The notes below the pieces were generated by a model. That model was not told the DNA's origin and made no database searches. It worked only from the letters and a program-made list of their open reading frames with translations. The position numbers were made by a program, and so were the translations under genes. DNA of 63,857 nt, the filler included, from Sluysia triapertura (lineage: Eukaryota): NCBI GenBank assembly GCA_046118255.1. It is 4 parts of 4 records of this genome, joined end to end, with 100 filler letters (N's around TTAATTAATTAA, not from the genome) between each part and the next. Parts side by side here need not be neighbours in the genome. Positions count along the whole stretch, not along the records: positions 19,455 to 36,012 come from JBJNIA010201375.1; 3 more parts are not named here. One strand, written 5' to 3'. This document shows, one piece after another, positions 1 to 63,857 of the stretch. Position 1 is the first letter of the stretch. Every line of letters starts with the position of its first letter.

Positions 1-189
1 ATATATATATATATATATATATATAAATTTTTGTTGCATAAGTACCGATAAAATATCACAATTATAAATATCAAAGATATTTTCATTTAAATATCACAAA
101 ACTTAGTATAAATTATGAAAATCTAAATTAACCAATTAACTGCCAAATTTTTCAGTCATGATAATTTTGATGTGGATAATTATCATGAA

Positions 190-1273
190 GTACACAAACA
201 CAAAGCACAAACTGTCTGCTATAAACAATATTGACTGATGTGTATAAAATGACATTAAACTGTCAAATACACATGAAGTTTTCGCACCAAATGGTGTGCA
301 TAAAATTCAAAAAACCCAAATCGAAATCTTTTGTAAAATTAATAAGTTAAGATGTCTTTTCACGTTTTATAAAATATATAATCATTAATATTTAACTGTA
401 TTACACAAAAGAAATTTTGTTTTACGTTTACTTAATTACCTTTACTTAAATGTTAACTGTTTGATATTTTAGCACATAGTACACAATGTTAAATTAATGG
501 GTGACGACCTACCCAAATAATTATAATGCAATATATAAATATTACAGTAATAATGAAATCACTAAAAGGCAATTATTATAATAGAATGATTTATGAAATC
601 ATATATATTTCGCAGAAAAGGGTCACTGATATCATTTAATCAAAATGTATCGACTTTTCTTACACTGAAAAAAGAATCTGTTTCTTCTAATCATCCTAAT
701 ATACCTCCAAGTTTTCGTATAAACAGTTCCTTTCTGAGAATTCATGGATCGAAATTATGTTGGCCTGGATTCATGTGTTACGTTGATATGTCCTTCAAAT
801 CCAGCTTGAATCCGTATTGATAGATAAATAAATGAATGCGGCATATTGTTGACCTTTTTCTTTAGAACTGACACACATTGTTAAAACATGTTTCATTTCA
901 AAATAAATGAACAAGCCCATGATTTATATCAATGGTAAAATAATGACATCAAATCATTCATGTTACTCAACCATTATCATGTGTCAATTTATCATTTTTT
1001 AACTGATTTCTTGTTTTATTTAATTAATAAATATGTGAACTGGAACTATTACTTAAACATTTCGGCAATATTTCTTCATAACCATCGAATTATTGGAAAC
1101 ACTTTCTAAATTTGCATTATCATCGAATTCAGAATAAACACGATAATTCTTCTTTAAAAAATCATTTTGATAATTTATCGTTAGTTTCAGTTAATTTATT
1201 TAAGTCCAAATTGGAATTTCTTCAATTGGTAATTCATTAATTTTCATCTATCGTAAATTGTAATAATTTCATT
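190..1273 (-). pseudogene. Decayed coding-like region, product unknown
   Basis: Minus-strand stretches read as protein-like (e.g. VSVLKKKVNNMPHSFIYLSIRIQAGFEGHINVTHESRPT*FRSMNSQKG...) but are broken by stops and frame changes. A TGATTGACA motif lies upstream near 1390-1398. Confidence 0.35.
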
Positions 1274-1639
1274 TTTTGCTAACTAATTTTTTACTATCCT
1301 TTTATTTTTTGCTATCTAGTAATTGTGACTAAAATTTTTGGTAATTTTCTATTTATTATTTCAATTTTATGCGCACCATTAACACTATTTGTCAATCAAT
1401 AACACGCAAAAATAAAATACAAGATTAATAATGATGGCTTGTTCCAATGAAATGTGAATTGACACTAATGTAACCTATAAACATTTTATGACCAGCTTCA
1501 TAAAAATTTTCTTTGAAAATAGTCACATAGTAGTTTACGTAATTAATAATACTTAGTTTAATTTTACATTATTATTATTTTTATTATAATTTATTAATTT
1601 ATTATAATTTATTAATTAATTTCATATTTTTTGCCTTCT

Positions 1640-2405
1640 TACGCGATCTTACATAATTAGCTTAAAATATTTTCAGGATAATCTGGATTTAACACTTTTA
1701 CAGAACATTTATGGGAAAATTAAATTGCTACTTTTACGTAGTTTAAAACTGAATTATTCTCTTCAGTCAATTGTTTCAAAGTCTGATTAATATTTTAATT
1801 CACTGTCTATTTTATCTACTTTCTTTAACTTATTTTAATTTCTATACTTACATGATCTTACATGAATAGACATACTGTGGAATTATTGAGTGTACAAGTT
1901 GTGACGTAATCAATTGTTATTTGACGATCTTTGAAAATGATTAAGAATAGAAGTTTTGCTGAGAGTTTTGGGGGTTAAAAGATATTTGTTTCATCATTGA
2001 TTCCTTTTGTATACAGCTTTTGGATTTTAAGTATAATCTTTGTATATGTTTATGAATTTGGTGAATTCAGTGAATCTGTTATGTGGGTTTTCTTTGTGAA
2101 ATGGTGTTAATTGGTGATTTAAAACGTGTGCATATGAAGTAAATTGAATGAATTAAGTTGTATAAAATATAAATTGTTTGATTCTGAATATGATCTATAG
2201 AATGAATTTGTTTAGAGTAACATTACTATTGAATGGTTTATTGAATTTATTGATTGTAAATGTTGTGAAATATAGAATATATAAATAACTATTAAATAAT
2301 CTAGGAATTATTTAGATTGAGGATTTTCTTAGCTATGTTTGAGTTCTAGGTTTACTTTTTGATAATTTTCTAATAAAATTAGATGTCATGAATGCAACCA
2401 CCACA
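1640..2405 (-). mobile_element. TGT-headed A/C-skewed dispersed element (diverged copy)
   Basis: Minus strand begins TGTGGTGGTTGCATTC at 2405, has an A/C-rich body, and carries the family 3' motif AAGATCATGTAA (+ strand ttacatgatctta ~1848-1860). Confidence 0.55.
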
Positions 2406-2599
2406 AGATCGTGACAATTAATGGATTAAAATTATGCAAATAATATTATGATTTATTAAAATTAAAAATATTGTAAAAAAATATCACAGTAGTTTGAAAA
2501 GCATCTTAAAATGTTCTAAAATCCAAAAATAAATGACAGAAAGCAAAAACCCATTGATGTTGAATCACTAGACTTAATTAGGAAGTCGAAAAGTTACGG

Positions 2600-3100
2600 A
2601 TAAGACGACAACAGAAACGAAGAACCGATGATTAACAAATGAAAATTGGCACAACATTTTTCGATTTTACTATAATCATTATATGTTATTCTAACATAAT
2701 CACTTGTTTTATTGTAATACGGCAGCTAGAACGAATTAAAATTAATAAGAAAATAATTAAAATAAATGTGAAGAATCGTCACAGAAACAGCATTGTATTA
2801 GTAAATAATTATGTTACAACAATGGAAATATTCAATAAATTGAGAATAATTTGAGAAGCAACAAATTATTATACAGAAGACGCACATTCATGTTAGTTAT
2901 AATAAAATTATATTAGAAGAAGAAACTATTGCAGTGAATATTGGCTATAATGTATAATAAACTGGGAAGTAATAAAGCAAGAAAAATTTTAATATAAATA
3001 GATATATAACCACAGAACAAAATTTTTCACAAAAAAAGGAATAAAATGGAACTACTATCAGAAATATAAAACGAATATCAGCAATAACATTGATTGTAGA
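2600..3100 (+). mobile_element. Possible degenerate Penelope-like GIY-YIG remnant
   Basis: Fragments RQLERIKINKKIIKINVKNRHRNSIVLVNNY and IINWEVIKQEK loosely resemble the PLE endonuclease C-terminus; many stops. Confidence 0.25.
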
Positions 3101-4429
3101 ACTTTATTGAATCGAGGAAAGTAAAACCACTGAACAAATTCTGACAATAACCAAAGGTTGGTTATTTTGTAAGGTTTTAAGAATTTCATCTTTGGAAATA
3201 AAAATTCCTTAACGTAAAGTAAGATAAATGTGGGTAATTATAATCTTGTAATTTGATTTGTTTTTTTAAAGAAAATGAAGTTTAATTAAGGTTTATTAAT
3301 AGCTTCTATTCTTATACTTTCATAGATCGATCACATACTTTAATTTCAAATTCTTTTTGTTCTCATAGATTTTGAGTTCGAACCATCTGCACTGATAAAA
3401 GTAAAAGCTAATATGTTCCCAATAAATTATATTGCTATAACAAAAATGATAAAATATACTTACACGAAACGAAGGTTAACTAATGAAATGTTAATCTTGT
3501 TAAAATTCAACAAAATACTGCTTTAAAATTGTATTACTAAGATATTAGAGTTTAATTTTTCAAAACAAGTAACCGTAAGATGGATTTATAACAATCGTAA
3601 TTTTTTCAAATAACTTATCGATACTTCAATAATATGCTCCTTCATTTATTTTTACTACTAAAATCAATGTGATATCAACCTATTTATACTAAATTCCATT
3701 CATTGTTTCAGTTACTAATGATATTTCGATTTACATAATTCTATTGCTATAATTTCTATAATTAATTTAATTTCTCTATTATATGCTTTACAGATAACAT
3801 GATAACTCTACTATATTTTATCCGGTTATAGTATTTTCTTATATATAATGTTTCCATAGTAAATTAATAACTTATTCTCCTACGTTTCGTGGTGATTTAT
3901 AGTATCAGTTACATTTTATGTTTCTGTGCTTAATTATTATTTTAGTAAATTAATATTTTTCATATTCTAACACATAATAATATGACCAATATTAATCAAA
4001 TTAATTTTTTCTATAATATTAGTTTAGTCATATTTATAAGCAAAATTTAATGGTTACATATTAGTTTGTATTTGTTTGCGCTTGTTAGTATTCGTTTGTC
4101 ATAACTGTTTTACTAAAATCATGTGCTTTTTGTTTAATCCGTATTCTTTTCTATTTGCTTATAAAGTATAAAAAGTTTCATACATTTTGTTTGTGTTTAC
4201 CATTACTTACTTTTTAAATTAGCTGCATTTTTAAGTTATTAAATGCATTTTCAAAACTGTTAATAAATAATCGTCTTACTTATTTTTTTTAATAGCAATT
4301 TTACAGGGTTTTAACCCTTATTTCGAATTTTTAAAAATTATTTATAATAATCATTGTATTTATAATATAAAAATATATTATGATATAAAATTTAATCAAT
4401 AATAATTTCACCTCTACAGCTTAATATAT

Positions 4430-5420
4430 ATGATACCATATTCATGTAATATCCATTTCAGTCAATCTCCGATATTAAATCACGCACTCTTTATTTAGAG
4501 TCTATCGATTCTGTTTCATTATTCTGTTTTCTCCTTTTTACTAATTCCTTCCATTACTAAAAGCATTATAAATGGGATTTGAAAATGGAGAATAATGAAA
4601 TAAATAATCAAACTCAACATTTATCGCTCTTAACAAAGCCTTTATCTCTAGAGTTTTGTGAAATCTCACATTATCCATTTTTTCGCTATTTTTCTTTAAT
4701 TTTATCGATCAAGTTACTAAGGAATTGAATGGAGGACAAAATTTTGGATATGTAATGCAAGATTTCAGATTAGGAAATTGTACAGCATACCTATACATTT
4801 CTCGACTTGATATGTAACAGATATAACCGCAGACGGACCAACTGCCTATCTTCATCTTGATATCTTCATTGAAACATTGAACCCAGTCTCATCGATAAAT
4901 GTAAGGTTCGAAGAATGTATTTCTGTTTGATACTGCAAAACCTTCTTGCATAAGCCATTCTCATCAATATTTTCTATAGTGTTTCTGCGCTCTGGAATTA
5001 GTGAAACTCTTTTTAGTGAATAATTGAAGCCTCTAATGTATTTAGCAATTGTAGTTGCAGAAACAACGATAATAAAAGCTTCTTCACATTTATCAACTAA
5101 ATCTCTCCAAAATATGGTAAGATCTTGATCAATCCCGTCTTTCATTATGTTTATCTGGTCTTCATTTAGTTTTGGCAACACTCTGCCAACTTTAGGACCA
5201 GCTTTGGTATCCCAGGTTTTAATATAAGAATTCACAATTGAATAAACCGTTGATAATTTTCCATGCATTATACTTAAAATTTACTTTTTCATTCCGGAAA
5301 TATGGGGTAATATACACCTTATAAACTTCCAAAAATAGTATTTGAGTTTTAAAAATATTTATAAAGTTCCAAATAAAGGTTTGTAAATTCGAAACAAGGG
5401 TTGCCATATTATCAATAAAG
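4430..5420 (-). mobile_element. Degenerate Tc1/IS630-like DDE transposase
   Basis: ORF 4852-5268 has HTH/winged-helix-like VSATTIAKYIRGFNYSLKRVSLIPERRN and the first catalytic motif FIDETGFN. Downstream frameshifted DNVRFHK and YSPFSNPI motifs lie at ~4570-4680. Confidence 0.85.
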
Positions 5421-6121
5421 AACTACTTTTGAACCTTTACTTGAATCAATATAAGTTTGTTCAAAATAAGTTTGAATCAAAATAAGATACTTTTATTGTT
5501 CTCAAATCTAACTCAAATTCTTATATACTTTTGTTGTTGCAGAGAGTCTTGTCGAAGTTTGATACTAAATTTAAAGCATATTAATATCTTGTAAGAAATT
5601 AAAACAAAATTAAACTAAGTAATTTTCGTGTTTTGTATTTATAATGTATAAATATTTTTTCTAATTTTTGTATACCTTTGACCTAAGTTATCAACTATGC
5701 ATTAAGATAAGTATTGTAGATATTAATTATATCTATAAGTAAGATTACACAAAAATAAGCCATTACATATAAATTTTATGCACATTCATTGCAAATAGAT
5801 GATAGTAATAATATTATTAATATTAATATTAATATATTAATTTATATTGCGCTAAGATCTGTCATAAAATAGTTAAACACGCTTAAATCATTTGTCTTAA
5901 TACTTCCGACATGCACAACTTTCTCATTATCTTAAATATTAAATTAATTTTTCAATAATTTAACCTTAATGTCATAATTTTTTGAAACATAAACGGCATA
6001 TAACCTATCACTTAGCTTGTAATCTCTATAAATTATTATATCTTAATGACATGAATTTTAGTTTACGAATTTTTTATTATGAGCAAAAGATTCAGAACTT
6101 CCATAATATAAGCATTTATAG

Positions 6122-6122
<1 letters not shown>

Positions 6123-6168
<46 letters not shown>

Positions 6169-6170
6169 CA
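6123..6170. repeat. (TTA)n microsatellite
   Basis: Perfect ATT/TTA run; source of the poly-Leu in spurious ORF 5982-6173. Confidence 0.95.
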
Positions 6171-6687
6171 TAATTTTGAAATCTACTCTTGCTTATATTG
6201 GCAACCAATGTAATTCTTTAAGATAGATGTTATGTGAGATATTTTTACTTGGAATGTACCATGTACCATTGAATTAATAAACTAAGCAATAAATTTCGAA
6301 TATTTGATTTTTTTCCGTAATTTTAGTTCTTCTTCTGGCATCTTACCACTTACAATTACTTTTGCTTAATTTATTTTAGAATTTTTATTACTGAAGATTA
6401 TTTATTTTCAAATATAATTAAATATCAAATATCATGACACATTTTTATTGTGCTAATCAATAAAGAAAGAACCAGTCATGTGAGATGGTTCAGAGGTACA
6501 TTTCAATTTTTATTTTCTGATTATTAACATATAAGATAAAATAGATTTAAAATATTACAAATTATCATCACATTGTAGAATGCCACATTATCGCACATTA
6601 TTGTCATTGAAAAAATTAATTTATATTTTTAAATTTCATGTTATTTCTCAATTCATTTATACATTTTTATTATAAGATTTATTTCAG

Positions 6688-7093
6688 TGGCACTCATCAC
6701 AAGAAGAAAGAATGCAATCCTTATATATTAATTTATAAAATTCGAAAGATGCTATTGGAAAATCGACTGTATCTGTATCCGAAAGATGTTGTGTCAACTG
6801 GTAATATAATTACTCGTGCCAAAACCATGAAACCAAATGGTGGCTGGGGTGATTTGCGTGATAAACGATTATGCTTAAAATTATTTACTGATGCCAATTA
6901 TCTCGATAAAGTAATTACAAAAATACTAAGGTCATCATTCGTTAATAGTACAAATTTCAAATTAGAATATAATCAATATCAAAATAATTCGTATTCCTAT
7001 TGGACTACGAATAACAAACCTAGCATTTATTTTGATAATCATTATTACCATGTATCAAATTTAACGATTTTAGAATATTTTCTTTTTATATGA
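6688..7093 (+). CDS. MGAT2: 3' exon of N-acetylglucosaminyltransferase II (GnT-II)
   Basis: After acceptor tttcag|: GTHHKKKEC...LLENRLYLYP...KPNGGWGDLRDKRLC matches the MGAT2 C-terminal signature (CGMHHKKTC...NKQYMFP...KNGGWGDIRDHELC). Upstream exons not recognised in the window. Confidence 0.85.
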
Positions 7094-8097
7094 CCTCCCG
7101 TTTAGCTCGGGTTCGTAAAAATATTATTACTATTATTATTATTATTATTTTGGAGTAATTAATTTTAATTTAATTTTAATAATTAAAATTTGAAATATTG
7201 AAATTAATTTTACTGACTCTAATAGTAATATTAAATAAAACCAAATTAATGTACCATTGTAAATAAATCACATGATCATTTTTCAATACTTAGTTTTCAA
7301 TCTTACTCAAACTTTATCTATGTACTAGCATGTTATTAACACTTTCAGTATTATTTTGTGTATAACCTTTGAAAACTCTACAATTAATAATGAATGTATA
7401 TCAATGCAATATCTGACAGTGGACGGCAAATGTTTATAATAGGGTTTTATTATGAGATTGTAACATTTTCGATTAAATTAAATTTAATTAAAATTTAAAT
7501 TTAAAACCTTTTTGAAAATGTCCTCAAAAGAAATTTATTGATTTATTCAAAACAAAATTTCATACATATAGCTTTAATACATTTATTTTTATTATTTCGA
7601 TTTCTAGTGTTTAGTGTATATTATTAGTAAAATTTTTATGTATTTTACATTCTATATACAAATTTTAATGTTTTTTTGCAAAGAATTTTTGTTTTAATCG
7701 ATCTAATTACATAAGTTGATACAAAAATTGACAATTTTAAATGAATATTTTAATCTTCAATTGTTTATTTATTTAATAAATTATTTACACTAAAATCTAA
7801 TTTATCGTGTCCAATTTAAATAATACAACAAAAATTTAAACTTTGTTGACAATTTGTTTTTATGAGAACAGACAGAAATAAAGCATAGTTTCATCTTCAA
7901 ATATTATTAAAATTTAATTCTTTTTTGATATTACAGATTTCTTTAAGAGATATTGTTTCCTAATCAGAGTATTTGTTACGTTATATTTTCACATTGAATA
8001 AGTTCACAAGAATCATTTAAAATAATTTGTGTGTATGTTTTACAATAATAATGACAAATATTCAAATGTCACTTTTTAAAAATATTCATCAAAATAA

Positions 8098-8442
8098 TAC
8101 AAATGATTCATATTTAATTTAATTATTTATTTATAGTACAAATTTCGAATTAACTGCAAAATTGTATGAAACTAATTTCATAATGGCGATTCTCATTAAA
8201 CTAATGCTAGTTTATGTACTAGCCAACAGCCAATTAGAATCGATGGAATGTTCTAGAACATTTTATAAGCTTCTATTCTATTTTTAGAAACGAATTCACT
8301 TTGTTTCGATAAATAATTTATTTTTTAGAAAATAAGATTTTAAAATGATTTTAAATAAATTTAAAGTGTTATTATGACATGTTAAAACTGAAAAAAAATA
8401 TTACAAATGATTCATATTTAATTTAATTATTTATTTATAGTA
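8098..8442. repeat. 41-bp perfect direct repeat pair (8098-8138, 8402-8442)
   Basis: tacaaatgattcatatttaatttaattatttatttatagta occurs twice, flanking the HSE module. Confidence 0.85.
8185..8290 (-). promoter_or_regulatory. HSE + CCAAT + TATA-like module, copy 1
   Basis: gGAAtgTTCtaGAAc (three inverted nGAAn units) at 8245-8259; the minus strand aligns with 27950-28035. Confidence 0.55.
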
Positions 8443-10402
8443 TGAATTTTATCTTGTCATCAAAATTGAAAAATCTTTATTGAAATAGTGAGTTTATTAA
8501 TGAAAGCAAATTAGAAATTGTTCATGTTTTTGTTTATTTTTGGAAAATTTGCAATAATATCATAGATAAATTTTCTTCTACTGCAGGAAATTAAATGATA
8601 ATAAAAATTAAATAATTAGGCAACGCGTTTGTAAGCAACTATAGATCAATTAAAGTTAAAGAAAATTGTTTTCTAGATTTGTTGTGCACTCAAGATATAT
8701 GGCTTACGACTGAGTTCAGCTGTGAAAAAGTGAATTTTTACTTGGCTCGAGTGATATTATTAGAACAATTATGGAAAATTTTATAGCCATGTGTAAGACT
8801 TTTTACATTTGTATTTATTTTCTATGAATCAATATTAAATCAATATTTGTTAGAGTTAAATTTGTTTTTTTTGAATAAAACCGAAATGAAATATTTATAA
8901 AATAATCATCAAAAGAAGAAAATTAAAAGATAGAACATAATAAAATAAATGAAACAATAATTTTAAAATAGTCAATTTAAAAAAACAACATAGAAAATAT
9001 TCAATAATTGCAAATAATTGTATTTTCATTAAACATTGATTATAATAAAAAAAACAAAGTGTAATAAAACGATTACATATTTTATTTACATGAAACATTT
9101 TTATTAATAAATAAATTACTAATAAAATATGTTTTGCATAACTTTACATAATTTATTATCACAAACGAATACGTACGTGTCAATGTAATAATTTGAAACT
9201 ATTTAAAAATCTAAAATATATATATTGTGGAATTTAGACTTGTTATAATAATAATAATAAAAATAATAATAATAATAATAAATTGTATAATTTTTATATA
9301 ATTTTAATATTTTATCTTGCTACATATGTATTGGAATTTTATTATTATTACTATTATTAATATCGGTCATGTTAAATACTGGTATTTTATGTTGTTAATT
9401 GTAATCAGGCAAACAAACAATTCGTTAATACATCATTTAATTTTAAATAGTAAATATAAAATTTTAAAAAACTAAAAAAAATTATTAGATATATTTTAAT
9501 TTTTTAACAATATAATAGCAACTATGCAAAGAAAATGTTTGTTTGATATTTTTGTGCAACAAAACTCATTTTTATATTTGTCTGGTACATTTTAATGTTT
9601 TAGAAATTATAAAACTTTATTTTCGAATGTAACATAATCAGTTACATTCGAGATGCTGAAACTCATCTATCTACATAAATGTGTCCAATATATTTGTAGT
9701 ATATTAACTTAAAAGTCCTATTAAATGTCAAACTAATTGTGCATGTATGCGTTGTGTGACGTAATAATATTGTATTGTATCGCTTCTATTAATAAACTAG
9801 AAATCTTTATATATCTGTAATATCGTTTAATAATTTACTGTAAGATTCTTAAAACTAAAGCTTACAAGTATATTTTTAAATAAACAAAAATCTAATAAAA
9901 TATCAGATAAATTTAGTTAGAAAAAAGTTAAACACATAAGCTTTTTGCTTTTGTAAATGAAATTAAATTAGTTTTTAACTTTATTAATAAAAAAATTACA
10001 AATAAACTTAATAATTTTATAAGAATTATAAATGCACAATCCGTTATATTACTGCTGTTATTTTATCAAAATGATTTCTGTCAATAATAGGCATGTCCGA
10101 ACAAAAAAGCTCACTTCGTCTTTGATGTAAATATTAGTATCCAAATAAAAAAACCCATAAGTCTACAACTGGTACAATTTTTAGTTATTTGTTTTTATCA
10201 TTCGTACCATAACAATTCCCTCGAAATTGGTCCTTTTGAAGAAGATATTATATTTGTGTCGTTTAATAATCGTCTATTTTGATTTTTTTTATTATTTTGA
10301 AGTTTAATAAAATGTTTAATAAATACTTATTTTTTATTTGTTATTATTTTATGTTGAGTTACAGGCCTAGTGATAGTATAATTGACTCTAATAATCTAAA
10401 AT

Positions 10403-10495
10403 TGTTAGATGGGGCTGATAGTTTAGTGGTCAGTGCATCGAACTGAACATCTGTAAGGTAAGAGAGCCTAAGTTCGAATCCCGATCAGTCCATTT
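10403..10495 (+). mobile_element. tRNA-derived short element, copy 1 (3' inverted end lost)
   Basis: TGTTAGAT, then GGGGCTGATAGTTTAGTGG (A box) ... GTTCGAATCCC (B box), GATCAGTCCATTT. Confidence 0.75.
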
Positions 10496-10593
10496 GCGAT
10501 AAACCTCATGTAACGCGAAAATTTACCCTCTAAAACACGTTAATGAAACTTAAATGTATTATTTTTAATTTTTTGTTGTAAAACTCTTTTAAG

Positions 10594-10687
10594 GTGATTG
10601 TTACGTACCGCGTTATGCAGGAGTCCAAATATAACATGAATTACTATAACGCGGTTTGTAATTGTGTTATGCGGGATTCAGTGTATA
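10594..10687. mobile_element. Pogo/Tigger-like MITE end
   Basis: Repeated CCGCGTTAT/ATAACGCGG subterminal motifs ending GTTATGCGGGATTCAGTGTA. Confidence 0.4.
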
Positions 10688-10990
10688 TACTGTTTTCTAT
10701 TATTAACTTACGGCAAAATAAATTTACCATGGTTTGGCTAAAGTACATGTCTCGAAACGTGCATAGTTTAACGTTAGTTTAATTCGTTAACTTTATAATG
10801 TTCATTCTCAGTTATAACAATTTAATTAATTCAATAATTTGTCAGTTGTCCACAATAAACGTTAACTCTGAACTTGTATTAATTCGTAAATTTGCAACTT
10901 GTTAATTCAGATATAATATATAGAAATGAAAACCGCTCGAAAATACATAATTAGTCAAGAAGAACTTTCTGGTATTGTGGTTTCAAAATT

Positions 10991-11030
10991 CTTATACAAT
11001 TTTAGTCTCACGTAAGGGCTAAGTTGTAAG
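10991..11030. repeat. Imperfect palindromic element, copy 1 (copy 2 at 12577-12618)
   Basis: An identical 18-mer TAAGGGCTAAGTTGTAAG in both copies is preceded by a degenerate reverse complement (CTTACAAACTTAGTCTTA in copy 2). Confidence 0.7.
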
Positions 11031-12576
11031 TAGCAAACAAAAGAAGTAGTAATTGGAGGTAAATAATGATTTTAAATGTTAACTATTTTATGCAAAATAA
11101 AATCGACCCTTTCCTTGAAATTAAAATAACTAATTAGAATTTAATAGATAAAAATTCACGTAGGAATTTAGAAAATCGTGAATTTTTAAATCGTCTTTTA
11201 ATATTTTATAACCAAGTAATGTTTTCTAAGCAACTAAATCTCTTTACGAAGTAATGGAGTCGTATGGGTGACATTGTAAAATAAATGATAGGTTACGTAG
11301 TATTTTATTACCGTATTATAAAAACGGCAACTTAAAATTATTAATCGTTCTTTAATGCGTTTTACAACCGTTTCTAAAAAAACAGTATATCCTATAATAA
11401 CATAATAATACAAAAATAACAACTTTAATGTATGTTACAAAAAACAAAATAAAGCAAAATATGATTATAACAATAATTACAAATATTAATATTGTTAGAT
11501 TAATTTATAATCTTTTTAAATGTATTTTATAAAAATTTTTCCTACTCAGTTAAACAGAGTAAATATGATTATAAATAGATTTTAAAATAGAATTGTCCTA
11601 TAAAATTTGACTAACGACTATATGTAAGCAATTAATGTGATAAATCCTTTTGTGATGAAACTAAAAAAATCCTTGAGAACAATTAACTGGAGCCCAAATA
11701 AAAAATCACTGGAATATTATACAAAATAATATTTTTAAAATTTTGTATTTCAAGTCTGAAAAAGTGTAAAAATAGCGTAGCTTTATGTAGTTATTTGAAT
11801 GACCTTGAAAGGATTTTTTAATAAGTTTATATAATTTAGAATTAATTTTATTTTATTAATTTTTTAATTTAATTTTATTATATTAATTTTTATAACAACA
11901 ACAATAATAATAATATTAGTGAAAATGTTATTTGATAAAATTTGGTAATAATAAACTTCGATTACAAACTTTAATAAACTTGATTGATGTTAAAATTTAG
12001 TAATAATAATCTTTGTTGATGTTGACCTTTGACAGAATATTTAATTTAATGCTTGATTTTAATTACAAAAAAATTTCCCTCAGTAGATCGAGACAAAAAC
12101 TAATTTACAAAAATATTTTACGTAAAAATTTATTATATTTATCTTCTCTAGGAAGGTAAAACTCCTTACAAAAATAACTTACCGCACTTAGGGAAATAAA
12201 AAATTAATAGAATAAATTAATAGTCCACTGTTAATGTTAAAGATACTCGGATAGAATGGCTAAAAATTGATACCAAATGAAATTGAAACGATTGCAGAAA
12301 TAAAATAATTAAAACAAATTAAAATCAAGAGATAAGCAAATATCAATATTTTAAAATAATTTTAAGTAATCTTTTAATAATATCTAGAAAATAAATAATT
12401 GATTTTCAAATTATGCATGATAAAAACTTGTTTTAATTTGAAAATTCATTTGGTATAAATAAATGAGAAAGAAAACTTACAATTCAATAATCCAGTCATA
12501 ATTTTTCGATTTGTTATGTTGCTAATGTGTGTTAGTTTTTTGTTGATTTTCTTACTTTTACTTATGCTGTGAGTTC

Positions 12577-12618
12577 CTTACAAACTTAGTCTTACTCACT
12601 TAAGGGCTAAGTTGTAAG
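12577..12618. repeat. Imperfect palindromic element, copy 2
   Basis: CTTACAAACTTAGTCTTA-ctcact-TAAGGGCTAAGTTGTAAG. Confidence 0.7.
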
Positions 12619-14397
12619 CAGTAATTTAGAAGAACCTATACGGAGATGTAAAAGAATAAAGGTGTATTTTCTCACTTAAGACTCAAAACACTTCTTTCTG
12701 TGTTAAAATTATGCAGTTATTTCTCTTCAGAAATTGAATTTAATATTTTTTTCTTTAGTTCACAAATTATATGTTAGGTAATACTTTATACGAGTTTCAA
12801 AAACTGTATGAACCTTATTAATCTTGTTAAATTAATATTTTTTGTCGATTTTACAACCGAGTAAAATCGGTGGTCTTACTTTACAAATGTTTGCCAAACA
12901 ACCAAAAGAAAATTATAAAATTTATTATTAAACGAATATATAAAAATTATGCAAAATGTAGGATAATATATAAAGTTAAAAGTCTGATTTTTAAACTCCT
13001 CTTAAAAAGGGTTGTTAAAAATTTCAATTACGATTTTAAGTAAGATTTATTATTCGTTAAGTAAGTCTAACAGTATTACTTAAGAAATCAAACTAACAAA
13101 TAATATTATTTTTGAAAATCCTCAATCCAGTAATAAGCAAGAATGTATCTCTACAAAATGTATCTCTATATACTGATTTATCAGTTCGCTTTCTTAGCTG
13201 GACAATTATGAATATTTTAAGAAAAATGGGTTCGCCTACGCAGAACGGTTTATCTTAAAGAAGGACGCTTACGTAGGATTTTTTCAAGAGAAAAGTTGAT
13301 GCAGAGGGTCGCTGTGTCAAGTGCTATCGAATTTTAATTTGTCAATCTTTTACTCTCAAAAATTAATTTTAATTTTATACTAAGTTTTTATGAAACTTTT
13401 AACTTTACTCTATATTATTCACTCTAAACAACAAAAGCCTTTATAACGAATAAATTTATTAGAACAAAAAAAAATATAAAAACAATTTTAACAAGCAATA
13501 TGTATATCAAGTAATAAACTGTATATATATAATAAAAAGAATAACTTTAGATTTTAGTTTAATTTAATTTGACCAGTTAATCTTTGGGCGGAAAAATCAA
13601 ATGAGTTTGAGTAAAATGTTAAGACAATATTTATTTATGTCTAAAAACTTACCAAGAATAAGCTTACTTAAAAAGGTATTTCAATAATCAAAGATTTAGA
13701 TATATCCACTCGTAGTTATTTGGTAAACTCCTTAATAAATTTTTTCACTGAGATTTGTAAACTTTCCACGTATTAACGACGAAAACCAAACCAAAAGAAG
13801 TTTTACTTTTGACTAAACTGTTAAATTAAATTGTGTGGAAATTTATTATTCAATACCTTTTATAAACTTTTTCTGTTTACTCGTTGATGACTAATATTTA
13901 TCAATTAATTGTAAATTTAAAACTTTGAATATTTGATTTGTTCAACGGAAATAAAGTTTTAGATAAATATAAACATTAATTTTCAATTAATTGAACATCA
14001 ATTATTAATTAATTATTAACTGTAAAATTCTTTAATATTTATGAGTAATAATAATATAATTTTTATTAATGCATGAACATAAATAATTAATATAAAAATA
14101 AAATAATATTTACAGATGATATATTTTTTACAGTTCCTTACAATACTTACAATATTTACATATCAAAGAATTTGTTTCCAAGTAATAATTGATCCAACTA
14201 TTTTTACCAAGTATGAAACAATATTAAAACTTCAAATTTGTGTTTGATTATTGTGTTAAAATTTTAAAAATTTCAAATTTTTTTTGTATGATTTTTGCAA
14301 TTTCAACATTATATTTATATTAAAGGTCTAGGGACCTTGAAGCATAAAGAAAAACAATAGGAATTTGAATGTAATTATTATTTTTATTATTATAATT

Positions 14398-14575
14398 TAT
14401 TTTTAGAAATTATAATTTTAAAATTATTTTTTGAAATTGTAAATCGATAATTATTAGAAACACAATTACATAAATTCGACATACATTATTAAAATTATTT
14501 TTTGAAATTATAAATTTACACAGTTATTTTTAGAAATTATAAATAATTACAAAAACACAATTACATAAAATCGAT
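14398..14575. repeat. Degenerate tandem duplication
   Basis: Recurring TTATTTTT(A/G)GAAATTATAA and AAACACAATTACATAAA units. Confidence 0.6.
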
Positions 14576-16730
14576 TGATTATTTCTATCTACAAATTTAA
14601 TCTTATCTACAAATTTGATCTTTGATCTCTGACAGATTAAAACCAAAGAGTTTATAATCTAAAACTTACTGTATTTTGGTTCATAAAAAAACCTTGAAGT
14701 CAGATTTGTTGACACCGATTTAATTTGGTGTAAAATATTAAGATCTGAATTTTTGAAGAATATTTTAATTTTAACTGTTAACATTTTCATTTCATTGCAG
14801 TATTGCGTTTATATTTTATATAAAAATTACAAGTTGATTTTATTCTTTTCTTTTCTACATTGATACATTTTAGAGTAAAGTTTATTTTTTGTATGATAAA
14901 AATATTAATTACTTTTTTTATTTGTGTTTATAAAAAATTAATAATAAAAAGATTTGTTAATGTTTCGTTGCATCGTAACCTTAACAATTAATAATTTAAT
15001 GCAAATACGTTCAGAAAATCGATTTAACATGTACGTAAATTGAAGTTTGTAAGTAAAGATTGCATATACTTACTTTTATATAACATGGATTTTAGTTGAA
15101 TCCTTGTAGAATCCGTTTTTGCATTCAGGTTCATAAGAAACTATACCATTGTTATGTTGAGGTGCAGACCTAAGGTGCCATTGAAAATAATTATAATGTA
15201 ATTGAGTATTGTAAGTGTTGTAATGTATAAATGTATTAAATATAGTAATATAATATTGTTATATTTGAATTTATGTAATATGTTTAATTAATATTTTATT
15301 GTAATACAAAGTAATAATTGTTATTTAAATATTTAGTATTTATTAAAATTTATTATTATTTATTTAAATATTATTATTATTTCAAATTATGCTATTTTTA
15401 TTAATAATATTATTATTAAAAGTATCTATTAGCATTACTGTTAATATTATTATAAAAGCATTATTATTTCTTACAATCGATGAATTTGTTAGAATCAATG
15501 AATCACATATTAGTGCATTAAGGGTCAAATAACCTTAACTTTTTAAACAAATATAAATAGACGCTCTAAAACACATTAAACAATTTGATTTTGATTTTGA
15601 TTAATCTAATCACTAGAATCACACGATTTTAAATTATTTATTTTTGAATTGATTATTTACTTCGTGATTAATATTTTTATCAAGTGCACAAGTTTTTAAA
15701 GATTTTTCATTATTTTGATCTTGGAGAATCATTTGTTTTAACGAAGTACACAATCCTATTAATTTTAATTTTTGAGTATTCGTTAGTTTTTATTGATTAC
15801 TAAGTAGTAATTTTTAAATAACATTAAAATCTCACGTAATATTTATGTATTAATTCTGTAATACTTCATTACATTTATAATTTTGTTTTTTGTAACCATT
15901 CCAAACAAATATTATTGCAAATAATATTGATAACATTTAATACTTCTATTATGGAATTTGATCCAATTTTTATATCAGTGATTTTAAAGACAAATTATTA
16001 CGATTATAATAATAACGTTTTATCATATTTTATGATATTTTAAAAATATTTAAAATTTTTATATTTTGTCTAACATTTAAATAAACCTTTGATATTGAGT
16101 TCATGAGATTTTGATAAATATTGATTAAAGTTTATTGTATTAAATTCCCTAAATAAGTTCATAAAATTGTTATAATAAGATTATTTGTGCAAATTAATTT
16201 CATAAGAATAGATATACATTATTTTTAATCATTGGATTTATTTGTATTATTTCAAGTTTAAAGTTTAAATCATTCGTAATTCAGAAGAAAAATATCTGCA
16301 ACGTTTTTATTAAGTTATACATTGTTTTAACTTACCGTTGTATCTTTATTAAACCCATAGATTAATTTACATGGTATTAAAAATAATCAATATAATTATA
16401 ATAAAACTAAAATTCAATTTGTAGATCCTTACATGTTGGATCAGATTTAATATATCAACATTTTATAATCTCGCGGAAAGTAAGTCAGAATTTTCTTTGA
16501 CCTCCATTACGTCCAATTTCTTTTACGTTGTCATCTCTGCATCAGCCTTAAGTGTGTAAGCTCGGTGTCATAGAGAAATAAGCGTAAATATATAAATAAA
16601 ATTAAAAGTTTTTTGAATGAACCCAAATTCTCAGATAATATAAACTATAATTAAATATTAAATATAATTAAATAAACTATAATTAAATAATTAAAGTGTT
16701 TAAAATTCTCACAGTATAATAAAATCAAAT

Positions 16731-16818
16731 TGTTAGACGGGACTGATAGCTTAGTGGTCAGAGCATCGAACTGCTAGATAAGAGGGCCCGGATTCAGTCC
16801 ATTTAATGAAGTCTAACA
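16731..16818 (+). mobile_element. tRNA-derived short element with inverted termini, copy 2
   Basis: TGTTAGAC-G-GGACTGA TAGCTTAGTGG...TCAGTCC A TTT AATGAA-GTCTAACA. Acceptor stem GGACTGA/TCAGTCC is perfect; T-arm partly deleted. Confidence 0.8.
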
Positions 16819-17059
16819 ATTATATCTTTATTGTTATATTTCAAAGGTATATTATATAATAGTCTGGCTACGAGAAGAAGTTTGACGTTTCATCAGTAAT
16901 TATATTTTAAATCTTGCTTACATATAGCTGGACTATTTCCAACAATTATTATCCAAGCAAAAGAAGCTTTTGTTGATTTTATTAGTTGTTTATTTATGTG
17001 GTATTATTCATATGTAATCCTAATTTTCAATTAAAGAAAGTGTATAAAGAGAAAGTTAA

Positions 17060-17122
17060 ACTAAACTGCTGCTAAAAAAACCCAAATTCAAATACAGCTA
17101 GTCCATTTTCGGAGGTCTAACA
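17060..17122 (+). mobile_element. tRNA-derived short element, decayed 3' part
   Basis: ...TTCAAATACAGCTAGTCCATTTTCGGAGGTCTAACA matches the family 3' end. Confidence 0.5.
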
Positions 17123-17658
17123 GTATAAATAATAGAATTTCAAGAAAATCATGTCTGATATTAAATATTCTTTTGTATTCCTTTTCTAAAAACGCTACCT
17201 ATAAAATGCTAGCTATTCTTAAAACACTTAATTATGTTAATATTCCTTCAATGCGAGTAGATATTCTGCTAAATTAACAAAGAATAAAACGAATAGTAAA
17301 GCAGACACGTCTTACTATCTTATAACAAATTTAAAACATTTAACTTCATGTAAAAACATTCAAATAAAATTAAGTGTGGATAATAAGTAAAGTAGCTTTA
17401 TTTATTATCAATCAACTTTAAATTATTGAATAGCTGTCAAACTAACACTAAAAATAAACCAGTAAAAAGCATATAATAATTATAATTCTTATTTTAAATC
17501 AGACCAATAATTTGACTTTTTAAATAAAATTTAACAGTTCTAAATTATTTTTAAATAAACGAAGTCTAACTTAATATATATAATGGATTAATTTAATCAA
17601 TATTTAATATAGTAAAATCTACAAATCTAAATTAAAAATTATTCAAAAAATATTGAAA

Positions 17659-18138
17659 ATGATTATGAACCGCAGTCATGTTTTAGATCGAACGAAGTTG
17701 TTTTGTAAACAGTTACGTGAACAATATCAATCAAAAGATTGTATAGAATCAACGTATACGCCAGATAAAACTGGACTCAAGTTGTCTGATTTGCCATTTT
17801 ATAACTTAACTCGGGCTCCTTATTATGAAACATTATTGAACATACAACCACATGTTGAAAAGTTCACGTATGATGAATTTGATCGATTGAAAGCTAGAGT
17901 TTACAATTTGCCTAGTACTACAACTAATAATGATTATGTTAGCGTGTATCGAAGAGATTATGTCAAGGAACTATTAACACCTCCTAAAAAGACTACTACT
18001 GCTGAAAAAGTTAAAGAACAGACTTTTGGTTATGATTACATAACAAATTTTGACATACCACATTTCTATGACATGTATAATGCCCAAAAGCTTGATCCAG
18101 AAGAAAAGCCTCTTTGTGGTGAGTTGGACAAAAAATAA
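17659..18138 (+). CDS. Intact single-exon ORF (~159 aa), unknown; weak resemblance to ciliary microtubule-inner proteins
   Basis: Uninterrupted ORF with coding-like composition in AT-rich context; SVYRRDY and STYTPD resemble Mn/SAXO-type repeats (inference). Confidence 0.65.
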   Translation: MIMNRSHVLDRTKLFCKQLREQYQSKDCIESTYTPDKTGLKLSDLPFYNLTRAPYYETLLNIQPHVEKFTYDEFDRLKARVYNLPSTTTNNDYVSVYRRDYVKELLTPPKKTTTAEKVKEQTFGYDYITNFDIPHFYDMYNAQKLDPEEKPLCGELDKK

Positions 18139-18149
18139 CCTTTATGTAA

Positions 18150-19130
18150 AATCATTTATGGTTCCAACATTCACTTAGCTTTTCAAAGTATAAAATGTAA
18201 TGTTTTATGTAATATATAATTTGTATTTTGACTTCTAAAATCAAACGTTTACGAAACAAGGCTTTATATATTATCAATGCGATAATTGTTAAATCTATCT
18301 TTATATGATCATTAATTTTTGTGTTCCCGGCAATTTTCATCTGTCATTCATCTGCCATTTATGACTGTTGTATGATATTTGACGAGTTTTTTCTACATAT
18401 TCCATTAATATTCTTTTTATTGAATGTGGTGCTTTAGATAACAATTACGAATATCATAAGTGAAAAATATTTTGAAAGGTAATAAATCTTTACTTAAAAA
18501 CACTATTGTTAACAATAATAAATCGTCATATCCTAATATAAATTACTTTAAAGTAGTGTCTTCAATAAAATAATTTGGTGGAAACTTCTCTAATGTCTTT
18601 GTTGGCTAGATGTACTATCTCACCCTCTTAATTTTTTCTCACAATAAACTTTTTATACCAAAGAGATGTATTCTCCAATTCCATTAGGATTAATATTTAA
18701 TTTTGCAATTGGCGTCAAATAATAAAAACAAAACAAAAATGTGACTTAGTATTTAAGAATGAACTCCAAATTGTTGCATTTGTTTATCTATTTAAATATC
18801 TAAGAAAGCCAATGGCTTTCAGTGATTTCCTATTTATAGAAATTTAAGTGTTTGTAAAAATGATTTATATTACAATTTTCGTTCAATTCGCGCCTTTGAA
18901 ACCAATTCTCATTCCTAACTTACGATATTCCATGTATATGTACAATGACAGCCATATTTGTGATATTTTGTAATAGAAATTTAATATTTTTCAAAATAAT
19001 TATTAATTTGTAAATACGGTATTCAGAGTTGCAAAACTGATAGTACCTATTTCAGTATTATACTTCCAAGTTGTGGTATTTATCTCTGTTGATAAAGCTG
19101 TTACTCATGGTATATATGAATTGCATATTT
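18150..19130 (-). pseudogene. Decayed coding region, product unknown
   Basis: Long protein-like frame YLTPIAKLNINPNGIGEYISLV*KVYCEKK...FPPNYFIEDTTLK*FILGYDDLLLL with many stops; includes ORF 18152-18340. Confidence 0.4.
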
Positions 19131-19227
19131 ATGTAAAATAATTTAAAGGTCTAAAGTACAGAAAGTCAAATATTAAATTTTAAAGTTTTTAAATTATATG
19201 TATAAAAGTTTAATTGTTTAAAAATCC

Positions 19228-19354
19228 ATTGGAAATTTTATAATTAAATCAATTTAATTAAGTAAGAATAATTGTTTGAAATTTTATGAAATAATCAATT
19301 TAATTAAATAAGAAAATTGTTGGAAATTTTATGAAATAATCAATTAAATAAGAA
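19228..19354. repeat. ~40-45-bp tandem repeat, three copies, running into a gap
   Basis: tggaaattttatgaaataatcaatttaattaaataagaa-type unit repeated three times. Confidence 0.8.
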
Positions 19355-19454
19355 NNNNNNNNNNNNNNNNNNNNNNNNNNNNNNNNNNNNNNNNNNNNTT
19401 AATTAATTAANNNNNNNNNNNNNNNNNNNNNNNNNNNNNNNNNNNNNNNNNNNN
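19355..19454. other. Assembly gap with artificial TTAATTAATTAA spacer (same at 36013-36112 and 51923-52022; plain gaps at 29743-29883 and 53960-54109)
   Basis: Identical 100-bp N-TTAATTAATTAA-N construct three times (six-frame stop linker). Confidence 0.95.
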
Positions 19455-20234
19455 GTAACAAAGAAAACGCATAAATTTCTTTATCTTTCGAAACTTATAC
19501 ATGATCTTACTTTCATCTTTACTTTTCTGAATATATTGAAATTTAAAATGAAGAAGAAGCACGATCTGTTGTTATATGTATGGTTTTCCTTATTAATTTA
19601 CGAGTCTTAATGATATTTCTGCTAATGTTCTAGATAAAATGATGTTTCTATTTGAAAATGTTATTAAAACGTACATGATTCTGACTTAATTATTTTGAAG
19701 TAGTGTAAGTGTTGAGAAGAGTGCAGAATGTTCACTGGTGTTTTGAAAGAAAGTCCTATTTGGTTGTTGGAACTTAATGATAAACGATCGTGCATTTAGA
19801 ATGTTTGGGTTATTTTTTGAAGATTTTTAGTAAGTAATCTTGAATGTAATTATGATTGAATTGTTAAGAATGAAGAATAAGTGTTTTGAATGATTTTTGC
19901 TGTAGTTTAATGGTTTGAAATGTAATTGTGATTTGAATGGTATGAGGTATCGAATACATATTTTAATGAATTGTTTAATGTAACTTGATGAGATTGTAGA
20001 TTTACAATGTTTTGAAAGGTTAATGTTTATTTTGATAGATGTGAAGCGAAATGAGGTATGAAAGCGATTGAGGTGAATTTTACAGAATTGTTATGTTGTT
20101 AAAGAATATGATTTTAGATATGATGAGTTAGTTTCAAATGGATTTAAAATGTGTAAATTGTATTTGGAAGTTTATGCTTTTAATGTGTTTAAATTTTTAT
20201 GGATTTGGTTAAGTTTAGTGAGTTGGCCACCAGA
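19455..20234 (-). mobile_element. TGT-headed A/C-skewed element
   Basis: Minus-strand head TCTGGTGGCCAACT; 3' end TAAGATCATGTATAAGTTTCGAAAGATAAAGAAATTTATGCG...TTTGTTAC matches the other copies. Confidence 0.7.
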
Positions 20235-20859
20235 GTTGCGATATTATTACCAATTAATTTATAAATTAAAATTCTTCTGAAAAAACCCTAATTTTATTTT
20301 ATTTTAATAGTTATATTAATTGTACTGTTGAAAAGTGTAAATATCAATTAAAGAAAATTCAATAAAAATCTGAAGTTACATGAAAAATTTCAAACTGTTT
20401 TTTTCTTAATTTAAACTCGTAAATGTTATGATTAATTTTTGTTTACTTAAAAGTTATTCGCAATATGACTTTTAGTTTTATTCTGTTATAATTACTCCAG
20501 CTTAGCTTTATTTATAAATAGTTTATATGAAAATTGGAGTCTGTTCATCTCTGATGTAAGAGATAAAGGTGCTAAAAAATTTTAAACTTTTCAAACTTAA
20601 CTAAAGCATATTAAACTAAACAAAATCTATAAATTACTCTAATTTTTGTGATGTGATATTATAGTATTTATTGAATTGTTTAAAAGATACTTTAATGTTA
20701 TTTAAATTAAAGTTAACATAATGCGAATTATTAATACTAAAATAAAAATTAAGAATATTAACGTTTGACGTTTGATAAGTATTTATTGAAATTTCTTTTA
20801 TCACTTTTTAAATTAAGATTAAATTTACTAAAAATTGAATAAGAGAGATAATACAAACA

Positions 20860-21762
20860 TTATATATTAAAGTTGAAATTTAATGAAATAATAACTAAAA
20901 AGTTTAATGTTAACATTTTGCTAAACATAAAATATTGGAATGTTGCTGAAAATATCTCAGGCAGGACTTTAAATTGATCAATAAACGAATCAACATTGTC
21001 TAAAGAATGAAAATATAAATATCGTACATAAAATAAATCTGTATCTCTGATCTTGAAAATCATTCTTCGAGATGTTACTAAATTCGGTGTATCATATTGT
21101 GTGCAAGAGATGTTTAAGGGACCAGTAGTTTGATTAAATCGCATGGATCTTTAAAAGCGACATCACTAATGATCACGACATCGCTAATGAAAACTAGTAA
21201 CGTAGAAATTTTCATAATAACTTTTATTAGTTTTAATATAATTTTCAATATTAACTAATCTCATGACGAATTTAGATGGAATTATCATCCATATCATTTT
21301 AGTAGGTGAAGTTAAACATTTCTTTGTAAATCTAAGATAAAGTAAGTCGATGGCATAATATTTTATTCGACGTTTCGTAGCTACTTTCATAAAATAACAT
21401 CTGAATTTTCTGTAAACGTCAACGAGATATTGAGGTTCATCTCCAAAACATAAATGGTTAGTTATAGAATTTAATGTATCTAATCTTGAAGTGAACATAG
21501 TATAACATTGGCTATTTTTCATTGCTGCTATAGATAATTTTGACATCTCTTTACAATTATTTCCGTGTAAATGATCCTCTGTTATAGATTTGTCCGATGA
21601 TTCTCGTTTATAAGTCATAGAGAATGAAGTTAGTGGCATTATTGGTAGTTGTGTACCATCGTCATTCTTAGGTTCACCACCAATGTATACGACATAATTT
21701 GCAACAAACATTAAAAAAGGATTTCAAAATAATTGTCATAAAATAATAAATTTTTTTGCCAT
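20860..21762 (-). pseudogene. Interrupted orphan gene (ORFs 21184-21711 and 20860-21144)
   Basis: Two coding-like ORFs separated by a short tandem duplication containing stops; the upstream ATG at 21762 is in frame but followed by two TGA codons. Confidence 0.5.
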
Positions 21763-22115
21763 AAAATTTTCAATCTTTTAAAAGTTTTAATGCTTATTGT
21801 AATTGTGTTTAAAATGGACTAGAAAATTGTGAATTTTAATGCTGAGTACTCTGTCTAAATTGTGAAGGAAAATAAAGTGTGTTAGCGTTTTCTTAAAAAA
21901 GACTTAAACTTATTCACTGCAAATTATCTGATAAGTCGGTTCGCCTAATATATACGATTTGTACCACTATTGGAGACATACTATTAGGTTTACTTAATTC
22001 TACTAAACTAAACTAACTTTTCACTTAGGACTTATCTTTAATATCAATCACTTTAATTATTTTGTGTTACAACCTTTTACTAGGTTTGTTTAATTGAAAA
22101 TTTATATTTTATAAA

Positions 22116-22410
22116 TTACGCGACCCGTATTAAGGTGTTGCTTTTAAAAACCCTTTGATGAATTTATATATTACGCAACCCGTATTAAGGTGTTCCTTTT
22201 GAGAAAACGAATTTTAAATTAATTATGCGAAGTAAAAAGTTACTCGAACTTATTAACATGTATTAATAAATAAATTTACAGTGAAATAAAAAGTAAACTG
22301 ACAATGCAACAGGGTAATTATAATAAAGATAATAGTTGTTTATTCAACCTCGGTTGGTAGTTGCGTTAAATGTTAAATGATTTTTCGCAACCCGTATTAA
22401 AATGTTGCAT
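22116..22410. repeat. Three copies of a ~23-bp motif CGCAACCCGTATTAAGGTGTTGC
   Basis: Copies at ~22119, ~22174 and ~22386; imperfect hairpin GCAAC...GTTGC. Confidence 0.75.
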
Positions 22411-23282
22411 GAAACAAAAAGATTTTACGTAGTATTTTACACTTCCTATTAAAGTGAAGTGGTTCCAAAACTTATAAAAAAATTAATTATTTTGATGACA
22501 TGGAAATTTGTCTAATTCCTAAAATGTTCTTTTATATATATAAATTTTACTTACAAGATGGCTTCTGTTCTTTACTTATTAATAATAATTTACTTAATTT
22601 TTTCTTTATTTTGATTCGAAAAATAAATTATTAAAAATAAAATTACTTTTCTTTATTAATTTGAATTTTCTTACTTTGTCAAATTAAAACAAAATTTTTA
22701 TTTTGAATTTTCTTTATTAATTAAAACAAAAAAATTTTCATTATACAAAATTATTTAATTTCTTTTAATGATTTTTTATGAATTTAATTTTATAATTTAT
22801 AATATAAAATAATGAATTTTTATAAATAAAAAAATAAAATTTTCAATACTATTAATGAACATAAATAAATAAATTAATGAACCAAAACAAAATAAATAAC
22901 TTTACACGTGTAACTAACTCTTGTAAAATTTCAGTGTCCAATAAAAAGCAACTGTTTTGTTACTACATAAAATTTACATAATCTTTAATAAAACAAAACT
23001 GTCAGATGATGACAGTAAATAAATTATTAGATAATTAAAAATGTCGGAATTGACAGAATTATATTACTTATACTAATAATGATAATAATAATAAAATAAA
23101 AATAAAATGAAAATAATAATAGTAAAATGAATTTCTTCTTTAGTAAATATTTCTTGATAGTGTCTTATCCTTTTCTAAATTAACTTGCATGAAATAATGT
23201 AAGATACCATATAACAACTACTCTGATTCTTTCTGGCGTTTCTGCATCTGTTTCAGTTTTAGGAGTTTTAAGTGTTTCTGTG

Positions 23283-24113
23283 TGTAGTGGCCAATTCTTA
23301 ATTTCCTAAAAATCTCACAATTTTAATGCCAATTTTACTCAACATATTCAAATCACAACAATCAGTTTACAAAAAAACATAACACTTAAATCAGTCACAT
23401 TTCATATTATCGAATTACATTAACTGATTCATCATAAACAACATTTGACATTCATAATAAGTAAACAACATATATTTCTTAAACAACTCGTCTAATACTC
23501 TCAACCAGTCATCTCACACCATACTTTGATAATTAAGACCAAGGAATCCATAACATTCACTCAATAGTCATCATCTCAAACAATCACAACACATAATATT
23601 TAAATCATAAATGTATCAACACTACCCAACAACACTAACAAATACCTGAAACATAGAAAGCATTTGTGTTACAACTTCGAATCAGTTGTACTAATTCAAA
23701 CCCATTTCAGCTACACATAACCATTATCAACATTTTACAACAACATTGTGAATACACTAAGATTTGTTTTGTAATTGTTTTTCAAATCAAATAAACTATA
23801 ACCTATTAACTAGTCTTTTAAACCATTACATTCAATGCATAAATCGTATTTTTAATTATGAAACTTTAAATAAATCTCAAGAAATTATTCTAACATCCTT
23901 CATTCCAGTTACAACTTAAAGCATTTCTCTGTTTTTACAAAATAAAATTTATGTACAAGTAGAGCATAATGTACCGTGTTATTGTTGCTCCTTCACATAT
24001 TATCAACAGCTTTTATCTTTCATTTTTAACTCCATATGTAAGAATTAAAGAATTCGACAGAAAAGTTCGTGTAAATTTCAAAAGAGAGATTTATGCGATT
24101 TATTTTTGTTAGA
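23283..24113 (+). mobile_element. TGT-headed A/C-skewed element (cassette A)
   Basis: Head TGTAGTGGCCAATTC; conserved 3' end ...AAAAGAGAGATTTATGCG; followed by (AAT)/(TTA) tract. Confidence 0.7.
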
Positions 24114-24202
24114 CGATAATAATAATAGCAATATTATTGTTATTATTATTATAATCAATCATCAAACCATTTTCAAACATTTTGTTTACTTATTAGTTGT
24201 CG

Positions 24203-24365
24203 CCATCATCAATATTGACACTCTGTTCACTATTTTATTAATATGTCAATATTGATGATAGTAAATCATCAAAAAACTAATTTGCTATTTGATCATTAAA
24301 TATCATCCAATCACGACTGTAGTGTATATATAATCATTTTTGAAGTCGTGATTGGATAACAAATC
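24203..24365 (+). promoter_or_regulatory. Dyad + CCAAT module (cassette A)
   Basis: CCATCATCAATATTGACA (24203-24220) / TGTCAATATTGATGATAG (24244-24261), then a perfect 14-bp IR ATCCAATCACGACT (24305-24318) / AGTCGTGATTGGAT (24344-24357). Confidence 0.75.
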
Positions 24366-24497
24366 GTAATATACTCACTATCAGTGTTATTATTGACTAA
24401 AAATATCATTAGAGTGATTAGTAAATACAAAAATAATTACAACTTTTTGGTGAAATTTACTAAATGCATTTTTACAATAATAAGATTTTAAAAAGTT

Positions 24498-25692
24498 ATG
24501 AAAAGAACTTCTCCGAATCAACCGACTGTTAGAAATTCCGTGAAATCAGTTTATACCCAAACTTTAGTAAAATGTACTGTTAATAATGATATTCTAAAAC
24601 CGAGTAATAAATTGTTAGCGAAGCAATTAATAAAGAATTCTAATGAGTTTAATGAAATCTATTTAGATCAAAACCCAAAAACAGAACAAATTTCAAATGT
24701 TTATGACGTATTTTCCTTTCGTAATCACAATAAAGCTATCATTAAAATAACTACCCCTTTTGATGTTTCCGAACATAATGCAATTTCTGTAATACACTAA
24801 AGAACGAAGATAGTTTTTACCCCGAAACACTTAGAACAAATGTTTGTAAAGAAGTTAAAACTGGATGTTATAATGAAACGCCAGTAATGAATATTAGTGG
24901 GAATAGTCGATCCAATAAGTCAAATCTTAAAGATTTAACCGATTTAGTTAATAGTCGAAAACTAACAAAATCAACTCGTCTTATTGCCACATCTATGACA
25001 TTATTTTCAAAAAATTTTTTATCATTAATCAAACTACGACAAAATAATTTAATAAATGAACTAGTTCAACAAAAAGGTTATGGAATGTCCCAAATCATTA
25101 ACGAACAATTATTCAGTGAAAGTATACTCAAAGATGAATTAGTCAACCATGATGACAAAAATTTAGGCAGGAGTACACAGATTATGCATAATCTACATCG
25201 TATGTCAAAGAACTATCTACCAAATCGACCGAAGGTCACCACCATGATACAAAGTAAAGCAATTGATTTGTCCATAGACAGAGTAATCCCCACGTTAGAT
25301 TAATATTAAAAATATATGCTGCAAATGGTTTTAAGATTGATCTGTATAAATTTATTATAAACAAATGTTGGTATAAAATAAATCATAACTCAGAAACACA
25401 TTTCGAATCTCTAAAGAAATTAGTCACGCTAAAATATTTTGCTATTCTGCAAATTAATGGTATCAACTTAATGTTACAACTCAAACAACTAAGGATGTTA
25501 TTAACAATCAATTGAGAGAATAATTCAAGCATAAGCACATTCGATACACGTGAATTCATGAACAAGACCTTTTGCAGTAATATATTAGGTATAAGCATTT
25601 ATTCTATAATTTTTTTGATTTATATTTTAGATAATAAATTTAAGCAAAGGATCAATGGAGTACGACAAGTCGTAGCGATGCATAAAATTTAA
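24498..25692 (+). pseudogene. Frameshifted orphan gene with a 42-nt intron
   Basis: ORFs 24498-24800 and 24887-25303 join through a frame change near 24790. Coding-like sequence continues to ~25588, then a GT-AG intron 25589-25630, then DNKFKQRINGVRQVVAMHKI*. Confidence 0.55.
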
Positions 25693-26179
25693 AACTGTTG
25701 TTTTATGTTATAAATTTCTTGCATTTAAAATTTTTATAGTTATTTTAACAGATAAATTACGAGATTTAAATTTATTATTTCGAGATAAAAGAAATTTATA
25801 TTATTACATAGCTTATATAGAAAAAACGAGTTCGAAACATAACTCATTGATGTTTAATGAATTAAAAGATGAAACTAAGCTCAGATGTAAATTTATATAC
25901 ACATTAACAGATACGACTCATCTTAATATCGTCTAACTCTATTGTACATCAAAACCTTCTATTAAATTTTATTATGACAATCATTGACTTGACTATTACT
26001 TCGCAACCTATAAATCTGAAACCAAATATGAACCACCTATCAAACACAAATCAGTTTTGTTTCTCCAATATTAATTTGTTAAAAATATTTTTAGTTAAAA
26101 TCTATAAAATCTTTAAACTAATATCACAACTCAAAATATTAAAACCCCCAAACTGTGATTGAGATTACATTTTCTGTTA

Positions 26180-26384
26180 AATTAAAAAAAGGAAGGAAAG
26201 TTTTGATAGAAAATTAATGAATTTAAAGGCGTTAACAGAAATTCCATTTACTTTAATGTTATTTGAAATTTAAAATACGAATTTAATGATTTTTGATGTA
26301 ATGAATGGTTTATATGTTGTAAAGGTATGATTTTTAGTGTAGTGTAAAGTATTAAAATTTTGTGTGAAGATGTTGGCCACCACA
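26180..26384 (-). mobile_element. TGT-headed element, truncated
   Basis: Minus-strand head TGTGGTGGCCAACATC followed by A/C-rich sequence. Confidence 0.65.
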
Positions 26385-27099
26385 CTAATATCATTTTGAA
26401 CCACATATAATGCCATTTTTTAAGTTAAAAATAATTTATTTTATAAACTTTATTAAATGATTATTTTACAGATTTTATTTAATATGGTTTTATACTTTAG
26501 GTTATTGAACTTAGAATCTTCTTTAAAATATTTTTCAATGTCTTTAGAATAGTTTTCAAATAGTCTCTAAAATCTTCAAATTTTCTCTGACAATATTAAT
26601 CTTAGAAATCTTAAATTTTTTTCAAAATTTTTCGTTTCTAAAATCTTAAAACAAAAAAATAACTTAGAAAATTTTCTTAAATATTTCTTCTGATCCCGTC
26701 AAGCTAGACGTTAGAATAAAATTCCTGGGTAAAAATGCATTTACTCATAGTGTTTTTTGTGGGTGCTATATTATAGTCAAAAATTTATTTAGTTCTTTTC
26801 ATAATTAATTTCTTTAATTAATCATGTTACTTAGCCCATTTCTCTATAATAAAACACATTTTTAAATCTCAGTATATATATAGTTTTGCTATTATTTGGC
26901 CAATTTTTTAATATAAGATAATACAATTTGAAAGCGTTCTTTATGAAGTACGTTTGTCTTATCTCTTAGTTTAAAGATTTTGTTATAATTATGAACTGGT
27001 TGGCAATATTGCTTAAGGCACTTTGAAATTATTTTTTTACATTGATTATTAGTGTCAAACCTACTGAATTAGGTTTGTAGGTTTGTAGGGATAATTACA

Positions 27100-27520
27100 T
27101 GAACTCTTTTCCAATTCTATACAAACATGTTCATACCAAAAACACAACATCGAAAATGAACTTTAATATAATTAGATATAATATTCTTGTTAAATACTTG
27201 CAAATATTTTATAGATATACAAGAATCAATCGAATATATTCAAATTATATTCAAAATTATTTCTTACATTTGCATGAAATCGACTTTTTAAAGCTTTTGT
27301 GGAGTTGTAAAAGATATTGCTAATAAATTCATATCCTTGAAAAACTGCTTGTCTATTGTTGAATTTGTATTGGCAATAATCATCATATTACCAGAAAGCT
27401 AAATAGATGTTGAACTTGTAATCTTTTGACTATATCTTGTCTTAACACACTCATTTTTAGCTGCATGATGAAAATCAATTTCTACAACCGCATCATAAAC
27501 TTAATCTTCTTTATCAATCA
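27100..27520 (-). pseudogene. Decayed coding fragment
   Basis: KIKFMMPVVEIDFHHAAKNECVKTRYSQKITSSTSI*LSGNMM... with stops and frameshifts. Confidence 0.3.
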
Positions 27521-27949
27521 TTTATTATAATATTTAAAAAATTAATGAAATCTACAATATTAACATTCATTGGCTTACAGATAAATTAATAATAAAATAA
27601 TTGTTACTTAAATTAATAAGCAATATATTTTTTTAGATTTTTGAAAATGACATTCAATAAACAAGTTGTGTAATTATAAGTTTTATTTCAAGTAAGAAAA
27701 TCGTACCACTTCATTTTTGTCATTTTCTGAATATGAGAAACACTTTTTCAAATAGTCATACATAAACCCATTACTCGCTTCAATTCAAAAATACAAAAAA
27801 ATTAAATTAACTGTATAATGATATACTAACCAATTGGAACTATTTGTGCTACTGTTTTTAATACTTTCATGAAGCATGTGATATTTTATTTAGAAGTTGC
27901 AGTTATACAAGAAAAATATTTGAAAAAAACCACAAATTTTCAAATATGA

Positions 27950-28035
27950 TTTTCTGAAAATAAAATTCTAGAATTCTAAAGATTTTGATTGGTCGCTGAT
28001 TAGTATAAATACTGGCATGAGTTGAGAATCAATTC
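27950..28035 (+). promoter_or_regulatory. HSE-like + CCAAT + TATA module, copy 2
   Basis: TTCTAGAA (27966), GATTGG (27987), TATAAATA (28004), then TGAGAATC; homologous to 8185-8290 on the minus strand. Confidence 0.55.
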
Positions 28036-30054
28036 ACAATTTCATATTTCAATTTTGGTATACCATTTGGTTTTCAATACAGTTGTAATATTTTATTACT
28101 GTCTGGATATCGACCATTTTGAATTTTATTAAGTCAATTTAAATTAGTTAAAATTAGTACGTTTTCGTTATATAAAGGGCGTTTTATTTTTCGGAACTAA
28201 AACTTAAAATCATTTTTTAGAATATTTGAATCCGATTTATTCATTTTAGAAGAAAATTAGAGCTTTAATTTTAATACATATTTCTTGATTTATTTTTGTA
28301 ATATCCATTATATTTGAGTTCATGTGACCCGAAAAGTATATTATTTACGCATATTGAAATTACAATTTTGTATCTAATCTTTAGTGAATAAAAATTGTTA
28401 ATATTGTGGATAATTAACATAAATACAGTAATTAAATTGCTATTTTTAATATAAAGCAATCGTTGATAACAAAAGATTTGCAACTTTAGCAATTTGTATC
28501 TGTTATTAGCATTATAAATACAATAATTTACTAAGAAAGAAGTCTGGTTTAAATTATAAATCCAATGTTTAGTAATGGATAACTTTTGTTAACTTTATCT
28601 ATAAAATTACGAAATGTGAAACAATTCTTATGTACACTAATATTATAACATTCTAATGATACTTCATTAAACAAATGTAGATAGATTAAATAATAATTAT
28701 TTGAAATATGAAACAAATGTATTCTAATTTATTTATACATGACTTATTACAACTTTTAGAACATACAAAACATGTTGGTGTCATAATATTTTCGTTGTGT
28801 GAATTAAAATTCTCTTTAATTTTATTTTATTAAACTTTATCAAATTTAAATGTCTGAAAACTGTTTTATACTTTAAAAACTCTTGCTCTTTATTATTAAT
28901 TCAAATCCCTTTATAGAATTTATAATTATTCTGAACTTCTCAATTAATGTTATCACTTTGTATTACACTTAACTGGAGGTATGAATTAGTATACTGGTCC
29001 TCGCTGTTTAGGATAGAAGTGCTTAATAATTTGTTAACGATAGTTATACGGTTATTCTTTAATCAACACTCAACTGTAATGGAATTTTATTCGTAAATGT
29101 TCAGGTGTCAACTTAATCACTGCGATAAATTATTAATAATCCGATTGTAATTATTTAGTTCAAATTTTATTACTACAACCTATCACGCTATCTTCAATTT
29201 GTGACTTGTATATTTATTTATTTATTTATTTATCTTTTCTCCTCCTTCTTTAGGGTACTACTCTCAATTTAGTTAAAAAATAAAAACCAAATAATTTATT
29301 TACAAATTAATATAAAATAAACATGTAGACAAAATTTTATAGAATGTAAAACTTTAATTTTAAAATTAATGTTTATAAAAGTCAATTAAAATCATTTAGG
29401 AATAGTATAAAATCTTGGTACAATTGTCTGTGAAGCTGACAAATCAAACTGTTCAGCAAGTGGAATTGTTTTCTTCGTAAAGCAAACCTCGGATGCTATG
29501 TGTTATCTTGAAAGTTTTACTTCCTTTTATAGTATTTTCAATAGTATTTACGTAATTAAATTATTTCCAATATTAATGACTGTAATTACGATAGCATTTT
29601 TAAATAATTTAAACGCAACAATATATAACAATATTTTCTTTAATAATAATAAATTCAGTAACTGAAATTATTTAATAAATGCTAGTATAGTAGTAACTAT
29701 TAATTCATTAATAATTCGTATATACGTATGTATATAACAAATNNNNNNNNNNNNNNNNNNNNNNNNNNNNNNNNNNNNNNNNNNNNNNNNNNNNNNNNNN
29801 NNNNNNNNNNNNNNNNNNNNNNNNNNNNNNNNNNNNNNNNNNNNNNNNNNNNNNNNNNNNNNNNNNNNNNNNNNNNNNNNNNNTAGAATTTTAAAATGAT
29901 TATTTGTTTTATTTTTAATCTAAAATTAAGTGTTTTTGCTATTAAATTTTGAATTTATGTTAACACTATTAAATCTCATTTTAAATTGATGAAAGGCACT
30001 ATAGTCTTAATGAAAATGGTTTTAATTTTACTTTAAATGGAATTTACATTACCT

Positions 30055-31440
30055 TAGAATTTAATAAATATTGTTACATTGGCATAACTTGGTTTATATA
30101 ATCTAAAGAAAAATCCTGCTGTAAGGTAAAGATATAAGAATTAAGAATAAGAAAACATTCTTCGTGTATACTAACTCTTAAGCAGGTAATCATCTCCCTA
30201 TAATTATCTACAAGTTTAAATTGATCAAACAAAAACAGTATTAAAACACTAAATAGATTAAAACACAGTTCACTCGATTTGTACATAAATCCGCTTCAAA
30301 TATCATTGTCAGGAAACTCGAGGTGAAATTCGCTTATTTGAGCTTCGCGATGTAACAGCATTTTAATGATAACATAGATTTTTTTATCAATCTGAGATTT
30401 GCTATTATTATCTATTGGTTTAAGTAAATGTGTTAACTGACAGAATCCATTAAAACATGAATTAACATTAGCACCATAATCATTCAACCAATTTGCAAGA
30501 TCTTTACATACTAACATTGGTGCTCCATTGATATCCTTAATTCGATACTGATGTTCAATATATATGACTGTAACGTAGTCATTCAAATTTCCATGATTAT
30601 CGTTCAATAAAGCATTTGCTTAATGTATCTTACCTTTTTTGTTCGCATTAAACATGAGATAGAAATGTTGAGAAGCTAACTCGCAATTACATTTAAGAGC
30701 TAACTCGACAATTACATATTAAATTTGATTGATTTTATTTTAACGAATTTATCATATTAAATTTGATTGATATTTTACTTATTTCATTATTTACATTTCT
30801 TTGAAATTATTTATGTAAATATTATTATTATTATTATATTTTATTATTTTAAAATTTAAATGTAGCAAAAATACATAAATTAGTAAAAATATAAATCGAT
30901 TGATAAAAAATACAAAATAAATTAAAATATAAATTTATTGATTAGTAAAAATATGATAATATAAAATAAATTTGGTTAAATTGGTGTGATGGCCGTGATA
31001 TATTGTTATCATTTTTGAAATTAAAAGTTACAAATTTAAAATTAAGAAAAATGGACTTAAGGTCCTTATGGTTGTGACAACGTTGTGACTTAAACTTGCG
31101 GATGAAATAATCTAAGAAACTATAATAATAAACACGGATGTATTCAACTTTAAAGATAAAATTATCATGAAAATAGTGTACAATTATCTCCATTATATAT
31201 ATTAAAAGACTTAGTAAGCGGTCATCATCAATGAATATTGTCTGATTACAAATCGTTTTTAAGTGATTTGCCAATGCATCTTCCACAATCAATAGTTAAA
31301 TATTCAATTCGCAGAGTAATGTACACAATCCATTAACAATTCATTTACCAGTAATTATTTTTATTAAGTAAAAAGGTACAACGTCGAATATTTATTACAT
31401 CTACTTTAAGTTTCACAAAATTTATCAAATCTATCGGTTA
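30055..31440 (-). pseudogene. Decayed ankyrin-repeat-like gene
   Basis: ORFs 30296-30607 and 30074-30286 are in the same frame across a TGA, and an in-frame TAA lies upstream (KKGKIH*ANALL). WLNDYGANVN and KMLLHREAQI are ankyrin-like. Upstream ORF 30942-31292 is separated by AT-rich intron-like DNA. Confidence 0.45.
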
Positions 31441-31529
31441 CCAATAAATTGTAATATTTAGAAATCAGATTTTAATTTTTATTCAAAATTACATAATCCT
31501 TTAGATGAAAATAAAAAATAATAGTAGTA

Positions 31530-31789
31530 ATAAAAGGAGGATGTGAAAATTCACACAATGTTGGTGTATTTGGGTTGAGCGATATCGGCAGATTGAAGTA
31601 ATGTTAAATGATAAATTATCATAACCTGAATGATATATTCTATTTAAGTTAAAATATATTAGTGTAATATGTTTAAAGTGTGTTATATTTTAGGTGTTGT
31701 TATGTGTGCAAGATGTGGCAAAGGTGTACTGTGTATTGAATATTTGTGGTTGGGTTTGTTAAAGGTTCATGAATGAGTTGAACACTACA
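31530..31789 (-). mobile_element. Short TGT-headed A/C-rich element
   Basis: Minus-strand head TGTAGTGTTCAACTC, strongly A/C-skewed body. Confidence 0.55.
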
Positions 31790-32881
31790 ATTGGTAATAG
31801 TTTTAATGGTTTAATTAAAAAAATAAAATGGTAGAAAGAAATTCAATATATAAGGTAAGCCTATTTCTGATAATAGGACACAATTAGAATTAAGGAAATA
31901 AAATTAAGCAAGTCTTTGGAAGAGTAAGCCACGATCGCGAATCAACTTCAATTCAAAAACGATTTCCATGAAAAAGTAATTCAGTTATTTATAAGTTTCC
32001 CTAAGTCCTAATTTTTATAGAATAGAACCTAAAATTTTACTTAAAATAAATAACTTATTGTCAGACCGTAAAAAGGCTGACTTAAAATCAAACTAAAATT
32101 TATTTTAAAAAATCTAAGAAGAATTTCTTAAGATTTTAAACTCATTATCGTTAATATATTTACCATATTTACCTGCTGTAAAATTTTTTCGATTGATTTT
32201 ATTGTGAAGTTTATTCTGTTTTGTGTAGAATATAATTGTTCAATAGTTGCATTAAATTGTGTTATTTAAAATCCGTGCTAATTTTAATCAGACCGTAAAA
32301 AGGCCGTCTTAACTTGCAGATAAAATAAAAATTAAAATTACTGTATCAAGTACTACTACCAGTTGACTTTCTGCTCAAACTATCGTTTACAGTTAACTTC
32401 ATTACGTTATAAGTCTAATTAGACAGTCCTCAGCTAGTGACAGAAACCGTATCTAATTAGCCGTACTCATTCAGACGTAAACTGTTTTGCTAAGTAGGTT
32501 CTTTTCAAGACAGAACACTTGCAGAAATTTTCCATTTAAGCTTTATATGATATACTAAAATACTATTAGTCAACTTGTTGAGTGATTGATACTAAAATTA
32601 TTTTATCGACATTTATTGCACTAAAAATTAACTTATGACTTTGTGTCTAGTTACTAATTTTGGTGTCTATTATATAATAAACCAATAAAGACAACTTCAC
32701 TCGTTGCCGTAATTTAGATAACAATTTTTAAAATTTTATTATTATACATAAAATTATTATCTTTTTTTTAATTTGTCTTCTGTGTTACTGCTTTAGCTAA
32801 TTATTGATTTCTGCTTTCAACTTCTTCAACATTTGTTTGGTTTGGTTAACATATTTGTTAATTATAGAATAAACATTACAG

Positions 32882-32902
32882 TTAGGGTTAGGGTTAGGGT
32901 TA
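32882..32902 (+). repeat. Interstitial telomere-type tract (TTAGGG)3
   Basis: ttagggttagggttagggtta. Confidence 0.8.
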
Positions 32903-33199
32903 TTACGAGCTTTATAGTATCTGTATTTGATTAAAAATATATTAACACCATTTCTGACGTTACTGCTTCGTCTTAGTACAATTTTATAGTAAAGAAAAGC
33001 AAATAATTTAAAAAATGTAAATTTATTAATTATTATTACACTTAAAGTTTTGATTTCTATTATTGCATCACTATACACTTCACCGACCCGAGTCTTTAAT
33101 TGAATCTCTAAAATAAAAACAATGCTTAAAAAATTGTAAAGATAAACTAATAAAATGATTACATTAATATGCTTCGCCAAGGAATGAATCGTTGTTAAA

Positions 33200-34186
33200 C
33201 TGGTAGACTTGTCATTTTCTTGTTTTCCGGAATGATACATGATTGTGATGTTTGCTGTCTATTAATTCATCAAGTCGATAATAATTCACGCTTCTTTCAG
33301 TAGCCGATCTATGTGTATGACTATAATGGTTCCAAAACCATATTTTTATTCTAAAAGATCCATATTTACTGCAAACTACTCCATGTGTAGAATTTTACAA
33401 TACATTATGTATTTGTGTAAATTAGACTTTATTAATGATGACATTACAAATTGTTCAAGAATCAAACAGTGTTTCATAAATTGGCATTTCAGATTTCTTA
33501 AATTTTGTCTGCAAACTGTTTGTTGAGGTACTCTGATGAGACCTAAGTCGTAGTGCTGATAATCAATTGGTTCCTTAATGTAATTATTCAACACTACATA
33601 TCTAATAACTGGATAGACATCTGCTAATTGCCAACAGTTTCGTACAAACATTGCATTACAAATATGATGATATTTATCAACTTTAAATTCGTCTTTATAA
33701 CGATGATCTAGAGCTTTATAATAACCGGTTATTATTTCACGATAAAACCCTACATAACTATAAATTATCAAAATTATAGAGGCATAGGAGCATTCAAAGT
33801 CTTTTAATTGAAAAAGGCCATCTTTAGATATCTGGTTTCAGTGGATCAGATGACAGTATTTTCACGTTACGTGCTGTTATCCATAGAAATATTACTCGAG
33901 CTTTTTCAATTTCCTGAAGATGATATCGATGTATATCATCACAGATTACATCATAAAATGATAGATATTCATCTTGACTCATTCGAATAACATGAGATTT
34001 GACTGTTACTAATACAGATGTATCGTCATAGATTTGAAATTTGAAGTGACTTGATGGTTCTGGCAGTGAAGCTTTAGAACTGTCTAGTGGTTTTAGTAAT
34101 ACGAAATTTTTTGATGCTAACAGAGACATTTGAGATTTTTCAATTTTCGTTATCATCAATCTTTTTCTTTTCGTAAATTTTTGCAT
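33200..34186 (-). pseudogene. Hillarin/kyphoscoliosis-peptidase-like (transglutaminase-fold) gene, disrupted
   Basis: EIEKARVIFLWIT, ECSYASI...SYVGFYREIITGYYKA, RNCW...V, LILEQFV...LIKS follow the order of the hillarin/KY core. +1 frameshift near 33826 and in-frame stops after 33376. Confidence 0.6.
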
Positions 34187-34273
34187 TTTTGTATTTTTTG
34201 TAACAAAGAAATTGTGTTGTGATATAATTACTTCATGAAAATTTTTTAATGTCTATCTGACAAGAGGACCATT

Positions 34274-34448
34274 GTGATTGGTCGGCTACTAATAGTAACA
34301 AAATTTAGTGTAACACTGATTGGATAGTTAGCATTAATGGTATTATTAAAAATCAAATTATATGATTGTGACGAAGCGTCAAAGTAACCACTATCAATGA
34401 TGACAACACAACATGTATAGTAACTCCAAGTGTCACTATTGATAGTGG
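34274..34448 (-). promoter_or_regulatory. Dyad + CCAAT module (cassette B)
   Basis: CCACTATCAATGATGACA (34388-34405) / TGTCACTATTGATAGTGG (34431-34448); on the minus strand ATCCAATCAG and GACCAATCAC follow toward the ATG at 34186. Confidence 0.75.
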
Positions 34449-34538
34449 CAATGTTTTTAACGGATTGACATAGATTAAAATTTCAAAAATAATGACGAAA
34501 TATAATAATAACAATAATAATAACCACAGCAGTATTAA

Positions 34539-34592
<54 letters not shown>

Positions 34593-34593
<1 letters not shown>

Positions 34594-35399
34594 GTATCAA
34601 TACATAAATTCTTGCTTTCTGATTAAACATAATCTTTCTGTTTTCCTCTAAAATTCTTCTTAACATATTACAAATGCAATGAATTAATTAAAGAAATGAT
34701 AAAATTGAATACAATAATAACGATAACAAGATGCGCGATGTTCAAGTTATTATTGTTCCTTTGATTCTTAGAGGTTTCTTGATATATTGTAATAAATTTA
34801 AAATGTGTTTAGAACAAAAGTTTTTGAGTAGAATTTGCTTTAACTGAATTGGTAAGCGTAGTTAGCGTTTCAAGATATGATGGTTGATTTATGTCGTGAA
34901 ATGAAATAGAGAATGTTAGAATGCGTTCTTAAATGGTGATTAAAGTTCATATTTGAAAACGACATTTAAGTATTGGAAGATCGTGAATAAAAGACCTATT
35001 GAGAAGATTGTAATTTGGTAAACATAAAAGAGCAACTACAACTCTTAGTATATTTAAAGTATTATTGTGCAGTGTTTTATGATATTTGTTTATTCGTTGT
35101 TTTTAGTGTTGTCATTTGTGTTGCTAGTGGTTTAGTAGTGTAAAATGAAGAATTCAAAATTATTGAATGGATAATCTCGAATGTGTTTTTTGTTTGGTTA
35201 TTATGAATGTCGAGTAACATGTTTTTGGTAGAGTAGTTAGTGTAATTGGTAATGTTGGGTGAAACTGTGATTTGTATGTTGTGGAATTCTGGGTAAACTG
35301 TTTTGTAGGTATATAAGAGATAAATGTATGAGTGTTGGAGTCTAAAAAAATATTCGTTTTTTAATAAAATTTTAATGGTTGTGAAGGTTGGTCACCACA
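34593..35399 (-). mobile_element. TGT-headed A/C-skewed element with TG...CA ends (cassette B)
   Basis: Minus strand TGTGGTGACCAACC...AAGATTATG...GAATTTATGTATTGATACA followed by a long (AAT)n tract; no clear TSD. Confidence 0.7.
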
Positions 35400-35850
35400 T
35401 AAATGATAGGAAATTTCTTCGGTTGAATAAGCTGCTAAGCTCGATACATTATCCATATCTGGAAAATTTCCGAAAACTTCATCTAAATCTGCATTTGTTA
35501 TTTCATTTAATGTACATTTACTATAATTGCACGCTTGAGTATTTTGTTTACTTAATTCCTCGACATAATTTTGTAGAAATAGCAATCATGTTTTCCTGTA
35601 TTATAATTTAATCATTTTCAGTGTCTCAGTTTCACTTCCAGACCACTGGATAGGCTTCATTCTAGATAAATGAGTTAATTGGGATTGCATCCGATTTTAT
35701 GATTCTGAAGCATGATGGATAACTATTTGTTTAGTAGAATCTTTACGCTGCATAATAATCAACAAAAAACACCAACTGGTATTGCAAAACATAGAAAAAT
35801 GGAAGTGAAATTGAGAGTGAACTTTTAATTTCTACAGGAACTGTTTCTGG
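35400..35850 (-). pseudogene. Decayed exon of a single-pass membrane protein, cut off by the element at 35399
   Basis: ag|ETVPVEIKSSLSISLPF / FAIPVGVFLLIIMQRKD...; ORF 35361-35585 runs directly into the TGTGGTG head. Confidence 0.4.
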
Positions 35851-35972
35851 TATAATATAAAAATGGTATTGTCAAAAATGTCATTCATTTAATAATATTC
35901 ATTTAATATATTAATAATAATAATATTCATTTAATATAATAATATATTATAACATTTAATAATATTCGTTTA

Positions 35973-36012
<40 letters not shown>

Positions 36013-36979
36013 NNNNNNNNNNNNNNNNNNNNNNNNNNNNNNNNNNNNNNNNNNNNTTAATTAATTAANNNNNNNNNNNNNNNNNNNNNNNNNNNNNNNN
36101 NNNNNNNNNNNNAACATCCTGACCAAATAATCAGCTTAACTTTGAGGTTTTATTTTATTCTTTTTGGCTAATATGTGAGTGAATTTGCTATATGGAAAGA
36201 CTTTCTTTGAACTGTTATTCTTATTATATCTAAATTTTAAATAACTATTGAATTCTCTCTTGAAATGCGTAATAGAATTTTTCTATATAAGCAGTACATT
36301 TTGCAAAACAGGATAAATACGTTTCTTACTAAGTAATTAACTAATAGAGTAAGTAATAAAAAGAAAAACAAATAGCAATGACAATATTGTTAAAATTTAT
36401 AATAACCGAACTTTAAGTCTTATAAAGATTTATTTTTTTAGAATAAACGACAAATACGAAACGAAATGACTCTAAATATTCTTTCAAACAAATAATAATT
36501 GCGTTCACAATATGTTTTATTGAATTGACAAATATTATACAAATTTCCTTAAGTATGATATCAAACGAATTAAATATATAAGACAACAATGACTTTTAAT
36601 ATTATGACAAATGTTTACATTTATATTTTCAAAAGAACTGATTCTTGATATTATATTATAATATGGTATTATTATACACAATTATGGTATTAAGTTATTT
36701 AAACTTAATATCTTACAAATTTCAGCTTTGATTTTAAAGGTAGCAATTAATCTAACTAAGTAATTATAAGATTTTATTATAGGATATTATTCCTTGAATT
36801 AATCAAAGTTTCATAATAACGAACAATTGTTTAAAAACAGCGTATCCGCAGAAAGAATCAGTCGTTAATTTAGTAGAAGTTGTACAGTCGTCACCAAACC
36901 GTTAAGCTTGTAATGAGTAAATCAAAATTGCGTTGTTCGCGAAGATGAATTATTATTCCATAGTTGATTTGAAGCCAAA

Positions 36980-37140
36980 TGTAATGTCACAGCCGAACAC
37001 CTTATTTTTTGAAACACAAACCCAAACATAAACACAAGCACAAATATAATCATAACTCACATCAACCTCACTTATACACATTTCATTCACCTAATGACTC
37101 CACCACATTCCATTTAAGCTATAAAACCTAAACAACAGTA
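36980..37140 (+). mobile_element. Short TGT-headed A/C-rich element
   Basis: Head TGTAATGTCACAGCC, A/C-rich body. Confidence 0.45.
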
Positions 37141-37204
37141 TTATCAATATATAAAATATTCAGTAATCTACAAATTATATTAATCTATCATAAGAGTATC
37201 ATAA

Positions 37205-39200
37205 GTATTTTTGTGGTTATCGCCTTCTCATTCACTTCAGCAGCACACCAATATTTCAAATTTTAATAGTGCTTATAATCTGTTTCGTTAAAAACACAGT
37301 GACCACCATAAACCTGAATTTGAAAAAGCAGTTTTGTTTGCTTTATCGAAATATGCACAACAGTTATCACAAAAAGACTTATTAGAAACATTATTGATGT
37401 ATATTTATCGAAAAAGTACAATTTTCGAGGATGCATATCAAGAATTTCTGCAGATTTTGATAATAAAATTATCGAAATATTCCAAAAGTTGTCAAATTCA
37501 TCAGAAATTGATTTTTTATCTTGGTAGTAGAAAAACTTTTACGTTGTTGTTGATAATTATTATTTATGATTAATTTTAATTACATTCTTATATGTTATTA
37601 AATATTATTGGAACTAAGAAAAGTGAATGTTTTATTAGTTTGTTATTATTAATGTTTACTTTTTTAAAAATATGGTTACTAATATGTACTTTTTTTAATT
37701 AATGTTTAAACATTATTGTAGATATTTTCTGATTTTAAAAGTCTATTCATATTGAGCGATATAGTTGAAATTTGAAAGTTGTTACTATCTCTTTTTTGCA
37801 TGGAAATTGATAGTGACTGTGTTCGCGCACGAAGTAAGCTGTTATCAGGTGATTTGGCCGATAAATTGGATATGACAAAAGTTTCCAGTTCAGCGCATGA
37901 AATTTGCTCCCTCTGACCGGTGATGTTTATAACGACAATGACGATATTGTTGACAGGGCTGAGTATGATGAAATCAAAATATGTCGTACTACGGTTATTT
38001 TAACAGTTCTTGTTACCAAGACTTAGTCAATTTTGTCGAGTTGATGAATCCAAGTATAGTTCAATGAAATATTATTTAAATAATATTAAAATTGATACCG
38101 AAAGTGTTTAGGCTGATTGCGTTCAAAACGAAGAATATAAGCGAAATATTTCGAAAGAAATATTTAAAAGAAAATGATGTTTATGATGGGTCATTGATAG
38201 CCTTTGCTCTTTTTTTGGATTATACAACTTGTTCTGGATTAAAGTCCGAAGATGAGGTACTGTGCGACATTCAAGAAAATAAACAATTCACAAAATCTAA
38301 TATTAATTGTTGAGTATCGAGTATAGTTGGAACAAAATTTCACCACTCTCAATGAAAACAGCAACAATTACATAGAGTTAATCCACTGAAGACAACTCTT
38401 ACACAAGAAATTGAATCTGCAGGCATTCAGAACCAAGATCATCTAGGTTCAAGCTCGATTTTATCAGTGGAGTGCAGTAATCGAAGTAGTGTTGATGATG
38501 ACAATGATGGTTACGGTAATATCCATCATACCTTTTTATATATGATTTTAATTAAATTTAATAAGGACGAATTGAAAAAAGGTGAGACTCCTGTTCACTC
38601 ACCTTGTTCTTTTATATTTGAATTACTGCTACATAATATTAGCAATATTTTTTTGAATGACAGCAAACGAGTCTGTTGACAAATGCGTAATGGACACTAG
38701 CAAAATTTATGCTTTTTTGGACCACGATAAAATGATTTCTTTCGAACGTTTTTGTACATAATTGTGCATACGAAACAGATAACACGATCGAAAATTGTAG
38801 ATTGGACGATCAAGATCGTTTCCACATCTATTCGAAGCCACGAACTCCAGGTTTTACAAACTTTAAAATTTTAGATTCATGTTATTCACACTCAATAAAT
38901 TTCCACTTTTGTTATTCAAATTTGTTTTTCGATTTTTATCTTAATGATTTTCAGTTAATTAATAAAGTTCTAATAAATATTCGAGTTATTTTAATCGAAA
39001 AATTTCAAGATAATGTTAAATGACTTTCGTAATTTTGTATATCGAATAACGCCTTATGGCCATTACACCAACAATAATATTTTTTTGAATGAATTCAACT
39101 TGATCATTGGCGGAGTTTAAATCACCCCGTTGTAATTGGAATCTGATGTGTTTCCTACCTTTTTACTAATACGATATTTCCTCTTATTACACAAAATTAT
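37205..39200 (+). pseudogene. Long decayed intron-containing gene, product unknown
   Basis: Continuous coding-like sequence (ORFs 37334, 38092, 38467, 38802) with in-frame TAA/TGA/TAG and several frameshifts; probable intron ~37524-37721. Confidence 0.5.
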
Positions 39201-40004
39201 TTCTCTGAGTATCAGATTTAATTAAAATATTACTTATATATTAATTATAATATTTACATATAGGTCTTAGCAATTAAAATACAAAATACTTTTAATGAAT
39301 GTCACGCCCTATTTTTTATTTAGTATTTCTTTTATTATTGTTATTATTCAGCTTATTATTACAATTTAGCAAATTATATTTTTATAAACACTTCAAATTA
39401 TTATTATTTGAATAATTATATTATTTATTATTATAAAATTATTATCATAATTATATGTACTGATAAATCCAATACACAATACACGTAGCTAATATTTAAA
39501 ACTAGTCAACTCACAGAAAGATTATATATTTAAAAAGTATATATAAGCAACTATAATTAAGTATATCATATTTTTAATTTACCATTGATATTAAATTTTC
39601 GAATGTTTTATTAAATATGAACATTTTCAATTGTGTTGGAAAATGGAAAATAAAGTAGCAAAAACTGTTTAAAAAAGAAATTTATATATCTTTATTTTTA
39701 TATATTTGCACTACAAGAAGCACTCATACATAATGATTTGTGTAATTTTTAGGATTTTAATAATTTAAAATTATTTTAAGTCATGAAAACATAATTTCCA
39801 TATTATTTTTATCGAAACACCTATACATTGAAAACTGGTCTATACACATACTGTACATATAATAGCATAATACAAATAATATTTTAAAACATTTAACTCA
39901 TAAAAATATTTGTCAAGTTATTATTGGTAATGTTCATTTTCCAGGTGATATAAATTGCTGCCAGAATGATTTTAAAACCATCAAATTCAATAGTTCAAAT
40001 AGAA

Positions 40005-40667
40005 TTATAAAATACAGTAAAAATAATTTACTAACTTGATTATTGGCGCTAAGTCAATATATGTATCTGCTTTCTGTATCTTCTGTGATAATTCAACAAT
40101 CGACATTGGGTTTAATATAACCGGTTTTAACATATTATCGAGATATGATTGATTTACTTTGGAAAACAAATCCTCAATTTTCAAACTTCCTCTTGATTGT
40201 AACATAGACCAAATAGGAATAATATCATGTTTAGAAATATCTTCCTGTTCGGATATATTACGACATAAATGTAATGTATCAACTGCATCACCTTCACAAA
40301 TCATTTTCAAAGTACTATTAGTATAATTATCAACTGATTTCAAAAATATTTCAGATCTATCAAAAACATTATTTGGAATCGTATTAAACAATGACTTCAG
40401 ATGTGCAGTTTGTGAAAATACCGTAGAATCTTCAAATAAATCACTACTATAGTCTTTATCGACGGATTTTGTAAATTCATCACTAAATGAAGATTTATAG
40501 TCAAAATTATCTGAAAATTCTTTATTTAATGATTCATGTTGTTTTATAACGAAACGACAGACATATATAAAAAGCACAATTATGAATACAGCTAAAACGC
40601 AACAAATACAATAAATAAAGACTCTGCATGTTAAGTAGTTTTTGTTTGGATTGATAATGCAATCCAT
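40005..40667 (-). CDS. Intact 220-aa orphan with one N-terminal transmembrane helix
   Basis: Uninterrupted ORF; hydrophobic VFIYCICCVLAVFIIVLFIYVC followed by an acidic Ser-rich region. Confidence 0.7.
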   Translation of the reverse strand: MDCIINPNKNYLTCRVFIYCICCVLAVFIIVLFIYVCRFVIKQHESLNKEFSDNFDYKSSFSDEFTKSVDKDYSSDLFEDSTVFSQTAHLKSLFNTIPNNVFDRSEIFLKSVDNYTNSTLKMICEGDAVDTLHLCRNISEQEDISKHDIIPIWSMLQSRGSLKIEDLFSKVNQSYLDNMLKPVILNPMSIVELSQKIQKADTYIDLAPIIKLVNYFYCIL

Positions 40668-41599
40668 TTATTCAATGACTTTCGCTAAACAAACTGATTA
40701 AATTTGTAATAATAGTCGATAAAAATTTCAGCATTGATTAATACATTAATAATATTAATTATTTTTTATTACTTTTATTATTTTTATTTTCAGATTATTT
40801 CACTTCAAGATTGACATGTAATTGACATAACAGTACAGTATCACGTTTAATCCAATAGCTGACAGGTTTACTATTATTAAGTGAAATTGGTAATATAGAA
40901 TGACACGTAGTTGAACAATACACCTCTTCTTTCACTAGTTTTGTATGCTGGGAAATGTAACGTTTTCTTGAAGTACTAATATCATCTTTGTTACTCGGTT
41001 TAAGCCTTTTGTGTAATGATTATTACTAATGTTATTACTAGTCGAATAATGTGGATTCGTATGACTGACTTTTAATAATTTGTTTAGCCGTATCTGATAC
41101 TAATTTAGATGATATAGGTTCCGTTATTTTATTTTCGTCTTGTCTGATATTAATTGGAGTTTGTTTGACAATAATGTTTCCTTAGAGTCATTTTTTTTGT
41201 GTGACCACAAATATAAAGATTAGCACCTTTAATAGGTTCAGAACTTAGTCTAATTAGCGATACTTTCTTTCGCATCCAAGATAATATTGATATTTAAAAA
41301 TGTTACCTGCTGATTAATAGATTTCATTTGCAATCGACGAATATTGTTGTATACAAAAAAAATTAGAACAAACACAGAGATAGTTTGATAATAAAGATAA
41401 AAAGGGATAACAATAATGATAACATTTATGTGATTATTATGTTTATTAATACAGAATTGTCGAAATTTATTATGAAATTTTGTCATAAAGTTTATTATTA
41501 AAGTTATTGTAAAAGTTATTATTCGATATTTATTATATAACAATAATGATTATAATTTTTAACACAAGTTTTAATGTGATATGAATCATAATAATAATA

Positions 41600-41723
41600 A
41601 CGATAGTTCATGATAGTTAGATGGGATGGTTTTGTTTACTTTTAAATGAGTTTAGTAGTTTGTTTAATAGTTTGTGTATATGTAGAGTGTTTTTATGCGG
41701 TGAATTGTGATGAGTTCCCTACA
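41600..41723 (-). mobile_element. Short TGT-headed element (subfamily TGTAGGG; second copy 43470-43558, minus)
   Basis: Heads TGTAGGGAACTCATCAC (41723) and TGTAGGGCTTCATCAC (43558) with shared ...AAACTACT(A/T)(A/G)ACTCATT. Confidence 0.55.
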
Positions 41724-41910
41724 GTTCTATAATACATTTTTCTACATTGCTCGACCCTGTGTCTATAATCAATATTTAATGAGTGTATTGGTCTTAACCA
41801 TTTTTATGCAGTCCCTTTTATGCGATCTTATAAACAGGTTTGAGTCTATCTCGTAATTATTCTCCTCATCATAACTTTTTTACATTTAATATTATTCAAT
41901 AAGCGCGTAT

Positions 41911-42740
41911 TGTGGCTCATATTATATTAATAACACCATTCACAGACATCATAACACGTCTCACTTATCTCATCACATAACAACCTCACACTTTCACTAC
42001 TACATTTCAACACAAAAATCAATAGAATTATTAAATCATCGATTAAAATTAAACTCTACGTTAATAATGTTAATGTTACTACAACCCAACCTTTACGATA
42101 AACATAACTGCCACATTCATCGTATCATTGCTCATATTTATATTTTTATTATGTTCATGTTTTATAAAACTATCACATAGATCCTGAAAGAACTCGAGAA
42201 ATGTGTACTTTACGAAAATGTTTTTATGGTTTCTTTCTTTCATAACTTCAATTGTTTGTATGGTCTTGGTTGTACAATTCTTGATTTATAATCGGGCTAC
42301 TAACTGATGTATCTCGCCGAATTGGTTATCAATATTTGTGTGGACTTATCAAATCAACAAATTTAGAATTAAATAAAGATTAAAATTTCCCATGTTGATT
42401 ACTCCTTAAAAAATGCACAGGATTTTGAACAGTTCAAAATTTTATCACAAAGTTCGAATCAAAGAAACAGTTTAATAAAAGAACGGAAAGAAAAGGCTTG
42501 ATTCAAGAACATAAAGAAAGTGCTTGAAAAAAGAGTAAATTGTTTAACCGCATAAAAACTAGATAATAATCTGACCTTGGGCTAAAAATAGAGTTACTAT
42601 TAATGTTAAAAATTTTTGAAATGATGATCTAAAAGTATGGATAAAAATTTTAAAATGGAAGCTCTTGAAAGAATGAATTTAGTTCAGGAAGATGTTACGT
42701 CTAGATCACTGATGTTCTAGAAGCCAAGTCTATCTAGTCA
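41911..42740 (+). mobile_element. LTR-like element plus decayed internal coding region, copy 1
   Basis: Aligns with 49755-50500 (TCATATTATATTAATA, CATAACACGT, TCGATTAAAATTAAACTC, and AATGAATTTAGT(T)CAG near the 3' end). Confidence 0.65.
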
Positions 42741-42999
42741 CAAGTAGATCCATTCCGATTAATTTTATATATTGCGCAGAATTTTGATTACTTACCGTCA
42801 TAACTAAATTGTTCAATGTTATTCAACATCAAAACTGTGAATGTCAAATCAAATGTAACGCCAGAACCTGCACACATAAGCATGTCAGTGCTGCGGGTCA
42901 GATACTTACCACTTCTTACTTACATTTCCTATCACATGTTTTATAATTTTTTCAATTGAATTTTTTATTAATAAAATACCATTATGCTCTTAAGGATAA

Positions 43000-43400
43000 T
43001 CATCATCATCTTGTGAATAATCAAACACTTTATATTTTATAATTTCCGATATCGTGGAAACAGCAGTCGTGGTAATAGTAATAACTTTAGTAGTAGTACT
43101 AGTAGTAATAGCGATAGTAGCAATGTTAGTGGTAGTAATAGTAATAGTAGTAATAATAATGATATAATTTTAGTTAATTTTTCAATGAGTGATTCAGAAA
43201 GTTTTTCAGATATTACTCGTGATTCGATGTAGTCATGAAAATTCGTATTTAGTGAATTTCTTTGAGAATCTTTAAAATTTCCATATAATTCACTCAGATT
43301 ATTTCGCTGAAAAGAGTTTTTATATTCATCTAAATCTCTATCATACATCAAACTGTATCTGAAATAGCGCTACAATTATTTCTGGATGTTTGATAAATCT
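43000..43400 (-). pseudogene. Coding-like fragment with a CTA/TTA microsatellite insertion
   Basis: MMYDRDLDEYKNSFQRNNLSELYGNFKD... reads as coding; the poly-Leu part is microsatellite. Confidence 0.35.
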
Positions 43401-43586
43401 TAGAATTATTATATGAAATTATTATTATAAGAATTATTATTACAATGGAATTTATGACAACAATAAATATAACTAATGACTATGTTTTTGAATGAGTCAA
43501 GTAGTTTATTTAGTGTTTTGTTATTGTAAGAAATGTTCGTATGTGATGAAGCCCTACAAATAGAGTTACAGTGACATACTACATTT

Positions 43587-43723
43587 AGTCGTCAGGTACT
43601 CATAACACACGCAGATGGGTCACTATCCAACTCTATCACATGAGTAGTTGCATAGAATCTTTTTGGTACTACAGAATCTCCTGGATTGTCGGGAAATTGT
43701 GCAACGTTGCGGTTCTGACGACT
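43587..43723. mobile_element. 137-bp GC-richer island with 9-bp terminal inverted repeats (MITE-like)
   Basis: AGTCGTCAG (43587-43595) / CTGACGACT (43715-43723). Confidence 0.4.
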
Positions 43724-43872
43724 TTAAGCGGAAGTGTTAATAAATTCATCACAGTATTATTTACTCAAGATAATCCAAAAGTGACTCATATAAGCCCTCT
43801 TTTTATATGTTAATTTGTAACAAAAATGAAAATTATTTTCATTGCTTTTGTCTTTATAATTTAAATTTTCAG

Positions 43873-44053
43873 AATGATAATAAGTTGTTTAAGTGCCTTA
43901 AGCACGGAGTAATTTTTTCATTAAGAGATGGCGATAAAAATTTTGATAACAAAGTCAGGAAATTAATAATTAGTATAATGAGTAATGACATTAAATCAGA
44001 TGAACTTCAGAAATTCAATAACTATACCTCATCTCCACAAATACTATTGTGCG
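43873..44053 (+). CDS. Isolated putative exon, product unknown
   Basis: ttttcag| acceptor, open frame NDNKLFKCLKHGVIFSLRDG...PQILLC, |gtaaaa donor. Confidence 0.4.
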
Positions 44054-44899
44054 GTAAAATCTTATATTAATTTTGTTCTTGATTTTGAAAAATATTTAAT
44101 TAATTAATTATAACATATTCAACTATAATTTCAAATTGAATAAAGTTCTTATTGCCGTTTCTAATAAATCAATATAGATGAATAAAACTTTTGTTCTCAA
44201 GTTAACTGTTCGGATATTCACGTTTGCTTATGGTTAACTCTTGCATTTATATTTCGAATACTGTTTATTATTTTCCAAGTACAAAGTAACTTAATCATTA
44301 GTGGAGATTTCAAATAGAAATTTACAATCGATTTCTAATAACAAAAATAATACTTTATGAATAATAAATAACAATTTATGACCATTTCAATAGGGATCCA
44401 TGCACATCAAATTAAATTATCAGAGAGCACCTTTTAATTAATATTAACACTGCTTGAGATTAAGATATCTCTTATTTCTTTACAAAAATATAAGAAATGT
44501 TGTATGCGTATCGATTTACTTATAACTGTGTGACTTGTCGATTTATTTACAAAATTTTGACTATGTGTTTAATTGTCTACTAATACTTTATATTAATTGA
44601 TTTATGCATTATTAAAATCTTGATTAAATTTTGATATTTACTTTAATATTCATCTGGTTGGAATATATTGATATTGTAAGTAATTTATTTTAAAATATTT
44701 TTAATATATTAATTCTTTTGTTTAATTTAATAAATCAACATCAGCGTATTAAATTAAATAGCAATCCCATTTTTCAAAATGCACACAACAATTTCGACAA
44801 CATAATATTATAACAAAGGTATAATTTTTAGGGGCCGAACTTCAGATAATTTTTCAGAATCCGTCGTCATTTATTTTACTAGGATTTGTACTAAGGTAT

Positions 44900-45640
44900 A
44901 TAGAAAAATCCACTTAAAATAGTAATTAAATTTATTTATAAGAACAATTTAGAAATTTAATTGCTCATTAAAAGGTCAAAAGTACTATAGTTGAAAAAGA
45001 TAGTAAGGTAAATTTTGAATTATTATTAGGACCTGATCATTTTAAGAAAGAGGCACACAATACTTTAAAACAAATTTGGGGAAATTTTCGGGATTAATAG
45101 GTAATAATTAAAGTCATCGATCTTTTAATATCTCAAATATTTTCTGTAGGTATTTAAAAAATACCAGGTTTCCCGTGAAAATTAATAATTGGATGTTTCT
45201 CATTTCTAGCTAAATTTTTATTACATCATCACGCCCATGCTCAACTAAATGCTTTAAAAAAGGAAAAGCAAACTGAAGAAATTGCTTTAGAAACAGTTAA
45301 TTTAGAACAAGTTGGTAATACTGAAGAACCAATCTAATATCAACCTCCTCCAAGAAATCTGGTTTATATGATATGCGCAAATAACTATAACAGTAAAAGA
45401 AGGCCTATGGTAGATATGAGGGTTATCTGAACTAGTAGACACAGGAACTTAATTATTTAGCTAAACAGCATTCATACCTTACAGGAGTAACTGGAAATGA
45501 AATTGAAATTTTAGAAGTATTAAAAATATTATGCGAAATTGGACAAAACAAAATTGAAATAAAATGTAGGGTAATGAGAATATGCCCTGAAGATATGACA
45601 TTAGGCATGAATGTATAACTACAATGAGTATCACTAGATT
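44900..45640 (+). mobile_element. Ty3/gypsy gag-protease remnant
   Basis: LVDTGT (aspartic protease motif, ~45432-45449) followed by LTGVTGNEIEIL...CRVMRICPEDMTLGMN; stops and frameshifts. Confidence 0.75.
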
Positions 45641-47131
45641 TTAGTAAAGCAAAATTGATGGTACAGAGGTAGAATTAAATGTTATTATATTTTTATTATA
45701 ATATGAGGGCTTAAATTTGGATGCAACCTGGTGATATTTGAAAAACTTAAATCTTATAATGTTAAGCATATTTATCATAAGATCAGACCTTAATAGACTC
45801 GGTGTAGTAATACAACTTTGTGTTTTAGGTAAAATCTTAATGATCCCACAATGTTGGAAATTATCTGAGGTGAATATATGATTATTATAAAGATCCATTT
45901 TGTATTCTAAGTATAGGGTTACTACACTATGTTCTTGGAGCTTCCTAACCTCGATACCATGTTTGCATTGAAGAAAAACTTTACTTATATTTTTCTTATT
46001 AATTAGTTCCACATATTTATTAGTTTTATGGTTTACAAACTTATTGCTAACATTTATAAAATATTCATTTAAGACCATAAGACTTTCAAAACAACAATTT
46101 ATTACATTAATTAAAATTTTTGAAATTTTGTATAAATGTCCTATAGTTTCGAGTAACTGTTCCTTCTCATCTATGAATCTGGTTCTGTTTTCACATATGA
46201 TAGATATCCTATAAATAATAATATGAGTAAGTTTAAAGTGACAAGAATTTATAAAAATATCAATTAGAAAGTCATTACTTTTTGTATCCATAAGTTTGAT
46301 CAGATTGGCCATCTTCTGTAGTTTAAGTTCAAAACCACTGGGTTCTTTCTCCTTTCTTAAAAACACACAAGTATATCTGCTGCAATCAGGATGATCTAAA
46401 AAATCAGGAAATCCACGTGTTATGTAGTTTTCATAAAAGCATTCCACTCTTTCTCCATTAGATTTTCGTTTTCCTCTTGTGACTTTATCGTCTAGATTCG
46501 TAACATTTTGATCGGGAGATAATTGCTGTGATTGCCTGATACATGATACAGCTTGGTTCATTATTGAAACATAGTTATATGATGTAGGTGATGAATTTCT
46601 GATTTTCTTTCTTTTAATTTTTCTAGCGCGTTTATATTTCCGATTAATTCCCAAATCTATGCTCTGGCGGACTTCATTAATAATTTCATTAAAATTTGTA
46701 CATTTGTCATGATCATCTTTACTCACTTGGAACATTTCGTTTACTTTTGTAGATAACTTAGAACGTTTGAACAAACTGTTGATATAATCCTTGACATCGT
46801 AGAGATACGATATAAAGGAACGAATTTCCCACAACACTAAAGTCACGACAACAACCACGATTATGTTTATCAATAACAATATAGTACTACTAATCCTTGA
46901 CATTATTCCTTCTTGTCGACTGAACATATTATTACCTGTCTGATTAGAAGAATTATCGCGATTATTAAATAAAGATTTGATTTTGTCGACAATAAAATCA
47001 GGTAATGCATTCCTACGTTGGAAATTATCATTATTTTGAATATGGTTGACAACTTTGAACACATTAAGGTGATTATTTTGAGATGCATTAGAGATATTTA
47101 CTTCCATGGATTCTTCGCAATCATTGTCCAT
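45641..47131 (-). CDS. 496-aa ORF: single-TM, basic-patch N-terminal half fused to a Penelope-like post-RT linker region
   Basis: Longest open frame in the window. TM ILLLINIIVVVVVTLVLW; basic RKYKRARKIKRKK; SCH..LTHIIIYRISIICENRTRFIDEKEQL and LYLEYKMDL...KILPK...TPSLLRSDLM resemble the PLE segment between RT and GIY-YIG. Confidence 0.65.
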   Translation of the reverse strand: MDNDCEESMEVNISNASQNNHLNVFKVVNHIQNNDNFQRRNALPDFIVDKIKSLFNNRDNSSNQTGNNMFSRQEGIMSRISSTILLLINIIVVVVVTLVLWEIRSFISYLYDVKDYINSLFKRSKLSTKVNEMFQVSKDDHDKCTNFNEIINEVRQSIDLGINRKYKRARKIKRKKIRNSSPTSYNYVSIMNQAVSCIRQSQQLSPDQNVTNLDDKVTRGKRKSNGERVECFYENYITRGFPDFLDHPDCSRYTCVFLRKEKEPSGFELKLQKMANLIKLMDTKSNDFLIDIFINSCHFKLTHIIIYRISIICENRTRFIDEKEQLLETIGHLYKISKILINVINCCFESLMVLNEYFINVSNKFVNHKTNKYVELINKKNISKVFLQCKHGIEVRKLQEHSVVTLYLEYKMDLYNNHIFTSDNFQHCGIIKILPKTQSCITTPSLLRSDLMINMLNIIRFKFFKYHQVASKFKPSYYNKNIITFNSTSVPSILLY

Positions 47132-48015
47132 ATCGATAGAAAAATTGATTTGATAACGTATATTTTGTTTTTTTAATTTTTTACCACTAATAGTTGATTG
47201 CTTATTTATTTTTTGAATTTACTTACTTTTTATGTTGTGGTACATTTTATATTGTATATATCCTAACTATTTTGTAAATTTTCTATTTATTATGATAAAT
47301 AAACTTTTAGTGAGTTTAGTTTATATTATTTGATTTTAAGGAGAAGATTTTGAATTTTTACGTTAATCAACAAATTTGCACTTTCATCTCTTACACCAAA
47401 GACGAGTGAACAGTAACCTCCAGATATTATTATCATCTTAAACTCAAGCTACAATCTTAGCATCTACAAGTAAAGTAGAAGCCAGTAACAGAGACAAAAT
47501 CATAAATCTCTTTCTTTTTTATTCTAACATTATTATTATTATTATTACTGTTATTTTTATTTATTTATTATTCATCTGTGCAACGCTGTTACATTTCTGT
47601 TCGATGACGGCTTTGATTGTGACAACTTATTTATTTCATCATGTTTATTTGATTTCATATATTTTACATTTACTTTAGTTGATTCTCCAGAATATTGATT
47701 TCCATGTATTATTTTCAAACTGAAAGACTTGTACTTAGTCATCTAAAATTATAACATTATGAAAATACTTACGGAAATAAAATCAAAAACATGTTTGCTA
47801 ACCTATTTAGAATATTTTTATTATTCAATTACTTTCTATTTTATAATTTTTTGTGAATTTTTCAATGTGCACATTACTCAATGTTACTAAAAATAAATGG
47901 TCTATCAGGTGAATATTAAATAAATGATTACAGAGATCAAAGGACAATGAATATACGCTTCAAATTGAAGTCAATAATTAATAATTTGGAGTTAGATTTA
48001 AATAATTTATAAATA

Positions 48016-48421
48016 ATGAACAAAGAAATATTTGAATTAGTACAAAAAATAAATATAACTAGTTACAAAAAACGATGTAGTGATCGCGATTTTATTGACA
48101 GAATTAATGATAACTACTGTCCAATAATTTTGGTATTATTTGGTATATTGATATGTACCAAATCATATGTAGTTGGTGAACCACTTCAGTGTTGGATTCC
48201 AGCACATTATAGTGTTGGATGGGAAAAATATTCCGAATCATATTGCTTTATCAAAAATACGTATTACGTGCCGAAATCATTACCTGAAATTCCTCATGAT
48301 GAAAATTACCGAAAACAAAATGAACTTAAATATTATCAATGGGTTCCTTTTGTTCTTGCACTACAAGGTGCTTTATTTATTGTGCCAAGTTTATTGTGGA
48401 AATTGGTAAGCTCTCGAGCTC
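48016..48421 (+). CDS. inx: Innexin, first exon (N-terminus, TM1, first extracellular loop, TM2)
   Basis: DDxxDR-like DRDFIDRIN, VGEPLQCWIP, ESYCFIKNTYYVP and the YYQWVPFVL innexin signature; donor candidates at 48406 (gtaagc) or 48422 (gttagt). Confidence 0.95.
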
Positions 48422-49754
48422 GTTAGTTCATTAATTTTCTTTGTTCGTAAATATTTTTTGCGAATCATTTACATAATTCATGATCAAAATCAGCGAAACA
48501 TTTCTATTAATATGTATCCGAGAATAATTTTATAATTTAAAATAAAAGTGAAGTATGCGAACTATAATAAAAACACGATATAGAATAAAACAAGCACAAA
48601 CCAATGTACAAATAAATGTACAAACCAATGTACATGAAAGAAAAAAAATAAATTACCTGCCCAAAGAAATTAATATAATATAAATGAAATTGGTCATGTG
48701 ATAGCGATCATGCTTGTTATCTTACTATAGGAAGAAATTGGCTGTATGATAGAAATTAACGGATACTATGATTGTTTAGATTATTAAACTAAATATTATT
48801 AAATTAATAGTTATAACATTAAAATAATAGTAATAATAAAAATGAAACCAAGAAAATTTTAGTTGAATGTGGAGTTACAATTCACAATAGTATTTGACTC
48901 GATAGTAGTTAAAACCAAAAAATCATTATCTATGACAAAAAATCTGCAAGTTTAAATAAGTATTTTTGGCTTAAAAATAATTAATTGGACACACATCTAA
49001 TAAAAGTTGCAGAAAACATATTTGACAAACCTCGGATAGATTAAATTATATCACAAAAACAAATTTTCGTGCAAACTTTTGCGCAAAATGAACTTAAGCG
49101 TAGGGTTATGGAAGGTGGTCATATAGGCCATATTAAATAAAAATTAGAGGTTTAACTAATATGTCTATTTCTGAGGGTGTTTTTAAACCTACTAAAAATT
49201 AGACAAGTTTTACTACCTCCAGTTGATAATATTTATTTCACTTTTTATGCGCGTCCTTTTCAACTTAATTTAGGATTTAAAAATGCTTTTTAGTTTACTC
49301 TTAATACTCTTTTGTAATGACAATGTCCTCTTTTCCTGTTTATTTATTAAGAAATTGCATAAATCGAAGGTTATCTCTAATTCTATCTTATGAATGAAAT
49401 TTATTACTTTATCGATTAGGAAAGATAAAAGCTTTTTATCTTCAATTATATGTTGCTTAAGGTAACATATTTTTCAACTCACAATTAATTTTTTATAAAT
49501 AAATAATAATGGCACAAAAAAGCAAGAGAATCAAATAATAATAATAATAATAATAAAAGAAAAAATATATATATAATTATATATAAAATAAATAAATTTA
49601 TAAATTTAAAAACTGTAGGTTAAACTCTCTTAAATCTTCTTTAAGTTTTTATCCAGTCTCACATGTCAGTTTGATTTTTAGTCTTCAACTCTTTAAAAAT
49701 GTTTATTTTAGTTTATGAAATATTGTTTTATTTTAGAGTGAGTCCTGTACTCGT

Positions 49755-50500
49755 TGTGGTGCCTCAGCCGATTAGCAAGATCATATTATATTAATAGCAT
49801 CACTTAAAGACACGAAAACTTTATAACAAAAACATAACACGTTTCATATATTATCACATAATCACATACTACCATCATATCTCATAATTTCCCTATTACA
49901 TCTTAACACCGAAGAAAAACAATAAAGTATAAAATCGTCGATTAAAATTAAACTCAATTTAATAATATTAATATTACCACAATTCAATCTTTACAATAAA
50001 TATAACCGCAAAGTCATCATATCATTGTTATAATTTTCACACTTTCGCCTATACTTAAGTTTTTATTATACCTCTGTTTTTTGAAACTAGTCTTTTCATA
50101 TCAAATAAATTTCAATCGAAATCAAGATTAGAAACGTGATCTCAGGCCATAATTCTGCTCATTAAACGGTATTTGTGTCCTTACGGTTTATATTATATAA
50201 AGTATTATATTTTATGCAATGCCTTTAAAGCCAAAGAATTAAAGGAGAGAAGTAAAGAATTAAAGACATGCAATTGTTTTAATAAAATAAAAACTATATA
50301 GTATAAGTTAACCTTGTACTATTTTTAGAATCTCAAAATTTTAAAAGATAATTTTAAGTGATAATTTTAAAAATCAATCAAGACTTTTCAAAGTGCAATG
50401 TAGAATGAACCTAAAATGAATTTAGTCAGATGAATGTCAAATTAGAATTTCTAATGCTGAGTGGCGAGAGAAGTAAAGTCTGTGTCATTCTGATACCACT
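49755..50500 (+). mobile_element. LTR-like element plus decayed internal coding region, copy 2
   Basis: Head TGTGGTGCCTCAGCC; homologous to 41911-42740. Confidence 0.65.
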
Positions 50501-51079
50501 CAGCAAGCTTGTGACATCACTTCAAGTATATAAAGTAGAAATTGTGCCTGGCGGACGAGATTTTATAAATGCTAATTTAACAGTATGTAATCTTAAAGTT
50601 ATGATTTATGTCAAATTATTACTGATTTGAAATTTATTAATTTACAATACAAATGTACCAATAAAAATGTATATTTATTATTGGCCAAGAGTAAATAACT
50701 TTTATGACTAATAGAATTAATCGTTGTTTTATCCGAGTGAATCTATATGTTTTTCTACGTAGCCTCCAGTATCAAATTGTTTTGTTCAAGTAAATCTACA
50801 GATTCTTTCATTGCAGGCTTCAATATCCATCATATATGTATATTTTTCCGCGTAGTTTTCAATATCTTGTAATAAAATTACATTTATATATTAAGTTTCT
50901 GTATATGTGATGAGAATTTATTAATACATTATGTTGTAGTTGGCTTTAAACTATGGAAAATTACAATAACAATCTATTTTTTGAATCTAAATTCTTTGCC
51001 TTAAACAAGGATAAAAACCTTTGAAAAATAAACTTACGAATTTACTCCACAAAATTTTCTCTCGATTTTCTAAGTTGTT

Positions 51080-51240
51080 CAAATTAAAATTGCAGCACTG
51101 ACCAAACAAATTAAGATCGTGAAACTGACCAATGTAAAATCACGAATTAAACTTGCGAAACAAAATAAAATCATGAAATTATGAAACTGAACAAATGACC
51201 AAATTAAAATCGTTAACGAATTAAACTTGTGAAACTAAAC
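51080..51240. repeat. Short interspersed sub-repeats (transposon subterminal-like)
   Basis: Recurring GAAACTGACCAA, AAATTAAAATCG and ACGAATTAAACTTG(C/T)GAAAC. Confidence 0.6.
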
Positions 51241-51482
51241 AATCTCTCTGACAATATCAAAATGTTCAAACTTAGCACGTGTGTATTATTTAGAGTGAGG
51301 TGTCCTTATATATTGTTTATTTCAAAAATATGCTTAATGTCCTAAAAATCATTAATTTCAAATATAGTTGTTATGCCTTTAATATTATATTTCATATATT
51401 CGGTGTCACGCCATTATTATATGAAAGTTATTATACATTGTTATTAATTATTATTATTATATTAGGTTATAGGACTACAGAT

Positions 51483-51922
51483 TGTGGTGGTCAGCCCTTA
51501 ATATCATTATAATTTGATAAAAATAACCCTTAACATTCTAATATTCATATATCATCTTTACTACACCCATAGAACAATTCATTTGTTAAAGTTAAAGTTT
51601 ATTCACAACCTTATAGCTTATACATCACATTTGCATCTAATACTACCAGTTTTCACCAACAAATCCATCAAAAACATACAACTCTACATTCACAGCAATC
51701 AAATAATAACCACGTTTGAAATTATTCACTTCACATCTTCGAATCAATTATAACATCTTAAATTCATCAATTATCATCACATAATCCCTAACAGTACAAA
51801 ATATATCACTTAAAAACAACAAATAAACAATTCACATAAAACATTCACATTAACCTTTCAAATATACCAAGAGTTATATTTTAATTTATCTTTTCACATA
51901 TATCAAACCACACTCTTCTTAA
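51483..51922 (+). mobile_element. TGT-headed A/C-skewed element running into a gap
   Basis: Head TGTGGTGGTCAGCC, A/C-rich body. Confidence 0.65.
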
Positions 51923-52022
51923 NNNNNNNNNNNNNNNNNNNNNNNNNNNNNNNNNNNNNNNNNNNNTTAATTAATTAANNNNNNNNNNNNNNNNNNNNNN
52001 NNNNNNNNNNNNNNNNNNNNNN

Positions 52023-54201
52023 TCAAATGAGACCATCAAATCTACCGGAAATATTCAAAAAGTATGAGTGTGGAACGTACATTTTCAGATTGCCGTGACG
52101 CAGAGCAACTATTGAGAAAGTGTAGAAAATTAAGTAGAAATCTTGTTGATGAAATGATCGATACTTGTGTTAAAGCAAAATCTGTTCACATCAAAATGAA
52201 GCTTGATAATTTCGAAATCAAAACTCGATCTCAAGTGATGTTGACTTATACTAATGATTCTGATGTTGTAATTGAAGCTACATGCGGACTTTTACGAGCT
52301 GAAATAGAATTGGATCCTCACCTTTGTCTCAGACTTCTTGGTGTTTGTAAAACAGTATCTAGGTAAAGTATTACTTGGTAAAACTTCAGTTGGAGATAAA
52401 AGATCCAGTAAAGAAGTAGAATGTGCTAGTGAGATGGATGAAACTATTCAAGCTCAAATGTCAGTTAAAGTACAAGAGACTTCAAAAATTGCTGGCAAAT
52501 TAATCAGTAAGATTATTGATATGAAGAAGGGTGATATGCAAGAAGTGGTAGAAGACTATCAAACAAAATCTTCCTTATTATTGCAAACTGGTGAAAATAC
52601 AACAGCTTCTAAAATCGAAACTTACACGGAAATAACCAAAAAAATTAACAACAGATTACTAATTATCAATCAAGAAACTGAAAAGGCACGCCAACAGTTA
52701 GAGAATTTGAAGAAATTATATGACGAAAAATTACAATCGAACCAGGATAAGCAACATCAAATTGATGAATATCGTCAAAAAATTGATGAATTCATTTCTC
52801 AAGCTAATAAAGACATAAATGTCGAAGGAGTCGAACAAATGGTTATTAAGTTGGAAGAGTTCAAAGAGCAAGAAAAAGTGTTGAAGACAAATATTGAAAT
52901 TGAAGATAACAAATTAGAAGAAGAATTACGAAGAGTTACAGAAAACCAAATCATTATTGATGATGAGGATAAATTGAAGGAGTTGCAACAGAAGTATGAC
53001 CATGAAAAAAACGATTACATACAGGAAGAAAAAACTAGCTAAGATTACGCGTGAATTAACACGTCTAGAACTTTTTGTGGATAATGTACTAACTAAACGA
53101 GAGATTCATCAATATCAGAAACGTTTTATGGAACTTTCTGATCAAATAAGCATTGCTTATTCGTTAGTATTTGTTTTTGTTATTATTTTCATTGTGATTA
53201 TTATTTATAGATAATATTACTATTAATTAAGTAACAATGTAAAGTTAATGAGTAGGATTGATGTAAATAGTAATTTTTTTCTACGTAAATTATAAATAAG
53301 AGTGTGGTTTAGATACTTGAATAAATATTACATAATTTTTAATGTTACTAATAATAAAATTATAATTTAACATTTTCCATTTGTCGGATAATAAGTGAAT
53401 TACAAGATAGTATGAATAGGGTATCTTTAAAGTTATTCAGTTATACATCCATCAAATTAGTCGTTCTGATATTTATTTGTTTTGTTAGACTTCATAAAAT
53501 GGACTGACCGAAGATTGAACCCGGGACCTCTCGCTGCCCAGTTCGATGCTCTACTCACTGTGCTATCGGACCCGTCTAACAATTTATAGATTAGAATAGT
53601 CAACTGTACTAAGTGGCGGCACCTTAGGCTTATATCCCAACAGTTTGACCATTTCTTCATTTTATAAAAATTTTTTCTATAGTTAATCTCTACTGCATGG
53701 CCAAATATATTGATACAGTTCTGTTTCTTTATTGACATTTATATACATAAAATTTCTATTTTTAGCGATTTTCATATACTATTTAATTTTAATAGAACTT
53801 TCTCACATTAACATTAAATTAATGTAACAAATATATTATTAATAGTAATAATAATATAATTACAGGGAAAATAAGCAATTGTACGATTTATACAATATAC
53901 AAAGCAGTGTCAAAGATTGTTTGCAACGAGAAGTTAATTTATTAAATTCCATTCATGATNNNNNNNNNNNNNNNNNNNNNNNNNNNNNNNNNNNNNNNNN
54001 NNNNNNNNNNNNNNNNNNNNNNNNNNNNNNNNNNNNNNNNNNNNNNNNNNNNNNNNNNNNNNNNNNNNNNNNNNNNNNNNNNNNNNNNNNNNNNNNNNNN
54101 NNNNNNNNNTGAACAGTTCATTCCAAAGTAACAATGCTAAAGATCAGATGATCAAGCAAATGGAACATGTGGCTAATACTATTCGAGAATTGAAGAAAAA
54201 T
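52023..54201 (+). CDS. CCDC93: CCDC93 (CCC/Commander complex), partial; exons ~52023-53162, 53866-53959, ~54110-54201; two frame disruptions
   Basis: LAKITRELTRLELFVDNVLTKREIHQYQKRFMELSDQIS, ENKQLYDLYN...LQREVNLLNSIHD and KDQMIKQMEHVANTI match the CCDC93 C-terminal coiled coil. The GT-AG intron 53163-53865 restores frame. Frameshifts near 52340-52365 and 53030. Confidence 0.85.
53483..53581 (-). mobile_element. tRNA-derived short element with inverted termini, copy 3 (in CCDC93 intron)
   Basis: Minus strand: TGTTAGAC GGGTCCGATAGCACAGTGAGTAGAGCATCGAACTG...GAGAGGTCCCGGGTTCAATCTTCGGTCAGTCCA TTTT ATGAA GTCTAACA. Confidence 0.8.
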
Positions 54202-54229
54202 GTTAGTTTTGTTTTCATTTTAATGAATG

Positions 54230-55048
54230 TGTTGTAATAAAAATATTACTTGGTCTATTATTGTTTCAAGTATAATTGAATCATATAGTTTTAAATACCA
54301 TATGTATTCTGATGATGTTCAAATATGTACTGAATTTGAAATGAATAGTAACATAGAAAATACTATTCGAAGAACAGAAGAACGAGTAATATGGATTGGA
54401 AATAAATACTTGAAAATCAATGAAGAAAAGTCAGAATTTGTAATTTGCAGTAATAAAAATAGCCACAATACTAAAATAAAATAAAATTGTAAAATGATGA
54501 AAATGAAGCTAAAAGTACGAACTTGGAAGAAAATAAAGAAAAAAGCAGCTAATTTTTCATTCATTGATAATTAATAACATAAATTTTAACGATGGTATAT
54601 TGTACTCAATTCCATATAGAAAATCCAAAAATTATAATTAATTATGAATCAAGCAGCAAGACTAATTTTCCAAGTAGTAATGTCTCATTGGTTGCCAATA
54701 AATTATGACAATAATTTATAAATGCTTACATTAAGGAAGTTTTGAATAAAAATATAATAAAAATTCGGAATCCAAATTGTGTATGTCATTAAGATATAAT
54801 ATTCATACAGAATCCACATTATAATAAGCTAGGTGATATGTTAGACGTCGTTAATGTTTCATAAATAAACAATCAGCTACCAGAGAATGTCATATTACTG
54901 GAAGATTATGAAATATTTAAGAAAAAAGCAAAGTTCTTTCTGTTGAATAAATGTTAGGTGAATGATTTATTTTAAGCGCTTTTGAGAACTCGTTTTGCAG
55001 TAGATATCAGCGCTATACAAATTAATATATTATTATTGTTATTGTTAT
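54230..55048 (+). mobile_element. 5'-truncated L2/CR1-clade LINE
   Basis: YHMYSDDVQI (YADD motif)...WIGNKYLKINEEKSEF, later MNQAARLI and HWLPI; typical L2 3' end AAGCGCTTTTGAG...AGCGCTATACAAAT plus (TAT)n tail. Confidence 0.85.
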
Positions 55049-56240
55049 AACAATAGGCCCTAACAAATATTAATTATCAGAATAATAATTTCGACTACTA
55101 TCAGTTTATCGACCTGCAGCACATTTCTAATATTATTGTAATTTATCGCTGGAAAATTCCATTTATATATTATATTGATGGGGCTTCTCGCTAAATAAGA
55201 ATAATCCACAATCATAAAAAATTTAACTGTGATACAAACTTACGAAAAGATTGTGGAGATCAGTTTATTGGTTAAAATTCTCTGCTAAAACTCAGGGATT
55301 TCTTTAGACTATATTTATATTAATTAGAATTGAGTCTCAGATTTATCGTTTAAAAAAGTTTAAAATAGGTCTTGAAAAATATCAGTTTAAGAACATATTT
55401 AAAATGATTCTGAAAATATCAAATAATTATTGATTTTTCAAAGTTAAAGCTTGAATTTTGAAATTTGAATCCTTATTTAAAATAAGATTGATAATGGGGC
55501 GATAGAATTTAAATGTTTAGACAGTAAATATTTTATACAACGTTATTTTAATATTTTCAATAGTAATCAATAATCCAAAAATAATCAATAATATTAAAGG
55601 TATCGATAAAATGTTGATTAACTATTCAAAATGCTACAACAAAATTAATAAAAGATTTTAAGTCTGATTTTAACCGAGTTAAAAGTGGTAAACTGTTGAG
55701 AAATCGTGTTCAGTAATATAGAATTAATGAACTATTGGTTGTCGAGAAATGACACTTTCAATACTGCGGGGATATATGTCTCAGATAATGTTATTTACTG
55801 CTAAGATATATTAATCTACTGCAGGGACATTTTCTAAAAATCTGAAATTATATAAACATGTTCCTTTACTTATTTACAGCACATTTAGTTCAATTATACA
55901 GAAATATCTTCACTGACCAAAAGTCGTATTGAAAGGGTTAAATAGTATTTTTGATATAGTATTCTTAATTTACTTCAGTATATGTATTTTCGGTTTATTG
56001 ATAATGATATATTCACTCTTACAAAATAAATTTTCCTATGTATATAAATTAAATTGATCTTAGTTACTTTTATTATTTTATTTCAATACTAAATTTATTA
56101 ATAATAAATTTATTATTAATTTTACGTAAAGTTGTAGAATTAATAACTATATTTATAGAATATAGAATTTGTACAATATTTATAGAATTAATAGTAAACA
56201 ATGCATATGTACAATTAACAGCAGCAGCAACAACAAAAGC

Positions 56241-56282
<42 letters not shown>

Positions 56283-56729
56283 TAATAAAATTTAGTCTAA
56301 ATTTGAATGTAATAAAATTTTAACACTAAAATGAAGTAATAAATTAAAGTAATTAATTTGTTAATTAATTTAATTAATAAAATTGTTTGAAAATTATTTT
56401 GAAAAATAATAAAATGTCTTCATGATGTCTTCATATAAGAAAGCAATGCATATAAAGAAACATAATGATGAAATTTATTAGTGTTACGAACAAATAAATA
56501 TAATATACAATATAATATAATATAATATACAATAATTAATTTTATTCACCAAGTTAAATTTCTATGTATTACAATGATCATACGTACACGTTATTGAAAT
56601 TGACATGTTATGCCTTGTTTTTAAAGTTATTATTAAGTTTTTTATATTTGATCAAATTTATATTCAATTTAAGTTGATGTATTATTATATCAATAAGTAC
56701 TGTGAAGTGAGCATAAAATAAATGTAATG

Positions 56730-56790
56730 AGTAAAAATCGTGAGTTCACCAACGTACTTGACTTACCAGCGAGGGCCAGCCGTTGGATTT
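56730..56790 (-). other. GC-rich 48-bp conserved motif, copy 1 (inverted copy at 58664-58711)
   Basis: 40/48 identity by manual alignment; contains GGTAAG within a CCAACG/CGTTGG stem. Confidence 0.7.
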
Positions 56791-57999
56791 TTTACGTAAA
56801 GAAAAGGTGTTCTAATAAAATCTCGAAACTTCAATCGACTTCCTGACTAAAAAACCTGGAGGTAACTTAATATTATTTTAACCTATCTTATTAACTTAAA
56901 AGTGAATTTGTACGGATCCTACAATAAGGATTCTTTATTCTATTTTTTTAGTTAAGGATTATTTTATTTCTTAGTTATACTAAAATTCAATAAGTTTCTT
57001 TCAGGAAGATTTATTATAATACAAAAAGAGAAAATATAATAAAAAAATAATAACAATACAGATTTTTCTCGAATTAGCGATGTAATTCAAATATTAATAA
57101 AATTTTAGAAAAGATTTTACAATGATCTATGATAAGATCATGAACATTAAAATAAGTTAATAAAGTTACGTGTATTTTACAATGATATTTAAATAATATC
57201 GACCTTAACAAAAATAAGCTAACGAGGTTAACGAGGTTGATAGATAAATAAGTGTTCACTCATTCACATCAATGAATTAGGCATAAAAATAATTAATAAA
57301 ATCATATCACAACAATTCTGAACAAGGTAAGAGTTTGTTCATCACAACACTAAATATCTTTGAATAATTGCTGGATAATAGTAAGACGGAAATTTTATGG
57401 AAATTAATGTTTAAATTTAATTATTAAAATTGGTCGGCATAAAACGGATTCTAAGAAATAAGCATGTGTTGTCGACTTCCCGACTTTCCAACAATTATCT
57501 AAATGCATTTATTGCAAAAGTTATTACAATTTTCTTATGTTATAAGAAGGCTAGTTCAATATAGTAATGGCAAACACTGATTACATGTTACGTTTCTTTA
57601 GTAATCTCACTAAACTTTATTTTTGATTGATTTATTTGTGTTTATAAAATAAGATAAACTTGTTTATTGCTTGAAATGAAAACTGCTTGTTATTCTAAGT
57701 TTAAATTAGACTTATTCTTTATGTAAGACTGTATTGTAATCAACACGCTATATTGGTTTTAACAGTAACACATTATTTTAATATTGATTGATTTTTGTTA
57801 CAGAACATTGATCTTAAATAATAAATATTGATTGATGATAATATTAATATTTTTAATCCGTTTTAATGTGAAATTTTATTATTTGAAAAGTAATTAATTT
57901 TTATTAATTTTTATGATTAATTTTATCATAAAATAATTAATTTTTGAAAATAATTTTTAAAAAAATTAAATAATGAAATTAAAGATTTTTGTTTTACAC

Positions 58000-58300
58000 A
58001 TTCAAGGTCAACAAAAAAAGACCTATAAATACTCTCACAATATTGAGCACAATCTTAACCTTGAAACACAATTTTATACAATTTTACTACTTCGATTTTT
58101 CTGGACACAGCGTTCCAAGTGCTACAAAATCTGTTCATCGCATAGTTATGAAACAGTTCACATCCAACAATCAAAAGGATCCGCTCACATATTCTTCTAG
58201 ACAAAAACTTTGATTTATTATAAACGTTAGTTTATTTATATGAGGTGTCGATACTTATAAGTACCATTCGAAAAATCCAGGAAAAATCAATTTTAATAAA
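58000..58300 (+). mobile_element. Possible mariner/Tc1 N-terminal HTH remnant
   Basis: FSGHSVPSATKSVHRIVMKQFTSNNQKD...SSRQK resembles PSxxTIxRxVxKFxxTGSVxDxxRSGR. Confidence 0.3.
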
Positions 58301-58663
58301 ATTTGGAACCATTTAGTGGTTCTGGCGTAAATTTATAATTCAAATATTTTTGTTAAATTAATTAACAGATAATTTTGTAAATTAACTATCTGTATTACTT
58401 GTTTAATTTTTGTAATACAAAGTTAATATTTGAGTTTTGAATTTAACTAATAACTTCTACAGTTTTAAAATCATAAAATCGCCCGAGTATAGAAGCTTAT
58501 CAGAATTTCATTCAGATTCGTAAAATCAATTAATATAAAATGATTTTCATGGGATTTTCGTAAAATATAATAACTAACCTTTTAGAAATTTTAATAACAT
58601 CCATATTTAATTTTGTAATTAAGCCAACAAGCACTAAGAAGTTTGTTTTTTAACCTTCAAATA

Positions 58664-58711
58664 CCAACGGCTAGCTCTAACCGGTAAGCCTAGTACGATG
58701 GTGAACTCACG
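58664..58711 (+). other. GC-rich 48-bp conserved motif, copy 2
   Basis: CCAACGGCTAGCTCTAACCGGTAAGCCTAGTACGATGGTGAACTCACG. Confidence 0.7.
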
Positions 58712-58914
58712 TATGATGTTACTTTATTCTGTTAGCGTAGGTTTAAGAAAAGTAAACCCCATCATTTGTATAAATATGAATAACTCTTACGTTAAAACTA
58801 TTCGCAATAAATAAAATTTTTACTTTTAAATTATTTGAATTTAACTCAATGACTTCTAATTATCCAAACTTTCTAAATACTTTGCTTAATAAGTATAAAG
58901 AGTCTCTAACAGAA

Positions 58915-58974
58915 ACGGTCCCTGTCGTTGCGGAGTTCGTTGCTCTACCACTGAGCTATCAGCCCCGTCTAACA
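58915..58974 (-). mobile_element. tRNA-derived short element, copy 4 (3'-truncated)
   Basis: Minus strand TGTTAGACGGGGCTGATAGCTCAGTGGTAGAGCAACGAACT: near-canonical tRNA D-arm/A box. Confidence 0.75.
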
Positions 58975-59425
58975 ATTTTATTTTATCATAGTCAATATTT
59001 GTATACGTGAAAAGAATTTCAAAAGTATCCCTTGACCTAATCAAGAAAATTATAAGCTCCTAATATCTATAAGTTATGACTATTAACTTAAGTTAATAGT
59101 TAATTAAGTTAATTGAGACTGATGATGTATTTAGACGTTTTAAGTCTGTTATAATTCTACAGCAGGTTGTCAGAGATACAGTGTCATATTAAATACGTAC
59201 TGTGAAGTTTTAAGCAATGTAATGTGTTTAAGATTGTACTTGATTTATATTTTTAATGGTTTTAATTGTTTGAATGACTTTATCAATAATAAAATTGTAG
59301 GTTTTGTAGTAAACCACCAAAGCTTGTTAATCTTTGTTTTCCATTTCCATTTCAACAAAATTATTTGGATATTACAATTACTAAGATATTTTATATTAAT
59401 TTTTTTATTATTATGTTATATTATT

Positions 59426-60321
59426 TGCAGTGCCCAACCTATTACCTTAATAAATTTTATTAAAAAATTTATATTACACATTTTCAAAAATCCATTAAAA
59501 ACATTCTTTTTACATAAGTTTTTGCCAACATAACATTCTCTCCCAAAATCTACAACTCACATTTTTCAATTCACAACTAGTACAAAAATAATATAATCAT
59601 ATTCAGTTCAACACCACATAACAACTTTGTAAAATTCGTCACAACCGTTTTTATATCTTATTCCTTTTTACATCCACCAAAATCAACTTCCAATTTTTTC
59701 AAAACATTTCAAATCTTCAACCTTATAACATTCAAACCACAATCACATCCAATAGCACCAAATTACACTAAGAAATTCATCAAAAATATTTTATTCGTCA
59801 TTTCAGAACAATCTAACTACAATCACATGAGAAATTAACTATCAGACACCTTTAAATTAATTCAAACATTCTAAATTCATGATATGCACATTTAATTCTC
59901 AACAGCACATAAAGACATCACTGCTTAAATATATCAAGAAAATAAATCACATTTTTAACATTCTATAATCATTTTGCGAAAATATCAAAAGTTAGACTAT
60001 AACTTATCTACTTTTTATACACTAAACTACACCCTTATAACATATTAGTAACTCACGATCTATAAACATTTTCAACTAGAAACATTATTTCATTTAGAAC
60101 ATTAGGCTGAATTATCTAAAATTCATGCAAAACTAGAAAACAGCAGTTAAAATTTATATTAAAACGCCTAACGCATTATCTTACATCTCTAAGCTGTAAA
60201 ATCGCAAATTCACAATTCTGTAAACTTCATCTGTTTTTTAAGTCTAACATGTTCAGAAATTCAAGAGAACAAAAGCAAGATCATGCATAAAGCTTTAAAA
60301 GACAAAGAGTTTACGTAGTTA

Positions 60322-60322
<1 letters not shown>
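59426..60322 (+). mobile_element. TGT-headed A/C-skewed element (cassette C)
   Basis: Head TGCAGTGCCCAACC; 3' end CAAGATCATGCATAAAGCTTTAAAAGACAAAGAGTTTACGTA; (AAT)n at 60323-60363. Confidence 0.7.
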
Positions 60323-60366
<44 letters not shown>

Positions 60367-60442
60367 TTTTTGTTATTATTATTATTATTACTGTTTTAAT
60401 TTTCATTATTATTTATTATTAATTCATTTGATTTGGTAACTG

Positions 60443-60623
60443 CCATTATCAACGGTGACATATTTAATTTACATATATGGCTCAATGTCATAGTTGATGA
60501 TGGTTGGCATCATAGTGTAATTTGCTGACGTATTATTTATTTTATCTGTTCCCATTGACCATCCAATCAGAACAAGCATTACTGTTGTTATCATTTCAAT
60601 ACCCCTGGTTGGATGACCAATCA
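60443..60623 (+). promoter_or_regulatory. Dyad + CCAAT module (cassette C)
   Basis: CCATTATCAACGGTGACA (60443-60460) / TGTCATAGTTGATGATGG (60486-60503), then CATCCAATCAG / CTGGTTGGATG and ACCAATCA. Confidence 0.75.
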
Positions 60624-60660
60624 ATAATTACTTTATCACAAATTTTTATTTACTAAAAAT

Positions 60661-61190
60661 AATGTTGTAAATATTTTAACTACGGAGATAGAATTTAACA
60701 AATTTCTACAGAATATTACATTTGATATTTATGATACTCGTTACGTATTTATTAAAGAAATCAGTATATTTTCCTTTGGTTTAGTATGTAAAGTGAAGCA
60801 TAAAATTAATTCTGAATGTTGCGCGATAAAAAAAAGTTCGAAATCCGTTTAAGAGCGAAATAACTTTAATTGGAAGTATGCACGAAATTAAAATTATTAA
60901 TCATTTTAACCATCGAAACATTAATATTATTGATATATTTCTTAAACAAACTTCTAATTTAAATGAAACATTCGATATTTACGTAGCGTTTAATTCAATG
61001 GAAACAGATTTGCATAGTATAATATCATCTAAACAAGAACTTTCTGATGATCATAGTCGTTATTTTTTGTATCAAATATTTGGTAGCCTTAATCACATTC
61101 ATTCGGCTGCAATAATACATAGAGACTTGAAACCTGCTAATGTTCTTGTCAATCGTAGCTGATTTTGGGATGGAAAGGTCAGTTGAACGA
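60661..61190 (+). pseudogene. MAP kinase (ERK5/MAPK7-like) N-terminal part, disrupted and truncated
   Basis: RYVFIKEISIFSFGLVC...CAIKK, +1 shift in an A-run near 60835, EIKIINHFNH...METDLHSII...RYFLYQI...IIHRDLKPANVLVN, then a frameshifting deletion before VADFGM. No TxY or APE motif follows. Confidence 0.85.
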
Positions 61191-61957
61191 ATAAATCCAA
61201 TCGGGGTTTCTGGTTCGAATTGTAATTATATACTTCAAGATGTTCTAAAGATGATAGAAGAATTTCGACAATTAAAAAGGTTTTTACTCGACGCTCCTAT
61301 TTATAATACTGATGTACAATTTAAGGAACATATGTTTTTAGTATGCATGAAAGCTTTCAAAAAAACTGTTTATAGATTAATTTATATAATCAGAAAAGGG
61401 TACAATATGTACGAAGTTAAATCAAAGAAATTTTGTCTGAATGAACGACCGGAAAGCTATAATGAAAATAATGCTAGTATTGAAAATTTTAATAATATTG
61501 ATGAAGATACTGTGCTGGAGTCATTCAAAATTATCATAATTCTAACAAACGAAGTCTAGAAATAACACAACCAATAAGTTTATTTAGTTCGACTCTTTGT
61601 TTATCAAATAAATTAAATCGATGTTCGACAATACAAAGTCAGACTCTAAAAAATGACACTTCACCGATTCATGAATGTTAAATGACTCCTAAAAGTTTTA
61701 AACGATGCATTCAAAATAATAGTGATTTGTTTTCATCATTTATTCTCAATGAAAAGATTCTGGACGTCGTTATCAGCATGGCAGAGCAAATCAAAGTAAT
61801 GTGTTCAGATAATATTTTTAATCATGAAGAAAAAATTTGTGCAATTAATTTAAATGGTTTAGTTTTGGCTGTTTGCGACCTATTCGAATTACACAATGAA
61901 CTTAAAATAGCGGAATGTACGACACGAATGACACATTATCCAAAACAGCATACCTAA
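61190..61957 (+). pseudogene. Non-kinase coding-like sequence fused downstream of the MAPK fragment
   Basis: ORFs 61140-61559 and 61682-61957 read as helical protein with no kinase subdomains VIII-XI. Confidence 0.4.
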
Positions 61958-62894
61958 TGTATTTGTTATTTTCTTATTTATTATTTTGATATTATTATAA
62001 TTCGTTAATATGGTTTTTGAATTTAAACTTGAATTGTAGCCAATCAAAAATAAGTATTAATTAGTTAATAATTCAATATTAATAATTAATAGAAATTACT
62101 TTATTTCTGGAATACATTTATTATTAATCACAAATAATAATAATAATAAAATAGTAATGTGTCGCAACATATATAAATTGAAATTTTCTTTTTGTAAATT
62201 GATTTATCGATTAGTTTTTAATACTGAAGCAGAAATTCGTTTTTTGTACTTTTTATTGCTCACTGTGGCATTATTATTCAATTCTTAATAGTTAACAATT
62301 CAACTATAATTAAAGTGACACCAAGAATAATGTTGATAATACACGATTATAAAGTAACTTTAACCTTTTAATTTTAAGTAGGACTTGCTACGAGGTCGTT
62401 TATAACTGAAATATGATCAAAATATGTATTAAAATTATAAAATATAATTAAAGTGATAAATAATCATAATTAAATTAACATAACTGACTTTTGTGATATT
62501 AATATGTTGATGTTACAAGTTTTTGTGAATGAAGTGTTTATGAGCCGAGTAGTCGTAGATATTTTCGAAATTGTATTATATATTTACTAGTGAATGCATC
62601 ACAGAAGAACCTTTTGTTTGAAGCATAATTGTCAAAATGTACTCGTTTTGACGAGATTTGTTTGTATATGGATATGCTTCACTCATGAATCTTATCAAAA
62701 CCATGGTTCCCCTTTTATCTTATATTCATTTAACCTTTTGTTTGTTAAGTTAAATTATCTTATAAAAGAAAACTTTTGCTCTAGTTTCTTTCAACTTTAA
62801 TATCCGATATTTCATGATCTAATTTGATTATATTTTTATTATACATTTGCTTACAATTTCAGATTTTGGGCGAATTACGTTGAATTTTATATAA

Positions 62895-63589
62895 AATAGG
62901 GTTAGGCGTAACCCCCAAAAGTAACCAAACTGCAAACTTAAATAAAAATTTGATCTCAAAATCGACAAATGTAATTTCTTCTTTTATATTATTTTATGTT
63001 ACCTTCGCTATTATTCATTAGTCTTCGGAATGACTTTTGTTGCGTGATCTTATTGATTTTGTTCACACGTCATTGCTTGATTTTTGTTCAGAGTGCGCTT
63101 CTGGACCCTCATTCCTAAAAATGCAGCGAAGGACTTTAGATTTAAACGAACGTATCTTCGTTATTAAGAATTACTATTCTAGCTACAAGATTGGAAACTA
63201 AGTTCAGAACACCCGTACCGAGTAAGTATCCAAATTCGAAGTAACTCGAATTGTGTCAAATGATCCTAAAGAAGGTCGTCAGAAAACAGTTCGGTCACCT
63301 GAAAACAGGGATATATTTGTTCATTCTCATAAACAATCTACCTGCCAGACATCGAAAGAGCTGAACCTCATTCTACTGTATCTTGCATGACACTTGTCTA
63401 AAACCATACGGACATCATCTTCTTCATGCCCTAAATGAGGATGACTCAGATAAACTATTAGAATTTTGTGAAGAATCACCAGATTTTCCAGATGGCATCT
63501 TATGGAGTGATGAAGCTTGCTTCAAACTGAATGGGCATATTAACAGACACATTTGTGTTTATGGGGCGCTTTTGAAATTTTACAATTAA
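62895..63589 (+). mobile_element. Degenerate Tc1/mariner (DUF4817-HTH, Tc3-like) transposon, 5' part
   Basis: ERIFVIKNYY, KEGRQKTVRSPEN, LKPY..HLLHALNEDD...EFCE and ILWSDEACFKLNGHINRH; TAGGGT-type terminus near 62897. Confidence 0.85.
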
Positions 63590-63857
63590 TAAATTAATTT
63601 TATTTAATTTTAAATTTATGTTTAAAAGGTTTAAAATCTCCTTTGAGAAAAAAGCATTAACAATTAACTTTAAAACTACAACAATTTTTTTAACTATAAA
63701 ACCAGGCCTAATGCCTTTTAAAAGTAACAATTTTAACGGAACAATGACGAAATCTAAAAGTTAGAAATAGACACATAACCATAAATAAAAAATAGAATGC
63801 CAGTCTCCTAGTTAAAGTCAAGTCATCATCTCGTTTGATTGAATAGTTTGCAAACGT

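Follow-up and report, generated by a model that had tools for sequence, protein, structure and literature searches.

TGT-headed repeat arms in Sluysia triapertura and the host-gene pieces they may carry as non-autonomous transposons

Why do TGT-headed, C/A-rich repeats stand in front of broken coding sequence in the genome of Sluysia triapertura, and what accounts for the strand that the two share where they do? The window analysed here is 63,857 nt of this AT-rich animal genome, likely that of a flatworm, four parts of GCA_046118255.1 joined with filler. A first-pass annotation had listed 13 heads in the window, and all 13 were found where it placed them; each is named below by its first position. 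Eleven begin with TGT, the exceptions being 20234 (TCT) and 59426 (TGC). With at most one mismatch, TGTRRTGNNCARCY matched at 10 places in the window where 1.72 were expected; listed heads made up 7 of them. A leave-one-out PWM of the heads scored 16-21 bits for eight and below 9 bits for the other five (2405, 36980, 41723, 41911 and 43558). C-over-G skew in the 200 nt behind the head fell in the top 3% for 12 of the 13 and at 8.8% for 43558, confirming that the A/C-richness noticed at first pass is real.

The heads had also been taken for one family, and this fails: the bodies behind them group as five, two and two, with four singles. Family A comprises 20234, 23283, 35399, 51483 and 59426 (pairwise body alignment z 2-22), family B comprises 41911 and 49755 (z 17), and family C comprises 41723 and 43558 (arm alignment z 4); the singles are 2405, 26384, 31789 and 36980. 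A leave-one-out family A profile recovered 23283 at E=3e-9, and the family profile did not recover 2405 or 26384, save for a weak head match for the latter. One extended family uniting 31789, 36980 and family B was rejected, as a profile of the other B-like arms recovered neither 31789 nor 36980. The heads fit the integrase motifs TGTGGYG and TGTNATRT as given in table 3 of PMC3601003. Searches returned no Rfam family match, no match in metagenome contigs for the family A motif pair or the family C head, and none in phages for a family A arm. Coordinates are collected in Table 1.

Table 1. Repeat arms, elements and cargo segments in the window, in order of position.
Feature	Coordinates	Strand	Details
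Single C/A-rich arm, ~800 nt	1560..2405	-	AAT-rich stretch at end; no far end, no coding signal behind
Family A arm, cut by assembly gap just before AAT stretch	19455..20234	-	
Family A arm, complete	23283..24360	+	Head, then C/A-rich body and AAT-rich stretch; inverted motif pair at 24202/24262 and CCAAT pair at 24305/24349
Cargo of 23283, frameshifted orphan coding	24494..25690	+	Codon score 30.6 vs 7.2; 54-nt intron-like block 25577-25630
Short arm with A-type head	26150..26384	-	Faces 23283 at 3,102 bp; 11/12 first nt inverted-identical
E1, 805 bp	30985..31789	-	TGT head, then C/A-rich arm of ~300 nt; small palindrome of CCAAT type near nt 345; far end GGCCATCACA
Cargo of 35399, frameshifted orphan coding	32800..34252	-	Codon score 29.6 vs 7.0; 55-nt intron-like block 33162-33108
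Family A arm, complete	34270..35399	-	Motif pair 34449/34387, CCAAT boxes 34317 and 34275
E2, 2,088 bp	36980..39067	+	TGTAATG head, then C/A-rich arm of ~250 nt; coding cargo with frameshifts at ~37290-39020; far end GGCCATTACA
Family C arm, very high copy	41210..41723	-	With ~30-codon ELAV/Hu-like scrap at 41180-41269
Family B arm, ~20 nt missing behind head	41911..42250	+	No coding signal behind
Family C arm ~190 nt, then different coding-like cargo (43367-42993)	42990..43558	-	Codon score 16.9 vs 6.3
Family B arm	49755..50150	+	No coding signal behind; no far end found
Family A arm, cut by assembly gap at ~half length	51483..51922	+	
Possible cargo of 51483, across gap	52031..54203	+	IMS_C of Y-family polymerase (E=1e-14), directly followed by CCDC93 coiled coil (CCDC93_CC)
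Family A arm, complete	59426..60620	+	Motif pair 60442/60504, CCAAT boxes 60561 and 60615
Cargo of 59426	60628..61957	+	Decayed MAP-kinase fragment, then unknown frame and SAM-like piece

It had been claimed that coding sequence downstream of a head is on the same strand in nearly every case. In regions 0.5-1.8 kb behind the arms, picked by eye, same-strand coding signal was present at P<=0.03 for 8 of the 13 heads (51483 across a gap; 31789 and 41723 weak). The claim was overstated, because four heads (2405, 26384, 41911 and 49755) had no signal behind the arm and one (20234, across a gap) had it on the opposite strand. The nearest downstream coding-like segment was on the same strand for 9 of the 12 heads that have one. 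In the test against a null that the first-pass annotation had asked for, run here within the window, this was not significant (null 0.58-0.59, P 0.15-0.17), and upstream segments were same-strand for 8-10 of the 13. Such numbers are what would be expected if the heads came from several families of solo LTRs or transposon ends, ordinary and scattered, and lay beside pseudogenes since both pile up in gene-poor regions, with an orientation set by chance and a few exapted promoters. The lack of a single family, the four heads without coding behind them and an intact 220-codon frame behind 41723 (40005-40667) that is single-copy all fit this explanation. We nevertheless consider it unlikely, since same-strand cargo lies directly behind the arm in 7/7 ungapped arms with coding signal, and further observations given below (the spacing of family A, the position of the coding sequence in E2 and the copy number of the cargo) also speak against it.

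The family A arm has a fixed length of ~1.1 kb; at its end stand two 20-nt motifs in inverted orientation and two CCAAT boxes, behind which lies unrelated broken cargo. The same motif pair and CCAAT boxes were present ahead of unrelated cargo in 3/3 ungapped family A arms. The distance from head to ATG was near-identical in two copies, at 1,215 nt (23283) and 1,213 nt (35399), a regularity not expected of scattered ends. The suggestion that the element inserts just upstream of promoters is thus unsupported: the promoter-like motifs belong to the repeat itself, and the recognisable cargo is fragmentary or fused. Heads 23283 and 35399 had been described as abutting broken coding sequence. This holds at 35399, where the codon model called a coding-like segment at 35376-35571 and the broken fragment next to the head spans 35400-35585; at 23283 there is only a 33-codon opposite-strand open frame from the flank, which the codon model did not call.

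The cargo is sense-oriented, fragmentary and multi-gene, and gene families were recognised for three cargos only. That of 59426 matched Pkinase (E=1e-16) and SAM_KIDINS220 (E=8e-6), with ERK5/MAPK7 as the best animal match (PDB MAPK7, E=1e-24). The CCDC93 piece, which together with its intron lies across an assembly gap from arm 51483, keeps a GT-AG intron at ~53167-53865 between exon pieces matching profile positions 272-313 and 318-348. The ELAV-like scrap had only three PDB matches at E<=10, all to ELAV/Hu proteins (best E=0.026). No Pfam family matched the cargo of 23283 at E<=0.01, and no reliable family was found for that of 35399, where a trypsin-like call by Atlas for 33379-33837 was not accepted on account of its low recognition. 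No relatives were found for the CCDC93 piece, the ELAV-like scrap or a 496-aa frame, and none of 10 frames had an exact match in the protein collection. Integrase was absent among the window frames scanned, as was any mobilising enzyme or gag-pol partner. As stated at first pass, the downstream coding sequence is broken: the codon model found frameshifts or stops in five of six strong cargo segments and one frame change in the sixth, although introns may account for some of these changes, and assembly errors could account for two that lie in A-runs (near 53030 and 60830). An alternative genetic code was rejected as the source of the stops, as long conserved frames read normally under the standard code. 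AT-rich GT..AG blocks occur in four cargos, five in sense and one in antisense.

Where do these units end? The motif TGTRRTGGCC occurs four times against 0.05 expected, and two of the occurrences are unlisted heads facing 31789 and 36980; the corresponding far-end motif, GGCCATYACA, closes both facing units (2 seen, 0.083 expected). The units so closed are E1 and E2. Both have TG...CA ends with an inverted match of ~7 bp, perfect over 7 bp in E2. E1 is flanked on both sides by an exact 5-bp CCAAT, and E2 by CCAAA and CCAAC, a 5-bp duplication with one mismatch. The single-site chance of these flank matches is 0.0009 (E1) and 0.0086 (E2). Over the four strong facing pairs P=2e-4, at a 12-bit cut-off chosen after the data were seen; over all candidates of at least 6 bits the joint P was 0.04. 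Among 133 pairs, exact 5-mer flanks occurred in two (P=0.03), one of them a T-run; 4-bp matches occurred in one, not above chance, and exact 6-mers in none. With at most one mismatch allowed, 3/133 pairs matched against a null of 3.9, and because these wider tests are weaker the E2 duplication is not significant alone. Both E2 junctions were crossed by single-copy contigs, with 0 and 2 differences; at the right end (39066) one contig was shown, at depth 13.5, and no paralog was therefore seen over that end.

A duplication-flanked far end was found for only 2 of the 13 heads, and none was established for any copy of family A, B or C. Inward-facing listed heads (23283/26384, 36980/41723 and 41911/43558) were rejected as paired ends, being without a 4-6-bp duplication. 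From the sequence of its head, 26384 is a candidate right end of the 23283 element, with 5-bp flanks differing at three of five positions; the emptied site is in frame only when no duplication is removed (11+34 codons), a ~1-in-3 event. Far ends proposed for 35399 at 32258 (3,142 bp; an AT-rich 5-mer that occurs seven times within 8 kb, without family support), for 59426 at 62603 and for 41911 at 43753 (a 4-bp match) were judged chance-level. With the unit between 35399 and 32258 removed, a frame of 60+15 codons stays open over the emptied site.

The interiors of the two closed elements differ. The interior of E2 carries a same-strand codon score of 28 against 8, so that here the coding sequence lies inside both ends, which scattered ends would not explain; E1 has only weak coding signal (7.3 against 4.3) and AATAAA at nt 394 and 425. 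No parent gene of the E2 cargo was identified by protein family or structure searches. A CCCH finger of Unkempt type, proposed for 38736-38900 in E2 and for 43629-43736, has degenerate Cys spacing by eye and was unsupported by Pfam, PDB or Atlas. E1 contains no internal direct or inverted repeat (z 0.5 and 0.7), E2 no internal direct repeat (z -0.5), and their right arms share no alignable match (z -0.5). Of the LTR-type ends described at first pass, the 7-bp inverted termini and 5-bp duplication stood. The other LTR features were not found in the window: arms of one family on one strand have diverged much further than the two LTRs of a pair, no TGG primer-site start follows the far end of E1 or E2, and a polypurine tract stands before none of the 13 heads, the 15 nt there holding no more than 9 purines.

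These ends could also belong to solo LTRs of Gypsy-type retroelements, non-autonomous and with long LTRs that took up mRNA pieces by template switching, the arm being U3, the cargo lying in R/U5 and the other heads being truncated LTRs of the same clade. Ends of the form TG...CA, matching in inverted orientation over ~7 bp and flanked by a duplication of 5 bp, are characteristic of LTRs (PMC3601003, PMC6839031), and E1 is of typical solo-LTR size with its AATAAA signals. Sense-only multi-gene mosaics are known for LTR-mediated retrocopies (PMC5131818), Gypsy elements are abundant in planarian genomes (PMC6431247, PMC11410931) and there is precedent for host RNA genes inside LTRs (PMC10886601). 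Against this account, E1 and E2 have no second LTR and the polypurine tract and primer site are missing, although solo LTRs would be expected to lack all of these; the cargo retains intron-like blocks, and a literature search found no account of captured gene fragments within LTRs. We regard it as possible but doubtful.

Read depth, which covers 36113-44600, was summed over contigs from a run that may be of the source sample and does not equal copy number. In E2 it was ~950 on the arm and 70-170 on the cargo, compared to 6-20 for unique contigs. At 41723 it was 260,000 on the arm (41490-41772), 8,640 at 41258 in the ELAV-like scrap and 305 in the next bin; at 43558 it was ~10,000 on the arm and 240-420 on the cargo (43295-43316). 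This indicates that the cargo is multi-copy, the ELAV-like scrap included, contrary to what scattered ends would give. The stepwise drop from the family C head into the cargo also argues against solo LTRs, as one LTR family would be evenly covered. Stepwise decay from a one-sided conserved end, together with the hairpin pairs and a microsatellite, would suit rolling-circle elements of Helitron/Helentron type that capture downstream DNA by terminator read-through, with the hairpins as recognition signals. Rolling-circle elements are not known to duplicate their target or to have TGT...ACA termini, and Helitrons and Helentrons insert at fixed target bases. Unlike these, E1 is flanked by an exact duplication of 5 bp and its ends match in inverted orientation over 7 bp, and no fixed base is common to the flanks before the 13 heads, which makes this the least probable of the alternatives.

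Collectively, these results tentatively suggest, at somewhat under even chances, that the heads are left ends of several repeat families, two copies of which have a likely right end together with a 5-bp target duplication, and that they are likely non-autonomous transposons with captured host-gene pieces behind a predicted promoter. The pieces of broken genes found behind the arms are likely internal to the elements and were likely copied with them. The earlier proposal that the element mobilises or duplicates downstream DNA thus survives in modified form: the 'downstream gene' probably belongs to the element itself, because coding sequence lies between the two duplication-flanked ends of E2 and the cargo behind 36980, 41723 and 43558 is well above single-copy depth. 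Carriage of gene pieces inside elements, behind a predicted promoter, would explain the shared orientation.

Such a transposon may use a Gypsy-type integrase, acting in trans, that would recognise the ~7-bp inverted ends and cut with a 5-bp stagger, while the arm would act as an inward promoter. Gene pieces would enter via template switching in repair or replication and be retained in the sense direction, the unit would move at the DNA level in the manner of Ginger-type elements, though its ends are minimal, and most copies would then decay. Movement as DNA is slightly favoured over cargo-laden solo LTRs, because the cargo keeps intron-like blocks and no second LTR is present. More speculatively, these may be undescribed 'pack' elements that resemble one LTR, with integrase ends of 7 bp, a 5-bp duplication and a unidirectional promoter arm, and that move as one DNA unit, stringing sense, intron-bearing host-gene pieces behind their own promoter and amplifying some to hundreds or thousands of copies. 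Our literature search found no description of this element type; it may be catalogued in supplements or Repbase, outside that search. If real, pack elements would be intermediate between LTRs and DNA transposons of the Ginger type, and would generate chimeric genes on a large scale in flatworms. There are good descriptions of gene capture by elements in plants; in animals it looked rare, with 370 young Pack-TIRs reported in 100 genomes (PMC8277862); this single 64-kb window holds at least six arm-plus-cargo units. If units with integrase ends of only ~7 bp do move as DNA, they would put to the test the proposed interconversion of LTRs and Ginger TIRs (PMC2836005, PMC3601003). They would also offer a concrete exon-shuffling route in flatworm genomes and explain many fragmentary annotated 'genes'. 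The right-end motif and 5-bp duplication offer a direct means of searching the whole genome for an autonomous partner.

Several known systems come close. Retrocopies mediated by LTRs (Tan et al. 2016, PMC5131818) are likewise partial, with a sense bias, and sometimes chimeras of several genes; they can amplify as non-autonomous units. In contrast to the present units, they are copied from mRNA and flanked by both LTRs; here there is no LTR pair, four cargos contain intron-like blocks and the CCDC93 intron (across the gap) is kept. Solo LTRs of animal Metaviridae (PMC3601003) share ~7-bp inverted ends fitting CsRN1 (TGTGGYG) and Mag C (TGTNATRT), a one-directional promoter-like interior and, in E1, AATAAA. 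They differ in that E2 has ~1.7 kb of broken coding sequence between its ends and that no full-length two-LTR partner, primer site or polypurine tract was found in the window. Animal Pack-TIRs such as Ssk-FB4 (PMC8277862) also capture gene pieces at the DNA level inside the element, some being multi-copy and element-transcribed; they belong to recognisable TIR families and are mostly single-copy, whereas here the ends are LTR-like and cargo-bearing copies look abundant. GingerRoot (PMC6839031) is an integrase-type DNA element with intron-bearing gene fragments in 22/77 intact copies and many single unpaired ends. Its 6-bp duplication, 100-150-bp TIRs and mostly TA...TA ends were not seen here. 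Ginger1 and Ginger2-Tdd (PMC2836005) share TGTNR termini (found at 11/13 heads and both far ends), Gypsy-type integrase chemistry, tolerance of introns and carriage of extra host-type domains. Their TIRs are ~40-300 bp, compared to 7 bp in E1 and E2 and 12 bp for 23283/26384, with no longer inverted match. No transposase was found in the window, and an asymmetric arm precedes cargo that is a variable mosaic. The duplications here are 5 bp, as in TDD-4/5, whereas the Gingers of animals produce 4-bp ones.

All 13 TGT-type heads listed in the first-pass annotation were found in the window, where the first of the head patterns, allowing one mismatch, occurred 10 times against 1.72 expected, seven of these occurrences being listed heads. 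The C/A-rich stretches behind the heads (the arms; about 20% C and 7% G) had a C-over-G skew within the window's top 3% for 12 of the 13. The annotation had treated the elements as one family. Alignment of the bodies contradicted this by separating them into several groups (families A, B and C, and single elements), whereas the terminal 7-13 nt did not contradict it. The feature is real, but comprises several families rather than one.

The sequence downstream of the heads was searched for ACA joined to the flank of the head in question; two matches had head-like inverted ends, and they delimit the elements named E1 and E2. Both are terminated by GGCCATYACA (two occurrences, 0.083 expected). 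For flank matches over the four facing pairs with an end of at least 12 bits at most 3.2 kb away, P was 2e-4, under a cut-off chosen post hoc. A wider duplication test gave a joint P=0.04 and exact 5-mers among 133 pairs P=0.03; one-mismatch 5-mers were not in excess (3 of 133 pairs, null 3.9). The far end of E1 is solid and that of E2 likely, and the search established none for the other 11 heads. A second LTR and a long TIR are absent from both elements, whose right arms have no alignable common sequence. Coding signal is almost absent inside E1, and the 117-codon frame that seemed to be its downstream gene falls within it. The interior of E2 has a coding score of 28 vs 8, with seven frame changes and one stop. 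E1 fits a solo LTR, and E2 could also be one. The stretch 31960-32420 holds a direct duplication whose two copies lie about 230 nt apart; they have diverged but are identical over a 17-nt core (z 6.5).

Elements, gaps, coding sequences and other repeats located in the window
Feature	Position	Strand	Details
Family A heads	20234, 23283, 35399, 51483, 59426		grouped by body alignment
Family B heads	41911, 49755		grouped by body alignment
Family C heads	41723, 43558		grouped by body alignment
Single heads	2405, 26384, 31789, 36980		align with no family
E1	31789 to 30985	-	805 bp; CCAAT on either side
E2	36980 to 39067	+	2,088 bp; flanks CCAAA and CCAAC; 7-bp terminal match perfect
Gaps	19355-19454, 36013-36112, 51923-52022		each 44 N + TTAATTAATTAA + 44 N
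MGAT2 terminal exon	6686-6900	+	acceptor site before it
159-codon frame	17659-18138	+	intact, single exon; family not recognised
PLP enzyme fragment (Cys/Met metabolism)	20860-21723	-	frameshifted (E=4e-7)
220-codon frame	40005-40667	-	intact, single-copy; hydrophobic N-terminus; no reliable family; 1 kb behind head 41723
525-codon frame	45641-47218	-	intact; 496 aa counted from first ATG
Innexin first exon	48016-48426	+	with splice donor
Short repeat, four copies	10374-10500, 16715-16820, 53482-53611, 58921-58996		73-90% alike
Decayed frame, presumably like Tc1/IS630-type transposases	4730-5280	-	
Decayed frame, presumably like Tc1/IS630-type transposases	63036-63589	+	
Small repeat, two inverted copies	56706-56791, 58638-58723		about 83% alike over 53 nt

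The heads had also been described as pointing into co-oriented decayed genes. We called 22 coding segments with a codon model allowing frameshifts, for which top scores in shuffled windows were about 13. Of the 12 heads with a segment downstream, nine had the nearest one on the same strand (null 0.58-0.59, P 0.15-0.17), and upstream segments were on the same strand for 8-10 of 13; a window-wide orientation bias is therefore not established. Directly behind the arms, in regions picked by eye, same-strand signal was seen in 8 of 13 cases, none in four, and opposite-strand signal, across a gap, in one. Every ungapped arm with a coding signal behind it was co-oriented with that signal (7/7). The pattern is that an arm has either cargo of its own behind it or nothing, with no general preference for neighbours, and the orientation is most likely explained by the broken coding sequence being the elements' own cargo.

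The three family A copies that are not cut by a gap have the same order: head, a C/A-rich body of 0.75-0.9 kb, an AAT stretch, an inverted motif pair and two CCAAT boxes. The motif is 20 nt long, the pair spanning about 60 nt; with a half-site PWM the six A-arm sites scored 25-31 bits, and the other five matches scored below 15 bits, near simulated background. In the pairs at 24202-24262, 34387-34449 and 60442-60504, copy-specific letters tend to recur in both arms of one copy, which, in three copies only, hints at pairing or conversion. Cargo starts within about 150 nt of the arm, and the head-to-first-ATG distance is 1,215 and 1,213 nt in two copies. The 3' parts of the three cargos are unrelated (z<=1.2): two are orphan frameshifted frames, and the third consists of a decayed MAP-kinase piece, then an unknown frame, then a SAM-like piece. 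Three TAACCC units lie near 32890, within the cargo frame of head 35399. The PLP enzyme fragment is on the same strand as head 20234 and upstream of it.

Depth was summed over contigs from a single run (X1, which may be the source sample) across 36113-44600, and summed depth does not equal copy number. Unique contigs had depths of 6-20, and the contrast with arms and cargo was large: about 950 in the E2 arm and 70-170 in its cargo; about 10,000 in the arm of 43558 and 240-420 in its cargo; and 260,000 in the arm of 41723, 8,640 at 41258 and 305 in the next bin. Both E2 junctions were spanned by unique contigs, with 0 and 2 differences, position 39066 by one contig only among those shown. A contig over 37450-37888 had no differences, and the stops in that stretch are therefore not confined to this assembly; another matched two parts of the E2 cargo with 16 and 21 differences and is a paralog. 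Position 41258 falls in a 30-codon stretch without a Pfam match, which matched just three PDB entries, all of them ELAV/Hu proteins and all at one position (best E=0.026). Given the high depth there, an ELAV/Hu-like host scrap appears to have been amplified together with the arm. The single contig shown at 39066 and the single-copy state of the 220-codon frame count against multi-copy cargo. The minus strand also looks like coding sequence at 41724-41910. Immediately outside head 43558 lies a multi-copy stretch (43590-44070, depth ~850) containing a degenerate Cys-rich frame (43629-43736, minus strand).

The window is 25% G+C and its gene content is animal (innexin, CCDC93, a Y-family polymerase domain, MGAT2 and a kinase), the best named relative of the innexin being Dugesia japonica innexin7 (58%); the source is likely a flatworm. 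The gaps are likely artificial spacers, and joins across them are therefore unproven. Two of the three cut family A arms, so the sequence beyond may not be contiguous with the arm. No further innexin exon was found in the window; a weak match to the 3' part of the A arm at 47526-47627 (E=0.83), upstream of the innexin exon, means that this exon may belong, as cargo, to an arm that has no head. The 159-codon frame and the MGAT2 exon are likely ordinary host genes. The 525-codon frame has no Pfam family, no relatives among 1.84 billion representatives and no TGT arm ahead of it. The four-copy short repeat, one copy of which lies within a CCDC93 intron, looks tRNA-derived by eye and has no Rfam match at gathering score. 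The two decayed frames that we liken to transposases, from their motifs, have no Pfam match at E<=0.01.

Four cargos contain AT-rich GT..AG blocks of 54-106 nt (putative introns), five in sense vs one in antisense. Across a gap behind head 51483, no more than about 70 nt separate an IMS_C polymerase domain from the CCDC93 coiled coil that comes after it; this CCDC93 piece lacks the N-terminal part and retains an intron, which falls between profile positions 313 and 318. A polypurine tract precedes none of the 13 heads, and no primer site follows the far ends. Together, these observations favour movement as DNA. In favour of an RNA route, like that of LTR-mediated retrocopies (excerpts of PMC5131818), are the sense-only mosaics and the LTR-type ends. 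That the elements move as a DNA unit is our tentative reading, with slightly less than an even chance of being right; cargo-laden solo LTRs are somewhat less likely.

Our literature search, supplements and Repbase aside, found no description of this element type. The ends agree with those of Metaviridae in their integrase motifs and in the length of the inverted match (~7 bp), as given in passages of PMC3601003. TGTNR ends are common to Ginger and the window elements, but Ginger has TIRs of at least 40 bp and, in animals, 4-bp duplications (extracts of PMC2836005). GingerRoot likewise carries intron-bearing gene fragments, but with 6-bp duplications and 100-150-bp TIRs (portions of PMC6839031). 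Pack-TIRs, as outlined in part of PMC8277862, are a functional analogue. The elements function like Pack elements, yet for every named family, the solo LTR excepted, they fail on a defining feature.

What the first reader, a model, noticed from the sequence alone, without database searches (positions are those of the whole stretch)
23283..25692. Cassette A of a repeated four-part architecture: element, (AAT)n, dyad/CCAAT module, variable cargo gene
Seen: the same ordered, co-oriented layout occurs at 23283-25692(+), 35399-33200(-) and 59426-61957(+). Each has (1) a ~0.8-0.9 kb element with conserved head and 3' motif (AAGATCATG...AGARTTTAYG), (2) an AAT/TTA tract, (3) an 18-bp inverted repeat followed by CCAATCA boxes, and (4) within ~40-140 bp an unrelated host-type gene (orphan, hillarin-like, MAPK), each frameshifted. 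Here the cargo keeps a 42-nt intron and is followed by another + strand A/C-rich fragment (~25950-26160). Inference: a non-autonomous vehicle with a built-in promoter that captures or duplicates different genes, or a shared stage-specific promoter that attracts this element. I know of no described element with this layout.
Basis: partly seen in the sequence, partly recalled or inferred. Interest (0 to 1): 0.85.

Follow-up and report, generated by a model that had tools for sequence, protein, structure and literature searches.

The report
Shared upstream cassette before unrelated genes
Two unrelated genes in this very AT-rich, invertebrate-like genome each follow the same ordered 1.2-kb stretch (boundary motif, G-poor spacer, AT palindrome, hairpin dyad, twin CCAAT boxes); it is most likely an old, dispersed promoter-bearing unit, not a vehicle that captures genes.

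Summary
The 18-nt dyad arms (6 matches against 0.32 expected) and paired CCAATCA boxes exactly 42 bp apart occur only at these two places. They appear in the same order and the same orientation, 89-143 nt before the start codons of unrelated genes.

New here:
- The 'head' is a 13-16-nt motif, TGTRGTGRCCAAY. It occurs five times in 16.5 kb.
- At every head, G falls from 9-16% to 2.5-5.5% and C rises to 17-25%. The effect fades with distance.
- Element bodies are barely alignable. A and B share one real 195-nt block. Heads, tails and modules are conserved.
- Head-to-ATG distance is 1215 nt in A and 1213 nt in B.
- The AAT tracts are (AAT)n/(ATT)n palindromes, and A-B homology runs through them.
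- Cargo B is colinear with residues 1-273 of KY/hillarin-like proteins and starts at their natural N-terminus.

I found no terminal repeats, target-site duplications or transposon proteins.

Best reading (0.4): one ancient, dispersed upstream unit that supplies an NF-Y-type promoter. The gene-capture reading is not supported.

The parts
23283..23298 (+). Cassette A head motif (TGTAGTGGCCAATTCT), where G-depletion begins
23299..24037 (+). Cassette A G-depleted body (G about 6.6%, C 20%, A 39%). It contains the 195-nt block homologous to B (23729-23924).
24038..24112 (+). Cassette A tail: GTAAGA, a purine-rich run, ATTTATGCG, then a T-rich run ending in AG
24107..24161 (.). Cassette A (AAT)n/(ATT)n palindrome (80% self-complementary over 55 nt). 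It shares an interrupted 18-mer with B.
24203..24261 (.). Cassette A dyad: 18-nt arms at 24203-24220 and 24244-24261 with a 23-nt spacer
24305..24358 (.). Cassette A twin CCAATCA boxes (24307-24313 on +, 24349-24355 on -), 42 bp apart. They form a 14-bp-stem palindrome with TATATATA between them.
24498..25692 (+). Cargo A, an orphan gene. Open frames at 24498-24797, 24779-25300 and 25267-25512; in-frame TGA at 25513; then 25516-25588, a 42-nt GT..AG interval (25589-25630), and 25631-25692.
25940..26185 (+). E: a G-depleted block without a head motif, downstream of cargo A
26200..26384 (-). F: a perfect head motif (26384-26372) with a short G-depleted block, converging on E
35384..35399 (-). 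Cassette B head motif (TGTGGTGACCAACCTT)
34606..35383 (-). Cassette B G-depleted body and purine-rich tail (ATTTATGTA at about 34609-34601)
34500..34597 (.). Cassette B (AAT)20 followed by (ATT)n, forming a palindrome
34388..34448 (.). Cassette B dyad: arms at 34448-34431 and 34405-34388 with a 25-nt spacer
34275..34323 (-). Cassette B twin CCAATCA boxes (34323-34317 and 34281-34275), 42 bp apart, both on the - strand
32800..34186 (-). Cargo B, colinear with residues 1-273 of KY/hillarin-like proteins. Frames at 34186-33827, 33837-33379 and 33394-33215; two single-base frame changes and no intron. It possibly continues in the open frame 33258-32800.
19455..20234 (-). Copy C: head (20234-20219), G-depleted body and tail (ATTTATGCG at about 19477-19468). 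It is cut by the piece edge, so its module, if any, cannot be seen.
31500..31789 (-). Copy D: a weaker head (3 mismatches) with a short G-depleted block. It has no AAT tract and no twin boxes, and at most a 3-mismatch half-dyad at 31300-31283. It lies upstream of the orphan ORFs at 31295-30077.

Best explanation
A and B are two anciently diverged copies of one composite, oriented upstream unit of about 1.2 kb.

Order of parts:
1. A boundary motif, TGTRGTGRCCAAY.
2. About 0.75 kb of strand-asymmetric spacer (G-poor, C- and A-rich).
3. A purine-rich tail ending in ATTTATG.
4. An (AAT)n/(ATT)n palindrome.
5. A dyad with 18-nt arms.
6. Two CCAATCA boxes 42 bp apart.
7. A short leader and the start codon of whatever gene lies downstream.

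How it works (inferred). The dyad and twin boxes act as the core promoter and proximal control region of the downstream gene. The boxes match the NF-Y type. The dyad is either a site for a dimeric factor or a hairpin/cruciform. The AT palindrome would be an easily opened, nucleosome-poor stretch. The head starts a process, most simply local non-coding transcription, that keeps the spacer strand-asymmetric.

History (inferred). The unit was spread long ago by duplication or transposition to positions in front of resident, unrelated genes. Since then only its short cis motifs, its length and its base composition have been held.

Shown: the anatomy, its non-randomness, the mosaic homology, and the unrelated cargos. 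Inferred: promoter function, the binding factors, transcription of the spacer, and the mode of spread.
For: - Dyad arms occur only at the two modules: 6 matches against 0.32 expected.
- Four of the five CCAATCA boxes in the window sit in the two modules, both pairs at 42-bp spacing.
- The modules lie 89-143 nt before ATGs. For cargo B, that ATG region matches the natural N-terminus of homologues.
- The modules are homologous to each other (z=8). Homology continues through the AAT/ATT tract, with a shared interrupted 18-mer.
- Head-to-ATG distance is 1215 against 1213 nt; head-to-tail is 808 against 785 nt.
- In the dyad, 13 of 18 pairs are invariant, 3 change on both sides and stay paired, and 94% of cells are paired.
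- The head motif occurs five times, against 0.73 expected for all hits with up to 3 mismatches, with a clear score gap.
- Every head marks a G drop to 2.5-5.5% that fades with distance.
- Bodies are near saturation (43-53% identity) yet keep the skew. This argues for an ongoing cause, not inherited composition.
- The cargos are unrelated.
- In human NF-Y data, double CCAAT boxes are typical of promoters, and one spacing class lies at 43 bp (PMC4889920).
Against: - Only two complete copies could be examined.
- There are no transcript data, so start sites, the direction of any spacer transcription and promoter activity are all untested.
- Copies D and F have the head and the G-poor block without the module. 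Element and module may therefore be separable.
- No mechanism of spread is visible: no TIR, TSD, LTR pair or transposon protein.
- Dyad covariation rests on two sequences and does not beat the shuffle control (59 of 500).
- Both cargos carry frame changes. If these are real, the 'promoters' sit before pseudogenes.
Confidence: 0.4

Rival explanations
1. Two separate things sit side by side. One is an old non-autonomous retroposon family: head, G-poor A-rich sense strand, conserved 3' tail, and an (AAT)n end. The other is a host promoter class (dyad plus twin CCAAT). The retroposon inserts at a preferred distance upstream of that promoter, or into TAA microsatellites that lie there.
For: - An A-rich, G-poor sense strand, a conserved 3' tail motif and a following (AAT)n tract are retroposon-like.
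- AAT-type tracts also lie upstream of both A (23070-23125) and B (35890-36012). This is what insertion into a TAA microsatellite would leave.
- TAA-targeting Dong LINEs exist, including one in a snail (PMC3812793).
- Heads with G-poor blocks occur without the module in copies D and F.
- The distance from the AAT/ATT tract to the dyad is similar in both cassettes, about 48-52 nt.
Against: - A-B homology does not stop at the (AAT)n tract. It continues through an (ATT)n run with the same interruption and on into the module.
- No target-site duplications were found.
- There is no 5'-truncation series. D, E and F do not align to the 3' parts of A, B or C.
- The heads do not resemble tRNA, 7SL or 5S.
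- No reverse transcriptase is present in the piece.
- The bodies are too diverged for an ordinary repeat family, yet their length is conserved.
Confidence: 0.22
2. The 1.2-kb unit is a solo LTR, or a similar promoter-carrying terminal repeat, from an extinct retrotransposon family. Such repeats carry CCAAT and TATA boxes in U3 and drive whatever lies downstream, as human LTR12/ERV9 does.
For: - Four of the five heads begin with TGT.
- The unit has a discrete, conserved length.
- The CCAAT boxes and a TATA run lie near the 3' part.
- A purine-rich tract is present.
- NF-Y binding to double CCAAT boxes in LTR families is documented (PMC4889920).
Against: - There is no CA 3' end with a 4-6-bp duplication at a consistent distance.
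- The piece holds no paired LTRs and no gag/pol remnant.
- The purine tract lies inside the unit, not before it.
- An inherited LTR would not be expected to show a skew gradient starting at the head.
Confidence: 0.13
3. The G-poor block is an independent transcription unit: a non-coding RNA gene, or an upstream antisense transcript from a bidirectional CCAAT promoter. The head is its promoter or its terminator. Its position next to protein-coding genes simply reflects a compact genome.
For: - The compositional switch at the head is sharp and decays with distance, like transcription-linked skew.
- The skew stops at the tail, so the asymmetric process covers only head to tail.
- In A the two CCAAT boxes face opposite ways.
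- The tail read on the opposite strand contains a CATAAAT, TATA-like run.
- The five units are spaced roughly one per gene.
Against: - There is no RNA evidence.
- Nothing in Rfam matches.
- It does not explain the fixed order and length from head to ATG in A and B.
- The one 42-nt intron in cargo A and the 55-nt interval I take to be an intron in cargo B are T-rich on the sense strand. The direction implied by the skew is therefore ambiguous.
Confidence: 0.15
4. This is the reader's vehicle: a mobile non-autonomous element with a built-in promoter that picks up or duplicates host genes or gene fragments as cargo.
For: - Different cargos follow the same unit.
- Cargo B, and the neighbouring cystathionine-lyase-like ORF (which has no cassette), align to homologues only over N-terminal parts of the family.
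- Both cargos have frame changes.
- One inverted pair of heads, A(+) and F(-), encloses cargo A in 3.1 kb.
Against: - The A/F pair has no flanking duplication.
- B has no inverted partner in the piece.
- Cargo B starts at the family's natural N-terminus with its own leader.
- There are no transposon proteins, Helitron ends or TIRs.
- The copies are ancient, whereas the cargos show few lesions.
Confidence: 0.06

Closest known systems
LTR-borne NF-Y promoters (human LTR12/ERV9 and ERV1 LTRs that drive neighbouring genes)
   Same: A dispersed repeat of about 1 kb carries double CCAAT boxes at fixed spacing and sits, co-oriented, in front of unrelated genes (PMC4889920).
   Different: Here there are no TG..CA ends with duplications, no paired copies and no gag/pol. 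The unit also has a G-depleted spacer with a boundary motif, an AT palindrome and a co-varying dyad, none of which I know from LTR12. That last point rests on my own knowledge.
Microsatellite-targeting non-LTR retrotransposons (Dong, R4 clade, which insert in TAA repeats)
   Same: An A-rich element lies next to (TAA)n-type tracts, and such tracts are also present upstream. One Dong element is known from a snail (PMC3812793).
   Different: No reverse transcriptase or endonuclease ORF is present, and no 5'-truncation series is seen. Homology between copies continues beyond the repeat tract.
Gene-capturing DNA transposons (Pack-MULEs, Helitrons)
   Same: Unrelated host-type genes or gene fragments are associated with a shared repeated sequence.
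   Different: The unit flanks the cargo on one side only. There are no TIRs with duplications. A hairpin followed by CTRR is seen in A only and is not conserved in B. Family features are taken from my own knowledge.
Conserved upstream blocks of contingency gene families (for example the 70-bp repeat with a TAA-rich run before trypanosome VSG cassettes, or ups regions of Plasmodium var genes)
   Same: A conserved, oriented upstream block containing a TAA-type repeat precedes variable genes that are often defective. This comparison rests on my own knowledge.
   Different: In those systems the downstream genes belong to one family. Here they are unrelated, and the organism looks like a spiralian animal.

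Membership tests
NF-Y-type (CCAAT) core promoter | A CCAAT pentamer with the favoured flanks (CCAATCA/G), often doubled at a fixed spacing | tested here: met
   Two CCAATCA boxes lie 42 bp apart in both cassettes. A 43-bp double-box class is reported in human data.
NF-Y-type (CCAAT) core promoter | Boxes lie about 60-100 nt upstream of a mapped transcription start and are bound by NF-Y | not testable with these tools
Only the distance to the ATG is known: 89 and 143 nt.
LTR / solo LTR | TG..CA termini flanked by a 4-6-bp target-site duplication | tested here: not met
   Four of the five heads start with TGT, but no CA end followed by a matching flank was found at a consistent distance.
LTR / solo LTR | Paired repeats enclosing a primer-binding site, a polypurine tract and gag/pol somewhere in the genome | tested here: inconclusive
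   None are present in the 16.5-kb piece.
Non-LTR retroposon / SINE | The simple-repeat or A-rich tail is the 3' terminus and is followed by unrelated flank and a duplication | tested here: not met
   A-B homology continues past (AAT)n into (ATT)n and the module. No duplication was found.
Non-LTR retroposon / SINE | A head derived from tRNA, 7SL or 5S, or a reverse-transcriptase ORF | tested here: not met
   ARAGORN found nothing. Rfam found nothing relevant at E up to 10. Pfam found no RT.
TIR DNA transposon / MITE / Pack-MULE | Terminal inverted repeats at both ends with a flanking duplication | tested here: not met
   Only one inverted head pair exists (A+/F-), and it has no duplication. 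B has no partner. The dyad itself has no flanking duplication.
Helitron | A 5' TC, and a 3' hairpin followed about 10-15 nt later by CTRR, inserted between A and T | tested here: not met
   CTAA lies 15 nt after the dyad in A, but B has no equivalent.
Hairpin RNA gene (miRNA precursor) | A match to a curated family at its gathering score, or a stem of about 30 bp or more | tested here: not met
   The MIR172 model scores 37 bits against a gathering score of 70. The stem is only 16-19 bp with a 23-25-nt loop.

The most novel reading that the evidence does not exclude
The head motif and its G-depleted, fixed-length spacer form a genome-wide, oriented gene-boundary system of a kind not yet described. 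In this reading a sequence-specific site occurs about once per gene. It launches a strand-asymmetric process (short non-coding transcription or R-loop formation) that insulates or primes the downstream hairpin-plus-twin-CCAAT promoter. The whole unit would have been copied in front of many unrelated genes.
Probability: 0.15. Interest if true: 0.75.

Novelty: new variant of a known kind. Interest (0 to 1): 0.5.

Why it matters
If the unit proves common across this genome, it would be a clear case of one ready-made regulatory cassette (boundary, spacer and promoter) placed in front of many unrelated genes. That would bear on how co-regulated gene sets and new genes acquire expression. The sharp, motif-triggered G-depletion is a simple marker. 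It could be scanned genome-wide and tied to transcription start or termination. If it is instead an old transposon relic, the finding is ordinary. It would still explain about a third of the sequence in this piece.

Tried and rejected
There is therefore no read depth, no RNA evidence and no check of the frame changes.

Searches that found nothing useful
- Exact look-up of ten ORFs: none is in the protein collection.
- HMMER search of the KY-like ORF against 1.8 billion representatives: the best hit has 30% identity. This genome is therefore not represented, and no paralogous loci could be fetched.
- Metagenome scan for the full dyad: 15 hits, all from one bacterial coding sequence in gut metagenome contigs. 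They are irrelevant and I took them no further.
- Viral-contig scan for the dyad: 0 hits.
- Homology searches for cargo A and for the two D ORFs: nothing found.
- Structure prediction for cargo A: pLDDT 42.7, uninformative, so I ran no fold search.
- Pfam on 18 ORFs: no transposon or viral domains.

Ideas tested and dropped
- Head derived from a tRNA (SINE): no Rfam or ARAGORN support.
- Degenerate telomeric or tandem repeat as the origin of the G-poor body: no periodicity.
- APOBEC-type G-to-A editing of a retroelement: the skew is strongest at the 5' end, which is the opposite of what I would expect. This is inference only.
- Ultra-short introns in place of frameshifts in cargo B: homologues align straight across both junctions.
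- Dicyema as the source organism: its genome is 36.7% GC with 6.2 introns per gene, which does not fit (PMC6736024). The organism remains unidentified beyond a spiralian-like affinity.
Full report
**Context**

The piece (19455-36012) is 25% GC. It holds several short-intron or intronless ORFs, spaced roughly one per 3 kb. The one cargo with recognisable relatives has its best hits, at about 30% identity, in a cephalopod, a bivalve, annelids and flatworms. The source therefore looks like a fast-evolving spiralian animal. Its own proteins are absent from the collections. Everything below rests on this piece alone.

Both cassettes have the same parts in the same order and orientation.

| Part | Cassette A (+) | Cassette B (-) |
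|---|---|---|
| Head | 23283 | 35399 |
| Tail, ending in ATTTATG | about 24095 | about 34603 |
| AAT tract | 24116-24155 | 34593-34533 |
| Dyad arms | 24203-24220 / 24244-24261 | 34448-34431 / 34405-34388 |
| CCAATCA boxes | 24307 and 24349-55 | 34323 and 34281 |
| Cargo ATG | 24498 | 34186 |

- The dyad-arm pattern gives 6 matches against 0.32 expected, and no shuffle reaches 6.
- Four of the five CCAATCA boxes in the window lie in the two modules. Both pairs are 42 bp apart.
- The cargos share no translated similarity.

**Refinements to the anatomy**

- *Head motif.* The head is a discrete motif, TGTRGTGRCCAAY. It occurs five times (A, B, C, D, F). All hits with up to 3 mismatches number 6 against 0.73 expected. 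A position matrix separates the five (scores of at least 20.9) from everything else (at most 9.8).
- *Composition switch.* Every head marks a sharp change. G is 9-16% in the 200 nt before the head and 2.5-5.5% in the 200 nt after it. C rises to 17-25%. The effect weakens with distance and ends at the tail.
- *Bodies.* They are almost unalignable (43-53% identity). A and B still share one clear 195-nt block (65% identity, z=12). The tails are related (A-C z=6.4; B-C z=4.8), and so are the modules (z=8). D, E and F share only the head or the composition.
- *Lengths.* Head to tail is 808 against 785 nt. Head to ATG is 1215 against 1213 nt.
- *AAT tracts.* They are (AAT)n followed by (ATT)n, which makes them palindromes. 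A and B share an 18-mer there with the same interruption. Homology therefore runs through the tract and does not end at it.
- *Dyad.* Three of the 18 arm pairs differ between A and B on both sides and remain paired; 13 are invariant. With only two sequences this is suggestive and no more (59 of 500 shuffles do as well).
- *Second palindrome.* In A the two CCAAT boxes form a second 14-bp-stem palindrome. In B they are direct repeats, so that hairpin is not conserved.

**The cargos**

Cargo B is colinear with residues 1-273 of KY/hillarin-like proteins and begins at their N-terminus.
- Blocks such as EKARVIFLWITARN are well conserved.
- It has two single-base frame changes, no intron, and no in-frame stop inside the frames.

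Cargo A is an orphan.
- Its open frames of 102, 174 and 82 codons are far longer than chance allows at this composition.
- It has two frame changes, one in-frame TGA (25513) and a plausible 42-nt intron.

Each frame-change window contains a short homopolymer run. Without reads I cannot tell assembly errors from young lesions. The neighbouring cystathionine-lyase-like ORF covers only residues 19-171 of the 402-residue enzyme, and its catalytic motifs have decayed.

**What it most likely is**

Promoter function. The dyad and twin boxes sit where a compact promoter should: 89-143 nt before ATGs, one of which is validated by homology. They are conserved islands in otherwise saturated sequence. Double CCAAT boxes at fixed spacing are typical NF-Y promoter architecture. 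In human data one class lies at 43 bp, and such boxes also ride on LTR repeats (PMC4889920). I therefore read the module as the downstream gene's promoter.

One unit or two. The continuous A-B homology from tail to boxes, and the near-identical total length, argue that element and module form one unit that was copied as a whole. The cargos are unrelated, and cargo B looks like a resident gene with its natural start. The unit was therefore more probably placed in front of genes than the genes were captured by it.

The skew. It persists in bodies that have otherwise diverged to near-randomness, it starts sharply at the head, and it decays with distance. This points to an ongoing, head-triggered, strand-specific process. 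Local transcription is the simplest candidate, but its direction cannot be inferred safely. The 42-nt intron in cargo A and the 55-nt interval I read as an intron in cargo B are T-rich on the sense strand, whereas the spacer is A-rich.

**What it is not shown to be**

- There are no TIRs or duplications. Only one inverted head pair exists (A/F), and it has no duplication.
- There are no LTR ends, no Helitron ends conserved between A and B, and no tRNA-like head.
- No ORF carries a transposon or viral domain, and viral contigs give no hit.
- The retroposon reading keeps some weight. The strand is A-rich and G-poor, the 3' tail is conserved, AAT tracts lie on both sides, and Dong LINEs are known to target TAA repeats, including in a snail (PMC3812793). 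It is weakened by the homology that continues past the tract and by the lack of a truncation series.

**Verdict**

The gene-capture interpretation is not supported. A dispersed promoter-bearing upstream unit is the best reading, at about 0.4. Retroposon-plus-promoter, solo-LTR-like and independent-transcript readings remain open. A genome-wide scan and transcript mapping would settle it. Interest is moderate at 0.5. The interest lies in the motif-triggered, fixed-length G-depleted spacer, for which I know no described counterpart.

Noticed in passing
window 22108-22417: Three copies of a 43-nt repeat, richer in G+C than its surroundings (core ACGCRACCCGTATTAAGGTGTT), lie in the spacer between the cystathionine-lyase-like ORF and cassette A (family D2).
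   Followed up: no
window 32061-32110 and 32288-32337: Two copies of a 50-nt repeat with a small hairpin-like core (TCAGACCGTAAAAAGGCYG) lie between cargo B and copy D (family D5).
   Followed up: no
window 32881-32902: A telomere-type repeat, 3.7 units reading CCCTAA on the - strand, lies inside a 153-codon open frame (32800-33258, -). There it would read NPNPNPN.
   Followed up: partly
window 21187-21723 (-): An open frame of 179 codons matches residues 19-171 of cystathionine gamma-lyase (E 2e-10). The PLP-enzyme signature motifs have decayed and the C-terminal 230 residues are missing. It has no cassette upstream.
   Followed up: partly
window 27980-28015: A fifth CCAATCA box (on the - strand, read as GATTGG) is followed 17 nt later by TATAAATA. 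This looks like a promoter, but no ORF of 60 or more codons follows on the + strand.
   Followed up: no
window 25940-26384: Two G-depleted blocks converge and meet near 26190-26240. E (+) has no head motif. F (-) has the only perfect head motif in the piece. Together with A's head, F makes the only inverted head pair, 3.1 kb apart and enclosing cargo A.
   Followed up: partly
window 23283-24112, 34606-35399, 19455-20234: Short words ACATT, CATTC and ACATTC are about twice as frequent in the G-poor bodies as a first-order Markov model predicts (25 against 13; 15 against 6.9; 9 against 3.1). They may be repeated binding sites.
   Followed up: partly
window 34211-34200 and 19466-19455: The 12-mer TTTCTTTGTTAC ends the tail of copy C, at the piece edge. 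It also sits 14 nt before the ATG of cargo B. A similar run (TTTTTGTTAG) ends the tail of A. This could be a shared acceptor-like or leader signal.
   Followed up: no
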